From Parabacteroides sp. (GTDB taxonomy: Bacteria; Bacteroidota; Bacteroidia; Bacteroidales; Tannerellaceae): a stretch of 64,000 nt of DNA. This document shows, in pieces, positions 1 through 64,000 of the stretch. Below the pieces are notes generated by a model. The model was not told where the DNA came from, did not search any database, and saw only the letters and a list, made by a program, of their open reading frames with translations. The stretch spans positions 19,151 to 83,150 of the forward strand of contig JALFJR010000056.1 of NCBI GenBank assembly GCA_022775005.1, written 5' to 3'. Both the position numbers and the translations under genes were made by a program. The first letter of the stretch is position 1. Each line of letters opens with the position of its first letter.

Positions 1-518
1 TTCGGAGACATGCCTGTGACAGAACGGAATTGGGCACTGAGGTGGGCTGGCGAACTGAAGCCATACTTGTAGGCGATTTCGCTGATGCGCTTATCTCCAT
101 AGCAAAGCTCCTCCTTTACTCGCTCGATTCGTACCCGTTTCATGTATTGTTCGATCGTCATGCCCTTCACTTCTGTAAACAATTTGCTGATGGAACTGTA
201 TTCTTTCTGAATATTCTCTTGCAGAAAATCAGAGAGTTTGATGGCTTTGCCTTGATCTATCCAATCGATAATCAAGGAACGAGCCCGCTCTACGATCTGT
301 CGCTTAGGATCGCTCAACAGTTCGAAGCCAATCTCTTGGAGTGCGTTGGCCAAGAGGGTCTCCTGTTCCTGAGTCAGTGGAGCTGGCAGGCGGATCTCTC
401 CCAGTAGCACATCCTCGGGTTGGATGCCACAATCATGAAGTACCGTCTTCACAGCCATGATGCAGCGAGGACATACCATATTCTTGATAAATAATGGATA
501 ATAAGCCTTATTCGTCAT
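1..518 (-). CDS. AraC/XylS-family transcriptional regulator; 3' end runs off the window (partial)
   Basis: Not in the ORF track because there is no stop in the window. My translation of the minus strand from the ATG (cat at 516-518) reads MTNKAYYPLFIKNMVCPRCIMAVKTVLHDCGI...ISEIAYKYGFSSPAHLSAQFRSVTGMSP. The N-terminus has an HMA-like MxCxxC segment and the C-terminus an AraC HTH signature. The + ORF 30..407 is its antisense shadow. Confidence 0.75.
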   Translation of the reverse strand, partial: MTNKAYYPLFIKNMVCPRCIMAVKTVLHDCGIQPEDVLLGEIRLPAPLTQEQETLLANALQEIGFELLSDPKRQIVERARSLIIDWIDQGKAIKLSDFLQENIQKEYSSISKLFTEVKGMTIEQYMKRVRIERVKEELCYGDKRISEIAYKYGFSSPAHLSAQFRSVTGMSP

Positions 519-557
519 TTCTATTTCCGGACTTGTCATTCTTTTTGCCTTTCGATG

Positions 558-565
558 CAAAGGTA
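558..565 (-). promoter_or_regulatory. Bacteroidota sigma-A -7 element (TACCTTTG) for the AraC-family gene
   Basis: Plus-strand text caaaggta is the reverse complement of TAnnTTTG. It lies about 40 nt upstream of ATG 518. Confidence 0.45.
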
Positions 566-600
566 TCATTTACTCTTTGAATAGTAGGTGCGAGGGGAAG

Positions 601-730
601 AAAAAACATTGCCCATTGTTTTCAAAAACATTGCCCATTGTTTTGGAAAACGTTGCCCGTAATTTTTTCAAACATTGCCGATGATTTTTTATTTCGTTGC
701 CCATCGTTTTCGCAGGCGACGGGCAACGAA
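601..730. repeat. Five direct 22-bp repeats (consensus AAAACATTGCCCATTGTTTT) plus one inverted copy
   Basis: The TTGCC core starts at 609, 631, 653, 675 and 697, an exact 22-bp period. An inverted copy GGGCAACG sits at 721-728. Copy 5 and the inverted copy form 12-bp arms (695-706 and 717-728) matching at 11 of 12 positions. Confidence 0.85.
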
Positions 731-784
731 TTTTTGAATGGAAAGTTTTGTGTTTTTCCTCTGCCTCATTTCAGAGAATTTCCA

Positions 785-792
785 TATATTTG
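785..792 (+). promoter_or_regulatory. -7 element TATATTTG for the PSP1 gene
   Basis: Matches TAnnTTTG 34 nt upstream of ATG 826. Confidence 0.45.
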
Positions 793-825
793 CACCTTTC
801 GGGTAAACTGGATTAGATATAAGTA

Positions 826-2283
826 ATGGATTTCGTCTTAGATAAAAGTAGTAGCCGTATGAGCTGCAAGGGATGCAGCAAACGGCAAGATCATAAATTG
901 AACGTCTATAATTGGCTGTGCGATGTGCCGGAAGCGGAGAACGCCACAGACTATGTGGAGGTGCAATTCAAGAATACTCGCAAGGGCTATTTTGTGAATT
1001 CCAATAAGATTCCTTTGGAGAAGGGTGACGTGGTGGCGGTAGAGTCAACTACGGGTCATGATATTGGTACCGTGTCGTTGACGGGAAAATTGGTGCTTTT
1101 GCAGATTCGCAAGAATAATGCCCGTCTCGATAATCCTCCGAAGCAGATCTATCGCAAGGCTAAGCCCTCTGACATCGAGAAGTATAATGAGGCAAAAGCG
1201 AGAGAGCACGATACGATGATTCGTTCTCGTCAGATCGCAGCGGATTTGGGCTTGAACATGAAGATTGGCGACGTGGAGTATCAAGGGGATGGCAACAAGG
1301 CGATCTTCTATTATATCGCCGATGAGCGTGTGGACTTCCGTCAGCTGATCAAGGTGTTGGCTGAGACATTCCATATCCGTGTGGAGATGAAGCAGATCGG
1401 TGCCCGTCAGGAGGCTGGTCGCATTGGAGGTATTGGCCCTTGCGGAAGGGAGCTATGTTGCTCTACCTGGATGAGCAATTTCAGCTCTGTCTCGACCGTG
1501 GCCGCTCGCTTGCAGGATATTTCCTTGAACCCACAGAAACTGGCGGGGCAATGCGCAAAGTTGAAATGTTGCATCAACTTCGAGGTGGACTCCTATGTGG
1601 AAGCGTTGAAGCACTTGCCCTCCAAGGAGGTGACGTTGGAGACGAAAGACAGTACGTACTATCATTTCAAGACGGATGTCTTCAAGCGAGAGATTACCTA
1701 TTCGACGGATAAGTCGATTGCGGCTAATTTGGTGACGATCCCGGCCTCACGGGTGTTTGAGGTGATCAATCTCAACAAGAAGGGGATCAAGCCTCTCTCC
1801 TTGGAGAGCGACGAGAAGCAGTCATCCAATAAGCGGGATGCGCAAGACATCCTGGGGCAGGAGAGCGTCACTCGTTTCGACTCCGATTCATCCAGCAAGA
1901 AGAAAAAGAAGAAAAAGAAGAGTAATAATGGCGCTAACAGCCAAGCTAACGCTGCGAAAGAGAGCGGTAAGGAGGCAGTTAATCAAACTCAGGGGAATCC
2001 TCCTGCTGAGGCGAAGAATGAGTCGGCAGACAATAAACCCAATCCGCACAAGGGAAATGGCAAGAATAACAATAACCGACGGAATAAGAATCATAATGGG
2101 GAGAATAGAGAAGGCAATCGTGAGAACAATCCCAAAAAGCGAGAGGGTAAAGGCAATGGCAATAAGCCCAAACAGCCCAAGCCGGCTCGACAGGATCAGA
2201 AGCGTGCTAAAACAGCTGAGGAGTCTCATCCTGCTAAGCCTGAGCAACCTGCTCAACCGGTCGAGAAGGCACCAGAAGCTTAA
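826..2283 (+). CDS. PSP1 (RicT/YaaT-like) domain protein with a long low-complexity C-terminal tail
   Basis: 485-aa ORF. It carries a PSP1-type core with the Cys cluster ...GPCGRELCCSTW...CAKLKCC.... The last ~150 aa are K/N/E/G/P-rich, including a K8 run. Confidence 0.75.
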   Translation: MDFVLDKSSSRMSCKGCSKRQDHKLNVYNWLCDVPEAENATDYVEVQFKNTRKGYFVNSNKIPLEKGDVVAVESTTGHDIGTVSLTGKLVLLQIRKNNARLDNPPKQIYRKAKPSDIEKYNEAKAREHDTMIRSRQIAADLGLNMKIGDVEYQGDGNKAIFYYIADERVDFRQLIKVLAETFHIRVEMKQIGARQEAGRIGGIGPCGRELCCSTWMSNFSSVSTVAARLQDISLNPQKLAGQCAKLKCCINFEVDSYVEALKHLPSKEVTLETKDSTYYHFKTDVFKREITYSTDKSIAANLVTIPASRVFEVINLNKKGIKPLSLESDEKQSSNKRDAQDILGQESVTRFDSDSSSKKKKKKKKSNNGANSQANAAKESGKEAVNQTQGNPPAEAKNESADNKPNPHKGNGKNNNNRRNKNHNGENREGNRENNPKKREGKGNGNKPKQPKPARQDQKRAKTAEESHPAKPEQPAQPVEKAPEA

Positions 2284-2299
2284 TTGGGCGTATGGGCTG

Positions 2300-2779
2300 G
2301 TGATAGGATGGTTAGGCTGTCTGACAGCATGCACACAGCCGGCCATTTATGACCAGTTCCAGTCCATAGAGGGGAAGGTGTGGGATAAGGATAAGGTGTA
2401 CTATTTTACCTTTATGATTGAGGATAATCGTATCCCTTATGACTTGACGCTGGCCGTGCGCAACAACAACCTATATCCTTATCAGAATCTCTGGTTGTTT
2501 TGCAACGAGGAACCTCCGATTGGCAGCCTCAAACGAGACACGGTGGAGTATATGTTGGCGGATGATTTTGGGAAATGGTATGGACATGGCATCTCCCTAT
2601 TCCTCTCTACCTTCCCTATCCGTACGAATTATTATTTCCCCTATCCGGGGCAATACACGTATAGTTTTCAGCAGGGTATGCGCAACGAACATTTAGAGGG
2701 TATCCAAGAGATTGGTTTAACGATAACTCCGTCGAAGGTTATCGCTCCTTCCGAGAAGCATCCAAGCGCAAAAAGATAA
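2300..2779 (+). CDS. gldH: Gliding-motility/T9SS-associated lipoprotein GldH family (start uncertain)
   Basis: The 3' half of ORF 1838..2779 reads ...GWLGCLTAC (LTAC lipobox) then TQPAIYDQFQSIEGKVWDKDKVYYFTFMIEDNRIPYDLTLAVRNNNLYPYQNLWLF...DFGKWYGHG, which matches my recollection of GldH family sequences. GldH usually follows PSP1 in Bacteroidota. The only canonical start after the PSP1 stop is GTG 2300. ATG 2156 would overlap PSP1 by 128 nt. Confidence 0.6.
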   Translation: MIGWLGCLTACTQPAIYDQFQSIEGKVWDKDKVYYFTFMIEDNRIPYDLTLAVRNNNLYPYQNLWLFCNEEPPIGSLKRDTVEYMLADDFGKWYGHGISLFLSTFPIRTNYYFPYPGQYTYSFQQGMRNEHLEGIQEIGLTITPSKVIAPSEKHPSAKR

Positions 2780-4184
2780 ATAGCAGGGTGGTGAACCCCC
2801 AGAGCGAGGAGCCTCCATAGCTGAAGAAGGGTAGGGGAATACCGATCACGGGGGTTAACCCCGTGACCATGCCTACATTGATGGCCAGGTGAAAGATGAA
2901 GATGGAGGCGACGCTGTAGCCATAGATCCGTCCGAACGCATTGTCTTGCCGCTCAGCCAAGGCAATCAGTCGTAAGATAAAGATACCAAATAGCAGTAAT
3001 ACCGCTGTCGTACCTACAAAACCCTGTTCCTCTCCCACGGTGCAGAAAATAAAGTCGGTGTCTTGTTCGGGCACGTACTTCAATTTCGTTTGGGTGCCAT
3101 TCAAGAAGCCCTTGCCAATCAAACCGCCTGAGCCAATAGCGATCTTGGATTGATTCACATTATAGCCTGCACCGCTGGGGTCGTCCTCCAAACCCAATGA
3201 CACCTTGATGCGTACCTGCTGGTGAGGCTCCAAAATGTCATTAAACACATAATCCACAGAGAAGAGGAAGCCGAGGGAACCAATGGCAAAGAGGGCGATC
3301 AGCACGTAATGCCACACCCAATGATGGAAGGAGAGGAAAAGTAAATAACCCACGAACAGGAGCACCAGACCGATTGCGATCCATGCGAAGTTGACCGGTT
3401 GAAAGAGGGAAACTAAATAGCCAATACCAAAAATCGCAACAGTTGCCTCGGCCATGACCTTTAAGGCTAAACGATCTTTTCGTTCCATCCAAACCAATGC
3501 CATGGTGATCAGTCCGATCATACAGGCTACGATGAATTGTCCTAAAGCTGTCTCACCCACGACTACATCCGCATATTTCATACCGGTCACGAAGAAGAGC
3601 ACCGCGCAGACACCGATCAGCAGAATATAGCCGCTCATCCCTTCTCGATAGAGCATCAGGAAGAATGCGAAATAGACCAACGCTGAGCCCGTTTCTCGTT
3701 GTAGCAGAATGCAAATCATGGGCAGAAAAATCAACAACAAGACCAAAGAGAAATTCTTTAAGGTGGTCAGCTGAAAACCATAGCCCCCCATAAACCTCGC
3801 TACAGCTAAGGCCGTGGCGAACTTCGCTAACTCCGCAGGCTGAAACTGTATGGAACCTATGACCAACCACGAGTGAGATCCTTTGATATTGGGAGCGACA
3901 AAGATCGTCACGATCAAGAGTGCTAATACTACCGCATAGATCAGGTAGGCGAAGATCTCGAAGAAGTCGCTCTCTAACATCAATAGGATGAAAATGATTG
4001 CCATAGAGGATGCCATCCAGATCAATTGCATACCGGGTCGTCCTGCCGGGTCGAAAAAGCTTACGCCATCATACGCATAGCTGGCTCCGCAGATGCTGAA
4101 CCAACCGGCTACTACCATTAAAGTATAGAGCAGTATGGTAAACCAATCGACCGATTTCCATATCTCTGTTTTCCTATAACGCAT
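2739..4184 (-). CDS. rodA: Rod shape-determining protein RodA (SEDS family peptidoglycan polymerase)
   Basis: 481-aa polytopic membrane ORF of the FtsW/RodA/SpoVE type. It is the last gene of the mreBCD-mrdA-rodA cluster and overlaps mrdA by 11 nt. Confidence 0.9.
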   Translation of the reverse strand: MRYRKTEIWKSVDWFTILLYTLMVVAGWFSICGASYAYDGVSFFDPAGRPGMQLIWMASSMAIIFILLMLESDFFEIFAYLIYAVVLALLIVTIFVAPNIKGSHSWLVIGSIQFQPAELAKFATALAVARFMGGYGFQLTTLKNFSLVLLLIFLPMICILLQRETGSALVYFAFFLMLYREGMSGYILLIGVCAVLFFVTGMKYADVVVGETALGQFIVACMIGLITMALVWMERKDRLALKVMAEATVAIFGIGYLVSLFQPVNFAWIAIGLVLLFVGYLLFLSFHHWVWHYVLIALFAIGSLGFLFSVDYVFNDILEPHQQVRIKVSLGLEDDPSGAGYNVNQSKIAIGSGGLIGKGFLNGTQTKLKYVPEQDTDFIFCTVGEEQGFVGTTAVLLLFGIFILRLIALAERQDNAFGRIYGYSVASIFIFHLAINVGMVTGLTPVIGIPLPFFSYGGSSLWGFTTLLFIFLRLDASRKER

Positions 4185-6042
4185 TGTTTGGTAAAATTAC
4201 AGTGTTTGCGATAGACTCCTCTAAGGCTTGGTCAGCTTCGCTGATTTCTCCTTTTAAGTATTTCTCCAGCATCAATTTGCCGATAGGCACCGCATAGGTC
4301 GCACCAAATCCGGCATTCTCCACAAAAACAGCGATGGCCACTTTTGCGTTGTGATAAGGTGCGAATCCCATAAAGATAGAGTGATCTTTACCATGCGGGT
4401 TCTCCGCGGTACCGGTCTTGCCACATACTTCAATGTCTGGCAAGGCGGCTCCTCGGCAGGTAGCACCCCACGCTGTTCCTGCGACCGCTCCTCGCATACC
4501 TTCTGCTACGTAGTTGTAGTATTGCGACTGGATGGAGGGGTAACGACGTTGGGTGTATAGCGTATCCAATGGCGTATCTTGAATCTCTTTCACGACATGC
4601 GGGGTGATGAAATAACCTCTGTTGGCAATCGTTGCGGCCAAGTTGCATATCTGCAATGGCGTAGCCAAGATCTCACCTTGTCCAATGGCAATAGAGATGA
4701 CTGTGCTTGAGTTCCAGCGTCCCCGATAGAACTTGTCATAAAATTTGCTATTGGGCACAAACCCACGCTTCTCTCCAGGGAGGTCAACCCCCAACTTGTA
4801 GCCATACCCCATGGAAACTAAGTGATCTTTCCATACATCGAATGCCTCTTGCACAGAGGGATAGCGTTTCCGGCTGTCGATCATGTCATGCAATCCCCAA
4901 GGGAAAAAAGAGTTACAAGAAGTAGCCAAAGCACCTACCAAGGGTAACGGAGAAGGATGGCCGTGACAAGCAGGCTTTCCGCCACGAAAAGTATATCCAT
5001 GCGCACAAGAATAGGTGGTTTCTGGAGTGATCACTCCCTCTTGCAGGAAAATCAAGCCTTGCGTTGGCTTAAAGGTAGAACCCGGCGGATATTGCGCCAT
5101 AAGAGGACGGTTGAAGAGGGGCTTCAAAGGATCCTTTTGCAAGGCTGCGTAGTTCTTGCCTCGCTGACGACCGATCAAGATGCTGGGGTCGTACGTGGGT
5201 GAGGAGACCATGCAGAGAATCTCTCCTGTCTCTGGCTCAATCATCACAATACCGCCTAATTTATTCTGCATCAACTTCTCCCCGTAGGCCTGCAACTCCA
5301 TGTCAATGGATAGCTTTAAGTTCTTGCCTGATTCTGGAGGCACATCGTGCTTACCCTCCTCATAACGCCCCTTGATACGTCCATGGGCATCTCGCAACAA
5401 GATCTCGACACCCTTCACACCGCGGAGATAGGTCTCGTAGGATTGCTCAATACCTGTTCGCCCGGAGTAGTCTCCTTGCGTATAATAGGGATCGTTCTCG
5501 ATGTCCTTGCGATTCACCTCTCCGATGTTACCCAACACCAAGGCCGCATTCGGATACTCATATTGACGAATCGTACGATTCTGGATGTAAAAACCGGGGA
5601 ATTTGTAGAGTTTTTCTTGCAATACACCATACTCTTGTGCCGATAGCTGATTCATGAAAAGTTGAGGCACATACGAGGAGTAACCAGGGTTTAACTTTCG
5701 GTTCTTGATGTCAGCGATACGCTTGACGAATTGTTCTTTTGTGATTCCTAATACCTGGCAGAAGTCTAATGTGTCAAAAGGCTGTATCTCTCGCATCACC
5801 AACATCACGTCGTATGCGGGTTGATTATATACCAACAAACGTCCTGTTCGATCATACATCATCCCTCGTGAAGGGTAGAGCGTTTTCTTCAAAAAAGCAT
5901 TGCTATCTGCCCATGCCTTATAGTCGTTCTCTAATACTTGTAGGAAGAATAGGCGTAAGATAAAGATCAACACCAACGCAATCACTGCACCGCCTAAAAC
6001 AAAGCGCCGCGATTCCAGCTCAAACTTTGTCTTATTCTCCAA
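4174..6042 (-). CDS. mrdA: Penicillin-binding protein 2 (elongasome transpeptidase)
   Basis: 622 aa with an N-terminal TM segment. Motifs present: STFK (GSTFKP), SxN (SCN) and KTGT (CGKTGTAE). Located between mreD and rodA. Confidence 0.9.
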   Translation of the reverse strand: MENKTKFELESRRFVLGGAVIALVLIFILRLFFLQVLENDYKAWADSNAFLKKTLYPSRGMMYDRTGRLLVYNQPAYDVMLVMREIQPFDTLDFCQVLGITKEQFVKRIADIKNRKLNPGYSSYVPQLFMNQLSAQEYGVLQEKLYKFPGFYIQNRTIRQYEYPNAALVLGNIGEVNRKDIENDPYYTQGDYSGRTGIEQSYETYLRGVKGVEILLRDAHGRIKGRYEEGKHDVPPESGKNLKLSIDMELQAYGEKLMQNKLGGIVMIEPETGEILCMVSSPTYDPSILIGRQRGKNYAALQKDPLKPLFNRPLMAQYPPGSTFKPTQGLIFLQEGVITPETTYSCAHGYTFRGGKPACHGHPSPLPLVGALATSCNSFFPWGLHDMIDSRKRYPSVQEAFDVWKDHLVSMGYGYKLGVDLPGEKRGFVPNSKFYDKFYRGRWNSSTVISIAIGQGEILATPLQICNLAATIANRGYFITPHVVKEIQDTPLDTLYTQRRYPSIQSQYYNYVAEGMRGAVAGTAWGATCRGAALPDIEVCGKTGTAENPHGKDHSIFMGFAPYHNAKVAIAVFVENAGFGATYAVPIGKLMLEKYLKGEISEADQALEESIANTVILPNNAL

Positions 6043-6553
6043 TTTTCTGAATGTCTATCAGGTTAAACGCTTCTGCCGTACAGATCAAGAGTGTGGTTAG
6101 CAACACACTCGATACAATGCGGATAGCTAAAAATAGCGGGTCGAATAGAGTCAATGACTCTACCAAGAATAATGCGATATGGTGTAACACTACGAATGTC
6201 AGTACGTATCGAAAAAAACCACTATATCCGAATACTCGATAGGAGGGATAAATCCCTTCTGGAAGATCTTTACCCATATACATCTGAATGAATTCCTCAC
6301 GAAAAAATCCCGCTAACGTACAGGCAAAAGCATGCATTCCAGGGGTGTTGCTAAAGATATCAACCAGTAAACCGGCCAAGAAAGCCATAAATAATTGCCC
6401 TGACCGGGATTCACCAACAGGTAATTTGAGGATAATGTACAGATATAAAAAAGGCGTAGCAATGCGCATGAAGTGAATGTTATTCAAGATCAATACCTGA
6501 ATCAGCACAAACACTACAAAGTAGATTGCATTACGTAGGATATTGTTAATCAT
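6032..6553 (-). CDS. mreD: Rod shape-determining protein MreD
   Basis: 173-aa multi-TM ORF overlapping mreC (8 nt) and mrdA (11 nt) in the canonical position. Confidence 0.8.
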   Translation of the reverse strand: MINNILRNAIYFVVFVLIQVLILNNIHFMRIATPFLYLYIILKLPVGESRSGQLFMAFLAGLLVDIFSNTPGMHAFACTLAGFFREEFIQMYMGKDLPEGIYPSYRVFGYSGFFRYVLTFVVLHHIALFLVESLTLFDPLFLAIRIVSSVLLTTLLICTAEAFNLIDIQKIGE

Positions 6554-7400
6554 TCTTTTTTGCCTCTTTTTCTACTCCCAGCTGTTCTTGCTGGAGGAAA
6601 TTCTTGATAATCCGCACATGATTTAACGCTTGGAAGTCTGTAGCTAAACGCACCTGCAACGCATAAAAATTATCATCGTGTTGCTTCTCATGATCCTCCA
6701 CGATGCCAACAATTAATCCCGCAGGGAAAACTGCCGAATAACCACTAGTCACAATGGTATCCCCTCGCTGAAACTCAACATGACGTGGCAGTTCCTCCAA
6801 AGTGGCGTAACGAATATTGCGTCCGTTCCAACTCAACGAACCGAAATAACTACTTCCCAATACTTTACAACTTAATCGTAGCTTTGGGTTCAGTAAAGGG
6901 ATGATCACGGAAAAATGATCTGAAACTGTAGAGACAATTCCTACTACGCCACGCTCAGAAACCACCCCCATATCTGGAGAAATTCCATCTTTCGCTCCTT
7001 TATTCACCGTAATGTAATTCGACAAGTGCACAACGCTGTTGTTCACTACCTGTGCTACCACAAAAGAGTAAGGAAATTGCTCTGTTGAATCGGTTGCGAA
7101 CCCCTTGAATCGCACTGTGTCAGCCATGAATACATCCAGTTGGTCTTGTAAATCAAGCAGCTGTGATTCCAATTGGCCATTGCGCTCCAGTAGCTCTTTA
7201 TTGATCTCTCGAAGGTGCATATATGAGATTATTCCTCCTGAAACAGATGAAAGATGTCCAACCACCTCATTTGCTGAGCTAAATAACACGTTGCGCTGAT
7301 AAGCATTGTTACGATAGATCAACGTCAATGAGAATGCTAATAACACCACAAACAGGAACCAATGTCTCTTCCTGACCAGAAATTCCAGTAGCTTGCGCAC
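6546..7400 (-). CDS. mreC: Rod shape-determining protein MreC
   Basis: 284 aa with an N-terminal TM segment, a coiled-coil and beta-rich domains. Located immediately downstream of mreB. Confidence 0.85.
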   Translation of the reverse strand: MRKLLEFLVRKRHWFLFVVLLAFSLTLIYRNNAYQRNVLFSSANEVVGHLSSVSGGIISYMHLREINKELLERNGQLESQLLDLQDQLDVFMADTVRFKGFATDSTEQFPYSFVVAQVVNNSVVHLSNYITVNKGAKDGISPDMGVVSERGVVGIVSTVSDHFSVIIPLLNPKLRLSCKVLGSSYFGSLSWNGRNIRYATLEELPRHVEFQRGDTIVTSGYSAVFPAGLIVGIVEDHEKQHDDNFYALQVRLATDFQALNHVRIIKNFLQQEQLGVEKEAKKND

Positions 7401-7495
7401 ACTTCCTACAATTTATGATTTATAATTTCTAATCTATGCCTTCGTGAATCTTACTTCAACCCACATAAATCAGAAATTATAAACCAGCTATACAT

Positions 7496-8515
7496 TTATC
7501 GAATTAGGAAATTGAATTTGTCAATATTTTTCAAAGCGACACCTGTACCTTTTGCTACGGCATGGAGCGGATCTTCCGCGATGTGAAATTGGATATTCAT
7601 CTTGTCGCGTAAACGTTTATCCAAGCCTCGTAGCATAGCACCACCACCAGCCAAGTAAATGCCGTTCTTCACGATGTCTGCGTACAATTCAGGAGGAGTC
7701 TGCTCTAACGCACTCAAAATAGCTGCTTCGATCTTTGATATAGACTTATCTAAACAATGTGCGATTTCCTGATAAGTAACAGCTACTTCCATTGGCAGAG
7801 CAGTCATTTGATTTGGACCATGCACCACGTAATCTTCTGGTGCTTCATCCAAAACTGTCAAGGCAGAACCTACGTTGATTTTGATGCGTTCTGCCATGCG
7901 TTCGCTCACCTTCACGTTGTGTTGACGACGCATATACTCCACAATATCTGCGGTCAAGTCATCGCCTGCCATACGGATAGATTTGTTAGAAACAATGCCT
8001 CCTAAAGAAATCACAGCGATCTCTGTTGTTCCACCACCAATATCTACGATCATGTTGCCCTCTGGTGCCAAGACATCTATGCCTACGCCAATGGCAGCAG
8101 CCATTGGCTCAAATACCATATAAACGTCTCTTCCGCCCGCATGTTCAGCCGAGTCACGTACGGCACGAATCTCTACCTCTGTACTTCCTGAGGGAATGCC
8201 GATGACCATACGTAAAGAGGGAGCAAACCATCTGCGCTTACTACTTGCCATCTTAATCAAGCCGCGCATCATCTGTTCAGCCGCATAAAAGTCGGCAATC
8301 ACGCCCTCACGCAAGGGCCTGATCGTCCGAATATTCTTATGCGTCTTCTCATACATCTCACGGGCAACACTGCCGACGGCTAACACCTTGTCTGTGCGTG
8401 CATCTAAGGCGACTACCGAGGGCTCGTCCACCACGATCTTATCATTGCAGGTGATGATCGTGTTGGCCGTACCCAAATCCATTGCGATCTCTTGTGTAAA
8501 AGAAAACAATCCCAT
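7496..8515 (-). CDS. mreB: Rod shape-determining actin homologue MreB
   Basis: 339 aa with the actin/Hsp70 fold phosphate motifs (MDLGTANT..., ...VDIGGGTTEIAV...). Confidence 0.95.
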   Translation of the reverse strand: MGLFSFTQEIAMDLGTANTIITCNDKIVVDEPSVVALDARTDKVLAVGSVAREMYEKTHKNIRTIRPLREGVIADFYAAEQMMRGLIKMASSKRRWFAPSLRMVIGIPSGSTEVEIRAVRDSAEHAGGRDVYMVFEPMAAAIGVGIDVLAPEGNMIVDIGGGTTEIAVISLGGIVSNKSIRMAGDDLTADIVEYMRRQHNVKVSERMAERIKINVGSALTVLDEAPEDYVVHGPNQMTALPMEVAVTYQEIAHCLDKSISKIEAAILSALEQTPPELYADIVKNGIYLAGGGAMLRGLDKRLRDKMNIQFHIAEDPLHAVAKGTGVALKNIDKFNFLIR

Positions 8516-8536
8516 TCTTTTTCCTTATATATATGT

Positions 8537-10060
8537 TTAGTGTTTGAAATGACGTACACCTGTCTTCACCATTGCGATATCATGTTGGTTGCAATACTCG
8601 ACAGACAGCTTGTCGTTGATAGATCCACCCGGTTGGATAACCGCTTTTATGCCCGCCTGGTTAGCGATCTCCACGCAATCGGGGAAGGGGAAGAACGCAT
8701 CTGAGGCCATTACCGCCCCGTTCAGGTCAAAACCAAAGGATTTAGCCTTTTCTATAGCCTGTTTTAAGGAATCGACACGTGAAGTTTGACCTACACCACT
8801 GGCGCACAATTGCTTGTTCTTAGCCAATGTAATAGCGTTGCTTTTGCTGTGTTTTACGATCTTGTTGGCGAACAACAGATCCTCGATTTCTGTGGCAGTC
8901 GGGCGTTTGTCTGACATTGGCTCCAAATCTGCTTCTACCTGAATGCTTAAATCCTTCTGTTGCATCAATACTCCGTTCAACAATGAGCGGAACTGCATCG
9001 GGCAAGTTTTGCATTCCTTGCGGATCAAGATGATACGGTTTTTCTTCTGCTGCAATACTTCCAATGCGTCTGGTTCATAAGCAGGAGCGATGATCACTTC
9101 GAAGAATATCTTATGAATCTCCTCGGCAACCTCCTTGGTGATTGTTGTATTTGTTACCAAGATACCACCGAATGCAGAGACTGGATCTCCTGCCAGTGCA
9201 GCCTTCCATGCTGACAATACTGTATTGCGAGAAGCGATTCCACATGCGTTGTTGTGCTTCAGGATTGCGAATGTTAACTCATCGAATTCATCAATCAAGT
9301 TTACTGCAGCATCAATATCCAGTAAGTTGTTATAAGAAATCTCCTTGCCGTGGATTTGCTCAAACATTTCATTGAATTTGCCATAGAATTTACCTGCCTG
9401 GTGTGGATTCTCTCCATAGCGCAAGTGCATGGGGCAATCCATTGCTGCACGGAAATGTGAACCTTGACGATCATCAAAATAGTTGAAGATTGCACTATCA
9501 TAACCGGAAGAAACAGCAAATGCCTCTTTGGCAAACCACTTACGATCTTCTAACGTCGTCTCTGCACCTTTCTCGTTCAATAGCTGCAACAGTGGTTGAT
9601 ACTGTGCCTTAGAAGCTACGATTACGACATCCTTGAAATTCTTGGCAGCCGCACGGATCAGTGAGATGCCGCCGATATCAATCTTTTCAATAATCGCTTG
9701 CTCGTCTGCTCCGGAAGCAACCGTCTCCTCGAAAGGATACAAATCGACAATAACCAAGTCGATCTCCGGAATCTCATACTCCGCCAATTGTTGTTGATCG
9801 GTTTCGTTATCACGGCGCGCTAAAATACCGCCAAATACTTTCGGATGCAGCGTCTTCACGCGGCCACCCAAGATTGAGGGATAGGTCGTCAAATCCTCTA
9901 CCGCATCGCAAGGCAAGCCCAACGACTCGATAAATGATTGAGTACCACCTGTTGATACGAAGCTAACGCCTTCATTATGCAGTTTCTTTAAGATCTCATC
10001 CAGCCCGTCTTTGTGAAAAACAGAGACCAAGGCGCGCTTAATACGTTTCGTTGCAACCAT
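8537..10060 (-). CDS. purH: Bifunctional AICAR transformylase / IMP cyclohydrolase
   Basis: The ORF has an MGS-like N-domain (ALVSVFHKDGL...) followed by an AICARFT domain. I moved the start from 10114 to the internal ATG at 10060 (MVATKRIKRALVS...). Confidence 0.9.
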   Translation of the reverse strand: MVATKRIKRALVSVFHKDGLDEILKKLHNEGVSFVSTGGTQSFIESLGLPCDAVEDLTTYPSILGGRVKTLHPKVFGGILARRDNETDQQQLAEYEIPEIDLVIVDLYPFEETVASGADEQAIIEKIDIGGISLIRAAAKNFKDVVIVASKAQYQPLLQLLNEKGAETTLEDRKWFAKEAFAVSSGYDSAIFNYFDDRQGSHFRAAMDCPMHLRYGENPHQAGKFYGKFNEMFEQIHGKEISYNNLLDIDAAVNLIDEFDELTFAILKHNNACGIASRNTVLSAWKAALAGDPVSAFGGILVTNTTITKEVAEEIHKIFFEVIIAPAYEPDALEVLQQKKNRIILIRKECKTCPMQFRSLLNGVLMQQKDLSIQVEADLEPMSDKRPTATEIEDLLFANKIVKHSKSNAITLAKNKQLCASGVGQTSRVDSLKQAIEKAKSFGFDLNGAVMASDAFFPFPDCVEIANQAGIKAVIQPGGSINDKLSVEYCNQHDIAMVKTGVRHFKH

Positions 10061-10217
10061 CTTTTTCTGTTTACGTTTATGTTTTAGAGCACAAAAGTAG
10101 TATTTATTTCCCAATCCATAGCGATATTTCGGGAAAATATGTTATTGAGCATAAGTGAAAGAAGAAATAAGGTGAAAATAAAAAGAAGAGCCATAACTTA
10201 TAGCTCTTCTCCTATTG

Positions 10218-10292
10218 TCGGGGTAACAAGATTCGAACTTGTGACCCCCTGCTCCCAAAGCAGGTGCGCTAACCGGACTGCGCTACACCCCG
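10218..10292 (-). tRNA. tRNA-Pro (anticodon TGG)
   Basis: Hand-folded 75-nt cloverleaf: CGGGGTG TA GCGC AGTCCGGTTA GCGC A CCTGC TTTGGGA GCAGG GGGTC ACAAG TTCGAAT CTTGT TACCCCG A. The T-loop is TTCGAAT. CCA is not encoded. Confidence 0.9.
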
Positions 10293-10323
10293 AATAACAT
10301 TTAGTTCATTTCTAAATGCGCTG

Positions 10324-10331
10324 CAAAGGTA
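10324..10331 (-). promoter_or_regulatory. -7 element TACCTTTG upstream of tRNA-Pro
   Basis: Text caaaggta lies 32-39 nt upstream of the tRNA 5' end. Confidence 0.45.
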
Positions 10332-10410
10332 GTGCTTATTTTTAATCTGCCAAAACTTTGTCTTATTTTTTTACGTTTGGAGTGAGGTGTCCTCAGTAAA
10401 GGATATAAAT

Positions 10411-10445
10411 AACGAGGGGTGGCCTAATAAAGACCGCCCCTCGTT
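10411..10445 (-). terminator. Stem-loop terminator downstream of the serine palmitoyltransferase gene
   Basis: 12-bp stem AACGAGGGGTGG / CCGCCCCTCGTT with one G.T pair and an 11-nt loop. It lies 35 nt past the stop at 10480. The trailing sequence on the minus strand is ATTTATAT. Confidence 0.6.
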
Positions 10446-10479
10446 ATGTGTTTCACGGAAACGCTATGTGATTGCTTGT

Positions 10480-11667
10480 TTAATCTACTAAACCATGTTG
10501 TTTGAATACCTTGTGGATCGTTTCCAGTGCATAATCCAATTGCTCTTTGGTGTGCGTAGCCATCAGAGAGAAGCGGATCAACGTGTCTTCAGAAGCTACT
10601 GCTGGAGCAACAACCGGATTGACGAAGATTCCTGCCTCAAATAACTCCTTTACGATGAGGAAGGTCAAGTCATTGTCGCGGATAAACAATGGGATGATTG
10701 GGGTAGAGGTATGGCCGATCTCGCAGCCCATTTGCCGGAAGCCATCCAATGCGTAATGGGTCAGGTCCCATAAGTGCTGAATGCGCTCAGGTTCATTCAA
10801 CATGATGTCTAATGCTGCGTTCGCTGCAGCTGTAGCTGCAGGCGTATTGCTGGCGCTAAAAATGTAAGAGCGAGAATGGTGGCGCAGATAATTGATGATA
10901 GACTCGTCTGCTGCTATGAAACCACCGATAGAGGCGAATGATTTACTGAAGGTACCCATGATCAAGTCCACATCCTGTGATACACCGAAGTGGTCGCAAG
11001 TACCACGACCCTGACGGCCAAAGACACCAATACCGTGAGCCTCGTCCACCATGACACTGGCGTTATACTTTTTCGCTAATGCTACGATTTCTGGCAATTT
11101 TGCTACGTCACCCTCCATACTGAATACACCGTCTGTAACAATCAGTTTCACCTTGTCAGGCTCGCACTTCTGGAGCTGCTTTTCCAAAGACTCCATGTCA
11201 TTGTGCTTGTATTTCAGTTTTGTGGAGAAGGAAAGGCGGTGTCCTTCAATGATGGACGCATGATCCAGCTCGTCCCATAAAATATAGTCCTCACGTCCAG
11301 TTAAGCAAGAAACTACACCTAAATTTACTTGAAAGCCCGTAGAATAGACTATCGCATCCTCTTTGCCTACAAACTCAGCCAGACGTTTTTCTAATTGAAT
11401 GTGTAAATCTAATGTGCCGTTTAAGAATCGAGAACCAGCGCAACCTGTACCATACTTCTTGACAGCCTCAATCGCAGCCTCTTTTACTTTTGGATGATTT
11501 GTCAATCCTAAGTATGCGTTTGAACCAAACATCAGCACCTTTTTACCGCTGATTGTTACTTCTGTGTCTTGATCGCTTTGGATTTCACGGAAGTAAGGAT
11601 AAATGCCCATGGCCATTGCTCTCTGAGGAGCATCATACTTTGATAATTTCTCTTGTAAAAGTTTCAT
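10480..11667 (-). CDS. spt: Serine palmitoyltransferase-type alpha-oxoamine synthase (PLP-dependent)
   Basis: The protein reads MKLLQEKLSKYDAPQRAMAMGIYPYFREI... and has the PLP-lysine motif GTFSKSFASIGGF. It closely resembles the Bacteroides/Porphyromonas SPT sequences as I remember them, rather than KBL or BioF. Start moved to ATG 11667, because the -7 element at 11753-11760 lies upstream of the track start 11739 and would leave it almost no leader. Confidence 0.7.
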   Translation of the reverse strand: MKLLQEKLSKYDAPQRAMAMGIYPYFREIQSDQDTEVTISGKKVLMFGSNAYLGLTNHPKVKEAAIEAVKKYGTGCAGSRFLNGTLDLHIQLEKRLAEFVGKEDAIVYSTGFQVNLGVVSCLTGREDYILWDELDHASIIEGHRLSFSTKLKYKHNDMESLEKQLQKCEPDKVKLIVTDGVFSMEGDVAKLPEIVALAKKYNASVMVDEAHGIGVFGRQGRGTCDHFGVSQDVDLIMGTFSKSFASIGGFIAADESIINYLRHHSRSYIFSASNTPAATAAANAALDIMLNEPERIQHLWDLTHYALDGFRQMGCEIGHTSTPIIPLFIRDNDLTFLIVKELFEAGIFVNPVVAPAVASEDTLIRFSLMATHTKEQLDYALETIHKVFKQHGLVD

Positions 11668-11752
11668 ATTTATATAAAAGAGAATGATTTCTGGTTTGTA
11701 ATCAATCAAATTAAGCGCCGCCCACGTAAGCAAACGCAAGCAAACACAGCCG

Positions 11753-11760
11753 CAAAAGTA
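11753..11760 (-). promoter_or_regulatory. -7 element TACTTTTG for the SPT gene
   Basis: Text caaaagta is the reverse complement of TAnnTTTG. Confidence 0.45.
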
Positions 11761-11814
11761 ATAAAAAAATCACTAATGGGGGCTTTGATGCTTTAAAAGT
11801 TTCGCAAAAATGTT

Positions 11815-11822
11815 ATTTTTGT
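11815..11822 (+). promoter_or_regulatory. -7 element TATTTTTG for the lipid kinase gene
   Basis: Matches TAnnTTTG about 21 nt upstream of the ORF start at 11843. Confidence 0.4.
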
Positions 11823-11842
11823 GCCCTGAAAAGGAAATATAA

Positions 11843-12820
11843 GTGCAAATGAGCGAGACAAAAACGACAGTGCAAGCGATCATTAACCCTATCTCCGGGA
11901 TGGGATCTAAACGTAAGATTCCTAAGATGATACAAGAGATGTGCCAGGCAAAAGGCTATGCTTTGACCATCTCGTTCACGCAATATCCTGGTCATGCGAG
12001 CGAGCTAACCCATCAAGCTCTTGAGGAGGGGGTAAATATCATAATCGCCGTAGGTGGGGATGGAACGGTTAATGAGGTTGCTCGATCGATGGTTCATTCA
12101 GAGGCAATATTGGGCATTATACCCAAAGGGTCGGGTAATGGATTAGCACGAGAGTTGCACATTCCGATGGATCCTCGTCGGGCACTTGATTTAATTGCCG
12201 AGAATCATACTTCAACGATTGATTGTTGCCAGGCAAATGGGAAGGTTTTCTTTTGCACTTGTGGAGTAGGTTTTGATGCTGCGGTTAGTCAAAAATTTGC
12301 CAACGAGCCTCGGAGAGGTTCGCTTACCTATATTAAAAATACGATTGAGGAGTACCTCAGCTACCAGCCAGAACCTTATGAACTTTTGGTAGACAATCAG
12401 ACCATTAAGGAGAAGGCTTTTCTTGTAGCATGTGCGAATGCCTCCCAGTATGGTAATAATGCTTTTATCGCTCCGCACGCCAATGTGCAGGATGGGCAGA
12501 TGGATGTTACAGTTTTGTCGCCTTTCACCCCGTTAGACATCGCTCCGTTGGCGATTCAACTTTTCACCAAACAGATTGACAGAAATAGTAAAATTAAAAC
12601 TTTGCAGGCACGGCAAGTGACGATTATTCGACAGCATCCGGGTGTGATGCATCTCGACGGTGAGCCAGTTATGGCCGATAGCCGTATAGAGATTACCATG
12701 GATCCTGGGGCTTTACGGGTGCTTACCCCTGCAGTGGTCTCTTTCACAAAGGAGGTGCATCACTTGTTTGAGGAGGTCACTCATTTTTTTGATCGCCGAC
12801 TTCCTTATATCTTCAGATAA
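11843..12820 (+). CDS. Diacylglycerol/sphingosine-kinase-family lipid kinase (YegS/BmrU-like)
   Basis: 325 aa with a DAGK catalytic domain and the GGDGT motif (IIAVGGDGTVNEV). Divergent from the SPT gene. Confidence 0.8.
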   Translation: MQMSETKTTVQAIINPISGMGSKRKIPKMIQEMCQAKGYALTISFTQYPGHASELTHQALEEGVNIIIAVGGDGTVNEVARSMVHSEAILGIIPKGSGNGLARELHIPMDPRRALDLIAENHTSTIDCCQANGKVFFCTCGVGFDAAVSQKFANEPRRGSLTYIKNTIEEYLSYQPEPYELLVDNQTIKEKAFLVACANASQYGNNAFIAPHANVQDGQMDVTVLSPFTPLDIAPLAIQLFTKQIDRNSKIKTLQARQVTIIRQHPGVMHLDGEPVMADSRIEITMDPGALRVLTPAVVSFTKEVHHLFEEVTHFFDRRLPYIFR

Positions 12821-13515
12821 TAATTTCGCTCCAAGGCGATGAACTCTGGAGTATATTGATGCGATTCATCCTCGATGGCGAGTTGGTCATATAGGGGCGT
12901 AATCGTTTCTTGTCCCAACTCTATTAATAAGCGCTTAGGAGGGGTGCCTTGGCGGGTACTTACGTGTGTCTCTCGATAGGGGTGTAGCCCGACTTGCTTA
13001 GCCTCCTCCAGCAGGATGTTTCGTTGGTCGAAGGGAAGGACCAGGGCAAGGCGACCGGTATGAGCAAGCAGGCGGAGACTCTCTCTCAGCAATTCAGGTA
13101 AAGAGAGGCTGTCAGCATGGCGGGCTTGGCTGCGAGTGACATCCGGACATTTCAGCGATTGGATAAAATAGGGTGGGTTGGAGGCGATTAAGTCATACTT
13201 TCGTTCCGCTGGATGATAATTGGAGAGAGAAGAGTGATGTACCTCGATGCGCCCTGCGAAGGGCGAGCGTGCTACATTCTCTTTGGCTTGTTGGCAGGCA
13301 GGAGCATCGATGTCTATTGCGTCTATTAACGCTTGGCTACGTTGCGCTAACATTAGGGCGATCAATCCGCTGCCTGTTCCTATGTCTAACAGGTGATGCT
13401 CATGTGCGCCCACTGTTGCCCAAGCTCCTAACAATGCGCCATCGGTGCCAACTTTCATGGCGCATTGGTCGTGCCATACTGTGAATTGCTTGAATCTGAA
13501 ATAGGGATTTGCCAT
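12805..13515 (-). CDS. tRNA1(Val) (adenine37-N6)-methyltransferase (TrmN6/YfiC family)
   Basis: MANPYFRFKQFTVWHDQCAMKVGTDG... with the SAM motif LDIGTGSG and the NPPY motif (IASNPPYF). Start moved from 13671 to ATG 13515. Confidence 0.8.
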   Translation of the reverse strand: MANPYFRFKQFTVWHDQCAMKVGTDGALLGAWATVGAHEHHLLDIGTGSGLIALMLAQRSQALIDAIDIDAPACQQAKENVARSPFAGRIEVHHSSLSNYHPAERKYDLIASNPPYFIQSLKCPDVTRSQARHADSLSLPELLRESLRLLAHTGRLALVLPFDQRNILLEEAKQVGLHPYRETHVSTRQGTPPKRLLIELGQETITPLYDQLAIEDESHQYTPEFIALERNYYLKI

Positions 13516-13567
13516 TTCTTTTGTCTGTTTAATGCTGCGAATGTACGGATATTCAGACAAAAAATTG

Positions 13568-13575
13568 TACCTTTG
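13568..13575 (+). promoter_or_regulatory. -7 element TACCTTTG for lon
   Basis: Matches TAnnTTTG about 50 nt upstream of the lon start. Confidence 0.45.
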
Positions 13576-13623
13576 GCACCGTTTATTGCCAAATGATGTC
13601 TTTAGACATACCGAGGAGGGTAT

Positions 13624-16110
13624 GTGCTTAGCTGCAACAATATGAATAATAAGAAGAAACGGTTTAGCCAAAGTTTGATAGAAGATTTAACGAGCACGAT
13701 GAGCATCGTGATGCCTGTCATGACTGAATGTGATAAAGATGAGGATTTCTCGTCGGGTTTGGATAGCTTGGGCGAGTTCATCCCTTTGTTGCCCCTACGC
13801 AACATGGTGCTTTTTCCGGGTGTGGCTCTTTCTGTTGTAGTGGGCCGTGACAAATCGTTGAAATTGATAGAGGAGGCCATTAGGCATAAGGCTTTGATTG
13901 GTGTAGTAGCACAGATTAAGGGCGATACGGAAGATCCTCATTTTGATGATCTCTATCACTATGGTACGGTGGCAGAGGTGATGCGTGTGTTTGATTTGCC
14001 GGGAGGAACGACCACCGTGGTGCTGCAAGGGAAGCGACGTTTTCAGCTGGAGGGATTGGTCAATGATGATCCCTTCCTATTGGGCCGTTATCACCTGGCG
14101 GAGGAAACACGCCCCAATGAACAGGAAGACAGAGAGTTCAGTATGGTGGTTTCTCGCGTCAAGGATTTGACCGTCAAGATATTGAAAACAAGAGAAGATA
14201 TGCCAACGGAGTTGGTTCGCTCTATTCAGCGTACCAAGAACCTAATCTATCAGATTAATTACCCCTGTGGCAACCTTTCCTTGTCGCTGCAAGAGAAACA
14301 GAAGCTTTTAGAGTTTGATGATTTGAAAGAACGGGCTATGTACCTTTTGGAGCAACTGGGGCAGCTCCTTCAATTAGAGCAGTTGAAGGCCTCTATCCAA
14401 ATGAAAACACAATGCGATATTAACCAGCAACAAAAAGAGTATTTCTTGCAGCAACAGATCAAGAACTTGCAAGCGGAGTTAGGTAGTAATTCGAATGACA
14501 TAGAGCTTGACGAGTTGTATGAGAGAGCGGCAGGGAAGGAATGGTCGGTGCAAATGCGTATGCTCTTCGAAAAGGAGGCCCGTAAATTGGAGCGACTCAG
14601 TCCTCAATCTCCTGATTATTCGATGCAATCTCATTATGTTAACACCCTGCTTGCTCTTCCTTGGGAGCATTGCAGCAAAGATAATTTCAATCTCGCTCGC
14701 GCACAGCGTATTTTAGACAGAGACCATTATGGCTTAGAAAAAGTGAAAGAGCGTATCATTGAGCACCTGGCGGTTTTGAAGCTGAAGGGAGACATGAAAG
14801 CGCCTATCCTCTGTCTTTATGGCCCTCCAGGTGTAGGCAAGACATCGCTGGGCAAGTCTATTGCTGAGGCGTTAGGACGTAAGTATGTACGGATGTCATT
14901 GGGTGGTTTGCATGATGAGGCTGAGATCCGTGGCCATCGTCGTACGTACATTGGCGCAATGTGTGGACGGATCTTGCAGGGCCTCCAAAAGGCTGGCACT
15001 TCTAACCCAGTGTTCGTGCTTGACGAGATAGACAAGATTTCCTGCGATTTTAAGGGTGATCCCGCTTCTGCTCTATTAGAAGTGCTTGATCCAGAGCAAA
15101 ATAATGCATTCCATGATAACTATCTTGATGTGGATTATGACCTCAGTCAAGTCTTTTTCATCGCTACGGCCAACAGTCTCAGCACCATTTCGCCCCCTTT
15201 ACTCGACCGTATGGAGCTGATCGAGGTAAGTGGATATATCACTGAGGAGAAGATCGAAATCGCCTCTCGGCACTTGGTGCCCAATGAGATGGAGGCACAC
15301 GGGTTGAAAAAAGGCTGTGTGCGTATTCCTAAGAAAACTTTGCAGGAGGTGGTGGAGTCATACACCCGTGAGAGTGGCGTCAGAGAGCTGGATAAGCAGT
15401 TGGCAAAATTGATGCGAAAGTTGGCTCGAAAGGTAGCTTTTAATGAGCTTTTGCCGACATCCATTAAGGTGACCGATCTCGTTCTTCCGGATTATTTAGG
15501 TCCTGTACGTTATACCCGTGATAAGTATCAGGGGAATGGCTATGCTGGCGTGGTGACAGGTTTGGCTTGGACGGCTGTCGGTGGAGAGATTCTCTTCGTG
15601 GAATCCAGCTTGAGCAAGGGAAAGGGTGAGAAGCTGACTCTTACTGGGAACTTGGGTGATGTGATGAAAGAATCCGCTATGTTGGCACTGCAATATGTCC
15701 ATGCTCATGCTGCTGATTTCGAGATCGACGAACAACGTTTTGAGCAGTGGAATGTGCATATTCACGTGCCAGAGGGTGCTATCCCAAAGGATGGTCCTAG
15801 TGCCGGAATCACGATGGTTACCTCCTTGGTTTCTACCTTCACCCAGCGCAAAGTGCGTAAGCAGTTGGCCATGACTGGTGAGATTACCCTACGAGGTAAG
15901 GTGCTTCCTGTAGGTGGCATTAAAGAGAAGATCTTAGCTGCTAAGCGGGCAGGCATTACACAACTGATCCTTTGTCAAGAGAATGAGAAAGATATCTTGG
16001 AGATTAATTCTGACTACCTGAAGGGATTGACTTTCTACTATGTCGATGATATAAGACAAGTGATCGACCTCGCTCTTCTGCCAGATAAGGTTGATCATCC
16101 GCTGTTTTAG
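13624..16110 (+). CDS. lon: ATP-dependent Lon protease (LonA)
   Basis: 828 aa with a Lon N-domain, Walker [10 protein letters not shown] and the catalytic-Ser motif [14 protein letters not shown] 13642 is an alternative start. Confidence 0.95.
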
Positions 16111-16239
16111 TGTTTTGTTGGATTCAGACTTTGATCATAGGCGGATATAGGGTGTCCATAGTCTTACTATGGAATACCCAGCTTATGGGAATCTTGTTCC
16201 TTATCCCTCAAGCGTAGGCTGATTCTCCCGAAAAAACAT

Positions 16240-16247
16240 TATCTTTG
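16240..16247 (+). promoter_or_regulatory. -7 element TATCTTTG for ribE
   Basis: Matches TAnnTTTG 47 nt upstream of ATG 16294. No FMN-riboswitch-like sequence lies between them. Confidence 0.45.
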
Positions 16248-16293
16248 CACAAATTAGAAGTAGATATGTAAAACCCAAAAATAGCATAGAATT

Positions 16294-16902
16294 ATGTTTT
16301 CTGGAATCGTGGAAGAGGCTGCTCAGGTAGTGGCATTGCAAGCGGATAAGGGCAATCTGCATTTGACGATGCGTTGCACTTTCGTGAATGAGTTGAAGAT
16401 TGATCAAAGTGTGGCGCATAATGGCGTTTGCTTGACGGTGGTGAGCAAGACTGCTGATACCTACACGGTGACGGCTGTTCAGGAGACGTTGGAGCGCTCC
16501 AACTTGGGGAAGCTGAAGGTGGGTGACAAGGTAAACTTGGAGCGCAGCATGTTGATGAACGGCCGTTTGGATGGTCATATCGTGCAGGGACATGTTGATC
16601 AGACAGCGGTTTGCACAGAGGTTCGTGAGGCAGACGGTAGCTGGTACTATACTTTTACCTACCGCTTCGACAAGACGATGGCACGTCAAGGGTATTTGAC
16701 TGTGGAGAAAGGCTCTGTTTGCGTGAATGGTGTGAGCCTGACGGTATGCAATTCCAAAGACGACAGTTTCCAAGTGGCGATCATTCCTTACACGCACGAT
16801 CATACTAATTTCTGCCAGATGGAGCAGGGTACGGTGGTAAACTTAGAGTTCGACATCGTTGGGAAGTATATCAGTCGCATGATGGCTTATCGGGAGGATT
16901 GA
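16294..16902 (+). CDS. ribE: Riboflavin synthase alpha chain
   Basis: 202 aa with the MFSGIVEE N-terminus and two lumazine-binding repeats. Confidence 0.9.
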   Translation: MFSGIVEEAAQVVALQADKGNLHLTMRCTFVNELKIDQSVAHNGVCLTVVSKTADTYTVTAVQETLERSNLGKLKVGDKVNLERSMLMNGRLDGHIVQGHVDQTAVCTEVREADGSWYYTFTYRFDKTMARQGYLTVEKGSVCVNGVSLTVCNSKDDSFQVAIIPYTHDHTNFCQMEQGTVVNLEFDIVGKYISRMMAYRED

Positions 16903-17876
16903 TAGGCATGATCAGCGCTTTACAGGCGGTAAGTCGGTGGCTGGCGAATCATGCGTCAGCCTTTATTATGGCCATTGCCGCATTTACCTTTTTCTTTCCA
17001 GCGACCTTTGAGTGGGTGCGGGGAAATACGCAAACCTTTATCTTGGGTCTGATCATGCTGACGATGGGCTTGACGCTCACGACTGTGGATTTTCAGATCT
17101 TAGCTCGTCGTCCCTTGGATATTTTCATCGGTGCTTGCGCACAGTTCTTGATCATGCCTTTGGTGGCTTATACCTTGGTGCATCTGTTTGGCTTGGAGCC
17201 TGCATTAGCATTAGGTATCTTGTTGGTGGGATGCTGCCCAGGAGGTGTTTCGAGCAACATCATGTCTTTCTTATGTAAGGGTGATGTGGCTTACTCTGTG
17301 GGTATGACTTGTGCTTCTACGCTGTTAGCCCCGGTGATGACTTCACTGTTGATGCAGTTGACTGCGGGTGAGATTATTGAGATTGATGCGGTCGGTATGT
17401 TTCTGAATATCTTGATTGTGACGATTATCCCCGTTGGTATTGGCTGTTTGTTGAATTACCGTTATGCTTCGAAGCCAGTGTTTCTCACGTTGCAATCGCT
17501 TATGCCAGGGGTGAGTGTGACCTGTTTGGCTTGCATCGTGGGAGGTGTGATCAGTACGGTGTATGATGATTTGATCGCTGGAGGATGGTTGCTCTTTGGC
17601 TGGACCTTTTTGGTGGTTTTTTGTCACAACAGCTTAGGTTATCTGTTGGGATGGTTCATAGGGCGACTGGCAGGGTTCAGCACGCCTAAAAAGCGTACGC
17701 TATCCATCGAGGTGGGTATGCAAAACGCTGGATTAGCCACAGTCTTGGCAGGTACCTTCTTCGCAGCTCAGCCGCTCTCGGTGTTGCCTTGCGCCATCTC
17801 TTGTGCTTGGCACAGCATATCAGGTACGATTCTCGCCGGATTCTATTTACGAATGGACAATAAAAAAGACCAGTGA
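16899..17876 (+). CDS. Bile acid:sodium symporter (BASS/SBF) family transporter
   Basis: 325-aa polytopic membrane ORF of BASS type. The TTG start overlaps the ribE stop by 4 nt. ATG 16908 is an alternative start. Confidence 0.7.
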   Translation: MIGMISALQAVSRWLANHASAFIMAIAAFTFFFPATFEWVRGNTQTFILGLIMLTMGLTLTTVDFQILARRPLDIFIGACAQFLIMPLVAYTLVHLFGLEPALALGILLVGCCPGGVSSNIMSFLCKGDVAYSVGMTCASTLLAPVMTSLLMQLTAGEIIEIDAVGMFLNILIVTIIPVGIGCLLNYRYASKPVFLTLQSLMPGVSVTCLACIVGGVISTVYDDLIAGGWLLFGWTFLVVFCHNSLGYLLGWFIGRLAGFSTPKKRTLSIEVGMQNAGLATVLAGTFFAAQPLSVLPCAISCAWHSISGTILAGFYLRMDNKKDQ

Positions 17877-17896
17877 ATATTCGCTGGTCTTTTTTT
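17862..17896. terminator. Bidirectional rho-independent terminator between the BASS gene and rpoD
   Basis: AAAAAAGACCAG-loop-CTGGTCTTTTTT: a 7-bp core stem with inner GAA/TTC pairs, flanked by an A-run and a T-run, so it can terminate on both strands. Confidence 0.75.
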
Positions 17897-17899
17897 ATA

Positions 17900-18760
17900 C
17901 TATCCTAAGTAGGACTTTAGTAACTTGCTACGTGATCCTTGTCGTAATCTTCTAATCGCTTTTTCTTTAATCTGGCGGACGCGCTCACGAGTGAGGCCAA
18001 ATTTGTCGCCAATCTCTTCCAATGTCATCTCTTGACATCCAATACCGAAAAACATTTTGATAATCTCGCTTTCTCTTTCGGTTAATGTAGCAAGCGCTCT
18101 ATCAATCTCCTTCGACAAAGACTCATTCATCAACGTGCGATCGGCGATGGGAGCGTCGTCATTGACAAGCACATCCAAAAGGCTGTTGTCTTCGCCCTCC
18201 ACGAATGGAGCATCTACCGAGATATGACGGCCGGAAACCTTCAAGGTATCTGAGATCTTATCAACAGGGATTTCCAGCTCATCAGCTAATTCCTCAGGCG
18301 AGGGCTTACGCTCGTTCTCTTGCTCAAATTTCGAGAAGGCCTTGCTGATCTTATTCAACGAACCCACCTGGTTGAGCGGCAAACGGACGATACGTGATTG
18401 CTCAGCCAAGGCCTGTAGGATAGATTGACGAATCCACCATACGGCATAGGAAATGAACTTGAAACCTCTTGTCTCATCGAACTTCTCAGCGGCCTTAATC
18501 AATCCCAAGTTGCCCTCGTTGATCAAGTCGGGAAGGCTTAACCCTTGATTCTGATACTGTTTTGCTACGGATACAACGAAACGGAGGTTTGCACGGGTTA
18601 ATTTCTCTAACGCCTTACGGTCTCCTCTTCTAATAGCTTGCGCCAACTCCACTTCCTCTTCTACTGTGATCAGATCCTCACGACCAATTTCTTGAAGATA
18701 CTTATCCAGCGAAGCGCTTTCGCGGTTGGTGATAGACTTTGTGATCTTTAATTGTCTCAT
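17900..18760 (-). CDS. rpoD: Primary sigma factor (sigma-70 family, Bacteroidota sigma-A)
   Basis: 286 aa. Region 2 reads [18 protein letters not shown] and region 4.2 reads [23 protein letters not shown]. Confidence 0.9.
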
Positions 18761-18799
18761 GCTCTACTTTACGTTCAATTCATCAAAGAATTTGGGATG

Positions 18800-18807
18800 C
18801 AAAGATA
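18800..18807 (-). promoter_or_regulatory. -7 element TATCTTTG for rpoD
   Basis: Text caaagata is the reverse complement of TAnnTTTG, 40 nt upstream of ATG 18760. Confidence 0.45.
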
Positions 18808-18901
18808 AGGTTTTATTGTAAAAACATTGGCCAGATGCGTTTCCACAACCGGTCAATGTCTTATATTTAACATTATTTATCCGCTTTATTGTGCTCGCTA
18901 C

Positions 18902-20404
18902 TTACTCGGAAAGGTCGATTGCGTAGTATTTCGTACGTCCGTTTGGATAGAAGCCCTTGATGAAAAGGCCTTGGTCCTCTGTGCGACCTTGCAGAATATT
19001 GTCCACAATCTTCTCGAAATCCTCAGGGGCAGAAATCTTCTGGTTATTGACGATCATGATGATGAAGCCTTTCTTAATGCCTGCACTCTGCAGTTTGCCG
19101 TTAGTTACGCCAGTCACCTCGATGCCGTAGCTAACACCTAACTTGCGTTTTTGCTCGTCGCTCAATGCCTTGAAAGCACCACCCATAATCTCTGTGCCAT
19201 CACCGCTCTTCACCACTTTCGTGCTGCCTTGAGCGTTGCGTAACTCCACGGTGTATTTCTTCGTTGAGCCGTTGCGATCAATTGTCAACTCTATCTTGTC
19301 ACCCGGGCGATATTTGCTGATCTGCTCTTGCAAAGCGCTGGCTGATTTTACTTTGACACCATTGACAGCGGTGATCACATCACCCTTCTCTACACCGGCC
19401 TCCTTGGCTGTGCTGCGCTCAGCGAAGCCACCTACGTAGGCGCCCTCAAGCGCTTTCACCTTCGCCTTATCCTCGTCGGGTGCATATTGCGGGTCTTGGA
19501 TCAATACTCCTAACACGGCACGTTGCACGGTACCAAACTCTTTCAAGTCATTGACCACCTTGCCGGCGATGCTGATAGGTACAGCGAATGAGTAGCCTGC
19601 ATAGCTACCTGTCTCCGAGTAGATAGCCGTGTTGATACCGACCAACTCACCTTTCGTATTCACCAAGGCACCTCCACTGTTGCCCGGGTTCACAGCAGCA
19701 TCAGTCTGGATGAATGACTCGATCTTGCTACGATCACCTCCCGCACCAATGTTACCACGGCTCTTGGCACTGACGATACCTGCTGTAACCGTAGAGGTAA
19801 GATTGAAGGGGTTACCTACGGCCAACACCCATTCGCCCACTTTCAGCTTCTCCGAGTCGCCAAAGGGGATAGTAGGCAGATCGTCTGCCTCAATCTTCAA
19901 CAGGGCGATATCCGTGGTCGGATCTGCACCGATCACCTTTGCCTCAAATTTACGGTTGTCGTTTAAGGTAACCTCTAACTCGTCTGCCCCTTCAATAACA
20001 TGGTTGTTGGTGATGATATAGCCATCCGTAGAGATGATCACACCTGAGCCCGCACCTACGCGCGGTTGCGGTGCACGTTGCGAGCGACCGCCAAAACCGA
20101 AGAAATACTCAAACGGATCCACATATTGTTGATCGCTGTTGCCCTTGCTGTTCTGCGTCGCCTTGATGTGCACCACACCATGTACCGCTTTCTCAGCAGC
20201 ATACGTAAAATCCGTGTTTTCAGCGGCTCCAGCATTGTAGCCCGCTAACTTATAAGGTTGTTTAAAGGTATTCTCCACGCCGGAAGAGAAGGTTGCCGTC
20301 GCTTGGTTTTGACTCATGTAATAAGTGCTTGCGCCTATGGCTACACCTGAACTGATCGCTGCTATCACGATCGCTCCCAACATGTTTTTCCAAATAGTTT
20401 TCAT
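18902..20404 (-). CDS. htrA: Periplasmic serine endoprotease HtrA/DegQ family (two PDZ domains)
   Basis: Signal-anchor N-terminus, a trypsin-like domain with NPGNSGGALVN, then two PDZ-like regions. Start moved to ATG 20404 (MKTIWKNMLG...). Confidence 0.9.
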   Translation of the reverse strand: MKTIWKNMLGAIVIAAISSGVAIGASTYYMSQNQATATFSSGVENTFKQPYKLAGYNAGAAENTDFTYAAEKAVHGVVHIKATQNSKGNSDQQYVDPFEYFFGFGGRSQRAPQPRVGAGSGVIISTDGYIITNNHVIEGADELEVTLNDNRKFEAKVIGADPTTDIALLKIEADDLPTIPFGDSEKLKVGEWVLAVGNPFNLTSTVTAGIVSAKSRGNIGAGGDRSKIESFIQTDAAVNPGNSGGALVNTKGELVGINTAIYSETGSYAGYSFAVPISIAGKVVNDLKEFGTVQRAVLGVLIQDPQYAPDEDKAKVKALEGAYVGGFAERSTAKEAGVEKGDVITAVNGVKVKSASALQEQISKYRPGDKIELTIDRNGSTKKYTVELRNAQGSTKVVKSGDGTEIMGGAFKALSDEQKRKLGVSYGIEVTGVTNGKLQSAGIKKGFIIMIVNNQKISAPEDFEKIVDNILQGRTEDQGLFIKGFYPNGRTKYYAIDLSE

Positions 20405-20659
20405 ACGCTTCAACTTTAATTCAACTTTTAAATTTAACAATTTCTTTTCGGCAAAGAAAGTGCAAAAAATGGCTGGTTAGATGCAATTCATCGCATTTTT
20501 GTACACTTTTAACGGGGATAATTCGGGACATAACTGCGCTTAACGAATACTGTGTAAGACAAAGTACCTTTTAACAGTCAATGGTGCCACATTGGCATGA
20601 TTGGCAAGCGTGTTTTTAAATTTAAGAGGGGATGGCTTTTATAATTCATATTTTGTCAT

Positions 20660-20667
20660 TACCTTTG
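20660..20667 (+). promoter_or_regulatory. -7 element TACCTTTG for RNase P RNA
   Basis: Matches TAnnTTTG 8 nt upstream of the predicted rnpB 5' end. Confidence 0.5.
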
Positions 20668-20674
20668 TCGTCAC

Positions 20675-21033
20675 GCAGCCTGCCGGTCTGCCGCTCGCTC
20701 ATTGGGCGTGAGGAAAGTCCGGGCAACGCAGAGCACCATACTTCCTAACGGGAAGCTGTCCGTAAGGGTGGAGTAGCGTAACAGAGAATGACCGCCGGTC
20801 TTTGCCGGTAAGGGTGAAAAGGCGAGGTAAGAGCTCACCGGTTTCTTAGTGATAGGAGATGCTGTACGCCTTATGGGTTGTAAGGTCATGTATATCGGCG
20901 TAGTAGGGCGGCTCGTCCGATGCCGAGGGGTAGACCGCTAAAGCTTGCCGGCAACGGTAAGACAAGATAAATGGCAGACACTTTCTTTTCCGAAAGGAGA
21001 GTAAGTACAGGACCCGGCTTACAGGTAGGCTGC
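20675..21033 (+). ncRNA. rnpB: RNase P RNA, bacterial type A
   Basis: Universal P4 strand GAGGAAAGTCCGGGC at 20710-20724 and the 3' P4 strand ACAGGACCCGGCTTAC near 21007-21022. P1 pairs GCAGCCTGCC (20675-) with GGTAGGCTGC (-21033). The RNA is followed by TTTTATA. Confidence 0.9.
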
Positions 21034-21063
21034 TTTTATATGTACCTTATTGACACATGCGAT

Positions 21064-22434
21064 ATGCCTACATGGGATTCACAACAAGAAAATGTATCGT
21101 TTGGAGAACGGATAGGTCAGTTTTTGACGTGGGTGATCCATTTCGTTACGTATGACATCTGGCGTATTACCGAAAACGAGGTTAGCGGCTTGAAGGAAAT
21201 TTATATTAACACAATCAAGACGTTAATTCTTGCTTTTCGGGGTTTTAAGGAGGAAAAATTACAGACGAAGGCATCAGCATTGACCTATAACACATTGCTT
21301 TCTATCGTTCCTATGCTGGCGGTTTTATTGGGTATTGCTAAGGGGTTTGGTTTGCAGGCGACAGTCAGGGAGGAACTGTATGACTATTTTCCAGGGCATG
21401 TGATGGAGCTGAGCAAGGCTTTCGAGTTTGTAGAGCGTTATTTAGTACAAGCACAGGGGGGAGTGATTCTGGGTGTTGGCTTGATTTTTTTGCTGTACAC
21501 AGTGGTTAATCTGATCTCTTCCATAGAGGATACATTCAACGAGATTTGGCAGATCCAGAAGTCTCGGCCTTGGTATCGCAGAGTATCTGATTACTTGGCT
21601 CTTTTCGTGATCGTACCTGTTTTGATGACGGCTTCGAGTGGTTTGTCAATCTTCATGGGAACTTTGCAATCCTCTCTTTTAGGACAGTATCTTTTCATGA
21701 CACCTGTCATGGGGCTGGTGTTGAAGATGGTTCCTTTTGTGATTACATCGTTGGTATTTACAGGACTGTACATTTTCCTTCCAAATACGAAGGTGCGTTT
21801 CTTCAATGGATTGATAGCGGGCCTGATAGCAGGGTGCGCCTTTCAGCTTTTTCAGAATTTATACATTAGTGGACAGATATGGGTGAGCAAATATAATGCG
21901 ATTTATGGTAGTTTTGCGGCTTTACCTCTGTTATTGCTTTGGCTGCAGTTATCGTGGCTGATCTGCCTTTTTGGGGCGGAAATTGCTTTTGCCTCGCAGA
22001 ATGTGCGTAAATTTAGCTTTGAGCGTGATAGCCAGCACATCAGCCGTCGCTACAAGGATTTTCTTACATTGCTAATAGCCTCGCTAATCATCAAGCGTTT
22101 TGCGGAGCAGCAGCCTCCATACACAGCCGATGAGCTCTCGACAACCTATCGCATCCCTATCCGATTGACCTCACAGATTTTGTTTCAGCTTAAAAGGTTA
22201 GGAATTATCAATGAGGTGAACTATGGGTTAGATGAACGAGTGATTCATTATCAGCCGGCTATGGATATTCATCAACTTACGGTGAGCTATCTGTTCGACA
22301 AGATGGATAGGGAGGGGTCGGAGGATTTTAAGATTGACACCGATAGATTGTTCAGCCCGGAGTGGAAAGCGCTGCTAAAAACTCGTGAGGATATGATGCG
22401 GGCAGGCGAGCATATCTTGTTGAAAGATTTATAG
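21064..22434 (+). CDS. YihY/BrkB family membrane protein
   Basis: The ...ALTYNTLLSIVPMLAVLLG... YihY-type core has several TM segments, followed by a C-terminal soluble extension. The track start 20971 lies inside rnpB, so I moved the start to ATG 21064. ATG 21040 is an alternative. Confidence 0.7.
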   Translation: MPTWDSQQENVSFGERIGQFLTWVIHFVTYDIWRITENEVSGLKEIYINTIKTLILAFRGFKEEKLQTKASALTYNTLLSIVPMLAVLLGIAKGFGLQATVREELYDYFPGHVMELSKAFEFVERYLVQAQGGVILGVGLIFLLYTVVNLISSIEDTFNEIWQIQKSRPWYRRVSDYLALFVIVPVLMTASSGLSIFMGTLQSSLLGQYLFMTPVMGLVLKMVPFVITSLVFTGLYIFLPNTKVRFFNGLIAGLIAGCAFQLFQNLYISGQIWVSKYNAIYGSFAALPLLLLWLQLSWLICLFGAEIAFASQNVRKFSFERDSQHISRRYKDFLTLLIASLIIKRFAEQQPPYTADELSTTYRIPIRLTSQILFQLKRLGIINEVNYGLDERVIHYQPAMDIHQLTVSYLFDKMDREGSEDFKIDTDRLFSPEWKALLKTREDMMRAGEHILLKDL

Positions 22435-22440
22435 ACGGAT

Positions 22441-23799
22441 ATGGAGGAAAGGAATAAAACGGATTTAACGCAAGGAGAGGTGTGGAAGGTGATCTTGCGT
22501 TTTGCTTTTCCACTGCTGGTGGGGAATCTGTTGCAGCAGTGTTATAATTTGACCGACAGCGTGATTGTGGGGCAATTTCTGGGTAAGGAGGCTTTGGCAG
22601 CAGTCTCTGCCTCTTTTTTTATTTATTTTTTTGTTATCTCGTGGGTTATAGGTATTGGCAGTGGCACGTCGGTCGTAATTTCGCAATTTTTTGGGGCAAA
22701 AGCGTATGCTAAAGTGCAGCGTGCTTTCTCCTCTTTTTTTATGTTTATGTTGGGGGCAGGAGTGTTGCTCTCGATTACCGGTATGATTTTGGCGCGTCCG
22801 TTGTTTGAGCTGACGCACACGCCGGAGGAGGTGATTCCAAAGGCTGTATCCTATTTCCGCATCTATATTGGCGGTACTTTCTTATTTGTCTGCTTCAATA
22901 GTGTAATCTCCATTTTGCGTGGAGTGGGCGAATCTGTGCGTCCTATGCTGTTTATCTTATTGACCACTGTACTCAATATTGTACTCGACCTGCTGTTTAT
23001 TGTAGTGTTCGAGTGGGGGATTGAGGGAGCAGCGAGGGCGACAGTAGTGGCTCAGGGTATCGGCATGTGTGTGGGTTTGACCTATGTTAATAATAAGCAT
23101 CCGCTTTTCTCCATCCGTAAACGAGACTTGGTGTTTGATGCTACGCTTTTTAAAGAGGGACTTCGTATCGGTTTGCCAACCAGTGTACAGCAATGTGCTA
23201 TCTCATTGGGATTGATGGCACTGTTAGGCATCGTGAATAGCTTTGGCACGGATACGCTCACGGCCTATGGGGCGGCAGGTAAGATAGATACCATTATCAA
23301 TCAGGCAATTTTGACCCTGTCAAGTGCTTTGGCTGCTTTCACGGGGCAAAATATCGGAGCAGGTCGCTTGGATCGTGTGCGTAACGGAGTTCGCTTTGCC
23401 CTGCTATTTAACCTGTTGTTTGGTGTGGCCACACTTGTAGCTATTTATTTCTTTGGAGATAGTTTGATGCGCCTTTTTACGGACGATGGAGCGGTAATCC
23501 GTATCGGAAGGGAGTATCTATTGATCATGGCTGTTTTCTTCGTGGTACATGGGGGATTGAACATCTTTAATGGGGCCTTGCGTGGGGCAGGTGATACGCT
23601 TTTCCCAATGGCGGTTAGTATCATTTGCCTTTGGTTAATCCGTATCCCGTTGGCCTATGGTTTTAGTTCACTGTGGGGACGTAGTGGAATTTGGTGGGCT
23701 ATTGGATGCAGCCTTTGCATTGGCTTGGTCATTATTTTTATCTATTATCGTTTGGGGTATTGGCTAGGAAAGTCAGCTATTAGGAAAAATGTTAAATAG
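22441..23799 (+). CDS. MATE family efflux transporter
   Basis: 452 aa, 12-TM-like. The N-terminus is typical of MatE (LTQGEVWKVILRFAFPLLVGNLLQQCYNLTDSVIVGQFLG). Confidence 0.85.
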   Translation: MEERNKTDLTQGEVWKVILRFAFPLLVGNLLQQCYNLTDSVIVGQFLGKEALAAVSASFFIYFFVISWVIGIGSGTSVVISQFFGAKAYAKVQRAFSSFFMFMLGAGVLLSITGMILARPLFELTHTPEEVIPKAVSYFRIYIGGTFLFVCFNSVISILRGVGESVRPMLFILLTTVLNIVLDLLFIVVFEWGIEGAARATVVAQGIGMCVGLTYVNNKHPLFSIRKRDLVFDATLFKEGLRIGLPTSVQQCAISLGLMALLGIVNSFGTDTLTAYGAAGKIDTIINQAILTLSSALAAFTGQNIGAGRLDRVRNGVRFALLFNLLFGVATLVAIYFFGDSLMRLFTDDGAVIRIGREYLLIMAVFFVVHGGLNIFNGALRGAGDTLFPMAVSIICLWLIRIPLAYGFSSLWGRSGIWWAIGCSLCIGLVIIFIYYRLGYWLGKSAIRKNVK

Positions 23800-23843
23800 T
23801 AACTCAACTTGTCCTGTATGGGGGTACTCTTGATAAATATGTG

Positions 23844-23851
23844 TATTTTTG
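23844..23851 (+). promoter_or_regulatory. -7 element TATTTTTG for the WbsX-like lipoprotein gene
   Basis: Matches TAnnTTTG 40 nt upstream of ATG 23891. Confidence 0.4.
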
Positions 23852-23890
23852 AGGCCGTAAATCAAAAATCTTAAAAACAGATAGTAAATC

Positions 23891-25105
23891 ATGAAAAAAT
23901 TGACAGGATTATTGGGATCGGGAGTGCTTTCACTTTGTTTGTGGTTCGCAGGGTGTAACCAGCCGATACTCACAGAATCATCTGATTGTAAGGCGAATAA
24001 ATCTGATTATTATGTGGCAGCTTATATTTGGCCCTCTTGCCATGATGATTCGTTAGCGCACGTGCATTTATGGGCCGATGGCGATGGTGAGTGGGAGGTG
24101 ATAAAGAAAGGTAATCCTCGCTTCGAGGGGCATTACCAGCCGAGGCAGCCGCTGTGGGGCTATGAGCACGACGACGATCCGAGGGTAGTCGAGCGCTGGA
24201 TTGACCAGGCCCTGAAGCATGGCGTGAATACCTTTATATATGATTGGTATTGGTTCATGGATTATCCCTATCTGGAGGAGGCGCTCGACGAGGGTTTCCT
24301 GCAGGCGAAGAATAATGAAGCGATGAATTTCTACATCATGTGGGCCAACCACACGGTGGTGCGCAACTATTGGAACTACCACCGCTATGGAGATGACCGC
24401 ACGGTCTTGTTTGACCCGAAGGTGAACTGGGATCAGTTCAAGACGATTGTTGATCGGGTGATAGATCGCTATTTTAAGCGTCCGAACTACGTGAAGATTG
24501 AGGGCTGCCCAGTGATGGCGATTTTTGACTATGGTCAGTTGGTGCAGAGCTTCGGTTCAATCGCTGAGACTCGTAAGGCGCTTGATTATTTCCGTGACAA
24601 GGCAAAGGAAGCGGGATTCCCCGGCATCCACTTCCAGATGAATCCGGGTGGCGGCTATCCGCTGAATGCCGATAATACGAAGAGCTTGAAAGAGTTGATT
24701 GATGGACTGGGGGTCAACAGTGTAGCTTTCTATAACATGGGAGGCTTCGACTGCGATTACATGAAGCATGGTGCTGATGCCATCGAGATCCGCAAGGAGT
24801 GGGATGCGGCGTTAGACATTCCCGTATTCCCGACGGTCTCTATCGGATGGGATGATACACCCCGTTTCCCGGCGAAGGGGGCACAGGATGTGACGCGTTT
24901 CCATCAGTCGCCGCAGTCATTTGCTGCCTTCTTGCAGGTGGCGAAGGAGTATGCCGACAGCCATCCGGAGCAGCCGAAGTTTGTCATGATCAACGCTTGG
25001 AACGAGTGGGTGGAGGGTAGCTATCTGTTGCCTGATCGCAAGTATGGCTTTGGTTATTTGGAGGCAGTGAAGGAGGTGATCCTTGACGGAAAATACGACA
25101 AGTGA
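23891..25105 (+). CDS. Lipoprotein with WbsX/GH99-like glycan-processing domain
   Basis: Lipoprotein signal (LWFAGC). The segment YYVAAYIWPSCH...EWEVIKKGNPRFEGHYQPRQPLWGYEHDDDP...GVNTFIYDWYWF resembles the WbsX (PF14307-type) pattern as I remember it. Function not verified. Confidence 0.45.
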   Translation: MKKLTGLLGSGVLSLCLWFAGCNQPILTESSDCKANKSDYYVAAYIWPSCHDDSLAHVHLWADGDGEWEVIKKGNPRFEGHYQPRQPLWGYEHDDDPRVVERWIDQALKHGVNTFIYDWYWFMDYPYLEEALDEGFLQAKNNEAMNFYIMWANHTVVRNYWNYHRYGDDRTVLFDPKVNWDQFKTIVDRVIDRYFKRPNYVKIEGCPVMAIFDYGQLVQSFGSIAETRKALDYFRDKAKEAGFPGIHFQMNPGGGYPLNADNTKSLKELIDGLGVNSVAFYNMGGFDCDYMKHGADAIEIRKEWDAALDIPVFPTVSIGWDDTPRFPAKGAQDVTRFHQSPQSFAAFLQVAKEYADSHPEQPKFVMINAWNEWVEGSYLLPDRKYGFGYLEAVKEVILDGKYDK

Positions 25106-25131
25106 ATCCTGAGTTTTCATTGGTATAGTTT

Positions 25132-25839
25132 ATGCGTATGCGAAGAATTAGTTTTTTGTTTGCGGTTCTGCTGGGATCCGTGATGGGCTTGCGGGGGCAG
25201 AACGTGCAGTTACACTATGACTTTGGCCATTCCGTCTATGATGAGTTATCGACCCGTCCAAAGCTGACCTCTACCGTCGAGATGTTCAAGGCAGACAAGT
25301 GGGGTAGTACCTTCTTTTTCGTCGATATGGATTATGGTGATGGTGAGGTGAAGTCGGCCTATTGGGAGATCTCTCGTGAGTTGCGTTTCTGGGAGCCTCC
25401 GTTCTCTTGGCACATCGAATATAATGGGGGTATCAAATACATCAAAGATGCCTACCTGACGGGTATCACCTACACTTGGAATAAGGCTGACTTTACGCAA
25501 GGATTCACCTTCACGCCAATGTATAAGTATTTACGAGGCAACGAATCTCCCAACAGTTTTCAGTTGACGGGTACTTGGTATATCCATTTTGGGGAGGGCA
25601 AGTTTTCGTTCACGGGCTTCGCTGATTTCTGGCGTGAGAAGCATACGGATATGTATGGCGATCCGCATGAGTGGGTTTTCCTGGCTGAGCCACAGTTCTG
25701 GGTCAACCTGAATAAGTTCAAGGGAATCTCCGAAGGTTTTAACCTGAGTGTTGGTATGGAGTGGGAAATCTCTACGAACTTTGCCGTCATGGATGGTTTC
25801 AAATGGAATCCGACGTTGGCGATGAAATGGAGCTTTTGA
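25132..25839 (+). CDS. DUF5020-type outer-membrane beta-barrel protein (Tsx-like size)
   Basis: Signal peptide, then QNVQLHYDFGH...TSTVEMFKADKWGSTFFFVDMDYG...AYWEISRELRFW, the conserved DUF5020 opening as I remember it. The protein ends in an aromatic residue (KWSF). Confidence 0.55.
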   Translation: MRMRRISFLFAVLLGSVMGLRGQNVQLHYDFGHSVYDELSTRPKLTSTVEMFKADKWGSTFFFVDMDYGDGEVKSAYWEISRELRFWEPPFSWHIEYNGGIKYIKDAYLTGITYTWNKADFTQGFTFTPMYKYLRGNESPNSFQLTGTWYIHFGEGKFSFTGFADFWREKHTDMYGDPHEWVFLAEPQFWVNLNKFKGISEGFNLSVGMEWEISTNFAVMDGFKWNPTLAMKWSF

Positions 25840-25868
25840 TTGATAAACATTTATAGATTAGTCGCAGT

Positions 25869-26432
25869 ATGAAAAGAATGGTATGTTTAGTGGCTTTGGG
25901 CTTTTTAGCACTGGCCGGATGTTCGGGAGGAACGAAGTCGAATGGAGCTGAGGCTGTCGTTTGTGACGACACTTGTCAGCATAAGCGTGGAGAGAAAGCC
26001 TGTGATGGGAGTTGCGCTCAAGGTGATCAGCAGGCTTGCTCAGGTGAATGTGGCCACCATGGACAGGTTGCGGGAGAGAACTGTCAAAGAAAGGGTGATT
26101 GCGCCTCTAAAAAAAGCACGATGTTGCTGCAATTGAACATCGTACGCAAAGTGAAGCCGGAGTGTGTTTCCGCGTTCATTGCCTCCTTCCAGAAATGCAG
26201 GCAGAGTACCTTGAAGGAGCCGGGATGTATCGATTACACCATCTATCAATCCGTAGAGGACAGCACGGTGCTTTTTATCGCGGAGACCTGGAAGAACGAG
26301 GCGGAGCATGGCAAGCATGGTGAGACTGAACATTTGAAAACCCACTTGGCGGAGATCAAGGACATGGCTGATCCCAACGCCAAGGGAAGTTTTCAAAAGA
26401 TCTATGTCTGCCCGAAGGCCAACCAGAAGTAA
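25869..26432 (+). CDS. Lipoprotein with Cys-rich linker and C-terminal ABM (antibiotic-biosynthesis-monooxygenase-like) domain
   Basis: LALAGC lipobox. Residues ~32-78 carry CDDTC, CDGSC, CSGEC and CQRKGDC. The C-terminal ~100 aa (LLQLNIVRKVKPE...FIAETWKNEAEHGKHGETEHL) look like a YgiN/ABM ferredoxin-like fold. Confidence 0.55.
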   Translation: MKRMVCLVALGFLALAGCSGGTKSNGAEAVVCDDTCQHKRGEKACDGSCAQGDQQACSGECGHHGQVAGENCQRKGDCASKKSTMLLQLNIVRKVKPECVSAFIASFQKCRQSTLKEPGCIDYTIYQSVEDSTVLFIAETWKNEAEHGKHGETEHLKTHLAEIKDMADPNAKGSFQKIYVCPKANQK

Positions 26433-26435
26433 GGC

Positions 26436-27794
26436 TTACAACAGATTGGAAGCCATTTCCGAGAGCTGGCTACGCTCACCCTTGATCAGGTTGATGTGGG
26501 CGAACAGCTCTTGGCCTTTCATCTTGTCAATCATATAAGCCAAGCCGTTGCTCTGCGCGTCGAGGTAGGGTGAGTCGATCTGCTGGATATCTCCGGTAAA
26601 GACCATCTTGGTGCCCTCTCCGGCACGGGTGATGATCGTCTTGATCTCGTGAGGCGTGAGGTTCTGCGCCTCGTCGATAATGCAGAAAGTCTCCGAGAGA
26701 CTGCGCCCACGGATAAAAGCCAAGGCCTCGATCACCAACTGATTATTCTTTTGTAAATCATCAATCTTACGAGCCTCCGCATGTCCGGGTGTGCATTGCG
26801 CCTTGATGACATTGAGGTTGTCAAACAGCGGCTGCATGTAGGGAGCCACCTTCTGTTTCTCATCGCCCGGCAAGAAGCCTAAATCCTTATTCGCCAAGGC
26901 TACGATGGGGCGGGCGAGGAGGATCTGCTTGTAAATATTCGACTGTCGGAGGGCGGACGCCAACGCAAGAAGCGTCTTTCCCGTACCCGCCTTGCCTGTC
27001 AGTCCGATCAGCTTGATATCCGGATCGTTGAGCACCTCGAAGGCAAAACTCTGCTCGGCGTTGCGAGGCTGGATGCCAAAGTTGGTGCTCTTCTCCACCC
27101 GTTTGATCTTGCCCGTGAAGGGATTGAAACGAGCCATGACGCTGTTGCGCTCGCTCTTCAAGATGAAACACTCGTTGGGCTCCAGCTTGGTGTGGATCTC
27201 CAACAGCTCGGTCTCAATGCCTTGCGGAGAGGCGTAGATCTTGTCGATCAGCTCCGGGTCGATACCCTCATAGGTCTCATGCGACCGCTCGAAAATATCG
27301 ACATTGATCACTTTGTCGTTGATGTAATCCTCCACGGGGATGCCTAACGAGCGTGCCTTCATGCGCAGGTTGACATCCTTGCTGACCAGGATGGTTTGCA
27401 TCTTCGGATGTTTCTCCGCCACGGTGAGGGCGCAAGAGAGGATGCGATGATCGGGGATGCGATTCGGGAACGTCTTGGCGATGCGCTCATGATACTCATC
27501 GCCCGTCACGATATAGAGTGTGCCTTTGTCGGGGCCTAAGGAGGCTCCTTTCAGGTGAAGATCGTTGCTGGTCAGCAGATCCAACTGGCGCACGAACTCG
27601 CGTGCGTTGTAGTTGATCTGCTCATTGCCTTTCTTGAATTTATCCAACTCCTCCAAGACTACAATCGGCAGGTAGATGTCGTTTTCTTGGAAATTCAGGA
27701 TGCAGTTCGCGTCATGCAGCATCACGTTGGTGTCGAGAATGAAATTCTTCTTGTTGGATAGTTTCGTCTGTTTTGTCTTCTCACTTTTTTTCAT
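26436..27794 (-). CDS. PhoH2-type protein (N-terminal PIN domain + PhoH ATPase)
   Basis: 452 aa with a PIN-like N-terminus (FILDTNVMLHD) and the Walker A motif GLTGKAGTGKT. The architecture is YlaK/PhoH2-like. Confidence 0.85.
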   Translation of the reverse strand: MKKSEKTKQTKLSNKKNFILDTNVMLHDANCILNFQENDIYLPIVVLEELDKFKKGNEQINYNAREFVRQLDLLTSNDLHLKGASLGPDKGTLYIVTGDEYHERIAKTFPNRIPDHRILSCALTVAEKHPKMQTILVSKDVNLRMKARSLGIPVEDYINDKVINVDIFERSHETYEGIDPELIDKIYASPQGIETELLEIHTKLEPNECFILKSERNSVMARFNPFTGKIKRVEKSTNFGIQPRNAEQSFAFEVLNDPDIKLIGLTGKAGTGKTLLALASALRQSNIYKQILLARPIVALANKDLGFLPGDEKQKVAPYMQPLFDNLNVIKAQCTPGHAEARKIDDLQKNNQLVIEALAFIRGRSLSETFCIIDEAQNLTPHEIKTIITRAGEGTKMVFTGDIQQIDSPYLDAQSNGLAYMIDKMKGQELFAHINLIKGERSQLSEMASNLL

Positions 27795-27852
27795 GGCCGT
27801 CTCATTTTAAAAGTTTGTACCTAAATAACAAGTGAGAAGAGGGAAATGTTGC

Positions 27853-28110
27853 TTACTGATTACCCATTTGCCTCAATGCCTTAGCCATCTGATCGGGGCA
27901 GGAGGTGCCTCGTCCGTGGCAGTCGATCCCTTCGAGGCGACTGATGGCGTCGTTGACACGCATCCCTTTTAATAGGGCGCACATGCCTTGGCCGTTGCCA
28001 TGGCAACCACCCACGATCTGCACTTCTTCAATCTTTCCGTCAGCTGCCTCAACAATCATTAACTTTGAGCATACGCCTTGAGGCGTATAAACGATACGTT
28101 GCTTTTCCAT
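27853..28110 (-). CDS. TSCPD-domain small protein (TIGR03905-like)
   Basis: 85 aa containing ...GGCHGNGQG...GRGTSCPDQ..., typical of this family. Confidence 0.65.
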   Translation of the reverse strand: MEKQRIVYTPQGVCSKLMIVEAADGKIEEVQIVGGCHGNGQGMCALLKGMRVNDAISRLEGIDCHGRGTSCPDQMAKALRQMGNQ

Positions 28111-28174
28111 TTCTGCTATCTTATAAGTTTAGTCCTTTTTCTTTAACGAGGCGCGAAGATATGATTTATTTCGT

Positions 28175-28182
28175 TACTTTTG
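28175..28182 (+). promoter_or_regulatory. -7 element TACTTTTG for folC
   Basis: Matches TAnnTTTG 21 nt upstream of ATG 28203. It lies inside the 5'-extended track ORF, which supports the shorter start. Confidence 0.45.
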
Positions 28183-28202
28183 TCCGTCCAAAAAAGAATA
28201 GC

Positions 28203-29522
28203 ATGACATACCAAGAGACACTTCATTATCTATATACCCGTGTCCCGATGTTCCAGCAGAGCGGCGCTTCCGCTTACAAGCCCGGGCTCGGCACGACGAT
28301 CGCCCTCGACGATCATTTAAGTAATCCCCATAAAGCATACAAGACGATTCACGTGGCCGGGACGAACGGCAAAGGCTCTGTCAGCCACCTGTTGGCGGCG
28401 ATTCTGCGGCAGGCGGGCTATAAGGTGGGGCTTTATACCTCTCCGCATCTGCTTGATTTCCGGGAGCGTATCCGGGTGAATGGCGAGAAGGCGAGCGAGG
28501 CCTACGTGGTGGATTTCGTGGAGCGGCACCGGGCTTTCTTTGAGCCGCTGCATCCCTCTTTCTTTGAATTGACCACGGCGATGGCCTTTCAGTATTTCAA
28601 GGAGCAGGCTGTGGATATCGCCGTGATCGAGGTAGGCTTAGGAGGACGGTTGGATTGTACCAACATCATCACGCCGCTGCTCGGCATTATCACCAATATC
28701 AGCTTCGACCATACCCAGTTCCTGGGCAATACCTTGGGGCAGATCGCCGCTGAGAAGGCAGGTATCGCCAAGGCTGGCGTTCCCTTGCTGCTCGGCGAGA
28801 GCGCGGAGCCGGTCATTTATGATACGATCGCCCAAAAGGCGAAGGAGAAGGGAGCTCTTTTCCATTTCGCTCCGGAGATGGCGCTGATGGCCGATGACTA
28901 TGAGCTGACTCCCGACCACACACTGTGTTTCCATTCGAAGGAGTATGGGCCGGTATATGGCGAACTGCTCGGAGATGCGCAGCCTTGCAACGCGAAGACC
29001 GTGCTCTCGGCCCTCCATATCCTGCGTGAGGAGGTGGGGCTTTCCCTCTCGCCGGAGGCCGTGAAGGAGGGATTCCGCTCCGTGACCAGTTTGACCGGAC
29101 TGATGGGGCGCTGGCAGCGGGTGGCAGACGAGCCTTGCGCTATCTATTGCGACACGGGGCATAACGTAGGCGGCTGGCAGCACCTGGCCAAGACGTTAGC
29201 GGATGCCCAACGAGCGGCAAGTGGTACGCTGCGGATGGTGGTCGGCATGGTGGCTGATAAGGATGTGGATAGTGTGCTGGCGCTGATGCCCAAAGAGGCA
29301 ACCTATTATTTCACGCAGGCCTCGGTCAGCCGGGCGATGCCGGTGGAGACGTTTGCGGAGAAAGCCGCATCGCATGGATTGCGAGGAGCCACCTACCCAA
29401 CGGTGGGCGAGGCGGTGAAGGCGGCGCGGCAGGCAGCCGATCCCCACGACACCATTTTCATCGGAGGCAGCACCTTCATTGTGGCGGATGCGCTCCCCCT
29501 GTTTCCAGAAGCAATCAAATAA
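28203..29522 (+). CDS. folC: Folylpolyglutamate synthase / dihydrofolate synthase
   Basis: MTYQETLHYLYTRVPMFQQSG... with the Mur-ligase P-loop HVAGTNGKGS. Start moved from 28065 to 28203. Confidence 0.9.
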   Translation: MTYQETLHYLYTRVPMFQQSGASAYKPGLGTTIALDDHLSNPHKAYKTIHVAGTNGKGSVSHLLAAILRQAGYKVGLYTSPHLLDFRERIRVNGEKASEAYVVDFVERHRAFFEPLHPSFFELTTAMAFQYFKEQAVDIAVIEVGLGGRLDCTNIITPLLGIITNISFDHTQFLGNTLGQIAAEKAGIAKAGVPLLLGESAEPVIYDTIAQKAKEKGALFHFAPEMALMADDYELTPDHTLCFHSKEYGPVYGELLGDAQPCNAKTVLSALHILREEVGLSLSPEAVKEGFRSVTSLTGLMGRWQRVADEPCAIYCDTGHNVGGWQHLAKTLADAQRAASGTLRMVVGMVADKDVDSVLALMPKEATYYFTQASVSRAMPVETFAEKAASHGLRGATYPTVGEAVKAARQAADPHDTIFIGGSTFIVADALPLFPEAIK

Positions 29523-29540
29523 CTGTAAACTATAAGAATC

Positions 29541-30899
29541 ATGACAGAAAAAATGCAACAGAAGCTGAGCGACTCGAAAGTCGCTCGTTGGAGTGTGCTG
29601 GCCTTGGTGGCCTTCACGATGCTGACCGGCTACATCCTGACCGACGTGATGTCGCCGCTGAAACCGATGCTGGAGGAGCAACTCGGCTGGAACAGTACGG
29701 AATATGGCTTTTTCACGAGTGCCTATGGCTGGTTTAACGTGTTCCTTTTCATGCTGATCATCGGCGGAATCATCCTCGACAAGATGGGCGTGCGCTTCAC
29801 CGGCTTGGCCTCTTGCGTCTTGATGATCATTGGTTGTGGCATCAAGTATTGGGCCATTTCAGACGCTTTCTCGATGGAGGGCGAGCTGTTTGGCTGGAAG
29901 GCGCAGGTGATGGTGGCCGCGTTGGGCTATGCCCTGTTTGGCGTAGGCGTGGAGACAGCCGGTATCACGGTCTCGAAAATTATCGTCCGTTGGTTCAAGG
30001 GCAAGGAGATGGCCTTGGCGATGGGCTTGGAGATGGCAACGGCCCGTCTCGGTACGGCTATGGCGCTCTCCATCACGGTGCCTTTCGCTACCTATTTCCA
30101 AAGCATCGCCGCTCCGATCTTGCTCTGCCTGATCATGCTCTGCATCGGCTTGATCACCTTCTTGGTGTTCTGCGTGATGGATCGTAAGCTCGACGCTTCC
30201 GCTGGCGCAGATGAGGAGGAGGCCGAGGAGCCGTTCCGCTTGAAAGACATCTTGGTGATCGTCACCAGCAAGGGCTTCTGGTTGATCGCCTTGCTCTGCG
30301 TGCTGTTCTATTCAGCCGTCTTCCCCTTCTTGAAGTATGCGACCGACTTGATGGTCAACAAATACAATGTCGATCCGGAGTTGGCGGGCAATATCCCGGC
30401 CATCCTTCCTTTCGGTACGATCTTGCTGACCCCCTTCTTTGGCAACCTCTACGACCGCAAGGGAAAGGGCGCTACGATCATGATGTATGGCGCGTTGATG
30501 CTGATCGGCGTGCACCTGTTGTTCACCCTGCCCATCCTGAATGAGTGGTGGTTCGCCACGATCGTGATGATCGTGCTGGGCATCGCCTTCTCGTTGGTCC
30601 CCTCCGCCATGTGGCCCTCCGTGCCCAAGATCATCCCGGAGAAACAGTTGGGAACGGCCTACGCCATGATCTTCTGGGTGCAGAATATTGGTTTGAGTAT
30701 GGTGCCGCTGTTGATCGGTTGGATCCTCGACACCTATTGCAAGGTAGATAACGGCACCGGCAAGATCGCTTACGACTATACGCTCCCGATGGCTGTCTTC
30801 ACCGGTTTCGGCGTCTTGGCGCTCTTCATCGCCCTCCTGCTGAAGCGTGAGGACAAGCGCAAAGGCTATGGCTTGGAGTTGCCGAATATCAAGGGATAA
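29541..30899 (+). CDS. MFS transporter
   Basis: 452 aa with about 12 TM segments and MFS-type loops. Substrate unknown. Confidence 0.7.
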   Translation: MTEKMQQKLSDSKVARWSVLALVAFTMLTGYILTDVMSPLKPMLEEQLGWNSTEYGFFTSAYGWFNVFLFMLIIGGIILDKMGVRFTGLASCVLMIIGCGIKYWAISDAFSMEGELFGWKAQVMVAALGYALFGVGVETAGITVSKIIVRWFKGKEMALAMGLEMATARLGTAMALSITVPFATYFQSIAAPILLCLIMLCIGLITFLVFCVMDRKLDASAGADEEEAEEPFRLKDILVIVTSKGFWLIALLCVLFYSAVFPFLKYATDLMVNKYNVDPELAGNIPAILPFGTILLTPFFGNLYDRKGKGATIMMYGALMLIGVHLLFTLPILNEWWFATIVMIVLGIAFSLVPSAMWPSVPKIIPEKQLGTAYAMIFWVQNIGLSMVPLLIGWILDTYCKVDNGTGKIAYDYTLPMAVFTGFGVLALFIALLLKREDKRKGYGLELPNIKG

Positions 30900-30904
30900 A
30901 ACAA

Positions 30905-30937
30905 ATTCGGAGGCACCTTTGCCCGGTGTCTCCGAAT
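30905..30937 (+). terminator. Stem-loop downstream of the MFS gene
   Basis: 13-bp stem ATTCGGAGGCACC / GGTGTCTCCGAAT with one G.T pair and a 7-nt loop. The tail is not U-rich. Confidence 0.4.
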
Positions 30938-31000
30938 CACCTCTTCATCTCAATTGCCAATGGAGTGAAAGGATTCGCGTGATTTTAAAGAGTTAGTGGT

Positions 31001-33103
31001 ATGAACAAGTGTTTTTTGACGTTGGTGGCTGCGATGACCCTGCTGGGGTCGTTGATGGCTGAGATGTTTGCGGCGGATGGGCAGCCAGCCGGTGCTCCCG
31101 TAAAGGTGGCATGCGTAGGTAATAGCGTGACATACGGTTTTGGCATTGAGGATCGGGAGGTGAATAGCTATCCCGCTCAGTTGCAACGTTTGTTGGGCGA
31201 TGGCTACGAGGTGCGAAACTTTGGTAGGAGTGGGGCGACGCTGTCGAGGAATGGGCACCGCCCTTACCATCTGACGGAGGAGTATCAGCAGGCCATGGCT
31301 TTCGCTGCCGACAAGGTGGTGATTCATTTAGGACTGAATGATACCGACCCGCGCAACTGGCCCAACTACCGGGATCAGTTCGTGAGCGATTACCTGACGT
31401 TGATCAACGCTTTTCGGGAGGTCAATCCCGATTGTGAGATCTGGGTCTGCCGGATGACCCCGATCTTTCATGGCCATTCCCGTTTCAAATCGGGCACCCG
31501 TGACTGGTTCTGGCAAATTCAGCGAAAGATCGAGGCGGTGGCGGCTTCGGCGCATACCGGGCTGATCGATTTTCATCCGCGGCTTTACCAACGTCCGGAT
31601 CTGATGCCCGATAACTTGCATCCCAATGCGGAGGGTGCCGGATTCTTGGCGCAGGCGGTTTACGGACATCTGACCGGCGACTTCGGAGGCTTGCGGTTGC
31701 CCATCACCTATTCCGACAATATGGTGTTGCAACGTGGAAAGCCGTTGCGCATAGCCGGGCAGGCGAATGCCCGCGAAACAGTGACGGTGAAGGTGGCCGG
31801 CGAGAAGGCCAAGACGGTGGCTGCGGCCGATGGACAATGGACAGTCACCTTGCCGCCGTTGAAGGCGGGTGGTCCCTATACGCTGGAGATCAATGCCGCA
31901 TCCGGAAAGAAAACCTACAAGAACGTGCTGGTTGGAGAGGTATGGCTCTGCTCGGGACAGTCGAACATGGCTTTCCGGGTGGATCAATCCGTGAAAGAGG
32001 AGCTGGAGGCCTCGCTGCGGCACGCGGCCACCTCCCCGCAGATACGTCTGTTTGATATGCAGCCTCGTTGGTACACGAACGACGTGGAATGGGAAACCTC
32101 GGTGCTCGATTCGCTGAACCGCCTGCAATACTATGCCGATACCCAATGGACCGCATGTAATGAGCAGACGGTGAAAGGATTCTCGGCTGTGGCGTATGCC
32201 TTCGGAAAGATGTTGGCGGATAGCTTGGGTGTCCCCATCGGACTGATTCATAACTCGGTGGGAGGGGCACCGACGGAGGCTTGGATCGACCGCAAGACGG
32301 TGGAGTTTGCCTTTCCGGATATCCTCTACAACTGGGCGAAGAATGATTTCGTGCAGGACTGGGTGCGGGGACGCGGCGCGAAGAACATCGCCAAAGCGAC
32401 CAACAAGGCTCAACGGCATCCCTATCAGCCTTGTTACCTGTATGAGGCGGGGATCGCTCCGTTAGGGCAGTTCCCTTTGCGCGGATTTATCTGGTATCAG
32501 GGGGAGTCGAACGCGCACAATTTAGAGGCACACGAGCGGCTCTTCCAGTTGCTGGCCGATAGCTGGCGGAAGAACTGGCAAGAGGAATTGCCGCTCTACT
32601 ATGTGCAACTTTCCAGCCTGAACCGTCCCAGTTGGACCTGGTTTCGCGACAGTCAGCGCCGCTTGATGACGCAGGTGCCGCAGGTCGGAATGGCTGTCAG
32701 CAGTGATCGGGGAGACTCGCTCAATGTGCATCCTCGCCAGAAGCGGGAGGTGGGCGAGCGGTTGGCGCTTTGGGCCTTGAATCGCACCTATGGCCACGCC
32801 TGCGTACCTTCCGGACCGCTGTTCACCGCTTTGCAGACCGAGGGAAATGTGGCCTACCTGTCGTTCGATTATGCCGAAGGGTTGCATAGCGCCGATGGAG
32901 CGCCCTTGCGTACGTTTGAGGTGGCAGAGGAGGAAGACCGCTACGTGCCTGCCCAGGCGAAGGTGGTGGGAAACCAGGTGAAGGTGTGGAGTGAAGAGGT
33001 GCGGCATCCCCGTTACATCCGTTATGGCTGGCAACCCTTCACACGAGCGAACTTGGTGAATGGAGCGGGTTTGCCAGCCTCTACATTTCAGTGTGGTGAA
33101 TAA
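31001..33103 (+). CDS. Two-domain sialate O-acetylesterase (SGNH hydrolase + SASA/DUF303 domain)
   Basis: Signal peptide, an SGNH block I (VACVGNSVTYG), then a second esterase domain with the LCSGQSNM hallmark. The architecture resembles NanS-type esterases of oral and gut Bacteroidales. Confidence 0.75.
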   Translation: MNKCFLTLVAAMTLLGSLMAEMFAADGQPAGAPVKVACVGNSVTYGFGIEDREVNSYPAQLQRLLGDGYEVRNFGRSGATLSRNGHRPYHLTEEYQQAMAFAADKVVIHLGLNDTDPRNWPNYRDQFVSDYLTLINAFREVNPDCEIWVCRMTPIFHGHSRFKSGTRDWFWQIQRKIEAVAASAHTGLIDFHPRLYQRPDLMPDNLHPNAEGAGFLAQAVYGHLTGDFGGLRLPITYSDNMVLQRGKPLRIAGQANARETVTVKVAGEKAKTVAAADGQWTVTLPPLKAGGPYTLEINAASGKKTYKNVLVGEVWLCSGQSNMAFRVDQSVKEELEASLRHAATSPQIRLFDMQPRWYTNDVEWETSVLDSLNRLQYYADTQWTACNEQTVKGFSAVAYAFGKMLADSLGVPIGLIHNSVGGAPTEAWIDRKTVEFAFPDILYNWAKNDFVQDWVRGRGAKNIAKATNKAQRHPYQPCYLYEAGIAPLGQFPLRGFIWYQGESNAHNLEAHERLFQLLADSWRKNWQEELPLYYVQLSSLNRPSWTWFRDSQRRLMTQVPQVGMAVSSDRGDSLNVHPRQKREVGERLALWALNRTYGHACVPSGPLFTALQTEGNVAYLSFDYAEGLHSADGAPLRTFEVAEEEDRYVPAQAKVVGNQVKVWSEEVRHPRYIRYGWQPFTRANLVNGAGLPASTFQCGE

Positions 33104-33139
33104 GATGGATCGCTGATTGTGCCTTGACGGATCGGGCGC

Positions 33140-34546
33140 TTATCGCCCGAAGTTGAAGATCGGCGATTCCGTACGGGCATGATCCATGATCGTGACTAAC
33201 TCGGTCACCTTGGCGGGATAGACGGCAGCCAAGTTGCGATCCTCATGCGGATCCTCGCGCAAGTTATACAGCTCGACCCTCGTGTCGCCGTTGATCGGCT
33301 GGCGAATCAGTTTCCAGTCGCCCATGCGGATTGCCTGACGGCCCTTCTCCTCATGAAACTCCCAGTATAAAAAAGCATGCTCCTGCTGGCCCTCCTTCCC
33401 CAGCAACGTAGGCAGGTAAGAGATGCCATCGGTGTAGGTGCCCAATTTCACGCCGGTCAGATCGGCCAAGGTAGGCATCAGATCCCAAAAGGCGGCCTGA
33501 TGCCAGCTCTTTACGCCCGAGGGGATTACCCCCGGCAGCCAGGCCAAGAAGGGCACGCGTATGCCGCCCTCATACATCTCGCGCTTGATGCCGCGCAGTG
33601 GGCCGTAACTCTTGAAGAAATCAGGATCGGCTCCTCCTTCCCGATGCGGACCGTTGTCGGAGGTGAAAAAGAGCATCGTGTTCTTGTCTAACCCCAACCG
33701 CTTCAGCTCCTCCATGATCTCGCCCACATACCGGTCGAGACGGGTGATCATCGCGGCGAACGAGGCTTTCGGCTTCAAGGAGGTGTCGTAGCCGCCAATC
33801 CCTTCCTGATAGCCCTGCTCGGAGATATAGGCCTTCTCCTCAAACCGATCCTCATACATCCGATAGAGTTCGTCGTGCGGCAGGTTCAACTCCGCGTGGG
33901 GGATGGTGTAGGTCAGCATCGCGAAGAAAGGCTCCGCCTGATGGGCGCGGATAAAGCGCATCGCCCGTTCGTGGATTAGGTCTTGCGAATAAGCCTGATG
34001 CCCCTTGTCTCTATTCTCCGGGATCTCTACCCGCTGCTCGTTCTCCCACAGATGATCCGGATAATAGGTGTGCGCCTGGCGCTGGCAATTATAACCGAAA
34101 AACTCGTCGAAGCCCATCTTGTTGGGGGTCGATTCCGAGCCGGGCATCCCCAAGCCCCACTTGCCAAAGAGGCCGGTGCGATAGCCGGCGTTCTGCATCA
34201 GGCGGGCAATCGTGTAGGTGTCTTTCCCCATCGGCTCCTGTCCCTCCGGCCTGATCTCCTTGTTTCCCCGGATTTGCGCATGGCCGGTGTGCAAACCGGT
34301 CATGATAGAGCAGCGCGAGGGGGCGCTCACCGGACATCCGGCGTAATGCTGCATAAACTGCATCCCCTCTCGCGCCATGCGATCGAGATGGGGGGTCTGG
34401 ATATAGGGCTGTCCGTAACAGCCCAAATCGCCATACCCCATATCGTCGCACAAGATGAAAATCACATTCATCGGGGCGTTCTCTTCCGCCCCGATAACCT
34501 GCGATCCTAAGCCTATCAAGGCTGTAAGCCAAAAACTCTTCTTCAT
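33140..34546 (-). CDS. Ser-type sulfatase (S1 family, arylsulfatase/GalNAc-6-sulfatase-like)
   Basis: Signal peptide and metal-site motif FILCDDMGYGD. The sulfatase signature PVSAPSRCSIMTG has Ser at the formylglycine position. The start ATG overlaps the stop of the upstream gene (ATGA). Confidence 0.85.
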   Translation of the reverse strand: MKKSFWLTALIGLGSQVIGAEENAPMNVIFILCDDMGYGDLGCYGQPYIQTPHLDRMAREGMQFMQHYAGCPVSAPSRCSIMTGLHTGHAQIRGNKEIRPEGQEPMGKDTYTIARLMQNAGYRTGLFGKWGLGMPGSESTPNKMGFDEFFGYNCQRQAHTYYPDHLWENEQRVEIPENRDKGHQAYSQDLIHERAMRFIRAHQAEPFFAMLTYTIPHAELNLPHDELYRMYEDRFEEKAYISEQGYQEGIGGYDTSLKPKASFAAMITRLDRYVGEIMEELKRLGLDKNTMLFFTSDNGPHREGGADPDFFKSYGPLRGIKREMYEGGIRVPFLAWLPGVIPSGVKSWHQAAFWDLMPTLADLTGVKLGTYTDGISYLPTLLGKEGQQEHAFLYWEFHEEKGRQAIRMGDWKLIRQPINGDTRVELYNLREDPHEDRNLAAVYPAKVTELVTIMDHARTESPIFNFGR

Positions 34547-35379
34547 GCCTGTTCTGTTTCGGATTCTTCGGGCATAACGGGCTGTGTGATCGGTTCCTTT
34601 GCCTTGGCCGCCCGGGTCTGACGGGCTTTCAGCGTAGCCTTCTGCTCGGCGATCAACACGTTCATGCGGTTGATGAAAGGCAGGTAGGCGGTATCGCCCT
34701 CCACTTTCGCCAGCAGGTTCACGACATCTACCAAATGGGTGTAAGTGGCCTCCGCCTCAGTGCGGGTACGCTTCACGGCTCCCACCTCCTTCTCAGAACG
34801 CACATCGGTGCGAGCGGCGACGGCAGCTAAGTAGTTGTTCTCCGCCGTATCCAACGCGTTAAACCACTCCTCGTAATGAATCTTGCTCCGATCCTGGGCC
34901 GGAATGGCCTGAATGTCTTGGATGAGGTTGTGCAGCGCACCACTCTCCTGCACGACTGGCAGATAGGTCAAGTCGCCATACTTGTCGAACTCCGCCTTTA
35001 GTCGCTCCGCGATCGCTGCCAACTCCGGATTCGGGTGCGCGGTCATCGCCTTGATATAGGCGTTGTTGCTCCGCCACAGCCTGTCGCGCAGCTCCTCGTA
35101 GGCTTTTGCCTCCGCTGAATCCGCAGTGCTGCTCTCCAAAGCGACGTCAAACGCCTGGTAAGCCGCCTCAAACGCATTGATGGGCGCCTCCAACATGGCG
35201 TTGATCACCTCGCCAGAGCCAGACAGCGCACTTACACCTCCCTCGACACTGACAACATCAGGGTTTTCCGGCTCTGCCTCTTTCTGCAAATAAGGCAACA
35301 GGCTCATCACTAATTTGAAATAACCAAAAGCCTCCTCGTTGCGGAGACGACTCAGACTTAAAATAGAAATTTGTTCCAT
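34543..35379 (-). CDS. Uncharacterised helical protein, paralog A (family shared with 60930..61736)
   Basis: MEQISILSLSRLRNEEAFGYF... with a C-terminal ...FINRMNVLIAEQ... and an acidic tail PEESETEQA. Start set to ATG 35379 because the -7 element at 35419-35426 lies over the track start 35421. Confidence 0.6.
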   Translation of the reverse strand: MEQISILSLSRLRNEEAFGYFKLVMSLLPYLQKEAEPENPDVVSVEGGVSALSGSGEVINAMLEAPINAFEAAYQAFDVALESSTADSAEAKAYEELRDRLWRSNNAYIKAMTAHPNPELAAIAERLKAEFDKYGDLTYLPVVQESGALHNLIQDIQAIPAQDRSKIHYEEWFNALDTAENNYLAAVAARTDVRSEKEVGAVKRTRTEAEATYTHLVDVVNLLAKVEGDTAYLPFINRMNVLIAEQKATLKARQTRAAKAKEPITQPVMPEESETEQA

Positions 35380-35418
35380 ATCGTTTGTCGTTTTAAAGTT
35401 ACGGCAATATCGCCATGC

Positions 35419-35426
35419 CAAAGATA
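35419..35426 (-). promoter_or_regulatory. -7 element TATCTTTG for paralog A
   Basis: Text caaagata is the reverse complement of TAnnTTTG, 40 nt upstream of ATG 35379. Confidence 0.45.
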
Positions 35427-35482
35427 GGCAAAGACAAGAGATAAAGCACTATTGACAGCTAAGAATCATGCGCGAAACGAGT

Positions 35483-35680
35483 AAAAAACTTTTAGAAGCC
35501 GTTTCGCAAGCTTCGACGGCACGAAAAAACTTTTAGAGGTCGTTTCGCAAGCTACGACGGCACGAAAAAACTTTTATAAGCCGTTTCGCAAGCTACGACG
35601 GCACAAAAAAACTTTTATAAGCCGTTTCGCAAGCTACGACAGCGCAAAAAAACTTTTAGAAGCCGTTTCGCGCATACGGA
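35483..35680. repeat. Tandem array A: about 5 copies of a 41-bp unit AAAAAACTTTTAGAAGCCGTTTCGCAAGCTACGACGGCACG
   Basis: The C that follows each A-tract is at 35489, 35530, 35571, 35612 and 35653, an exact 41-bp period. Each unit contains the imperfect inverted repeat GCCGT(TT)CG-N7-CGACGGC. Confidence 0.9.
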
Positions 35681-35777
35681 GGCGACACGGTGGAAATGTT
35701 AGTGGGTTTTCGGGCGCAAAAATAGCCTGTTCCTTGAATTGTGCGGGGCTTGGGCGCTGATTCGTCGCTATTTTCAT

Positions 35778-35785
35778 TACTTTTG
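35778..35785 (+). promoter_or_regulatory. -7 element TACTTTTG for the C10 peptidase gene
   Basis: Matches TAnnTTTG 49 nt upstream of ATG 35834. The palindrome GGGCAATTTGCCC at 35800-35812 lies in the leader. Confidence 0.45.
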
Positions 35786-35833
35786 CTTCGCAAATTTCCG
35801 GGCAATTTGCCCTTCATAATAAACTTCTAAACA

Positions 35834-38245
35834 ATGAAAAAAAGAGATTACATCTTATGCGCCGCCCTCGGCCTCTTGGCGATCGGGCAAACCTTGGCGC
35901 AACAGCTTTCGCCCTCCCAAGCGAAGGCTAAGGCGGAGGCGTTCTTGCAACAAAAGGCGGGATTGCGCGCGTCGGGCGATTTACAGCTGCTTTTCGCGGT
36001 GACGGACACGACGCAGCTCGACGTGGATGCGACGGGTTCGCTGCGAGCGGCTACTGAGGGTGATGCCTTGCTGTATGCTTTTGGCCGTGCGACGGGTGGC
36101 TACGTGATCGCGGCGGGCGACGAGCGGGCGGAGGCTGTCTTGGGCTATAGCACGACGGGCTCTTTGCGGTCGGATAACCTGCCGGAAGGTATGCGCGGCT
36201 TCCTGCGGCAATATGCGGTGGAGATCGCCCGGGCACAGGAGCAGGATTTGCGCAGCGACACCAAAAATCTCTCTTACAACCCACGGTGGAAGACGATCGA
36301 TCCGCTGATCACCTCGAAGTGGAATCAAACGGATCCCTATAACCGCCAGACGCCAACGATGAACGAGCAACAATGCCTGACCGGTTGCCCGTCTGTGGTG
36401 TTGGCGCAGCTGATGGATTATTATCAGTATCAAAACTGGAAGGTAGCGAAGGAGACTTGGTACTCATCAGCAAATGATGGTTCCGCCTATATCGACCGGG
36501 AGGTGACGGTGCAGTTTACCGACACGGTGGATTGGTCGCTTTTGAAACGCAACTACGGCGTAGACAACTACACCGAGGCGGAGGCCAATGAGGTGGCGAA
36601 GCTGATGAAATACGTCGGGGCGACGATGCACATCAACTACGGCGTGAGTGGCAGTGGGCAGCAGGAGCCTTATATTCTGTGGAATATGCACCGGGTAGCG
36701 GATTACGGCCGGTATGCTTCTCAAGCACAGGCCTGGCAATATGCGTTGCGCGACTGGAGCGAGAAGCTCTATCGGCACTTGGCGGCGAAGCGCCCTGTGG
36801 CTTATGCCAGCGGAGGCGGTGGCCATATCTTCCTGCTCGATGGCTATGCCGGTGAGGGCTATTTTCACTTCAACTGGGGGTGGGGTGGCTACGAGGATGG
36901 CTATTTCCGCTTGACAGCCCTGCTGCCGGAGCAAAAAATGCACTTCGGGCAATTTGCCTATTTCGATGTTTGCCCCTCCGGAATGGAGCCGCTCAACGAG
37001 GAGCCGTTGCTGCTTGAGGATGTGACGTTAGACACGACAGCTGTGGAGCCCCAAATGAAGATCCAACTCTTTACCTACAATCCAGCGCCACAAAGCGGGA
37101 TGCTCTGCTATGCGATCGGGCTCTCTGAGGATAGCACGTTCGTGTCTGACTCGGTGCAATTCACATTGGAGGCAGACAAACAGGTTTCCGAGTGGATCAA
37201 GCTGCCCTTCCCTCAGTATCAAGCGATCGAGCCGGGTGTCTATCCATTGGCTTTCTTCCAACAGATGAGCAACGGATGGCAAGAGGTGATGCAAAGCGCA
37301 TACGTGGAGTTTTATACCTATTTAGTGAAGCGACCGGAGGAGGCGTTTATTGGTTATCTTCCTTATTACGTGGAGATGAAACTGGATGAGTCGTCGAAAG
37401 CGCTCTATTATCAAGGCTGTGCCGATACGCTGTCGCTTCAGGTGACGCACTATGGCACCGGCATGACCTCCAATGCCTTTATACCTGTGCTGTTCAACGA
37501 GACCGATACTTTCCAATTGGCGAAGAGTGACCATTTGTTGGTGGAAGGACTCAACGACCTGCGTCTGCCGATCCGGGTGTCGAATGAGATTCCTGTGGGC
37601 GATTATCGCCTGACAGTGATCAATGATTTTGAAGATAGTTCAGATACCATCTCGGTGTTGGTCAATCCGGGTGTCGAGTTGGTGATCACGGAGGCTCCCG
37701 CCCTTGCCGATACCTTTTTTGTCAATGAAAACAATGTGTTTTCTTTCAAGGTGAAGAACGTGGGTGTGCTCGACTTCAGCGGTACGCTCTCGACCGGTGC
37801 GGTGCAGGATGGCAATCAGCTCTACCTGCGCAGTCAATCGATGCGGATTGCCGTAGGCGAGGAGCAGACCTACACGGGTGGCATCCAATCCTCCGCAAGT
37901 AGCGCAGTGGTGCTCTCTTTGCAGCAAGACAAGGCTTGGCCGCTTGCCTTAGAGTCGGGTGAGTTGTTTGAGAAAAAGGTTGTTTTCATCGACAAACCGA
38001 CGGCTAACGAGGCAATCGCCGTTGCCGGGATAAATATCGCTTGGCAAGGCCAGACGCTCTGCGTGGAGTCAGCCGTGCCGTTGCGGGCTTACCATATATA
38101 TAATGTAAAGGGTGGTGTGGTAGCTGCCGGCTCAGCGAGTGGCAACGAGTTGCGTCTCGATGGCTCCGCATGGCCGACAGGCATCTATTTCGTAGCGATC
38201 GAAACGGCGGATGGAAAGACAATGATCCAAAAGATACGCAAGTAG
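35834..38245 (+). CDS. C10-family (streptopain-like) cysteine peptidase with T9SS C-terminal sorting domain
   Basis: Signal peptide, a propeptide-like N-terminus and WNQTDPYNRQTP. Catalytic Cys is in TGCPSVVLAQLMDYY and His in GGGGHIFLLDGY, followed by FHFNWGWGGYEDGYF. The last ~80 aa (...WPTGIYFVAIETADGKTMIQKIRK) resemble a type A T9SS CTD. Confidence 0.8.
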   Translation: MKKRDYILCAALGLLAIGQTLAQQLSPSQAKAKAEAFLQQKAGLRASGDLQLLFAVTDTTQLDVDATGSLRAATEGDALLYAFGRATGGYVIAAGDERAEAVLGYSTTGSLRSDNLPEGMRGFLRQYAVEIARAQEQDLRSDTKNLSYNPRWKTIDPLITSKWNQTDPYNRQTPTMNEQQCLTGCPSVVLAQLMDYYQYQNWKVAKETWYSSANDGSAYIDREVTVQFTDTVDWSLLKRNYGVDNYTEAEANEVAKLMKYVGATMHINYGVSGSGQQEPYILWNMHRVADYGRYASQAQAWQYALRDWSEKLYRHLAAKRPVAYASGGGGHIFLLDGYAGEGYFHFNWGWGGYEDGYFRLTALLPEQKMHFGQFAYFDVCPSGMEPLNEEPLLLEDVTLDTTAVEPQMKIQLFTYNPAPQSGMLCYAIGLSEDSTFVSDSVQFTLEADKQVSEWIKLPFPQYQAIEPGVYPLAFFQQMSNGWQEVMQSAYVEFYTYLVKRPEEAFIGYLPYYVEMKLDESSKALYYQGCADTLSLQVTHYGTGMTSNAFIPVLFNETDTFQLAKSDHLLVEGLNDLRLPIRVSNEIPVGDYRLTVINDFEDSSDTISVLVNPGVELVITEAPALADTFFVNENNVFSFKVKNVGVLDFSGTLSTGAVQDGNQLYLRSQSMRIAVGEEQTYTGGIQSSASSAVVLSLQQDKAWPLALESGELFEKKVVFIDKPTANEAIAVAGINIAWQGQTLCVESAVPLRAYHIYNVKGGVVAAGSASGNELRLDGSAWPTGIYFVAIETADGKTMIQKIRK

Positions 38246-38266
38246 GGACGCAAGGTCTTTGCGTCC
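38246..38266. terminator. Hairpin between convergent C10 peptidase and DUF5103 genes
   Basis: GGACGCAA-GGTCT-TTGCGTCC, an 8-bp stem. There is no clear U-tract on either strand. Confidence 0.35.
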
Positions 38267-38269
38267 GGA

Positions 38270-39538
38270 TCAGAGCATCGGGATCTCGTTCTTGATGATG
38301 GCCACACCGATCAACCGATCGTAGCGACTACCCATCGGGCGGTAATAGACATAGACGCTGTATTGGTTCTCTGTCTGGAAGAAATCGCCCTCGATGGGAG
38401 CGGTCCGCCCGGTCGTCTCCCCATTGGGCACGAAGAGGTATTGATAGTTGTATAGTCCCTGCTTCAAGAGCACCGACTTCTCGTATTGTCCCGTCTCGGG
38501 ATTAAAGCCCATCCGGCTCTTCTCATCTAATACATTATTATAGATCTCGCTGCTCAAATAGACGTTTCCATCGGGAATTAGCCCCTTTTGCAGCGTGAAA
38601 TGGACGATGTAATAATCGGCCTCCGTGTCCGGATCGCTGCAATTGCTACAGCGCACCAAGTAGCGTCCGTTCTGATCTTGATCGTATTCGTAAGGATGTT
38701 GGTTTCGGGCCTGGTCGGGCATCACCTCGGCGTGATAGTAGGGGTTGTGAAACGAGAAGCCCTCGATGCGCATCCCGTTGTATTTGTTGCTCAGGAACTC
38801 CATGCGGCGGTATTCGTTGCCGGCGGGGAAGATCAGCTGGCGCAGGTTGGTGTAGGCCAACTCATGCTCGCGCATGCCCATGGGCAGCAGGCCGGTCACG
38901 GCGTTGTCACGCCGGTTGTTTTGATAGACCCAGATCTTCAGGTCGCTTTGTGGGTGAGGGATGTCCAACTGCTTATGGTTGATCACGAAGCTGACCTGCT
39001 GATGCGACTGGTTGGTGTCGATGTCGGTGTTGCTGCTGACACGGGCGGCGATGCTGACCATCGGCTCATAGATGGAGAAGCAGGCGGTCAAAACGATCTG
39101 CTCCGGGTGGTCCTCCTCATACACCTGCACGGCGTAGTTGCCTGATACCTTGGGAGCCATATCCTCGTTAGGCAACAACAGGCGGTAGTTGGTGTATTGC
39201 ACCGTCGTACCCATCGAAGTAGCAAAATCCTCGATGGTAGATCCTTGAAAACCGTCGAGGTATTCGATGGGTGAGAGGTTTGACCGCTGCCAGTCGGCAT
39301 CGCAATGGATCAGTTTGTAGGCATAGCGGTTATAGCCGGGGTCGATGGCATCGAAATTGATCTCAATCTGTTGGGGGCTACCTAACTCGATCAACGGATC
39401 GGAGAGGGGCTCGTTGGCTATCCGCACTTGCAACGTCTTGATGTGTTTATCGCTGATGTTGGTGAAATAACGCTCCTGTGCTGTCGTAGTGATGAAAACG
39501 GCACAAAGCGATACGAAAAAGATACTAAATCGTTTCAT
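38270..39538 (-). CDS. DUF5103 / T9SS plug-type protein
   Basis: Signal peptide, then ...IKTLQVRIANEPLSDPLIELGSPQQIEINFDAIDPGYNRYAYKLIHCDADWQRSNLSPIEYLDGF...SGNYAVQVYEE..., which matches my recollection of the DUF5103 family that plugs SprA in T9SS. Confidence 0.55.
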   Translation of the reverse strand: MKRFSIFFVSLCAVFITTTAQERYFTNISDKHIKTLQVRIANEPLSDPLIELGSPQQIEINFDAIDPGYNRYAYKLIHCDADWQRSNLSPIEYLDGFQGSTIEDFATSMGTTVQYTNYRLLLPNEDMAPKVSGNYAVQVYEEDHPEQIVLTACFSIYEPMVSIAARVSSNTDIDTNQSHQQVSFVINHKQLDIPHPQSDLKIWVYQNNRRDNAVTGLLPMGMREHELAYTNLRQLIFPAGNEYRRMEFLSNKYNGMRIEGFSFHNPYYHAEVMPDQARNQHPYEYDQDQNGRYLVRCSNCSDPDTEADYYIVHFTLQKGLIPDGNVYLSSEIYNNVLDEKSRMGFNPETGQYEKSVLLKQGLYNYQYLFVPNGETTGRTAPIEGDFFQTENQYSVYVYYRPMGSRYDRLIGVAIIKNEIPML

Positions 39539-39628
39539 TTTTTCAAGCTCTCTTTTAGACGGCGCAAAATTATGGAATTATTTCGCTTTTTATTTGCCCA
39601 AGGCTACCGCAAAGCATGAAAAATTGTT

Positions 39629-39636
39629 TACTTTTG
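39629..39636 (+). promoter_or_regulatory. -7 element TACTTTTG for the nqr operon
   Basis: Matches TAnnTTTG 35 nt upstream of ATG 39671. Confidence 0.45.
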
Positions 39637-39670
39637 CGGGAAAATTACATATAAACATTTTAGTTGTATC

Positions 39671-41017
39671 ATGGCAAATGTGATTAAGATTAAAAAGGGT
39701 TTAGACATCAATCTGAAAGGCAAGGCTTCGGAAGTGCTGTTAAACGGCGGAAAGAGCGAGACTTATGCGATCGTTCCCGACTTTTATAGCGGCGTGCTTC
39801 CTAAGGTCGTTGCCAAAGTAGGAGACAAAGTCAAAGCCGGTTCTGTATTGATGATCGATAAGAACCGCCCCGAGATCAAGTTCGTTTCGCCGGTGAGTGG
39901 TGAGGTAACAGCCGTTAACCGAGGCGCGAAGCGTAAGGTGCTAAGCATTGTAGTGACGCCGGATGCTCAGATCGAGTATGAGGAGTTCGGAAAGAAGAAC
40001 GTGGCTTCCTTGAAGGGAGACGAGGTGAAGGAGGCGATGTTGAACGCCGGTATGTGGCCGTTCGTTATGCAGCGTCCGTATGACATCGTCGCTACCCCGG
40101 GCGAGACACCGCGCGACATTTTCGTTTCCGCTTTCTATTCGGCTCCGTTGGCTCCTGATTTCAATTACCTTGTGAAGGGGCAAGAGGCCGATTTCCAGAC
40201 GGGTCTGGATGCGTTGGCAAAGTTGACAAGTGGTAAGGTGTATGTGGGTATCCGCAAGGGTTCTGCCGTTCAGCAGGTGAAGGGCGTTGAGCTGGTTGAG
40301 GTTGAGGGCCCGCATCCTGCGGCTAATGCCAGTGTGCTGATCAACCACACGAAACCTATCAACAAAGGTGAGACGGTTTGGACCGTGGATCCGGCTAATG
40401 TGATTATCATCGGTCGTTTGTTCAACAAGGGTATCGCTGACTTCAGCCGCAAGGTGGTGATCACCGGTTCGGAGACGACAGAGCAGGGCTATGTGCAGGC
40501 TATTAGTGGTTGTACGATCAAGAGCCTGATAGGTGGCCGCGTAGCGACTGACACTCATATCCGTATCATCAGCGGTAATGTATTGACCGGTACGAAAGTG
40601 ACTATGGAGGATTATTTGGGCGCTTACGATAATCAGATCACCGTGATCCCTGAGGGTGACGAGACGCACGAGTTTTTGGGCTTCGCCATGCCGCGTACGG
40701 ATCAGTATAGCATGAGCCATAGCTACTTTAGCTGGTTGATGGGCAAGAAGGAATATGTGCTGGATGCCCGCATCAAGGGTGGTAAGCGTGCCATGATCAT
40801 GTCGAATGAATATGACAAGGTGTTCCCGTTGGATATCTATCCGGAGTATCTGTTGAAGGCGATTATCGCGTTTGACATTGATAAGATGGAGAACTTGGGT
40901 ATCTATGAGGTGGCTCCGGAGGACTTCGCGTTATGCGAGTTCGTGGATACCTCCAAGATCGAGTTGCAGAAGATCGTCCGCGACGGTTTGACCCTGTTGT
41001 ATAAGGAAATGAATTAA
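39671..41017 (+). CDS. nqrA: Na+-translocating NADH:quinone oxidoreductase subunit A
   Basis: 448 aa with the MANVIKIKKGLDINLKG opening typical of NqrA. First gene of a six-gene nqr cluster. Confidence 0.9.
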   Translation: MANVIKIKKGLDINLKGKASEVLLNGGKSETYAIVPDFYSGVLPKVVAKVGDKVKAGSVLMIDKNRPEIKFVSPVSGEVTAVNRGAKRKVLSIVVTPDAQIEYEEFGKKNVASLKGDEVKEAMLNAGMWPFVMQRPYDIVATPGETPRDIFVSAFYSAPLAPDFNYLVKGQEADFQTGLDALAKLTSGKVYVGIRKGSAVQQVKGVELVEVEGPHPAANASVLINHTKPINKGETVWTVDPANVIIIGRLFNKGIADFSRKVVITGSETTEQGYVQAISGCTIKSLIGGRVATDTHIRIISGNVLTGTKVTMEDYLGAYDNQITVIPEGDETHEFLGFAMPRTDQYSMSHSYFSWLMGKKEYVLDARIKGGKRAMIMSNEYDKVFPLDIYPEYLLKAIIAFDIDKMENLGIYEVAPEDFALCEFVDTSKIELQKIVRDGLTLLYKEMN

Positions 41018-41039
41018 TAACAAATAAACTTATAATACT

Positions 41040-42236
41040 TTGAAAGCGTTAAGGAATTATCTCGACAAGATTAAGCCTAACTTCGAGGAAGGCGGCAAGC
41101 TGGCGATGTTCCGTTCTGTTTTTGATGGCTTCGAGACCTTCTTGTTTGTCCCGAACGAGACCTCAAAATCGGGCGTTCATATTCATGACAGTATCGACTC
41201 AAAGCGTACCATGACGGTTGTCATCATCGCTTTGTTGCCTGCGTTGCTTTTTGGTATGTACAATGTCGGTTATCAACATAACTTGGCGATCGGCAGTGAT
41301 CCTGGTTTCTTGATGACCTTTATTTATGGATTCTTGGCCGTGCTGCCTAAGATCATCGTGTCTTATGTAGTGGGTTTGGGAATCGAGTTCACGGTGGCAC
41401 AATGGCGTAACGAGGAGATCCAAGAGGGTTTCTTGGTTTCCGGTATCTTGATCCCGATGATCGTGCCGGTGGATACGCCACTTTGGATGATCGCGGTCGC
41501 TACGGCTTTTGCGGTAATCTTCGCGAAAGAGGTGTTCGGTGGTACGGGCTACAATATATTTAATGTAGCGTTGGTAACACGTGCGTTCCTGTTCTTCGCT
41601 TATCCGGCTGCGATGTCGGGCGATCAGGTTTGGGTACGTACGGCTGATACTTTCGGCTTGGGTGCCGGTCAGGTAGTAGATGGTTTCTCAGGTGCGACTC
41701 CGTTAGGTCAGATCGCCACGGCTTCGTTGGATTCTTTCCAGGGCGTAGTGAATACGATTGGTCAACCGATCTCCACTTGCGACTATTTCTTCGGTTTGAT
41801 CCCCGGTTCTATCGGTGAGACCTCTGTCTTGGCTATCTTGATCGGTGCGGTGATCTTGTTGATCACGGGTATCGCCAGCTGGAAGACGATGGGTTCTATC
41901 TTCGTAGGTGGTGCTGTGATGGCATTGATCTTCAATGCGATTGGCTCTACGGTTTCCATGACGGTTTGCCCGATCGACCATTGGTGCTTGGGCGGTTTCG
42001 CCTTCGGTGCGGTCTTCATGGCAACGGATCCGGTCACTTCCGCTCGTACGGAGACAGGTAAGTATATCTATGGTTTCTTAGTCGGAGCAATGGCGGTTAT
42101 CATCCGTGTGCTGAACCCTGGTTATCCGGAGGGTATGATGCTGGCTATCCTGCTGATGAATGTATTCGCTCCGCTGATCGATTACTATGTGGTTGAGGCT
42201 AACATCTCTCGCCGCTTGAAACGTGCAATCAAATAA
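41040..42236 (+). CDS. nqrB: Na+-NQR subunit B
   Basis: 398-aa polytopic protein containing the FMN-attachment motif FSGATPLG. It uses a TTG start, since there is no in-frame ATG after the nqrA stop. Confidence 0.9.
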   Translation: MKALRNYLDKIKPNFEEGGKLAMFRSVFDGFETFLFVPNETSKSGVHIHDSIDSKRTMTVVIIALLPALLFGMYNVGYQHNLAIGSDPGFLMTFIYGFLAVLPKIIVSYVVGLGIEFTVAQWRNEEIQEGFLVSGILIPMIVPVDTPLWMIAVATAFAVIFAKEVFGGTGYNIFNVALVTRAFLFFAYPAAMSGDQVWVRTADTFGLGAGQVVDGFSGATPLGQIATASLDSFQGVVNTIGQPISTCDYFFGLIPGSIGETSVLAILIGAVILLITGIASWKTMGSIFVGGAVMALIFNAIGSTVSMTVCPIDHWCLGGFAFGAVFMATDPVTSARTETGKYIYGFLVGAMAVIIRVLNPGYPEGMMLAILLMNVFAPLIDYYVVEANISRRLKRAIK

Positions 42237-42247
42237 GTAGTAGGAGT

Positions 42248-43051
42248 ATGGCAAAGTTTAAATGTAAAGTATGTGGATATATCCACGAAGGGAATAAAGC
42301 GCCGGATTTTTGTCCGGTATGTCAGGCTCCCGCTTCTGAGTTTGAGGAGATCAAGGAGGAAGGGGCAGGCCAGAAGAAGGGTTTGAACCGCGATAGCAAT
42401 ATCTACACAGTGCTGTATGCCGCTGTGATGGTGTTGGTCGTTGCCGTAGTGTTGGCTTTCACCTCTCAATCGTTGAAGAGTGCGCAGAAGGCGAACGAGG
42501 ACAACGACAAGCGTCAGCAGATCTTGCGTTCAATCAATGTCTCTGTAGCGGCTAACGAGGCGGAGGCAAAGTTCAATGAGTTGATCACGGATGGCTTCGT
42601 CAAGAAGGGCGCGGCATTTGAGCAGGTTGGAAAGGATGTAGCTTTCACGGCGGCTGAGGCCGAGGAGTTCCCTGTATTCGTAGCGAATGTGAATGGTGAG
42701 ACCAAATACATCATGGCCTTGCATGGTGCCGGTTTGTGGGGTCCGATTTGGGGCTACATTTCTGTAGATGCGGATAAGAACACGGTGTATGGTACGGACT
42801 TCAGTCATGCCAGTGAGACTCCGGGCTTGGGTGCTGAGATCACGAAGCCGGCTTTCAGCGGTCAGTTCGCAGGCAAGCAGCTCTTCAAGGGCAACGAGTT
42901 CAAGTCTATCGCCGTTGTCAAGAAGGGAAAGAGCGCAGACGGACAAGACTATGTGGATGGTATCTCCGGTGGTACGATCACCAGCCAGGGTGTGAGCGCT
43001 ATGTTGTATAACAGCTTGAATAGTTATGTTCAATTTTTAACTTCTAAATAA
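42248..43051 (+). CDS. nqrC: Na+-NQR subunit C with N-terminal rubredoxin-like CxxC...CxxC extension
   Basis: MAKFKCKVCGYIHEGNKAPDFCPVCQAPASEFEE, then one TM helix (IYTVLYAAVMVLVVAVVLAF) and an FMN-binding domain with the flavinylation motif ISGGTITS. Confidence 0.85.
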   Translation: MAKFKCKVCGYIHEGNKAPDFCPVCQAPASEFEEIKEEGAGQKKGLNRDSNIYTVLYAAVMVLVVAVVLAFTSQSLKSAQKANEDNDKRQQILRSINVSVAANEAEAKFNELITDGFVKKGAAFEQVGKDVAFTAAEAEEFPVFVANVNGETKYIMALHGAGLWGPIWGYISVDADKNTVYGTDFSHASETPGLGAEITKPAFSGQFAGKQLFKGNEFKSIAVVKKGKSADGQDYVDGISGGTITSQGVSAMLYNSLNSYVQFLTSK

Positions 43052-43059
43052 GCAAGAAG

Positions 43060-43686
43060 ATGGGATTATTATCTGAAAAGAATAAAGACGTATTGTTCGG
43101 CCCGTTGAGCATAAACAACCCTGTGGTCGTCCAGATGCTGGGTATTTGCTCTGCATTGGCCGTGACATCAAAGTTGGAACCCGCCATTGTGATGGGTATC
43201 TCAGTGACTGCCGTTGTGGCATTTGCGAATGTGATTATTTCCTTGATTCGTAATACAATTCCTAACCGTATCCGTATCATCGTGCAGCTGGTGGTTGTCG
43301 CTGCGTTGGTAACGATCGTGAGCGAGGTATTGAAGGCTTACGCATACGACGTGAACAAGCAGCTCTCCGTGTTTGTCGGTTTGATCATCACGAACTGTAT
43401 CTTGATGGGTCGTCTGGAGGCTTTTGCCTTAGGTAACGGTCCGTGGGAGTCCTTCTTGGACGGTATCGGAAATGGTGTGGGTTATGCGTTGATCCTGATT
43501 ATTGTCGGTTTCTTCCGTGAGTTGTTAGGTTCCGGCACATTGCTCGGTTTCCAGGTGATTCCGCAGGCATTCTACGAGTTGGGATATGCGAATAACGGTT
43601 TGATGATTCTGCCTCCGATGGCCTTGATCACGATTGCCGTGATTATCTGGGTTCACCGCTTGAAGAACAAAGACCTTCAGGAATAA
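43060..43686 (+). CDS. nqrD: Na+-NQR subunit D
   Basis: 208-aa six-TM protein of the NqrD/RnfE type, in the canonical position. Confidence 0.9.
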   Translation: MGLLSEKNKDVLFGPLSINNPVVVQMLGICSALAVTSKLEPAIVMGISVTAVVAFANVIISLIRNTIPNRIRIIVQLVVVAALVTIVSEVLKAYAYDVNKQLSVFVGLIITNCILMGRLEAFALGNGPWESFLDGIGNGVGYALILIIVGFFRELLGSGTLLGFQVIPQAFYELGYANNGLMILPPMALITIAVIIWVHRLKNKDLQE

Positions 43687-43714
43687 TAATGCTAACGATT
43701 AAAGGAATAATAGA

Positions 43715-44332
43715 ATGGAACAAGTATTAAGCACATTTGTACGCTCCATTTTTGTGGACAACATGATTTTCGCATACTATTTGGGTATGTGTTCTTTCGT
43801 GGCTGTTTCCAAGAATGTGAAGACTGCATTAGGACTGGGTATGGCGGTGACGTTCGTGCTTTTCTGTACGTTGCCGATTAACTATATGCTTGAGAATTAT
43901 GTATTGAAAGAGGGTGCGTTGAGCTGGTTAGGACCGGAGTTTGGCGAGGTGAACTTGAGTTTCCTCTCGTTCATCATTTTCATTGCGGTCATCGCCTCTT
44001 TCGTGCAATTGGTTGAGATGGTAGTTGAGAAGTTTTCTCCGTCATTGTATGCCTCTTTGGGTATCTTCTTGCCGTTGATCGCTGTGAACTGCGCTATCTT
44101 GGGTGGTTCTCTGTTCATGCAGCAGAAGGAGTTTGCCAATGTCGGCGTGGCAACGGTTTACGGTTTAGGTTCAGGTCTCGGCTGGATGTTGGCTATCGTA
44201 GGTATGGCGGCTATCCGTGAGAAGTTGACCTATTCCAATGTGCCCAAACCATTGAAGGGTCTTGGTATTACGTTTATCATCACTGGTTTGATGGGAATGG
44301 CATTCATGTGCTTCTCAGGTCTTAAGATTTAA
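43715..44332 (+). CDS. nqrE: Na+-NQR subunit E
   Basis: 205-aa six-TM protein of the NqrE/RnfA type. Confidence 0.9.
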   Translation: MEQVLSTFVRSIFVDNMIFAYYLGMCSFVAVSKNVKTALGLGMAVTFVLFCTLPINYMLENYVLKEGALSWLGPEFGEVNLSFLSFIIFIAVIASFVQLVEMVVEKFSPSLYASLGIFLPLIAVNCAILGGSLFMQQKEFANVGVATVYGLGSGLGWMLAIVGMAAIREKLTYSNVPKPLKGLGITFIITGLMGMAFMCFSGLKI

Positions 44333-44360
44333 GTATTAACGCATTAAAGAGTATTAGAAA

Positions 44361-45647
44361 ATGATGATATTAATGTCGGGCGGACTTACCATCGCAGCCA
44401 GCGCCGTAGTGTTCCTCTTGATCACGTTGATCTTGGTTGGTGCGTTGTTGTTCGCCAAAGCGAAATTGGTTCCCTCTGGAAATGTGAAACTGGAGGTTAA
44501 TGGGAAAAAGGAGATCCAGACACCCATTGGAGGTACGCTGTTAGGCGCTTTGCAGAGTGGCAATATTTTCCTCTCTTCCGCTTGCGGTGGTGGTGGTAAA
44601 TGTGGCCAGTGTCGTGCGCAGGTACTCGAGGGTGGTGGCGAGATTCTTCCCACCGAGAAGGGCTTCTTCTCTCGTAAGCAGCAGAAAGAGCATTGGCGTT
44701 TGGCTTGCCAGACCAAGGTGAAAGAGAACATGACCGTTCAGGTGCCTGACTCTGTGTTCGGCGTGAAGGAGTGGGAGTGCGAGGTGATCAGCAACAAGAA
44801 TGTGGCTACCTTCATCAAGGAGTTTATCGTGGCTTTGCCGAAGGGCGAGCACATGGACTTTATCCCTGGTTCATACGCACAGATCAAGATCCCTGCATAC
44901 TCTATGGACTATGACAAGGATATTGATAAGAGTTTGATTGGCGATGAGTATTTGCCAGCTTGGAAGAAGTTTGGTTTGTTTGATTTGAAATGTAAGAACG
45001 ACACGCCGACAATCCGTGCCTACTCAATGGCCAACTATCCGGCTGAGGGTGATCGTATCATGTTGACCGTGCGTATCGCTACACCGCCGTTCAAACCGAA
45101 ACCTCAGGTTGGATTCCAGGATGTAATGCCGGGTATTGCTTCTTCGTATATCTTCACCTTGAAACCGGGCGATAAGGTAACGATGAGTGGTCCTTACGGT
45201 GACTTCCATCCGATCTTTGATTCTAAGCGTGAGATGATGTGGGTAGGTGGTGGTGCCGGTATGGCTCCGTTGCGTGCTCAGATTATGCACATGATGAAGA
45301 CGTTGAAGACGACAGACCGCAAGATGTCTTACTTCTATGGAGCTCGTGCCTTGAACGAGGTATTCTATTTGGAGGATTTTTTGCAGTTGGAGAAAGAGTT
45401 CCCGAACTTCACCTTCCACTTGGCGCTTGACCGTCCGGATCCTGCAGCTGATGCAGCGGGCGTGAAGTATGTAGCAGGCTTTGTCCATCAGGTAATCTAT
45501 GAAACTTACTTGAAGGATCATGAGGCTCCTGAGGATATCGAGTACTACATGTGTGGTCCGGGTCCGATGTCGAAAGCGGTCGAGAACATGTTGGATAGCT
45601 TAGGCGTTCCGATGGAAATGTTGCACTTTGATAACTTCGGTGGATAA
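44361..45647 (+). CDS. nqrF: Na+-NQR subunit F (2Fe-2S ferredoxin + FAD/NADH domain)
   Basis: N-terminal TM segment, 2Fe-2S motif SACGGGGKCGQCRAQV, FAD motif RAYSMAN and NAD motif MWVGGGAGMAP. Confidence 0.95.
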   Translation: MMILMSGGLTIAASAVVFLLITLILVGALLFAKAKLVPSGNVKLEVNGKKEIQTPIGGTLLGALQSGNIFLSSACGGGGKCGQCRAQVLEGGGEILPTEKGFFSRKQQKEHWRLACQTKVKENMTVQVPDSVFGVKEWECEVISNKNVATFIKEFIVALPKGEHMDFIPGSYAQIKIPAYSMDYDKDIDKSLIGDEYLPAWKKFGLFDLKCKNDTPTIRAYSMANYPAEGDRIMLTVRIATPPFKPKPQVGFQDVMPGIASSYIFTLKPGDKVTMSGPYGDFHPIFDSKREMMWVGGGAGMAPLRAQIMHMMKTLKTTDRKMSYFYGARALNEVFYLEDFLQLEKEFPNFTFHLALDRPDPAADAAGVKYVAGFVHQVIYETYLKDHEAPEDIEYYMCGPGPMSKAVENMLDSLGVPMEMLHFDNFGG

Positions 45648-45664
45648 ATATCAGATATGAAAAA

Positions 45665-45694
45665 AGCGAGGAATGAATTTTCCTCGCTTTTTTT
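45665..45694 (+). terminator. Rho-independent terminator of the nqr operon
   Basis: AGCGAGGA-loop-TCCTCGCT (an 8-9 bp stem) followed by TTTTTTT. Confidence 0.8.
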
Positions 45695-46374
45695 GTACGA
45701 TTATGCAGCTTTTTCCGTTCTATATACATCATAAGAACAGAATCATCTAAAATTAGAATGGACATGAGACTACTGATCTTATCTTTTTTTGCGGCATTGT
45801 TGGGCTATTCTTTGCTATTTGATAGAGGAGAAGTACAACCGACAGATGACTTGCAAGAGTCATCTGCCTCTTCTGTGAGATTCACTCCTATTGATAAGGA
45901 TACAGCCGCCTATTCTTTCATGGATTGGCTGAGTATAATGCCTAATTTCCCTTCTTTATGTATGAGAAAGCAAGATTTTGTGTTCTTGAAATAGGTGATA
46001 GTTCAATTTCTTCGGTAAAAGATTTGCGTATTTAAGAAAAATGGCTATGTTTGCAGCCGTAAAGCAGTCTTATTATTGTATTATCATGATTAACATATCC
46101 TCCATACTTCATTTATTGCGACGTAGTTGGCTCACAGATTTCTTGGTCAGTTGGGTAAACACTTTGTTAGGAATGGGTACTCAAAGCGCCTGCTCCGAGC
46201 TGGGAGCTTTCATGATCTATCTGCGCATTGTTTCATCACCTATGAACAATAGGTTTATCTTTTCCCCTCCTCAGAGAAGGAAGCAATGGGTATACACCTT
46301 GCCTGATACGAATTGGTTGGGGTGAGTGAGCCCTTATCTGTTGGTTCTGCGTGAGCAGATGAGGATAAGGGATT

Positions 46375-46857
46375 TTAGAGCATTTGACTGATTTCCTGGG
46401 CATCAGGAATCTCCTTTAAAAATCGATACGAAGAGGTCTTGTAGTTGATTTGGCAACAGAAATGGCGTAGGCCGTTGCTGATGATGAGGTATTGTACATG
46501 CAGCACCATATTGTAGCGAACAATTTGGTCGAATACCTTGGGCGTGATCGTAATAGAAGGTGCTTTGTATTCCACGATTGCTAACGGGGTTAGTTGTTGA
46601 TCGTAGATGACCGTGTCGCATCTTTTCGCTGTTCCATTGAGTTTAATCGAAACCTCATTGGCAATCAGTTCTTGCCTGTAGCCTTTTTCTGAAATAAGGA
46701 AATGTACGAAATGTTGCCGTACCCATTCCTCGGGAGTGAGCGCAACATACTTGTGTCGTGTCTCGTCCCAAACAAGAAGCTGGTCAGCAGACTTTTTTAC
46801 TTTGATGTCAAAATTTGGCAGATTTAATGGAAGCATTTGCTTATATTTGTCACTCAT
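46375..46857 (-). CDS. Type I restriction enzyme HsdR N-terminal-domain protein (stand-alone HSDR_N_2 type)
   Basis: ...EEWVRQHFVHFLISEKGYRQELIANEVSIKLNG...RCDTVIYD...PLAIVEYKAP... is the typical PD-(D/E)xK-like HSDR_N pattern. Start set to ATG 46857, downstream of the -7 element at 46876-46883. Confidence 0.7.
   Translation of the reverse strand: MSDKYKQMLPLNLPNFDIKVKKSADQLLVWDETRHKYVALTPEEWVRQHFVHFLISEKGYRQELIANEVSIKLNGTAKRCDTVIYDQQLTPLAIVEYKAPSITITPKVFDQIVRYNMVLHVQYLIISNGLRHFCCQINYKTSSYRFLKEIPDAQEISQML
46842..46849 (+). promoter_or_regulatory. -7 element TATATTTG for amn
   Basis: Matches TAnnTTTG 42 nt upstream of ATG 46891. It overlaps the divergent gene's 5' end. Confidence 0.4.
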
Positions 46858-46875
46858 ATTGCATGAATCAGACTT

Positions 46876-46883
46876 CAAAGATA
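46876..46883 (-). promoter_or_regulatory. -7 element TATCTTTG for the HsdR_N gene
   Basis: Text caaagata is the reverse complement of TAnnTTTG. Confidence 0.4.
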
Positions 46884-46890
46884 GTTATTT

Positions 46891-47667
46891 ATGAAGACAA
46901 AACAAGAAATCGTCGAGAATTGGTTACCTCGTTATACGGAGCGCCCTTTGGCGGCATTCACCAACTATATCTTGTTGACCAATTTCACGAAGTATGTGGA
47001 GCTGTTTGCAGACCGTTTTCAGGTGCCTATTTTAGGTTTAAAAGGTTCCATGCCCAATGCTTCAGCTGAAGGAATTACGATCATCAACTTTGGTATGGGC
47101 AGTGCCAATGCAGCTACAATCATGGATTTGTTGACGGCGATCATGCCTCAGGCGGTTTTGTTCTTGGGGAAGTGCGGAGGGCTGAAAGTTGATAACCAGT
47201 TAGGGGATTATTTAATTCCAATTGCGGCCATTCGAGGCGAAGGAACCTCCAATGAATACCTTCCTCCTGAGGTGCCTTCGTTGCCTGCTTTTTCCATGCT
47301 GCGGGCTATCTCATCAGCTATTCGTGACCATGGACGAGACTATTGGGCCGGAACGGTCTATACGACTAATCGGCGAGTTTGGGAGTATGACAATGATTTC
47401 AAGGACTACTTGGTGCGTACCCATGCGATGGGAATCGACATGGAGACAGCCACGCTTTTGACTGCTGGTTTTGCCAATCAAATCCAGACTGGAGCACTAC
47501 TGATGATCTCTGATAAGCCCTTGGAGGCTGATGGAATTAAGACAGAAGAAAGCGATCGAAAAGTTACGAAACGGTTTGTGAAAGAGCATCTGAATCTGGG
47601 TATTGATGCTCTCCGACAGATTATCGAGGAGAAACGAACTGTGCGACATATTCGCTATAGTTGGTAA
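46891..47667 (+). CDS. amn: AMP nucleosidase (short, catalytic-domain-only form)
   Basis: 258 aa. The MKTKQEIVENWLPRYT... opening and PNP/UDP-phosphorylase-type core (GKCGGL, DMETA) match the Bacteroidales short AMP nucleosidases as I remember them. Confidence 0.75.
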   Translation: MKTKQEIVENWLPRYTERPLAAFTNYILLTNFTKYVELFADRFQVPILGLKGSMPNASAEGITIINFGMGSANAATIMDLLTAIMPQAVLFLGKCGGLKVDNQLGDYLIPIAAIRGEGTSNEYLPPEVPSLPAFSMLRAISSAIRDHGRDYWAGTVYTTNRRVWEYDNDFKDYLVRTHAMGIDMETATLLTAGFANQIQTGALLMISDKPLEADGIKTEESDRKVTKRFVKEHLNLGIDALRQIIEEKRTVRHIRYSW

Positions 47668-47685
47668 AATAAAAGCAGGAAAATA

Positions 47686-48708
47686 ATGGCAAAGAAAGAG
47701 ATCTCATACGAGTCGATATGCAAAGAAATTGCGGACAGAAAGTTCTCGCCAATATATGTTTTAATGGGCGAAGAGCCATTTTTTATTGATCAGATTACGG
47801 ATTTATTGGTGGAGAATGTACTTGCCGAAGAAGAACGGGATTTTAATCAAACCATTTTTTATGGAGCGGATACCGATGCGGTCTCGATAATCAATGCGGC
47901 AAGGCGTTTTCCCATGATGTCGGAGTATCAATTAATCGTCGTAAAAGAGGCGCAATTGATGCGAGATGTTGAGTTACTTAGTGCGTATGTTAAGCATCCT
48001 TTGTCCTCGACTGTGCTTGTGATAAATTATAAATATAAAACGCTTGATAGGCGTAAATCTTTAGCGGCTGCTGTAGAAAAAAACGGAATATTGTTCGAAT
48101 CGAAAAAGATTCCAGACTATAAAATGCCGGGTTTTATTACGGGGCTTTTGCAACAACGTACCCTGGGTATTGACGCAAAAGCTGCTCAGATGCTCTCAGA
48201 CTTCCTGGGAAGCGATCTAAGCCGTCTAGTCAAGGAATTGGATAAGTTGACGATTGTAATGGCTGAGACGGGCTCAAAATGCGTCAATCCAGAGTTGGTA
48301 GAACGGAATATCGGAATTAGTAAAGAATACAATAACTTCGAGCTGATCAAGGCACTTGCCATGAAGGATGTGCTGAAGGCAAATCGTATCGCTCAATACT
48401 TCGAAAAGAACCCCAAGAATAATCCACTTCAGATGACTCTTGCTGTACTTTTTAATTACTTCTCAAACCTCTTGATCGCCTATTATAGCAAGGATCGCTC
48501 GGAATCTGGATTGATGGCTGCGCTGGGTTTACGCAGTGCCTTTCAGTTGAAGGATTACCAGATGGGGATGAAGCATTACTCGGCGATGAAGGTCTTTTTA
48601 TCCATTGGAGAGATCCGGAAAACGGATGCTGCTTCGAAAGGAGTCGATAATTCTTCGGCTTCCGATGCCGATTTGCTCAAAGAGCTACTCTACAAAATCA
48701 TGCATTGA
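47686..48708 (+). CDS. holA: DNA polymerase III delta subunit
   Basis: 340 aa. ...FSPIYVLMGEEPFFIDQITDLL... and the overall clamp-loader delta layout. Confidence 0.8.
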   Translation: MAKKEISYESICKEIADRKFSPIYVLMGEEPFFIDQITDLLVENVLAEEERDFNQTIFYGADTDAVSIINAARRFPMMSEYQLIVVKEAQLMRDVELLSAYVKHPLSSTVLVINYKYKTLDRRKSLAAAVEKNGILFESKKIPDYKMPGFITGLLQQRTLGIDAKAAQMLSDFLGSDLSRLVKELDKLTIVMAETGSKCVNPELVERNIGISKEYNNFELIKALAMKDVLKANRIAQYFEKNPKNNPLQMTLAVLFNYFSNLLIAYYSKDRSESGLMAALGLRSAFQLKDYQMGMKHYSAMKVFLSIGEIRKTDAASKGVDNSSASDADLLKELLYKIMH

Positions 48709-49458
48709 ATTTTCCATCGTGCTTCACACGTCAAAAGACCTCTTTTTCTAGTTTGTTTAAAAAGACGAACAGGAAAAAAAGACCTTTCTTTTTTAATTTC
48801 AAAGGATTAGCCTCTTTTTTGTTTGCTGAGAATCTGTTATTTGTCTTTTTCTAAGAGGAGATATCGGAAAAAATCGCAGAAATAGTGCATAAACTCTTCT
48901 AAGTAGCGGCCATTGGGTTTACACATGTCAATGTTGTATTAAATACTGTCAGTTTGACAGTGTATAACCACTGAACATAGGACGTATCTATATAGGAATT
49001 TATTGTTCTAAATAGGTTGTAATTATGAATGGCAGTATTTATATCAAATAATTTAGAATTGTATCTGTAATAAATATCAACAGATAGATGAAACAAAGAT
49101 AAACAAGTTGCATTTGTAAATGTAAACAGTAAAATTTTTAGTAAACAATCGCTTCTGAATAGCCATGCATAATCCACAAAAAGCCAAACGACATGTTTAT
49201 TTTTGCTCTTGTTTTAGATGAACTATAGGCGGACTCTATGGCGTTATCTTTGTGAACTCTGTCTAAATTGCAACATTGTTTATGCTATATATTTTTATAA
49301 TCAATAGAATAGCGAAAATACGGAAAGTGTTTCTTTAAGTTGAAACTAGCACTGTTTACAATGATGAACGTTAGGGGTGTTTACATATGCAACCATTTAA
49401 TATAGAAATATGATATTATATTTTATAAATCTATTTTGCGTATTTCGAAATTGTAGTT

Positions 49459-49466
49459 TATATTTG
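49459..49466 (+). promoter_or_regulatory. -7 element TATATTTG for the XRE-family gene
   Basis: Matches TAnnTTTG 57 nt upstream of ATG 49523. Confidence 0.4.
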
Positions 49467-49522
49467 TGACGCCTATGATAGAGGCATAAAATCGAGTTCT
49501 AAACTGACATTTTGACGTAATA

Positions 49523-50002
49523 ATGAATACTATGGATGAGGTAAACATGAAGGAACAGGTTAAACAACGGGTTTTGGCTGTAATGGAACAAGAGCAACTT
49601 TCCGATGCGCAGTTTGCGGAGGCGATTGGCATTTCGCGAGGTGCCGTTTCGCAGATTAAGAGTGGTCGTTCCTATCCCAGTTTGGATGTTGCTCTAAAGA
49701 TTTTGGATCGTTTCCCTTCCCTCAATCCTGATTGGTTGCTTTTGGGTAAAGGTGAAATGCGCCGAGAGCAGATGGATACGACGGTTCAATCCGCTCTCAC
49801 GACCGAAAATTCTACTGGTCTTCCGGGAGATTATGAAAATCGCACGCATTTTGGGGTTGGAAATATACCAGGAAATGCCCAACCGGCAGTAGTTGAGCGT
49901 ATTGTCTATAAAGATGCACCTGCTAAGAGCATTTCTAAAATCGTTGTTTTCTATTCCGATAATACCTTTGACACCTTCGTGCTGGAAAAAAGGGAGGATT
50001 AA
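49523..50002 (+). CDS. XRE-family helix-turn-helix transcriptional regulator
   Basis: ...LSDAQFAEAIGISRGAVSQIKSGRSYPSLDVALKILDRFPSLNPDWLLLGKGEM... is a classic Cro/C1 HTH with the Bacteroidota NPDWLLLG tail. ATG 49547 (MKEQ...) is an alternative start. Confidence 0.8.
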   Translation: MNTMDEVNMKEQVKQRVLAVMEQEQLSDAQFAEAIGISRGAVSQIKSGRSYPSLDVALKILDRFPSLNPDWLLLGKGEMRREQMDTTVQSALTTENSTGLPGDYENRTHFGVGNIPGNAQPAVVERIVYKDAPAKSISKIVVFYSDNTFDTFVLEKRED

Positions 50003-50013
50003 CATTTTTGTAC

Positions 50014-50021
50014 TATCTTTG
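50014..50021 (+). promoter_or_regulatory. -7 element TATCTTTG for pyrK-pyrD
   Basis: Matches TAnnTTTG 32 nt upstream of ATG 50053. Confidence 0.45.
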
Positions 50022-50052
50022 TCAGCAAAACAATTTTAGTAATAAAGAATAG

Positions 50053-50838
50053 ATGAAGAAGTACATGTTAGACCTGCGGGTGACAGAGAATGTTCGCCCT
50101 CATATGCAGTATTGCTTGCTCAAACTGACTTCCGACGAGCAGTTACCTGATATGCTTCCCGGTCAGTTTGTGGAGGTTAGAGTGGATCATTCGGCATCCA
50201 CTTTCTTGCGCCGTCCGATCTCTATCAATTTTGTGGATTGGGAGAAGAATGAGTTATGGCTTTTGATTCAATTGGTTGGTGATGGTACACGCCAATTGGC
50301 GGAGTCTCGTGTGGGAGATTTAATCAATGTGGTCTTGCCTTTAGGCAATGGATTTACGTTGCCTGCGGAAGAGATTCCTTCAAAGCGGCTTCTGCTGGTC
50401 GGCGGTGGTGTCGGTACGGCTCCCATGCTCTATTTAGGTGCCTGCTTGAAGGCTAAAGGTTATGAACCTATTTTCCTCTTGGGTGCACGTTCAGCAGGAG
50501 ATTTGCAACAGTTGTCTGATTTCCAACGGATCGGTGCGGTTTATGCGACTACAGAAGATGGCTCTTACGGCGAGAAGGGTTATGTGACGAATCACTCGAT
50601 TTTGAACCAGTTGGATTTCGATCAGATCTACACCTGCGGTCCGAAGCCGATGATGATGGCGGTTGCTAAGTTTGCCCATGCGAAGCAGATCGCCTGTGAG
50701 GTATCTTTAGAGAATCGTATGGCTTGTGGATTAGGTGCTTGCCTCTGCTGTGTAGAGAAAGACAAGACAGGGCATAACGTATGTGTTTGTAAAGAGGGTC
50801 CGGTATTTAATATTGAACAATTATCATGGCTGAGTTAA
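50053..50838 (+). CDS. pyrK: Dihydroorotate dehydrogenase B electron-transfer subunit
   Basis: 261 aa with an FAD-binding RRPISI motif, a [11 protein letters not shown]-type motif and a C-terminal 2Fe-2S Cys cluster CGLGACLCC. It overlaps pyrD by 13 nt. Confidence 0.9.
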
Positions 50839-51737
50839 GTGTACAGATAGGGAAACTGGCGTTGAAGAATCCGGTGATGACCGCTTCCGGCACGTTCGGA
50901 TATGGCATTGAGTATGCTGATTTGATGGATATTGCTCGCTTGGGAGGCATCTTTGTGAAGGGTACGACTGAGCAGCCTCGCGAGGGTAATGATTATCCCC
51001 GTATGGCAGAGACACCTTCGGGAATGTTGAATGCGGTTGGCTTGCAGAACAAGGGTGCGGACTATTTCATGGAGCATATCTATCCGACCATCAAAGATAT
51101 TGATACCAACATAATGGTCAATGTCAGTGGTTCCTCTATTGAGACTTATGTGGCTTGTGCGGAGAAGATGGCTGCTTTGGAGAAGATTCCGGCTATTGAG
51201 TTGAACATCTCTTGCCCGAACGTGAAGCAAGGAGGTATGGCATTTGGTGTTACAGCTTGTGGTGCGGCAGAGGTAGTACGGGCCGTTCGAAAAGTCTATC
51301 CGAAGACCCTTATTGTAAAACTTTCTCCGAATGTAACCGACATTACAGAGATCGCACGGGCAGTAGAAGCTGAGGGAGCGGATGCTGTTTCGTTGATCAA
51401 TACGATGCTGGGCATGGCTATTGACGCAGAGCGTCGGAAGCCATTATTATCGACAATAACTGGAGGGCTTTCCGGACCTTGTGTGAAACCAGTAGCGTTG
51501 CGTATGGTGTGGCAGACCTATAAGGCTGTGAAGATCCCTATCATTGGGTTGGGAGGTATTTCTAATTGGAAGGATGCGGTAGAGTTTATGTTGGCAGGTG
51601 CGACGGCTATCCAAATCGGTACTTACAATTTTGTGGATCCAACTATAGGCATCAAGGTAATTGAAGGCTTGAATGAATACTGCGATCGCCATGGATTCCA
51701 TTCCGTGAAAGAATTAACGGGTGCTTTGGAAGTGTAA
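50826..51737 (+). CDS. pyrD: Dihydroorotate dehydrogenase 1B catalytic subunit
   Basis: 303 aa. [23 protein letters not shown] (catalytic Cys) and [24 protein letters not shown]. Confidence 0.95.
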
Positions 51738-51777
51738 AGCAATGCCTGATTACACAACGCTTAGTTGCCTTAATGCT

Positions 51778-51822
51778 TTGGTTAGTCTTAAATAATTGTA
51801 ATGGTTATTTTGGACTAACCAA
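51778..51822 (+). terminator. Possible stem-loop downstream of pyrD
   Basis: Perfect 10-bp arms TTGGTTAGTC (51778-51787) and GACTAACCAA (51813-51822) with a 25-nt loop. There is no U-tract, so its function is uncertain. Confidence 0.3.
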
Positions 51823-51997
51823 CTTATACGTTCAAGATCCCATTTGGAACAATAGAGAGTGTATTTACTCTGTGTAGGAAGTCGACTTTGACGCCACGTT
51901 CATATAGATGAAAGGAAGTCGGCATGTAGAATCCAAAACCATCGACAGTGAAAGGGATAATGGCACGGATTTTGATAGGAAATATAAATAGATTGCG

Positions 51998-52005
51998 TAC
52001 TTTTG
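51998..52005 (+). promoter_or_regulatory. -7 element TACTTTTG for clpC
   Basis: Matches TAnnTTTG 42 nt upstream of ATG 52047. Confidence 0.45.
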
Positions 52006-52046
52006 CGCATTCGTACAAGAAACGTACATTATTATAGTGTTTAAGC

Positions 52047-54665
<2,619 letters not shown>

Positions 54666-54678
54666 ATACATAATAATT

Positions 54679-55500
54679 ATGTCAGTAGCAAAAGTAGAAG
54701 ATAATAGAAAGGTGACGACACGTCGCCTGATTGAGATGAAGCAGCGTGGGGAGAAAATCTCCATGCTGACTGCATACGATTATTCAATGGCTAAATTGAT
54801 TGACCAGGCTGGTATGGATGTGATATTGGTAGGTGATTCTGCCTCCAATGTCATGGCGGGTAACGTGACGACCTTGCCGATCACGCTCGACCAGATGATC
54901 TATCATGGTAAATCCGTGGTGAAAGCTGTGAGTCGGGCCTTGGTGGTGGTCGATCTGCCTTTTGGAACCTATCAAGGAAACTCCAAGGAGGCATTGGCCT
55001 CTGCCATTCGTGTGATGAAGGAGACTCATGCGGATTGCATCAAATTGGAGGGAGGCTCTGAGGTGCGTGAGTCTATTGAGCGTATCTTGTGTGCGGGAAT
55101 CCCCGTCATGGGCCATTTAGGTTTGACGCCTCAATCCATCAATAAGTTTGGCACCTATGCGGTGCGTGCGAAAGAGGAGGCGGAGGCGAATAAGCTAATC
55201 GAGGATGCGCATCTGTTGCAGGAGATTGGCTGTTTCAGCTTGGTGTTGGAGAAGATTCCGGCAGTTTTGGCGAAACGGGTTTCCTCTGAGTTGGCGATCC
55301 CTACCATTGGTATTGGCGCGGGTAATGGTACGGATGGACAGGTTTTGGTGATGCACGATATGCTGGGGATCAACCAAGGTTTCTCACCCCGTTTCTTGCG
55401 CCGGTATGCGAATTTAGGCGAGGAGATCACTCATGCGGTTCAAGCCTACATCGAAGATGTGAAAACGGGTGATTTCCCGAATAAGAAAGAACAGTACTAA
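54679..55500 (+). CDS. panB: 3-methyl-2-oxobutanoate hydroxymethyltransferase
   Basis: [38 protein letters not shown]...VGDS...KLEGG... Start moved from 54595 (inside clpC) to ATG 54679. Confidence 0.9.
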
Positions 55501-55617
55501 ATAAAAAATAGGATAGGTTAGCCTTGAAAGAAGATGTTATAAAACATGTTTTGCTTAAATATGGTTAAGTAAACGCACTTTTCTGGGGAATCAGCGTGCT
55601 ATATTGCACGAAGTCCC

Positions 55618-55625
55618 TATATTTG
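55618..55625 (+). promoter_or_regulatory. Orphan -7 element TATATTTG with no downstream CDS
   Basis: Matches TAnnTTTG 118 nt past the panB stop. About 45 nt downstream is the plus-oriented terminator at 55671-55704. Confidence 0.35.
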
Positions 55626-55670
55626 CAACGTGTTTTTCATGGTATTAGATTTAAGGTTAACAATGAGATT

Positions 55671-55704
55671 GGCTGTCCGGGATGGATGGCCTTTTCTTTT
55701 TGTT
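55671..55704 (+). terminator. Plus-strand rho-independent terminator
   Basis: GGCTGTCC-GGGAT-GGATGGCC, an 8-bp stem with two G.T pairs, followed by TTTTCTTTTTGTT. The U-tract is on the plus strand only and overlaps the pmbA stop codon. Confidence 0.6.
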
Positions 55705-57022
55705 ATAACCCACTGAAATCAACCTCCGTGAAGAGGAGAGAGGGAATACGCCAGCTGGAGATCGTACATGGATCATTACCTACGGCTTCCAAATGACTCC
55801 ACAAGGTTAGCATATTTCCGGTGATGTTCATCTCGGAGAGCGGTTGCGTGAGTTTTCCTCGTTCGATCAAGAAGCCCTCCACGCCATACGAGAAGTCGCC
55901 CGTTGAGCTGTTGCAATTACCTCCATTGAATCCCGTGACGAAGATTCCTTTATCCACACCGCTGATCAATCCATCCAGATCTTGTGTGCCTAACTCCATA
56001 GTGAGGACAGAAGGGGAGCTGATGGTTTGCTCCATGCCCATCTTGTTGGCGCTGTAGGTGTCGATATAGTAAGTGCGCAAAACGCCCTTGTCGAAGACCG
56101 TACGCGGCTGCGTGGCTACGCCCTCGTTGTCGAAATAGCGGGCACCAATCGCTCTTGCCTTATGTGGCTCATCACGCAACACGAATTTCTCGCCCATCAC
56201 CTGCTGTCCGATCTTGTCGAGCAAGAAGGAGTTCTTTTGCTGGATGGCTGAACCATAGAGTGCGTTGATTACGGGTGAGAGCAACTGCCCATAATTGCGG
56301 TTATCCACCACCATGGTGTATTTGCCGGAGGCTACTTTGCGCTGTCCGATCTTGCGCAACACGCGTTCGAGGGCTTTCGTGCCGATTCCCTGCTTCGTCA
56401 GGTCGTTGTAGCGGAGCGCCACATCATACCAATAGGATTCCGGGCGGGCATCTCCCTCGCCATGAATGCTGACGCTGGCAGAGAGGCTGAAATAGGAGCT
56501 GGCTGTCTCTCCCTCAAAACCGTTGCTGGCCACCAAGTAGCGATAATCGTCGCCGTCGCTATAGGAAGAGTTTGCGGAAATGATGCGATTGTCTTTCCCC
56601 ATCATCTCGTCGCACACCTGCATGGCGAGTTGCAGCTTATCGTCGGGCTGCACCTTGGCGAAGTCGGGATCCATCAGCTCCAAGCTGGGTTTGTCTCCTT
56701 TGTAATAGAGGCTGGCATCAGGTAGTGTACGGGCTTGGTCCTCCGCCAAGAAGCGAGTGGTGCTGATTCCCTGCTGGATGAAATGCTCCAACTCTTTTTT
56801 GTCTAATCGGTTGGTGGAGTAGGAACCGAAACGTCCATCCACGTAGAGGTGGATAGCCATGCTGTTCTCTGAGGCCTGTTGCAGGCGGTCTATTTTCTTG
56901 TCTCTGATTTCGAATGAGCTGTTCGATCCGTTGTAGATCTGCACGCGAGAAGCTTGACAACCATTTTTCAGCGCATATTCCATAGCCCATTGGGCCAACT
57001 GTTTATTCTCTTTTGTAATCAT
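55703..57022 (-). CDS. pmbA: PmbA/TldE-type metalloprotease subunit (no signal peptide)
   Basis: 439 aa of the TldD/PmbA fold, with the C-terminal ...GFNGGNCNSSTGDFSYGVEGFLIERGK... motif. It begins 1 nt after the tldD stop. Confidence 0.85.
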   Translation of the reverse strand: MITKENKQLAQWAMEYALKNGCQASRVQIYNGSNSSFEIRDKKIDRLQQASENSMAIHLYVDGRFGSYSTNRLDKKELEHFIQQGISTTRFLAEDQARTLPDASLYYKGDKPSLELMDPDFAKVQPDDKLQLAMQVCDEMMGKDNRIISANSSYSDGDDYRYLVASNGFEGETASSYFSLSASVSIHGEGDARPESYWYDVALRYNDLTKQGIGTKALERVLRKIGQRKVASGKYTMVVDNRNYGQLLSPVINALYGSAIQQKNSFLLDKIGQQVMGEKFVLRDEPHKARAIGARYFDNEGVATQPRTVFDKGVLRTYYIDTYSANKMGMEQTISSPSVLTMELGTQDLDGLISGVDKGIFVTGFNGGNCNSSTGDFSYGVEGFLIERGKLTQPLSEMNITGNMLTLWSHLEAVGNDPCTISSWRIPSLLFTEVDFSGL

Positions 57023-57023
57023 A

Positions 57024-58556
57024 TTAGTTCTCTCCTCCTACTGTTAATTTGCTAACTAAGGCCGACGGCATACCGCAGGTGACGGGGCAGGACTGTCCAT
57101 CCTTGCCACAGGTCCAGGTGCCGTTGTCCATTTTGTAATTGTTGCCGACCATCGTGATGTCGGCCAATGCCTTCGGGCCGTTGCCGATGATGTTCACATC
57201 CTTGATCGGTTGTGTCAGTTTACCATTCTCGATTAGGTAGCCATCCTTCACATAGAACGTGAAGTCGCCCGCGCCGATCTGCACCTGTCCGTTGGTGAAG
57301 CTGGAGGCGTAGATGCCCTTCTTCACGGTAGCGATCATCTCCTCCTCTGTGACGTTGCCTGCCTCCATATAGGTCGCTCGCATACGAGGGATCGGGGTCA
57401 TGCGGAAGGATTCACGACGGCCGTTGCCGGTCGGTGCGATGCCATAATACTTTGCGCTGATACGGTCGTGGAGGTAACTGGTCAAGACACCCTCTCTGAC
57501 GATGTAGGTCTTTTGTCCCTCCACACCCTCGTCGTCGATGTTGACAGAGCCGCGGTTGAAGGGGATCGTGCCATCATCCACCACATTGATATGCTCGTTG
57601 CAGATCTTCTTGTTCAGCTGATCGGAGAAGATAGAGGTATTTTTTCGGTTGAAGTCGGCCTCGAATGCGTGTCCGATCGCCTCATGCAGCAGGATGCCGG
57701 AGCCACCTGCGCCCATCACCACCGGCATCTCGCCTCCCTTGGGCTTGATTGCCTGGAAGAGGATCGCCGTCTTATCCACCGCCTCTTGGGCCAACTCGTC
57801 GATCAGGGCGTCGGTCAGGAACTCAGCACCCATGCGGAAGGCACGAGCGGCGTAGGAGTTCTCGATGTGTCCCTTTTCCTCCATGATGCAGACGGCACCC
57901 AGAGTCACCATCGGACGGTAGTCGTAATACATCTCGCCCTCCGAGTTGCAGAAGAAGATGTGCGAGGTGGTATCGCCCAGCGAGGCCTGTACCTTCATCA
58001 CCCGTTGATCCTTAGCGAAGATCTTGTCGTTCAACTGCTGCAGATAGGGCATCTTGTCGTTGATGGCTACCTCGTCCCAGGCGGTCTGCACGTGGTAGAG
58101 GTCGAGGCCCGGCTTCAATTCGCTCAGGTTGACCGGACCGGCTGTCGCGTTTCCATTGGCGATGCGCGCTGCGGTGCGAGCCGCTTTCAGCATCTCCTCA
58201 AGGGTGACGTTTTCCACGTAGGCATATCCGGTTTGATCGCCGGAGAGTACGCGTACGCCCATACCGAAGTCGATGTTCGACGAGGCCCGGTTCACGGCGC
58301 CGTCTTGCAAACCGATGTTGTTCCGATAGGAGTGCTCGAAATAGAGATCGGCGTAGTCGCCTCCCTTTTCTAACGCTGCCGTCAACACTTTCTTCAAATC
58401 GCTTTCGCTCACCTTGAAATAGTTCATGGCGAAAGCAATGCCCGCGGCTTTTGCCGCCGGTCCTGCTTGGCATCCCCCTAAGAACGAGGGAGCAGCTAAT
58501 GTGCTTAACATGACCATGCTGCCTGTTTTGATAAAATCACGTCTATTAAAGTTCAT
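57024..58556 (-). CDS. tldD: TldD-type metalloprotease with twin-arginine (Tat) signal and lipobox
   Basis: The N-terminus MNFNRRDFIKTGSMVMLSTLAAPSFLGGC carries an RRDFIK Tat motif and an LGGC lipobox. The HExxxH zinc site is present (LLHEAIGHAFE). Confidence 0.85.
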   Translation of the reverse strand: MNFNRRDFIKTGSMVMLSTLAAPSFLGGCQAGPAAKAAGIAFAMNYFKVSESDLKKVLTAALEKGGDYADLYFEHSYRNNIGLQDGAVNRASSNIDFGMGVRVLSGDQTGYAYVENVTLEEMLKAARTAARIANGNATAGPVNLSELKPGLDLYHVQTAWDEVAINDKMPYLQQLNDKIFAKDQRVMKVQASLGDTTSHIFFCNSEGEMYYDYRPMVTLGAVCIMEEKGHIENSYAARAFRMGAEFLTDALIDELAQEAVDKTAILFQAIKPKGGEMPVVMGAGGSGILLHEAIGHAFEADFNRKNTSIFSDQLNKKICNEHINVVDDGTIPFNRGSVNIDDEGVEGQKTYIVREGVLTSYLHDRISAKYYGIAPTGNGRRESFRMTPIPRMRATYMEAGNVTEEEMIATVKKGIYASSFTNGQVQIGAGDFTFYVKDGYLIENGKLTQPIKDVNIIGNGPKALADITMVGNNYKMDNGTWTCGKDGQSCPVTCGMPSALVSKLTVGGEN

Positions 58557-59787
58557 ATCGTTTAGTTTTTGCCCATGCCATTACGTTGGCAGGTGGGCGT
58601 TGGTTCAATAACTCTCTTTTCATATAATCCATATAGGGGGCCACATGCTGGAAGAAGCGGTGGTAGCCCTCGCAAAGGTAGTTTAATCCCGGTTCGCCCG
58701 TAGCCGTATGCAGGAAACGATTCTTGGGGCATTCGCCGTTGCAGGCGAAGAGGTAGTCGCACTCCCGGCATTGCGTCGGCAGCTTCTCCTGCTTGTCCAA
58801 ACCGAATTGCTGTTGCCGCGGGCTATACATCATCTCGGTCAACGTCTGTTGGCGGATGTTGCCCAGCTTATAGGCGGGAAAAACGAAATGATCGCAGCTA
58901 TACAGATCCCCGTTGAACTCCATCGCCCCCGCATGCCCGCAATAGCGTGCCAAGGAGCAGATGCCGGGTTGCTCGCCTACCCAGTTGGCTAACGTGGCGT
59001 CGAACAGCTGGATGAAATAGGTGCCTACATCCTCCTTGATCCACTCGTCGAACAGTCCGCAGAGGAAATCGCCCCATTGCGCCGCGTTGATGGAGAAGGG
59101 TGCCAGCCGAATCGCCGCATCCTGCTCCTCCGGTGCGGCCAATAAAGTCCCTTCCGGATGTGCCCCCAGTCGCTCGACGATGGGCGAGAATTGGATGTAG
59201 TGACATTCCAACTCCTTGAAGAAGCGGTAGAACCCGACCGGGTCTGTCACGTTGCGATCGTTCACGACCGCCATCGCGTTGTATTCCACGCCATGTTTTT
59301 TCAGCAATTCAATGCCCTTCCGCACTTTGTAATAGGAGGGAAGCCCCTGTTTGTTTCGTCGGTAATGGTCGTGGATGTCTTGCGGGCCGTCGATGGAGAG
59401 GCCGATCAGGAAATTGTTTTCCCGGAAAAAGCGACACCACTCGTCGGTCAGCAGCGTGCCATTCGTCTGCAAGCAGTTGGCCACCTGCCGACCCTGGGCA
59501 TATTTCCGTTGCAGCGCCAATGCCTTTTGATAGAAGCTGAGCGGACGCATCAGCGGCTCACCGCCATGCCAGGTGAATAGCACCTCGCCCATCGTTTGGC
59601 AAGCCATGTATTGGGCGATGAAGCGCTCTAATAGCTCCTCGCTCAAGATCTGATTCTTGGCCTCGGGGTAGAACTTGCCCTTTTCCTGGTAGTAGCAATA
59701 GTCGCACGCGAGGTTGCAAATCGAACCTACGGGTTTGACCATGACATAGACGGGACGGGCAAACGGAGAAATATAGGTGTTGCTCAT
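58546..59787 (-). CDS. Anaerobic sulfatase-maturating enzyme (radical SAM/SPASM; ChuR/AtsB-like)
   Basis: MSNTYISPFARPVYVMVKPVGSICNLACDYCYY carries the CxxxCxxC radical SAM motif. The C-terminus has SPASM Cys clusters (CRECDYLFACNGECPKNR). It is closely similar to the Bacteroides ChuR sequence as I remember it. Start moved to ATG 59787. Confidence 0.85.
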   Translation of the reverse strand: MSNTYISPFARPVYVMVKPVGSICNLACDYCYYQEKGKFYPEAKNQILSEELLERFIAQYMACQTMGEVLFTWHGGEPLMRPLSFYQKALALQRKYAQGRQVANCLQTNGTLLTDEWCRFFRENNFLIGLSIDGPQDIHDHYRRNKQGLPSYYKVRKGIELLKKHGVEYNAMAVVNDRNVTDPVGFYRFFKELECHYIQFSPIVERLGAHPEGTLLAAPEEQDAAIRLAPFSINAAQWGDFLCGLFDEWIKEDVGTYFIQLFDATLANWVGEQPGICSLARYCGHAGAMEFNGDLYSCDHFVFPAYKLGNIRQQTLTEMMYSPRQQQFGLDKQEKLPTQCRECDYLFACNGECPKNRFLHTATGEPGLNYLCEGYHRFFQHVAPYMDYMKRELLNQRPPANVMAWAKTKRYEL

Positions 59788-59789
59788 GC

Positions 59790-60860
59790 TTATTTCTTCT
59801 TTTTCTTGACTTGTTGATAATCCTTGATGAACCCCTCGGCGATCCATTTGGCCAAGGCCTGCCGGTTGTTGCTGAGGATAAATCGTTGTTGATCGTATGC
59901 GTTTTGAATGTTGCCTAACTCCACGAAGAGCGACGTCGGGGTGGTGTGTCGCAAGACGTAGAGGTTGCGCCCCTCGACCGTCCCCGAGAAGCCTCGTCCC
60001 GGCTGATGATGCCGGTATTTATGGGCGAAGGTCTCTTTCATGGTCTTCGCCAACTGTTTGCTGGCCGCCTTCTGTTGCTGATGATAGAAAAAGACATCCG
60101 TCCGTTGATGCTTGCTCCGGCTGTCGATGTGGAGGAAGATGGCCCGTTTATAGGCCTCTTTATCCTTTTTCGCGAGGGAATTGATCATGTTCACCCGCTG
60201 CTCTAAGCGGCTCACCTGGTTGAAGGGGATCGTGTTGCCCATGCAGGTCTCCCGCTTGCTGTTTTTCAAGAACTGCTCGTCGCGAATGCCATCTTGCGCG
60301 TCTTGGATGATGATATGCACCTTGGCTCCCTTCTCTAAAAGCACGCGAGCCAAGCGAAGCGTGATGTCGTAGGCATACTCATCCTCGTGCAGTTGATGTC
60401 CGTTCATCTTGCCGATCGCGCCGGGATCGGGGCCTCCGTGTCCGCTCACCAAATAGAAGCAAGCCCCCTTCAGTTCAGAGGAGGTCACCTGATAGTTGGC
60501 GAGTGCCTTGCCGAAAAGCGGCTGGTAGTTCTTTCGGGCGGGGGCAGCCGCGGCGGTGGATGGGGCGGCCGCCTTGGCCTTGGTGGAATCCGAGGTCTTT
60601 GTTTTCGGCATGCCCGCTGTTTGGGGCGGCAACGTGTATTTCACGCCTCGCAACAAGCTGTAATTCTTGCCGAACTTGCCTTTGTTCAGTTGGATAAAGG
60701 CTTTACGGCTTTCGGCGCCCTCGCGGCCAAACCGTTTCAGGAATAGCTCGATGCCCTCCCCGTTCTTGGGTGTGGCCTGCTCTTGGGCATGCAGTCCCGT
60801 TCCGCTAAGTACAATCACTAACAGAAGCAGCAGGAGTCTATACTTGTTGAATAGGATCAT
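59790..60860 (-). CDS. N-acetylmuramoyl-L-alanine amidase (Amidase_3 family), secreted
   Basis: Signal peptide, an Ala-rich linker, then an Amidase_3 core (LVSGHGGPDPGAIG...EDEYAYDITLRLA...FLHIDS). Its stop is 2 nt from the anSME start. Confidence 0.8.
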   Translation of the reverse strand: MILFNKYRLLLLLLVIVLSGTGLHAQEQATPKNGEGIELFLKRFGREGAESRKAFIQLNKGKFGKNYSLLRGVKYTLPPQTAGMPKTKTSDSTKAKAAAPSTAAAAPARKNYQPLFGKALANYQVTSSELKGACFYLVSGHGGPDPGAIGKMNGHQLHEDEYAYDITLRLARVLLEKGAKVHIIIQDAQDGIRDEQFLKNSKRETCMGNTIPFNQVSRLEQRVNMINSLAKKDKEAYKRAIFLHIDSRSKHQRTDVFFYHQQQKAASKQLAKTMKETFAHKYRHHQPGRGFSGTVEGRNLYVLRHTTPTSLFVELGNIQNAYDQQRFILSNNRQALAKWIAEGFIKDYQQVKKKKK

Positions 60861-60890
60861 GTTGTTCCACCTCGTTTATTTATTCGCCGC

Positions 60891-60898
60891 CAAAGGTA
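60891..60898 (-). promoter_or_regulatory. -7 element TACCTTTG for the amidase-anSME-tldD-pmbA operon
   Basis: Text caaaggta is the reverse complement of TAnnTTTG, 31 nt upstream of ATG 60860. Confidence 0.45.
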
Positions 60899-60929
60899 AG
60901 TAAAAAAGAGACACCTAAGCAAGGGCTGC

Positions 60930-61736
60930 TTAAGAAACCGTCTCCTCCGGTTCGATGGGCTCTTCCGGGGCATCCTCCGCCGTTTTCCCCTTCGCCCGTG
61001 CGCTCCGTCGGGTGACCGTCTCGATCGTCCGGAGAATCTCCGCGTTCATCCGGTCGATGATCCGCTCTATCCGTGCCGCCTTCTCCGCGTCTCGATCCAT
61101 ATAGGCCGCCGTGAGGTAACTGGCTGTGATCAAATCCGCCAGATCGGCGAAGGACTTCTCCACGACCGGCCGGATCTGCACCATGTTGACGCGGTATGTG
61201 CGGGTTAGCCGCTCGTTTGCCCGTATCGAGACCTCCGTCTGGAAACGCTCTGCGGATTGCCGCAGCTCCACCACCTCATTCGTCAGCCCCAGCGTCTCCA
61301 CATCTGCCGCGTATTTTTCGGTCTGCAGCTTCTCCGTCAGATCCAGCACCATCGCGATGGTCTCTGCGTAGTTTTTCACCATGACTCCCTTATAGGGCGT
61401 GAGCGCGAAATAGACCCGATTGGCCGCCTCGGCGATTTCCGGAACGAAACTCTTCCGGTAGGCACGTATCTGAAAGCTTAACGCGCTGTATCGCTGGTGG
61501 CAATGCTTTTTCGCTGCCTTCACCGTTTCCGTATTGGCATATTTTTGGCTGTTGAGATAGGCCTCATTCTCCCTTTCGAAGGCATCGGCAAAGGCTTTCC
61601 AGTATTCCCAGATTTTTAATTCTCTCGCCATCTCCTGCGTAATACTTTCCAATAAGGAATGAAACAGGCTATAATGCTCGCCATTGCGTACAAACATCAT
61701 GTATTTCCGATCCAATATCTTTTTCATGATTTCCAA
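60930..61736 (-). CDS. Uncharacterised helical protein, paralog B (family shared with 34543..35379)
   Basis: 268 aa. ...FVRNGEHYSLFHSLLESI... aligns with RLRNEEAFGYFKLVMSLL of paralog A, and ...IIDRMNAEILR... aligns with FINRMNVLIAE. Both end in a basic stretch followed by an acidic PEE-rich tail. Confidence 0.6.
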   Translation of the reverse strand: MEIMKKILDRKYMMFVRNGEHYSLFHSLLESITQEMARELKIWEYWKAFADAFERENEAYLNSQKYANTETVKAAKKHCHQRYSALSFQIRAYRKSFVPEIAEAANRVYFALTPYKGVMVKNYAETIAMVLDLTEKLQTEKYAADVETLGLTNEVVELRQSAERFQTEVSIRANERLTRTYRVNMVQIRPVVEKSFADLADLITASYLTAAYMDRDAEKAARIERIIDRMNAEILRTIETVTRRSARAKGKTAEDAPEEPIEPEETVS

Positions 61737-61793
61737 ATACTATACAGGTTCAACAATGATTAATTGAAAACTTTCTAAAAAGCTTTTCAGCTA

Positions 61794-61801
61794 CAAATAT
61801 A
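61794..61801 (-). promoter_or_regulatory. -7 element TATATTTG for paralog B
   Basis: Text caaatata is the reverse complement of TAnnTTTG, 58 nt upstream of ATG 61736. The first repeat of array B starts 13 nt further upstream. Confidence 0.45.
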
Positions 61802-61813
61802 ATTATTTTATTC

Positions 61814-62100
61814 TTTCATATAATTATGAAAATGCAAATAAGAACTATTTTATAATTTCATACGATTATGAAAGTATAAATAAGAATTATTTCAAGCTTT
61901 CATACGATTATGAAAGTATAAACAAATACTATTTTGGAATTTCATATTATTATGAAAGTATAAAAAAAACTATTTTAGACTTTCATACTATTATGAAAAT
62001 ATAAAAAAGAACTATTTCATAATTTCATACCATTATGAAATCATGAATAAGAAATAGTTCATACTTTCATACTATTATGAAAGCATGAATAAGAATTTTA
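61814..62100. repeat. Tandem array B: 7 copies of a 42-bp unit carrying the palindrome TTTCATA-N4-TATGAAA
   Basis: TTTCATA starts at 61814, 61856, 61898, 61940, 61981, 62023 and 62065, a period of 42, 42, 42, 41, 42 and 42 bp. The linker consensus is AAAtAAGAACTATTTTAnAa. Confidence 0.9.
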
Positions 62101-62237
62101 GGGATGCAACGTGTTGCGTTATTTCCCTCACATAAAATGCAAATGATCATTTGGACAACATTAAATTTATTTTTTACCTTTACCGCATTGAAACCACAAT
62201 GAAAGAAGCACATTATCCTATTATTATAGATACAATT

Positions 62238-62900
62238 ATGAACAGAAGAACAGTTCTTTCGATGGTTCTGGTAGGACTCCTCGGCTTCGCGCAAGCCCAA
62301 AACAACTCCAACGACATGCGAATGGCTCCTCAGTTTGCTCGTGTCTTGACCGATGCGGATAGTGATCAGGCGCAATCTTTGTTTGAGCTGATGGAGCAGC
62401 TGTGTCAGGAGTATTCGATTGACCGGGATCGCCTCTACAACACGGGGCAGTCGATGGGTGGCATGTTCGCGCTCTCGACCAACATCGCCCGTCCGGATAT
62501 GTTCGCTGCCTCCTATCTGGTGGCCTGCCAGTGGGACACGAAAGAATTCTATAAATTCGCCAAGAAACCGATGTGGATCGTTGTGGCTGAGGGGGATCCG
62601 AAGGCCTATCCCGGAATGCAGGAGGGCTGTAAGGCTTGGGCGGCAGCTGGTGCTAAGATCGCTGAGGCACAATGGGATGGTAGCCATCTGACCGATGCCT
62701 ATGCGGAGGATGTGGCGAAACTGCGGGCGGAAGATGCGAACATCCGTTTTGTCCATTTCAAGTTAGGTACGGTCAAGAGCTCAGAGTTTGGCGGTCCCGC
62801 CAAGGAGCACATGGCTACTTGGCCTGTGGCTTATCGCATCGCTGGCATTCGCGATTGGCTCTTTGAACAACGTCGTTCCTCGCGGGCTGATTCACAATGA
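62238..62900 (+). CDS. Secreted alpha/beta-hydrolase (esterase) with an apparently shortened N-terminal half
   Basis: Signal peptide MNRRTVLSMVLVGLLGFAQA and nucleophile elbow GQSMGG. Candidate Asp is in AEGDPKA and candidate His in KEHMATW. Only ~55 aa separate the signal peptide from the nucleophile. Start moved to ATG 62238. Confidence 0.6.
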   Translation: MNRRTVLSMVLVGLLGFAQAQNNSNDMRMAPQFARVLTDADSDQAQSLFELMEQLCQEYSIDRDRLYNTGQSMGGMFALSTNIARPDMFAASYLVACQWDTKEFYKFAKKPMWIVVAEGDPKAYPGMQEGCKAWAAAGAKIAEAQWDGSHLTDAYAEDVAKLRAEDANIRFVHFKLGTVKSSEFGGPAKEHMATWPVAYRIAGIRDWLFEQRRSSRADSQ

Positions 62901-62910
62901 GTAACCCCTT

Positions 62911-62944
62911 ATAGGTATTCCGGGTAAGTCGGAATACCTATTTG
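62911..62944 (+). terminator. Stem-loop terminator after the esterase gene
   Basis: Perfect 12-bp stem ATAGGTATTCCG / CGGAATACCTAT with a 7-nt loop, followed by TTTG. Confidence 0.5.
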
Positions 62945-62973
62945 TAGGTATTGTGCGGAAGGTGGGGTGACAG

Positions 62974-62981
62974 TACCTTTG
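62974..62981 (+). promoter_or_regulatory. -7 element TACCTTTG for the TonB-dependent receptor gene
   Basis: Matches TAnnTTTG 31 nt upstream of ATG 63012. Confidence 0.45.
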
Positions 62982-63011
62982 CAGCCGAGTAGAAAAGAGG
63001 AAAAGAGAATA

Positions 63012-64000
63012 ATGAACAAAAGAATTATTGGAATAATTGGTCTATTTTTATGGGTTTTCATCACTGCTTTCGCACAGAAAAAGAGCCCTGCCCTGTCTGG
63101 TAAAATCATCACTAAAGAGAAAGAAGAGGTACCGTTTGCCACCGTTTATTTGAAAGGAACCAACTACGGTTGTGCGACCAACGAAGAGGGATTGTATCAC
63201 TTGGTCGCTCCGGAGGGAGACTATACGTTGGTGGTCTCGGCGGTAGGCTATGAGACGGTGGAGAAACCGATCCGGTTGACGGTGGATCGGCAGAAGATGA
63301 ACATCGTACTGTCCGACTCAGAGGTACAATTGGACGAGGTGGTGATTATGGCTAACGGTGTAAGCCGGGTAAACCGATCGGCTTTCAATGCTGTGGCGAT
63401 TGGTACGGAGAACCTGCAAAACTCCACAAAGAATCTGAGTGAGGCGTTGGCTCGCACGCCGGGACTGAAGTTGCGTGAATCGGGTGGTGTCGGCTCGGAT
63501 ATGTCGATGATGCTGGATGGTTTCACCGGTAAGCATGTGAAGATCTTTATCGACGGCGTTCCCCAGGAGGGAGTGGGAGAGGCTTTTGGGTTGAATAATA
63601 TCCCCATCAACTATGCGGAGCGCATCGAGGTGTATAAAGGCGTGGTGCCGGTAGGTTTCGGTACGGACGCGTTAGGTGGTGTGATCAATATCGTGACGAA
63701 TAAGCATCCGAAGGGCTGGTCGCTCGATGCCTCCTATTCGTATGGCTCCTTCAATACGCATAAATCGTATGCCAACTTCTCCTATACGGGGGCGAACGGC
63801 CTCTTCTTCGAGATCAATGCTTTCCAGAACTATTCCGACAATAGCTATTGGGTAGATACCCCGGTGGAGCAGTTCAACGCCGATGGCACGACGATGCTCG
63901 ACACCTCCGTGGAGGAGCATGTGCAGCGTTTTAACGATGCCTATCACAACGAGGCGGTGATCGGAAAGATCGGTGTGGTGGATAAGGCATGGGCTGATCG
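63012..64000 (+). CDS. TonB-dependent receptor (CarboxypepD_reg-like domain + plug), 3' end runs off the window (partial)
   Basis: Not in the ORF track because there is no stop in the window. My translation reads MNKRIIGIIGLFLWVFITAFAQKKSPALSGKIITKEKEEVPFATVYLKGTNYGCATNEEGLYHLVAPEGDYTLVVSAVGYE...LDEVVIMANG...IERIEVYKGVVPVGFGTDALGGVINIVT, a typical TBDR N-terminus. Confidence 0.8.
   Translation, partial: MNKRIIGIIGLFLWVFITAFAQKKSPALSGKIITKEKEEVPFATVYLKGTNYGCATNEEGLYHLVAPEGDYTLVVSAVGYETVEKPIRLTVDRQKMNIVLSDSEVQLDEVVIMANGVSRVNRSAFNAVAIGTENLQNSTKNLSEALARTPGLKLRESGGVGSDMSMMLDGFTGKHVKIFIDGVPQEGVGEAFGLNNIPINYAERIEVYKGVVPVGFGTDALGGVINIVTNKHPKGWSLDASYSYGSFNTHKSYANFSYTGANGLFFEINAFQNYSDNSYWVDTPVEQFNADGTTMLDTSVEEHVQRFNDAYHNEAVIGKIGVVDKAWAD

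What the first reader, a model, noticed from the sequence alone, without database searches (positions are those of the whole stretch)
34543..62105. Two paralogous orphan proteins, each preceded by a 41/42-bp hairpin-repeat array and each linked to sulfatase biology
**What the sequence shows**
- Genes 34543..35379 and 60930..61736 (both minus strand) encode similar helical proteins. They share an RN-E...F N-terminal motif, an I-RMN motif near the C-terminus, and a basic stretch followed by an acidic PEE tail.
- Immediately upstream of each promoter is a head-to-tail repeat array: 5 x 41 bp at 35483-35680 and 7 x 42 bp at 61814-62100.
- Both unit types have the same layout: an A-tract, then AACT(A)TTTTA(t/g)A, then an inverted repeat with ~7-bp arms.
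- The linker is recognisably the same in both arrays (AAAAAACTTTTATAAGCC versus AAGAACTATTTTATAATTTC).
- The palindrome arms are unrelated: GCCGT(TT)CG/CGACGGC versus TTTCATA/TATGAAA.

**Why it matters**
- A conserved scaffold with swapped palindromes and a period of about four helical turns points to one of two things. It could be a family of phased operator arrays with locus-specific recognition, or a set of structured repeats whose stems co-vary.
- Paralog A overlaps the start of a Ser-type sulfatase (ATGA). Paralog B lies directly upstream of the operon that encodes the sulfatase maturase anSME.
- I know of no described system with this organisation.
Basis: partly seen in the sequence, partly recalled or inferred. 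Interest (0 to 1): 0.8.

Follow-up and report, generated by a model that had tools for sequence, protein, structure and literature searches.

The report
Phased palindrome arrays before DUF6261 genes
Both repeat arrays are real and are two examples of an apparently undescribed rule: across gut and oral Bacteroidales, genes of the large uncharacterised DUF6261 family are almost always preceded, just upstream of their promoter, by 3-9 locus-specific palindromes spaced 40-42 bp apart; the sulfatase link is coincidental.

Summary
Array A (35483-35671, 41 bp x 4.6) and array B (61804-62095, 42 bp x 7) each lie just upstream of a minus-strand gene.

- The two proteins are not orphans. Both match Pfam DUF6261, a family of about 6,000 clusters at 50% identity.
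- The sulfatase link is not conserved. Homologues have unrelated neighbours.

The array is a family-wide feature:
- 31 of 32 distinct upstream-region types (64 loci; Parabacteroides, Bacteroides, Phocaeicola, Prevotella, Alistipes, Paludibacteraceae) show 40-42-bp periodicity.
- Only 8% of control windows show that lag, all weakly.
- Essentially every 40-42-bp array in 438 kb sits before a DUF6261 gene.

Other properties:
- Units carry palindromes that differ between loci. Copy number varies between strains.
- The Bacteroides -7 box lies between array and start codon.
- There is no terminator, no strand bias in stem mismatches and no Rfam match. Some sites are loop-less palindromes.
- Array type tracks the hypervariable N-terminal 11 residues, and the two are exchanged together.

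Best reading (about 0.45): double-stranded phased operator arrays bound by a locus-specific dimer, probably the DUF6261 protein itself. The protein fold gives no independent support. No description was found in the literature searched.

The parts
34543..35379 (-). Gene A, a DUF6261 family protein of 278 aa. It is all-helical, with a disordered acidic insert at residues 34-58 and a basic-then-acidic C-terminal tail.
   Evidence: Pfam PF19775 E = 1.6e-29. An identical protein is named 'DUF6261 family protein [Parabacteroides sp.]'. The AlphaFold2 model has pLDDT 81.6 and is a helical bundle.
35347..35370 (-). Codons 4-11 of gene A (ISILSLSR), the hypervariable N-terminal segment that changes together with array type.
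   Evidence: Only two discrete alleles (SILSLS and YVFNPI) occur among about 90 close homologues. These codons are replaced while the promoter and UTR stay 97% identical. Positions 5, 6, 8, 10 and 11 have high entropy across 127 family representatives.
35419..35426 (-). Bacteroides-type -7 promoter box TATCTTTG (TAnnTTTG) of gene A. It starts 47 nt before the ATG, between array and gene.
   Evidence: Read from the sequence. The same placement is seen in 18 of 22 loci.
35468..35680 (.). Array A: about 5 units of 41 bp. Each unit holds the dyad GCCGTTTCG/CGACGGC and an AT-rich second dyad (AAAAAACTTTT). The array is bracketed by a perfect 12-bp inverted repeat (35468-35479 / 35664-35675).
   Evidence: Strains carry 4.6 or 5.6 copies. 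An 85%-identical homologue with a similar N-terminus, in a different genomic context, carries about 7 copies of the same unit type.
60930..61727 (-). Gene B, a DUF6261 family protein of the second subfamily. The probable start is the ATG at 61727; an alternative TTG lies at 61736.
   Evidence: Pfam PF19775 E = 5.6e-22. Homologues are listed. The start is inferred from the N-termini of P0124 and P0142.
61794..61801 (-). Bacteroides-type -7 promoter box TATATTTG of gene B. It starts 74 nt before the ATG at 61727 and directly abuts the array.
   Evidence: Read from the sequence. The box is at the same position in homologous locus L050.
61804..62095 (.). Array B: 7 units of 42 bp. Each unit holds the palindrome CTTTCATA-N4-TATGAAAG, and the flanks extend the dyad to about 16 bp.
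   Evidence: The same array type with 7-8 units occurs in loci L045 and L050, whose proteins are 78-79% identical.

Best explanation
**What is shown.** Genes of the DUF6261 family come as a cis-trans module.
- The upstream part is a tandem array of 3-9 units with a conserved 40-42-bp period, about four turns of B-DNA.
- Each unit carries one or two palindromes whose sequence is specific to the locus.
- The array ends just upstream of the -33 region of a Bacteroides sigma-A promoter. The promoter drives a short leader and the DUF6261 gene.
- The period and the palindromes are conserved while everything else diverges. Copy number varies between strains.
- Paralogues within one genome carry different palindromes.
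- Array type tracks the hypervariable N-terminal 11 residues of the protein.

**What is inferred.**
- The array works as double-stranded DNA. It is a phased set of operator or enhancer-like sites that lie on one face of the helix and are occupied cooperatively by a symmetric (dimeric) sequence-specific protein.
- Every locus has its own palindrome, and the only locus-specific protein is the gene's own product. The most economical binder is therefore DUF6261 itself, with the N-terminal segment (pattern I-x-x-h-x-h-x-x-L-R-x-E-E) contributing specificity.
- Binding would autoregulate the adjacent promoter and assemble a self-specific nucleoprotein complex, as plasmid centromere-binding adaptors do on their upstream repeat arrays.
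- Repeat gain and loss would tune the response.
- The downstream cellular role of the protein is not known.
For: **Family-wide association**
- 64 loci have at least 230 nt of upstream sequence. They fall into 32 upstream-sequence clusters, and 31 clusters have best autocorrelation at lag 40-42 or its double.
- In 259 control windows from this 64-kb window, that lag class is best in 8%, and never with identity of 0.6 or more.
- In 438 kb of fetched DNA there are 56 TRF arrays of period 40-42. Fifty are followed within 260 nt by a DUF6261 N-terminus. The other six are explained by a frameshifted paralogue, a locus end and the distal part of a long array. Almost no other tandem repeats of period 20 or more exist in that DNA.
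- The association holds for a 22%-identical Prevotella nigrescens member and for both subfamilies.

**Selection on period and palindrome, not on unit sequence**
- L052 has 9 units that are only 66% alike, yet all are exactly 41 bp apart.
- L046 keeps GGAATATTC every ~42 bp while the linkers have diverged.
- Arms change in a compensatory way between related arrays: GCCG/CGGC versus GGTC/GACC.
- A second dyad lies half a period (20-21 bp) from the first in 14 of 24 arrays.

**DNA-level rather than RNA-level action**
- A TAnnTTTG box lies 31-101 nt before the ATG and downstream of the array in 18 of 22 loci. A sense box upstream of the array occurs only in array A.
- No terminator lies between array and gene.
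- Stem mismatches are G:T 73 versus A:C 86, so there is no strand bias.
- Perfect loop-less palindromes occur, such as AATCCTGCAGGATT and GAATATTC.
- Nothing matches Rfam.

**Coupling of array to protein N-terminus**
- N-termini of the form xT(L/F)N(V/I)KQL go with GTCCCC-N3-GGGGAC in four upstream-sequence clusters (L016-type, L020, L058/L059, L063). The proteins compared (L016/L018/L029, L020, L058) are 57-73% identical, and the linkers differ.
- Gene A and L007 (protein 88% identical) share a 97%-identical promoter and UTR, but differ in both the array arms and codons 4-11.
- L064 is only 85% identical to A overall, yet has an A-like N-terminus and the A-type array. L066 has an L007-like N-terminus and an L007-like array.

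**Within-genome diversity.** Paralogues in the same genome always have different array types (A and B here).
Against: - No DNA-binding fold is recognisable. The AlphaFold2 model is an elongated helical bundle. Foldseek finds nothing at E <= 0.001 in PDB or BFVD; the best hits are McpS/TorS sensor bundles at TM about 0.3.
- The PDB profile search, PADLOC and PHROGs give nothing.
- The N-terminal 41-46 residues alone hit no Pfam family, including ribbon-helix-helix families.
- The N-terminus/array correlation can also arise from simple physical linkage. In three pairs of near-identical genes, the array, promoter, UTR and first 11 codons are replaced as one block, with the breakpoint at the conserved L-R-x-E-E codons. 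That box is the first homology available downstream of the array.
- Only the A/L007/L064/L066 set separates array and N-terminus by a conserved promoter, and that is one lineage.
- A protein that regulates only itself needs a further function, which is unknown.
- No transcript or binding data could be consulted.
Confidence: 0.45

Rival explanations
1. The arrays are cis-acting DNA, but DUF6261 does not read them. They would act through DNA structure (cruciform extrusion, supercoil absorption, curvature) or through a host nucleoid protein that recognises shape. Their role would be to insulate or boost the promoter, or to terminate read-through from upstream genes.
For: - Symmetry is conserved without conservation of sequence.
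- In L013 and L014 the most distal unit is a canonical-looking terminator of the upstream co-directional gene: a 12-bp stem followed by a T-run.
- Some arrays carry phased A/T tracts, namely A, B, L007 and L067.
- The protein has no recognisable DNA-binding domain.
Against: - Many palindromes have arms of only 4-7 bp, or are 8-bp loop-less sites (GAATATTC in L046). These would not extrude as cruciforms.
- GC-rich arrays lack A-tracts (L016, L018).
- Within an old array the palindrome sequence is kept while linkers drift. This indicates sequence-specific rather than shape-only reading.
- A generic insulator would not be restricted to one gene family, and it would not be expected to track the N-terminal residues of the encoded protein.
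Confidence: 0.2
2. The array is transcribed into a repeated structured RNA that partners with the protein. This would resemble a type III toxin-antitoxin system, in which a tandem-repeat RNA is cut into units that bind and neutralise the adjacent gene's product.
For: - The architecture is similar: a tandem array directly upstream of a protein gene, a conserved period, sequence that differs between homologues and variable copy number. The type III criteria are taken from PMC3401426.
- Several loci lie among restriction-modification, nuclease/helicase-like or ParE genes. I inferred the restriction-modification and nuclease identities from N-terminal sequences only; ParE is a Pfam call.
- Array A has one sense TAnnTTTG box 45 nt upstream of the array.
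Against: - The promoter box lies between array and gene in 18 of 22 loci. A sense box upstream of the array occurs in only 1 of 22.
- No terminator lies between array and gene.
- There is no G:U-type strand asymmetry: 73 versus 86.
- Loop-less palindromes cannot be RNA hairpins.
- The protein is not ToxN-, CptN- or TenpN-like, and it matches no PADLOC model.
- Nothing matches Rfam.
Confidence: 0.1
3. The array and the first 11 codons form a mobile 5' cassette whose main significance is recombinational. The arrays would be slippage-prone variable-number repeats that hitch-hike with promoter cassettes shuffled among paralogues, generating expression or antigenic-type variation. In this reading the palindromes are not binding sites.
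For: - Sharp, shared breakpoints at nt +33 to +36 (CTCCGCACCGAAGA, the L-R-x-E-E box) occur in three independent pairs: L017/L018, L029/L031 and L059/L062. Identity is 95-100% downstream and there is no similarity upstream.
- Close homologues show discrete N-terminal alleles without intermediates.
- Copy number differs between strains.
- Units within young arrays are homogenised.
Against: - Neutral slippage does not explain exact retention of a 40-42-bp period and of the palindromes in arrays whose units have diverged to 55-66% identity.
- It also does not explain retention across proteins only 20% identical.
- No recombinase is consistently adjacent.
- Cassette exchange is compatible with, and would be favoured by, a matched protein/site pair.
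Confidence: 0.1

Closest known systems
Plasmid centromere/operator arrays bound by the adjacent gene's product: F-plasmid sopC-SopB, and ParR-parC or TubR-tubC type II/III partition loci
   Same: - The array is a tandem set of direct repeats, each containing an inverted repeat, next to the gene of the presumed binder.
- sopC is 12 x 43 bp, each unit with a 16-bp inverted-repeat motif (PMC3177203). This is almost the same unit size and layout as seen here.
- From general knowledge: in type Ib/II/III partition loci the array lies upstream, overlaps the promoter and mediates autoregulation. Paralogous systems diverge in specificity.
   Different: - No ParA, ParM or TubZ NTPase gene is adjacent, and neighbours differ at every locus.
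- The loci are chromosomal, and there are several per genome.
- The protein is a helical bundle with no ParB, ribbon-helix-helix or winged-helix similarity.
- Binding has not been demonstrated.
Type III toxin-antitoxin loci (ToxIN, CptIN, TenpIN)
   Same: A tandem nucleotide-repeat array lies immediately upstream of a protein gene. The repeat length is characteristic of the family, while sequence and copy number vary (PMC3401426).
   Different: - Type III loci have the promoter before the array and a terminator between array and toxin gene. Here the promoter box lies between array and gene and there is no terminator.
- The protein is not an endoribonuclease of those families.
- The units here are palindromes, some without loops, with no strand bias.
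REP/BIME extragenic palindrome arrays of enterobacteria
   Same: Both are arrays of alternating palindromic arms separated by two kinds of short linker, with variable copy number. This description of BIMEs is from general knowledge.
   Different: - REP/BIME units are one sequence family dispersed at hundreds of sites, mostly at the 3' ends of genes.
- Here each locus has its own palindrome, found nowhere else in the 64 kb.
- The arrays here lie only upstream of one gene family's promoters.
Iterons and phased multi-operator regions (plasmid Rep iterons, lambda O sites, ARG boxes)
   Same: Repeated protein-binding sites are spaced by an integral number of helical turns next to the gene of the binding protein, and they autoregulate it (general knowledge).
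   Different: - Iterons have 17-22-bp periods and sit with a replication origin and a winged-helix Rep protein.
- Here the period is 40-42 bp, there are no origin features, and the protein fold is unrelated.

Membership tests
Pfam PF19775 (DUF6261) | The protein scores above the curated gathering threshold of the family HMM. | tested here: met
   Protein A scores 103.3 bits and protein B 78.8 bits, against a cut-off of 27. Databases name the identical protein 'DUF6261 family protein'.
Type III toxin-antitoxin | A tandem nucleotide-repeat array lies directly upstream of the protein gene. | tested here: met
Type III toxin-antitoxin | A short palindromic terminator lies between array and toxin gene (criterion from PMC3401426). 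| tested here: not met
   No terminator-like site lies between array and start codon at A or B. That interval instead holds the TAnnTTTG promoter box.
Type III toxin-antitoxin | The promoter lies at the start of the array, so that array and gene are co-transcribed. | tested here: not met
   A sense TAnnTTTG box upstream of the array occurs in 1 of 22 loci. A box downstream of the array occurs in 18 of 22. This is motif-based only; no transcript data were available.
Type III toxin-antitoxin | The toxin belongs to the ToxN/AbiQ, CptN or TenpN endoribonuclease families. | tested here: not met
   The only significant Pfam hit is DUF6261. There is no PADLOC model hit. The model is an all-helical bundle.
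Plasmid partition centromere plus adaptor (sopC/SopB, parC/ParR, tubC/TubR) | An array of repeats containing inverted repeats lies adjacent to the gene of the centromere-binding protein. | tested here: inconclusive
   The array layout matches: 41-43-bp units with inverted repeats. Binding by DUF6261 has not been tested.
Plasmid partition centromere plus adaptor | A partner NTPase gene (ParA, ParM or TubZ) is in the same operon. | tested here: not met
   Neighbours differ at every locus and none is such an NTPase.
Plasmid partition centromere plus adaptor | The adaptor has a ParB-HTH, ribbon-helix-helix or winged-helix fold. | tested here: not met
   Foldseek against PDB and BFVD gives nothing at E <= 0.001. 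The N-terminal fragments give no Pfam hit. An N-terminal strand that forms only in a dimer cannot be excluded.
REP/BIME or MITE-like dispersed repeat | The same unit is dispersed at many unrelated sites in the genome. | tested here: not met
   The A and B palindromes are confined to their arrays within the 64 kb. All 40-42-bp arrays in 438 kb are tied to DUF6261 genes. The whole source genome could not be scanned.
CRISPR array | Identical repeats are separated by unique spacers, with cas genes or a leader nearby. | tested here: not met
   The whole 41-42-bp unit repeats, so there are no unique spacers. No CRISPR repeat family was found by Rfam.
Bacteroides invertible promoter (inverton) | Inverted repeats flank a segment that contains the promoter. 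| tested here: inconclusive
   A perfect 12-bp inverted repeat brackets array A (35468-35479 / 35664-35675). However, the -7 box (35419-35426) lies outside it, and the repeat is part of the array's own dyad lattice. No inverted-orientation variants were seen in L001-L006.

The most novel reading that the evidence does not exclude
DUF6261 proteins are a previously unrecognised class of sequence-specific DNA-binding proteins. A short hypervariable N-terminal segment reads a locus-specific palindrome. Each protein assembles cooperatively on its own 41-42-bp-phased array, forming mutually orthogonal, self-specific nucleoprotein complexes. These would be a chromosomal counterpart of plasmid centromere/adaptor pairs, or a bistable autoregulatory switch. 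The array-plus-N-terminus specificity cassettes would be exchanged among paralogues and strains of gut Bacteroidales.
Probability: 0.3. Interest if true: 0.85.

Novelty: new variant of a known kind. Interest (0 to 1): 0.72.

Why it matters
DUF6261 is a large family: 5,965 clusters at 50% identity, often with several copies per genome, in dominant gut and oral Bacteroidales. It has no known function. The only paper in the library that mentions it is unrelated.

The rule found here gives a concrete and testable handle on the family:
- A defined DNA element and a candidate specificity segment are ready for EMSA, DAP-seq or reporter assays.
- If the protein does read its own array, the family would be a natural library of orthogonal protein/operator pairs for Bacteroides synthetic biology.
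- It would also be an example of rapid co-evolution of specificity.

There are practical consequences too:
- The arrays vary in copy number between strains, so they could serve as strain markers.
- They break metagenome assemblies and can be mistaken for CRISPR-like repeats.

Finally, the result warns against reading function from the sulfatase neighbours.

Tried and rejected
- **Sulfatase link.** Rejected. Homologues of A (L007/L010, L064, L066, L067) and of B (L050, L051, L046, L047) have unrelated neighbours.
- **Type III toxin-antitoxin membership.** Rejected on promoter position, absence of a terminator and protein family.
- **Structured RNA.**
  - Rfam found nothing, either at gathering thresholds over the whole window or with an E-value search of both arrays.
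  - The G:T versus A:C asymmetry test gave 73 versus 86. This test is crude because some arrays drift in register.
- **Protein function by homology or fold.** All of the following were uninformative:
  - NCBIfam
  - PADLOC
  - PHROGs
  - PDB sequence profile
  - Foldseek against PDB and BFVD
- **Ribbon-helix-helix-like N-terminus.** The pattern MKKIxTIxLxxL resembles CopG-type strands from memory. No Pfam hit for the N-terminal fragments supports this, so it is kept only as speculation.
- **Dispersed repeat or MITE.** Rejected.
- **Inverton.** A 12-bp inverted repeat flanks array A, but the promoter lies outside it.
- **Phasing of dyads relative to the -7 box.** Distances cluster loosely near integral helical turns, but dyad assignment is uncertain and the loci are not independent. 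I did not use this.
- **Technical limits.**
  - A combined alignment of both subfamilies was too divergent for the locus search, so subfamilies were searched separately.
  - The third protein search returned mostly the same proteins.
  - The metagenome scan gave only 5 loci.
- **Literature.** Four searches found no description of these arrays.

Full report
**1. The observation**

Tandem Repeats Finder reports two arrays.
- Array A lies at 35483-35671: period 41, 4.6 copies, 93% matches.
- Array B lies at 61804-62095: period 42, 7.0 copies, 82% matches.

The only other tandem repeat in the window with a period of 20 bp or more and at least three copies is a 22-bp x 4 repeat at 603-691.
- The A palindrome GCCGTTTCGCAAGCTACGACGGC occurs four times, 41 bp apart, and nowhere else in the window.
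- The B palindrome CTTTCATA-N4-TATGAAAG occurs seven times, 41-42 bp apart.

Both arrays lie in divergent intergenic regions upstream of minus-strand genes. Gene A is 34543-35379. Gene B is 60930-61727; comparison with homologues favours the ATG at 61727 as its start.

**2. The proteins are a known domain family, not orphans**
- BLASTP between A and B is not significant, with E = 23.
- Both match Pfam PF19775 (DUF6261), with E = 1.6e-29 and 5.6e-22.
- Databases name the identical protein 'DUF6261 family protein [Parabacteroides sp.]'.
- A profile search of 1.84 billion cluster representatives finds 5,965 members at E <= 0.001 and 3,690 at E <= 1e-10.
- An AlphaFold2 model of A (pLDDT 81.6, pTM 0.54) is an elongated all-helical bundle. 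It has a disordered acidic insert at residues 34-58 and a disordered tail.
- No functional lead came from Foldseek against PDB or BFVD, a PDB sequence-profile search, NCBIfam, PADLOC or PHROGs.

**3. The array is a property of the family**

I collected homologous loci from genome, metagenome, viral and plasmid collections and by exact-protein look-ups.
- 64 loci have at least 230 nt upstream of the start codon. They fall into 32 clusters of upstream sequence.
- 31 of the 32 clusters have their best autocorrelation at lag 40-42 or its double.
- The exception, L036, has only one or two recognisable units.
- The loci come from Parabacteroides, Bacteroides, Phocaeicola, Prevotella, Alistipes and Paludibacteraceae.
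- They include a Prevotella nigrescens protein only 22% identical to A. It has a 41-bp x 3.6 array about 105 bp before its start codon.
- In 259 control windows of 480 bp from this window, lags 40-42 or 80-84 are best in 21 (8%, the chance rate). None reaches 0.6 identity.
Fifty are followed within 260 nt by a DUF6261 N-terminus.
- The other six are a frameshifted second paralogue (L029), an array at a locus end (L035), and the distal part of the long L052-type array in four loci.
- Almost no other tandem repeats with period 20 or more exist in that DNA.

**4. Anatomy of the arrays**
- Stacking the upstream regions at their period shows units built from palindromes. A GC-rich one (P1) is, for example, GTCCCCAGCGGGGAC, CTGTCGATTCAGTCGACAG or GTCCGAGnnCTCGGAC.
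- Often there is a second palindrome (P2), for example AATCCTGCAGGATT, TTTCCGnnCGGAAA or CTAAAAAAGTTTTTAG.
- In 14 of 24 arrays the second-best dyad lies 20-21 bp from the first, which is half a period.
It is not conserved across the family.
- Young arrays are homogeneous (93-98% identity between units).
- Old arrays keep the exact period and the palindrome while the rest drifts. L052 has nine units only 66% alike. L046 has seven GGAATATTC sites about 42 bp apart with diverged linkers. L047 has six TTTCGC-N5-GCGAAA sites 40 bp apart.
- Copy number varies between strains. The A type has 4.6 or 5.6 copies, and about 7 in a related locus. The L007 type has 2.7 to 5.7 copies.
- Arms differ between related arrays in a compensatory way: GCCG/CGGC in A versus GGTC/GACC in L007.

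**5. Position relative to the promoter**
- The Bacteroides -7 motif TAnnTTTG occurs in sense orientation 31-101 nt before the start codon, downstream of the array, in 18 of 22 loci.
- A sense box upstream of the array occurs only at A.
- In the window the boxes are TATCTTTG at 35419-35426 and TATATTTG at 61794-61801, both read on the minus strand.
- The arrays therefore end at about the -33 region.
- No terminator-like hairpin lies between array and gene.

**6. DNA or RNA?**
- Non-Watson-Crick positions in the stems are G:T 73 times and A:C 86 times on the gene strand. There is no strand asymmetry of the kind expected for a selected RNA hairpin. This test is crude.
- Several sites are perfect palindromes without a loop, of 8-14 bp. 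These cannot fold as RNA hairpins.
- Rfam has no match.
- Together with the promoter position, this favours action as double-stranded DNA.

**7. Coupling to the protein's N-terminus**
- Across 127 diverse representatives the N-terminus follows M-K-K-I-x-x-h-x-h-x-x-L-R-x-E-E. The x positions are among the most variable in the protein.
- Array type tracks this segment. N-termini of the form xT(L/F)N(V/I)KQL go with GTCCCC-N3-GGGGAC in four upstream-sequence clusters: L016-type, L020, L058/L059 and L063. The proteins compared (L016/L018/L029, L020, L058) are 57-73% identical, and the linkers differ.
- LS(I/A)LNIARL goes with GTCGAnTCAGTCGAC.
- In the lineage of gene A, A and L007 are 88% identical with 97%-identical promoter and leader. 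They differ in both the array arms and codons 4-11.
- L064 is only 85% identical to A and sits in another genomic context. It has an A-like N-terminus (SNLSLG) and the A-type array. L066 (KFFSPV) has an L007-like array, and L067 (AAFGLA) has a third type.
- Among about 90 close homologues only two N-terminal alleles dominate, with no intermediates.

**8. Mosaic evolution**
- Three independent pairs of loci are 95-100% identical from nt +33 to +36 of the coding sequence onwards. They are unrelated upstream of that point, in the first 11 codons, the leader, the promoter and the array. The pairs are L017/L018, L029/L031 and L059/L062.
- The breakpoint is the conserved L-R-x-E-E box, CTCCGCACCGAAGA.
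- L059 and L062 are the same chromosomal locus in related strains.
- The array and the N-terminal codons are therefore inherited as a cassette. This fits a matched site/reader pair. It also means that physical linkage alone can produce much of the correlation in section 7.

**9. Context**
- Neighbours of DUF6261 genes differ at every locus.
- The ATGA overlap of A with a Ser-type sulfatase is real but lineage-specific. So is the position of B upstream of an amidase / radical-SAM-SPASM (anSME-like) / TldD operon.
- The closest relatives of A lie next to MFS/Mur-ligase, esterase or glycosyltransferase genes. Those of B lie next to DUF4251/AraC or EAL-domain genes.
- Paralogues in one genome always carry different array types. 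Examples are A and B here; three in Parabacteroides sp. An277; and three or four in one Bacteroides MAG.

**10. Interpretation**
- What is shown is a conserved, selected, family-specific cis element. It is made of helically phased, locus-specific palindromes that abut the core promoter.
- What is inferred is that it is a multi-site operator for a symmetric, locus-specific binder. The only locus-specific protein is DUF6261 itself, which would make this an autoregulatory, self-specific nucleoprotein module.
- The nearest known analogues are plasmid centromere/operator arrays. F sopC is 12 x 43 bp, each unit with a 16-bp inverted repeat bound by SopB (PMC3177203). ParR-parC-type loci place the array upstream of the adaptor gene and use it for autoregulation (general knowledge).
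- Here there is no partition NTPase, the loci are chromosomal and multi-copy, and the protein fold is unrelated. This is not a member of those families.
- The type III toxin-antitoxin criteria (array, then terminator, then toxin, with the promoter before the array; PMC3401426) are not met.
- Weaknesses: there is no recognisable DNA-binding domain, there are no transcript or binding data, and linkage confounds the covariation evidence. I put the full mechanism at about 0.45. The family-wide array/gene association itself I put above 0.9.

**11. Novelty**
- Full-text searches found one unrelated paper that mentions DUF6261 and none that describes such arrays.
- I rate this as a new variant of a known kind: phased operator or centromere-like arrays next to the gene of their presumed binder.
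- There is a substantial chance that it is a new class of DNA-binding protein.

Noticed in passing
window 55630-55703 (+): Rfam match to the Bacteroidetes FopS sRNA family (RF04319): 74.8 bits against a gathering score of 56. It is unrelated to the arrays.
   Followed up: no
window 603-711 (+): A different repeat: four to five direct copies of a 22-bp unit (AAAACATTGCCCATTGTTTTC) lie about 115 bp upstream of the ORF at 826-2283 (+). It was the only control region with strong periodicity. It may be a phased regulator site of another kind.
   Followed up: partly
window 35330-35348 (-), codons 11-19 of gene A: A terminator-like hairpin with a U-run (GTCTCCGCAACGAGGAGGC TTTTGG) lies inside the coding sequence, exactly at the conserved L-R-N-E-E box. 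The equivalent box is where recombination breakpoints fall in other loci. This may simply follow from the codons of the motif.
   Followed up: partly
window 35468-35479 and 35664-35675: A perfect 12-bp inverted repeat (ATGCGCGAAACG / CGTTTCGCGCAT) brackets array A. The promoter lies outside it. No inverted variants were seen in six strain loci.
   Followed up: partly
window 61715-61743 versus 62027-62055: The start-codon region of gene B (GAAATCATGAAAAAG) is 79% complementary to an array unit. The array half-site TATGAAA contains ATGAAA, the Met-Lys start of the gene. This may be coincidence or an extra operator half-site over the start codon.
   Followed up: no
L029 4001-4729 and 5338-6165 (Parabacteroides sp. 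An277): Two DUF6261 paralogues lie in tandem, each with its own array type. The second array is at 5107-5236. The second gene appears frameshifted near its 5' end. L032 also has a second 5' fragment about 1.84 kb downstream.
   Followed up: partly
L017, L018, L023, L024, L048, L049: A near-identical DUF6261 gene plus more than 4 kb of downstream DNA (ABC transporter, a putative methyltransferase judged from its N-terminal sequence only) is shared at 95-98% identity between MAGs assigned to Prevotella, Alistipes and Bacteroides and two IMG/VR 'viral' contigs. This suggests carriage on a mobile element in chicken-gut Bacteroidales.
   Followed up: partly
L042 2189-2584 (Prevotella nigrescens NZ_CP082843): A 120-bp x 3.3 tandem repeat (98% matches) lies just upstream of the DUF6261 array, inside an annotated hypothetical gene. 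The annotated DUF6261 start (locus 2839) overlaps the 41-bp array; the ATG at 2979 is more likely.
   Followed up: no
L037 position 1; L043 position 1; several short contigs: Metagenome contigs often begin or end inside these arrays. The arrays seem to break short-read assemblies, so surveys based on short contigs will under-count them.
   Followed up: no
L013 3261-3740, L014 3252-3725, L027 1151-1879: Small co-directional ORFs that end in an acidic ...G-S-F-G tail lie immediately upstream of the array in three loci. In L013 and L014, the terminator of the upstream ORF doubles as the most distal array unit. Their family was not determined.
   Followed up: no
window 62196-62900 (+): The gene divergent from array B has no Pfam match at E <= 1e-5, although its sequence looks esterase-like by eye.
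   Followed up: no

What the first reader, a model, noticed from the sequence alone, without database searches (positions are those of the whole stretch)
61790..62105. Array B: 42-bp tandem repeat x7, each with a perfect TTTCATA-N4-TATGAAA palindrome, abutting the paralog B promoter
- Seven palindromes are spaced at 42, 42, 42, 41, 42 and 42 bp.
- The arms are perfectly conserved, while the 4-nt centre (TAAT, CGAT, TTAT, CTAT or CCAT) and the linker drift. That is the pattern expected if the arms are under selection as a dimeric-protein operator or as an RNA stem.
- The first palindrome lies only ~13 nt upstream of the -7 box, so it covers the -33 region. An occupied site would probably affect transcription of paralog B.
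- The other end of the array lies ~140 bp from the start of the N-terminally short esterase gene.
Basis: seen in the sequence. Interest (0 to 1): 0.65.

Follow-up and report, generated by a model that had tools for sequence, protein, structure and literature searches.

The report
Palindrome repeat array upstream of DUF6261 genes
A seven-unit 42-bp repeat, each unit holding the same 18-bp palindrome, sits just upstream of the promoter of a gene of unknown function; 41-42-bp arrays of very different sequence precede almost every sampled member of this large Bacteroidota gene family, which points to an undescribed DNA-level control element.

Summary
Seven exact TTTCATA-N4-TATGAAA palindromes lie at 42/41-bp spacing (61814-62082), against 0.02 expected by chance. 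They end 12 nt from a Bacteroidetes -7 box (TATATTTG) of a minus-strand DUF6261 gene.

The array is not a one-off. The window has two DUF6261 genes and two 41/42-bp arrays, one directly upstream of each. Orthologues (88% and 79% protein identity) keep seven units, with arms far better conserved than linkers. A motif-only genome scan found the same palindrome at 41-bp spacing upstream of a Chitinophagaceae DUF6261 gene. Of 93 DUF6261 loci, 68 have a detectable 41/42-bp array 47-265 nt before the ATG, and none has one elsewhere. All 15 protein clusters show a 41/42/82/83 periodicity.

Array sequences differ between lineages, but each unit keeps dyad symmetry, with symmetric arm changes. Some dyads have 0-2-nt centres and there is no G:U strand bias. 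Metatranscriptomes do not cover the arrays.

Best reading: a phased (four helical turns) array of double-stranded protein-binding dyads upstream of the core promoter, forming a conserved module with the gene. The binder is unknown. The DUF6261 product itself is the leading candidate, because its first 11 residues change when the arms change, but its fold gives no support. I found no literature describing this.

The parts
61802..62095 (.). Array B: seven 42/41-bp units, each an imperfect whole-unit dyad centred on the 18-bp palindrome.
   Evidence: TRF gives period 42, 7.0 copies, score 318. Units are shown in register. The array is kept at seven units in DNA contigs of three metagenomes and in orthologues L098 and L001.
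61814..61831 (.). Palindrome 1, the promoter-proximal one: TTTCATATAATTATGAAA. It covers roughly -44 to -27 relative to the predicted start of transcription.
   Evidence: It lies 12 nt from the -7 box.
61856..61873 (.). Palindrome 2: TTTCATACGATTATGAAA.
61898..61915 (.). Palindrome 3: TTTCATACGATTATGAAA.
61940..61957 (.). Palindrome 4: TTTCATATTATTATGAAA.
61981..61998 (.). Palindrome 5: TTTCATACTATTATGAAA. One unit in this part of the array (61967-62009) is missing in a six-copy variant.
   Evidence: Run X25 has a contig with a 43-bp skip from 61966 to 62010.
62023..62040 (.). Palindrome 6: TTTCATACCATTATGAAA.
62065..62082 (.). Palindrome 7, the distal one: TTTCATACTATTATGAAA.
61794..61801 (-). 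Bacteroidetes-type -7 promoter box: TATATTTG, matching the consensus TAnnTTTG.
   Evidence: Read from the sequence. It is at the same position (-74 from the ATG) in L098 and L001. A TAnnTTTG box lies between the array and the ATG in 17 of the 23 upstream regions scanned, covering 12 of the 14 metagenome clusters scanned.
60930..61727 (-). DUF6261 gene 'paralog B' (265 aa), the gene that the array precedes.
   Evidence: Pfam PF19775, E = 5.4e-22. It is expressed in gut metatranscriptomes and lies on one RNA contig with the downstream amidase gene. AF2 predicts an all-helical bundle, pLDDT 81.
62106..62117 (.). Short dyad GCAAC-GT-GTTGC at the distal edge of the array, conserved in orthologues.
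   Evidence: Read from the sequence. It is identical in L098 and has one change in L001. Its role is unknown.
35483..35671 (.). Array A, the sister element: 41 bp x 4.6 copies with an unrelated sequence (GCCGT-N13-ACGGC plus AAAAGTTTT), upstream of the second DUF6261 gene.
   Evidence: TRF score 315. The sequence is shown. Depth is zero in four metatranscriptomes that cover the gene.
34543..35379 (-). DUF6261 gene 'paralog A' (278 aa). Its -7 box TATCTTTG lies at 35419-35426, and RNA 5' ends map at about 35398-35405.
   Evidence: Pfam E = 1.6e-29. RNA contigs end at 35398 (running straight into sequencing adapter) and at 35405.

Best explanation
Array B is a DNA-level cis element. It consists of seven dyad-symmetric protein-binding sites spaced 41-42 bp apart, about four helical turns, so all sites face the same side of the duplex. 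It lies immediately upstream of, and overlaps the -33 region of, the promoter of a DUF6261 gene.

It is one instance of a conserved module: tandem 41/42-bp dyad array, then a -7 box, then a short leader, then the DUF6261 gene. This module accompanies the large Bacteroidota DUF6261 family.

Inferred mechanism: a symmetric (dimeric) protein occupies each unit and the bound proteins interact along one face of the DNA. Together they set transcription of the gene, by repression or activation through the proximal site. Copy number, which varies between strains, tunes the response.

The most likely binder is the product of the adjacent gene itself (autoregulation), with its first ~11 residues contributing specificity. 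This last step is the weakest and is marked as inference.

Shown here: the array, its selection, its position relative to the promoter, its family-wide association, the symmetric covariation of the arms, and the lack of array coverage in RNA contigs.

Inferred: protein binding, the identity of the binder, and the direction of regulation.
For: 1. The array is real and non-random.

2. The arms are selected.
- They are 100% identical in the 88%-identity orthologue.
- They are 92% identical in the 79%-identity orthologue, against 65% for linkers and 70% for third codon positions.

3. The association holds across the family.
- The window has 2 DUF6261 genes and 2 such arrays, one directly upstream of each.
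- 68 of 93 loci have a TRF-detectable 41/42-bp array 47-265 nt before the ATG. None has one elsewhere in 349 kb.
- The strongest self-similarity lag is 41, 42, 82 or 83 in 15 of 15 protein clusters, against 2 of 41 control segments.
- The association is also seen in Prevotella nigrescens.
- A motif-only scan found it in a Chitinophagaceae MAG whose DUF6261 protein is only about 25% identical over a ~100-residue local alignment (about 17% over the full length).

4. Position. A TAnnTTTG box lies between the array and the ATG in most lineages. RNA 5' ends of paralog A map just downstream of that box, and array A has zero RNA depth. Array B has depth 0, 0 and 2.4 in three metatranscriptomes where the gene has 3.5-22.

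5. Double-stranded dyads rather than hairpins.
- Several dyads have centres of 0-2 nt: ATCCTGCAGGAT, CTTC-CA-GAAG and CTAGAA-GT-TTCTAG; TGAAA-G-TTTCA and GCCTT-TG-AAGGC were read by eye in the L103 sequence.
- Arm mismatches show no G:T versus A:C bias.

6. Symmetric arm changes.
- TTTCATA/TATGAAA becomes TTTCAAA/TTTGAAA.
- GTCCCC/GGGGAC becomes GTCGAC/GTCGAC, GTCGTC/GACGAC or GTCCGAG/CTCGGAC.

7. A link to the protein's N-terminus.
- All six GTCCCC clusters share N(V/I)KQLRTEE, although they are only 54-59% identical overall. Each lineage with changed arms also has changed residues 10-11.
- Within a 91-100%-identity cluster, the only five protein columns that separate the two array types are residues 3, 4, 5, 10 and 11.
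- L070 versus L024: the first 36 nt of the gene are 92% identical, while the gene body is 62-71% and the upstream DNA 57-60% identical.
Against: - No binding was measured.
- Both AF2 models are elongated helical bundles with no recognisable DNA-binding fold. Foldseek finds nothing below E = 0.06; the best probabilities go to the McpS and TorS sensor bundles. Pfam, PDB sequence search, PADLOC and PHROGs give nothing.
- In the paralog A model the N-terminal residues are confidently packed on the bundle, so their conservation could be structural.
- The link between N-terminus and array is confounded by physical linkage. The array, promoter and first 11 codons behave as one recombination block with a sharp breakpoint at codon 12.
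- The window and the Chitinophagaceae locus share the identical palindrome but have unrelated N-termini.
- About a quarter of loci have only degenerate periodicity.
- RNA evidence comes from assembled contigs, not reads. One run (X25) covers array B.
Confidence: 0.55

Rival explanations
1. The array is a protein-binding operator or enhancer array, but the binder is a separate trans-acting factor rather than DUF6261. Candidates are one of the many Bacteroidota HU-HIG histone-like proteins or a conventional dimeric regulator. DUF6261 would then be only the regulated target.
For: - The DUF6261 fold shows no DNA-binding domain.
- In 20 of 80 metagenome loci (6 of 15 clusters), the gene immediately upstream of the array encodes an HU-HIG DNA-binding protein.
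- The same TTTCATA-N4-TATGAAA palindrome serves DUF6261 proteins that are about 17% identical over their full length (about 25% over a ~100-residue local alignment) and have unrelated N-termini.
- The same palindrome also occurs in 21-bp arrays that are not next to DUF6261 genes.
Against: - Array sequences differ between paralogues within one genome and between close relatives. That would need a matching repertoire of regulators.
- There is no HU-HIG gene in the 64-kb window, and no conserved partner gene across loci.
- The arrays next to HU-HIG genes are the most degenerate ones.
Confidence: 0.22
2. There is no dedicated binder. The array is a structural or tuning element: phased A/T tracts and dyads every four helical turns give a curved or easily wrapped upstream region, like an UP element. 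Gain and loss of units acts as a heritable rheostat for expression.
For: - The period is held at 41-42 bp regardless of sequence.
- Many units carry an A/T block such as AAAAGTTTTTT.
- Copy number varies between strains: 7 versus 6 units, 8.2 versus 2.3, and a two-unit deletion.
Against: - Curvature does not require dyad symmetry, yet dyads are kept through symmetric double substitutions.
- The arms are conserved above the neutral level while the A/T-rich linkers drift.
- Array B kept seven units in samples whose DUF6261 gene has diverged 3-21% in nucleotide sequence.
Confidence: 0.12
3. The array is transcribed, and its units act as RNA stem-loops. It would be a structured leader or a tandem small-RNA precursor controlling stability, translation or protein binding.
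For: - Each unit can form a 6-7-bp stem. As a single strand the array folds far better than shuffles (z = -9.6).
- Compensatory arm changes are what a stem would show.
- One RNA-labelled run (X25) covers the array.
Against: - A -7 box lies downstream of the arrays.
- RNA 5' ends of paralog A map downstream of that box, with zero depth on array A in four runs. Three of four runs give 0, 0 and 2.4 on array B.
- Arm mismatches show no G:U bias.
- Dyads with 0-2-nt centres in sister arrays cannot form full hairpins.
- There is no Rfam match.
- In some loci the upstream gene's terminator precedes the array.
Confidence: 0.06
4. The array is a selfish or neutral minisatellite or MITE of the BrickBuilt kind, or a plasmid-type centromere or iteron set, that merely happens to lie here.
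For: - Tandem intergenic repeats are known in Bacteroidales. BrickBuilt has a 23-nt unit and 19 copies per genome (PMC4596501).
- One Bacteroidales MAG has at least five intergenic 21-bp arrays with the same palindrome.
- In form the array resembles F-plasmid sopC, which has 12 x 43 bp, each with an inverted repeat (PMC3177203).
Against: - The array has a strict one-to-one position upstream of one gene family, in unrelated genomic contexts.
- It is conserved across species beyond neutral expectation.
- It has no terminal inverted repeats or leader and tail subunits, and the motif has no other copy in the window.
- Pfam scans of nine window genes, including those flanking both arrays, found no ParA, ParB or Rep genes. 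No ParA, ParB or Rep family appeared among the neighbouring genes of related loci that were scanned or carried precomputed Pfam hits.
- The context is chromosomal.
Confidence: 0.05

Closest known systems
F-plasmid sopC centromere with SopB (type Ia partition)
   Same: Both are tandem direct repeats of about four helical turns. sopC has 12 x 43 bp, each repeat carrying a 16-bp inverted repeat bound by a dimeric protein encoded next to it (PMC3177203, abstract). The unit length and the 7-bp arms are nearly the same as here.
   Different: - There are no ParA or ParB genes here, and the context is chromosomal.
- The array lies upstream of, and touches, the promoter of a single gene.
- Each paralogue has a private sequence.
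- The neighbouring protein is an all-helical bundle unrelated to ParB.
- No partition function was tested.
parC/ParR-type centromere-operators and omega-repressor heptad arrays (ribbon-helix-helix proteins binding tandem repeats around their own promoter). This comparison rests on my own knowledge of the systems.
   Same: The logic is the same: tandem repeats at the promoter of the operon that encodes the binder, cooperative binding along one DNA face, and autoregulation. This is the working model proposed here.
   Different: - The repeats in those systems are 7-20 bp, not 41-42 bp.
- No ribbon-helix-helix fold was detected in DUF6261.
- There is no partner ATPase.
- Binding is untested.
BrickBuilt minisatellite/MITE of Porphyromonas gingivalis (PMC4596501)
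   Same: It is an intergenic tandem repeat in Bacteroidales with reported promoter activity. The 21-bp arrays found in MAG Md513_bin13 look like this kind.
   Different: BrickBuilt has a 23-nt unit, leader and tail subunits with inverted-repeat ends, many dispersed copies per genome, and no tie to one gene family. Array B has a 42-bp unit, a single copy of the motif in the window, a fixed position relative to DUF6261 genes, and conservation across species.
Iteron arrays of theta-replicating plasmids (own knowledge)
   Same: Both are phased tandem protein-binding repeats adjacent to the gene for the binding protein, which also autoregulates that gene.
   Different: Iterons are 17-22 bp and usually direct rather than dyad repeats. 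They are accompanied by a Rep gene, DnaA boxes and an A/T-rich unwinding region. None of these is present here.

Membership tests
sopC-type partition centromere | Tandem ~43-bp repeats, each with an inverted repeat | tested here: met
   Seven units of 42/41 bp, each with a 7-N4-7 inverted repeat.
sopC-type partition centromere | Adjacent parA/parB (sopA/sopB) genes | tested here: not met
   Pfam on the flanking genes gives DUF6261, amidase_3, radical SAM/SPASM, TldD, PmbA and an esterase. There is no ParA or ParB. None appeared among the neighbouring genes of related loci that had Pfam data.
sopC-type partition centromere | Confers partition or stability on a replicon in cis | not testable with these tools
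   This needs a plasmid stability assay.
Autoregulatory tandem operator (ParR/omega-like logic) | Repeats overlap or abut the promoter of the operon | tested here: met
   The proximal palindrome lies 12 nt from the -7 box. RNA 5' ends of the sister gene map downstream of its box.
Autoregulatory tandem operator (ParR/omega-like logic) | The product of the adjacent gene binds the repeats | tested here: inconclusive
   The N-terminal residues and the dyad arms change together. However, this is confounded by linkage, and no DNA-binding fold was found.
BrickBuilt-type minisatellite MITE | About 23-nt unit without spacers, leader and tail with inverted-repeat ends, many dispersed copies | tested here: not met
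   The unit is 42 bp. The motif occurs only in this array in 64 kb. The position is fixed relative to one gene family. The definition is taken from PMC4596501.
CRISPR or other guide arrays | Conserved repeats alternating with unique spacers, plus associated effector genes | tested here: not met
   The units are homologous throughout; only 2 nt of the centre and scattered linker bases differ. The two DUF6261 proteins gave no PADLOC hit, and Pfam on nine window genes, including those flanking both arrays, found no Cas families.
Known structured RNA (Rfam 15) | Match to a covariance model at the gathering score | tested here: not met
   The only hits in the window are RNase P, tRNA-Pro and FopS. 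Nothing matches in either array.
Iteron replication origin | 17-22-bp iterons next to a rep gene | tested here: not met
   The period is 42 bp and there is no Rep family among the neighbours.

The most novel reading that the evidence does not exclude
DUF6261 proteins (more than 5,000 clusters at 50% identity) are an unrecognised class of sequence-specific DNA-binding proteins. Each paralogue would carry a short N-terminal specificity cassette matched to a private 41-42-bp dyad array in front of its own gene. The cassette and array would be exchanged as one block while the gene body is homogenised by gene conversion. That would make this a self-addressed, oligomerising nucleoprotein system with no described counterpart in Bacteroidota.
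Probability: 0.3. Interest if true: 0.85.

Novelty: new variant of a known kind. Interest (0 to 1): 0.7.

Why it matters
DUF6261 is a large Bacteroidota-specific family with no assigned function, and the only paper that mentions it does so in passing. It has multiple paralogues per genome in dominant gut genera.

Almost every sampled member carries a strictly phased 41-42-bp dyad array in front of its promoter. This gives the first concrete handle on the family: a testable cis element, a predicted binding partner and a candidate specificity segment.

It would also be an unusual promoter-upstream architecture for Bacteroidota. I am not aware of a described tandem operator array of this kind in the phylum (from my own knowledge; three targeted literature searches found none).

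There is a practical point for annotation. Gene callers run start codons into these arrays, as in the Prevotella nigrescens record.

Tried and rejected
- **Rfam scan of the window.** No family matches in either array.
- **RNA-stem reading.** Rejected on three grounds: no G:U bias, dyads with 0-2-nt centres, and no RNA coverage of the arrays. Single-strand folding is strongly favourable, but that is uninformative for any palindromic array.
- **Defence or phage origin.** PADLOC gives nothing and PHROGs only noise. The only 'phage' record with a homologue is an unverified 6-kb faecal contig of the HU-HIG group.
- **Plasmid origin.** There is only one tblastn hit in PLSDB, on a 568-kb Prevotella nigrescens replicon, and none for the Chitinophagaceae protein.
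- **Remote homology of DUF6261.** PDB profile search found no hit. Foldseek on two models found nothing below E = 0.06. Pfam on N-terminal fragments found no RHH or HTH domain.
- **Ribbon-helix-helix idea for the N-terminus.** The monomer model does not support it, so it is kept only as a weak lead.
- **Profile protein search to reach further relatives.** It returned only sequences already found.
- **Literature.** Searches for 41-bp repeats in Bacteroides or Porphyromonas found nothing.
- **RNA contig ends at 61743 as a transcription start for paralog B.** Rejected. A DNA run breaks at the same base, next to a SNP at 61744.

Full report
**1.

The pattern TTTCATANNNNTATGAAA occurs exactly seven times in the 64-kb window, all between 61814 and 62082. 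The spacings are 42, 42, 42, 41, 42 and 42 bp. Dinucleotide-preserving shuffles predict 0.02 matches, and the only other hit is a one-mismatch site at 11662.

TRF reports 61804-62095, period 42, 7.0 copies. In register, the arms never vary. The centre is NNAT on the + strand. The linkers drift but keep a partial dyad of their own, so each whole 42-bp unit is an imperfect palindrome.

The array lies in a 23% G+C intergenic region between two genes:
- A minus-strand DUF6261 gene, 60930-61727 (Pfam PF19775, E = 5e-22). It is followed on the same strand by genes for an amidase_3, a radical-SAM/SPASM protein, TldD and PmbA.
- A plus-strand esterase remnant. It keeps the signal peptide and residues 127-336 of an 888-aa homologue.

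A Bacteroidetes -7 box (TATATTTG, 61794-61801) lies 12 nt from the first palindrome. That palindrome therefore covers the -33 region.

**2. The array is conserved and its arms are selected.**

DNA contigs from three pig and rat gut metagenomes carry the array with seven units. In one of them the adjacent gene has 25 differences in 708 bp.

Two orthologous loci also have seven units at the same distance from the ATG:
- At 88% protein identity (L098), all 98 arm bases are identical and the centre dinucleotides differ.
- At 79% identity (L001, another Parabacteroides MAG), the arms are 92% identical. The centre is 68%, the linkers 65% and third codon positions 70% identical.

Copy number is not fixed everywhere. 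One sample has a six-unit form.

**3. It is one member of a feature found across the DUF6261 family.**

The window holds exactly two DUF6261 genes (HMM search of all ORFs) and exactly two tandem arrays of period 40-43. Each array is directly upstream of one of the genes. Array A (35483-35671, 41 bp x 4.6) has an unrelated, G+C-rich unit.

A scan of one genome per prokaryotic species for two adjacent copies of the palindrome used no protein information. It returned a Chitinophagaceae contig in which three 41-bp units with the identical palindrome lie about 75 nt upstream of a DUF6261 gene (Pfam E = 1e-31). That protein is only about 25% identical to paralog B over a ~100-residue local alignment, and about 17% over the full length.

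Every further DUF6261 locus with enough upstream DNA showed a 41- or 42-bp array of yet another sequence.

A metagenome scan with a paralog-A-like profile gave 80 loci in 15 protein clusters. Pooling all loci with at least 300 nt upstream:
- 68 of 93 have a TRF-detectable array of period 41 (54 loci) or 42 (14 loci).
- These arrays have 1.9-8.2 copies and end 47-265 nt (median 102) before the ATG.
- No such array lies anywhere else in the 349 kb examined.

In the clusters that TRF misses, the strongest self-similarity lag in the 400 nt upstream is still 41, 42, 82 or 83. This holds for 15 of 15 clusters, against 2 of 41 control segments.

A cultured organism shows the same layout. Prevotella nigrescens FDAARGOS_1486 has a 41-bp x 3.6 array (TGCCGAA-G-TTCGGCA) about 70 nt before the likely ATG. 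The deposited annotation starts the gene inside the array.

The family is large: 5,469 clusters at 50% identity with E <= 1e-3. Members are 230-340 aa, and there are no domain fusions among the best 150. I found no paper that discusses it.

**4. The element acts as DNA, upstream of the core promoter.**

A TAnnTTTG box lies between the array and the ATG in 17 of the 23 upstream regions scanned, covering 12 of the 14 metagenome clusters scanned. Two of those clusters and three other loci (L004, L010, L103) lack a canonical box.

In several clusters the terminator hairpin of an upstream co-directional gene precedes the array.

For paralog A, four gut metatranscriptomes cover the gene at depth 10-53. 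Their contigs stop at 35398 (running straight into sequencing adapter) and at 35405, just downstream of the -7 box at 35419-35426. Array A has zero depth in all four.

For paralog B, three metatranscriptomes give depth 0, 0 and 2.4 on the array, against 3.5-22 on the gene. One of them joins the gene to the amidase gene on a single contig. A fourth run covers everything and may contain DNA.

These are assembled contigs, so the evidence is moderate.

**5. The units are dyads rather than stems.**

- Sister arrays use palindromes with centres of 0-2 nt. Examples are ATCCTGCAGGAT, CTTC-CA-GAAG and CTAGAA-GT-TTCTAG, and TGAAA-G-TTTCA and GCCTT-TG-AAGGC, read by eye in the L103 sequence. These cannot fold into full hairpins but are ordinary sites for symmetric dimers.
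- Over 438 arm pairs from non-redundant units, the mismatches are 18 G:T, 14 A:C and 29 other. There is no strand bias of the kind an RNA stem would leave.

Symmetry itself is clearly selected. Arms change on both sides together:
- TTTCATA/TATGAAA becomes TTTCAAA/TTTGAAA, with the same 7-N4-7 geometry, in 55%-identity relatives.
- GTCCCC/GGGGAC becomes GTCGAC/GTCGAC, GTCGTC/GACGAC or GTCCGAG/CTCGGAC among proteins 75-82% identical. The same switch occurs even between proteins 93-97% identical.

The constant 41-42-bp period equals four turns of B-DNA. This would place all sites on one face of the helix (inference).

**6. Who binds is not settled.**

Evidence pointing to the DUF6261 product itself:
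- All six clusters with GTCCCC-N3-GGGGAC share N(V/I)KQLRTEE at residues 8-16, although they belong to two clades only 54-59% identical overall. Each lineage with altered arms also has altered residues 10-11 (AR, TR, TS, SP).
- Within one cluster of 91-100% identity, 18 distinct proteins have the GTCCCC type and 8 have the GTCGAC type. The only five alignment columns that separate them are residues 3, 4, 5, 10 and 11. This also holds for outgroups at about 80% identity.
- Between two GTCCCC-type loci, the first 36 nt of the gene are 92% identical, while the gene body is 62-71% and the upstream DNA 57-60% identical.

Evidence against:
- The array, promoter and first 11 codons form one recombination block. 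Identity jumps from 67% to 97-100% at codon 12, and the flanking genomic contexts differ. The gene bodies therefore look homogenised between paralogous loci, and the association could be linkage.
- Both AF2 models (pLDDT 81) are elongated helical bundles with no PDB neighbour below E = 0.06. The best probabilities go to the McpS and TorS helical sensor domains.
- Sequence searches find no DNA-binding domain.
- The window and the Chitinophagaceae locus share the palindrome but not the N-terminus.

An alternative candidate appears in 20 of 80 loci (6 clusters). There, an HU-HIG histone-like gene sits immediately upstream of the array. None is present in this window.

**7. Comparison with known systems.**

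- In form, the closest match is F-plasmid sopC: 12 x 43 bp, each with a 16-bp inverted repeat bound by SopB (PMC3177203).
- In logic, the closest are centromere or operator arrays bound by the product of the adjacent operon.

The defining partners of those systems (ParA/ParB, Rep) are absent, and the context is chromosomal. This is therefore not a member of those families.

It is also not a BrickBuilt-type minisatellite (23-nt unit, dispersed, with leader and tail; PMC4596501). However, the 21-bp arrays with the same palindrome in one termite-type Bacteroidales MAG do look like that kind.

**8. Verdict.**

This is a real, selected, non-transcribed tandem dyad array. It defines a previously undescribed promoter-upstream module of the DUF6261 family. 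The mechanism most consistent with the data is cooperative binding of a symmetric protein on one DNA face to control the gene. The gene's own product is the leading but unproven candidate.

Noticed in passing
window 35483-35671 (array A) with gene 34543-35379: A second DUF6261 gene has its own 41-bp x 4.6 array of unrelated, G+C-rich sequence. RNA contigs start just downstream of its -7 box, and the array has zero RNA depth.
   Followed up: yes
L002 4244-4600, L005 3851-4100, L007 5453-5790, L008 483-710, L009 5406-5530 (Bacteroidales MAG Md513_bin13): Five intergenic arrays of 6-17 units repeat every 21 bp. They carry the same TTTCATA-N4-TATGAAA palindrome and are not next to DUF6261 genes. 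They resemble BrickBuilt-type minisatellites, or alternatively further binding arrays for the same unknown factor.
   Followed up: partly
L006 5187-5250 (Christensenellaceae MAG): The same palindrome occurs three times at 22-bp spacing (the middle copy has two arm mismatches), just upstream of an HTH_36 gene in a Firmicutes genome. This is probably an unrelated operator.
   Followed up: no
L018, L020, L021, L023, L041, L058 and relatives (20 of 80 loci), about 250-850 nt upstream of the DUF6261 ATG: These loci share a conserved gene order: Vsr endonuclease gene (opposite strand), HU-HIG histone-like gene, terminator, degenerate 41-bp array, then DUF6261 gene. The arrays in this group are the most decayed.
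   Followed up: partly
L051 versus L028, L024 versus L025 (gene coordinates 0-36 against 36-750): The genes are mosaics. Their bodies are 94-100% identical, while the first 11 codons, promoter, array and both genomic flanks are unrelated. This suggests gene conversion between paralogous loci that stops at the conserved LRTEE codons.
   Followed up: partly
L104 2339-3292 (Prevotella nigrescens NZ_CP082843.1, K8O81_RS10460): The deposited DUF6261 CDS starts inside the 41-bp array. The family-typical N-terminus begins at the ATG at 2478, so the annotated start is probably about 46 codons too early.
   Followed up: partly
It has the signal peptide plus residues 127-336 of an 888-aa esterase/GDPD/DUF4996 protein found intact at the orthologous place in L001. 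Its -7 box is mutated from TACCTTTG to TACCTTTA.
   Followed up: partly
window 61966-62010; L025 1241-1324; L103 versus L010: Unit number varies between strains. Examples are a 43-bp (one-unit) deletion in run X25, an 82-bp (two-unit) deletion in run X70, and 8.2 against 2.3 units in closely related loci.
   Followed up: partly
window 62106-62117: A short dyad, GCAAC-GT-GTTGC, sits at the distal edge of array B and is conserved in orthologues. A similar GCAAC...GTTGC hairpin lies in the 5' leader of the DUF6261 genes in the HU-HIG group.
   Followed up: no
window 603-691: A separate 22-bp x 4 tandem repeat (AAAACATTGCCCATTATTTTTT) was seen here. 23-bp x 2.6 arrays lie about 770-830 nt upstream of DUF6261 genes in three clusters.
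   Followed up: no
window 55630-55703 (+): There is an Rfam FopS small RNA (74.8 bits) directly abutting the 3' end of the PmbA gene, which is the last gene on the strand of the paralog B gene string.
   Followed up: no
L101 1501-2079: This is a truncated 192-aa DUF6261 fragment overlapped by a PepSY_TM gene, with no upstream array. It appears to be a decayed copy that has lost the module.
   Followed up: no
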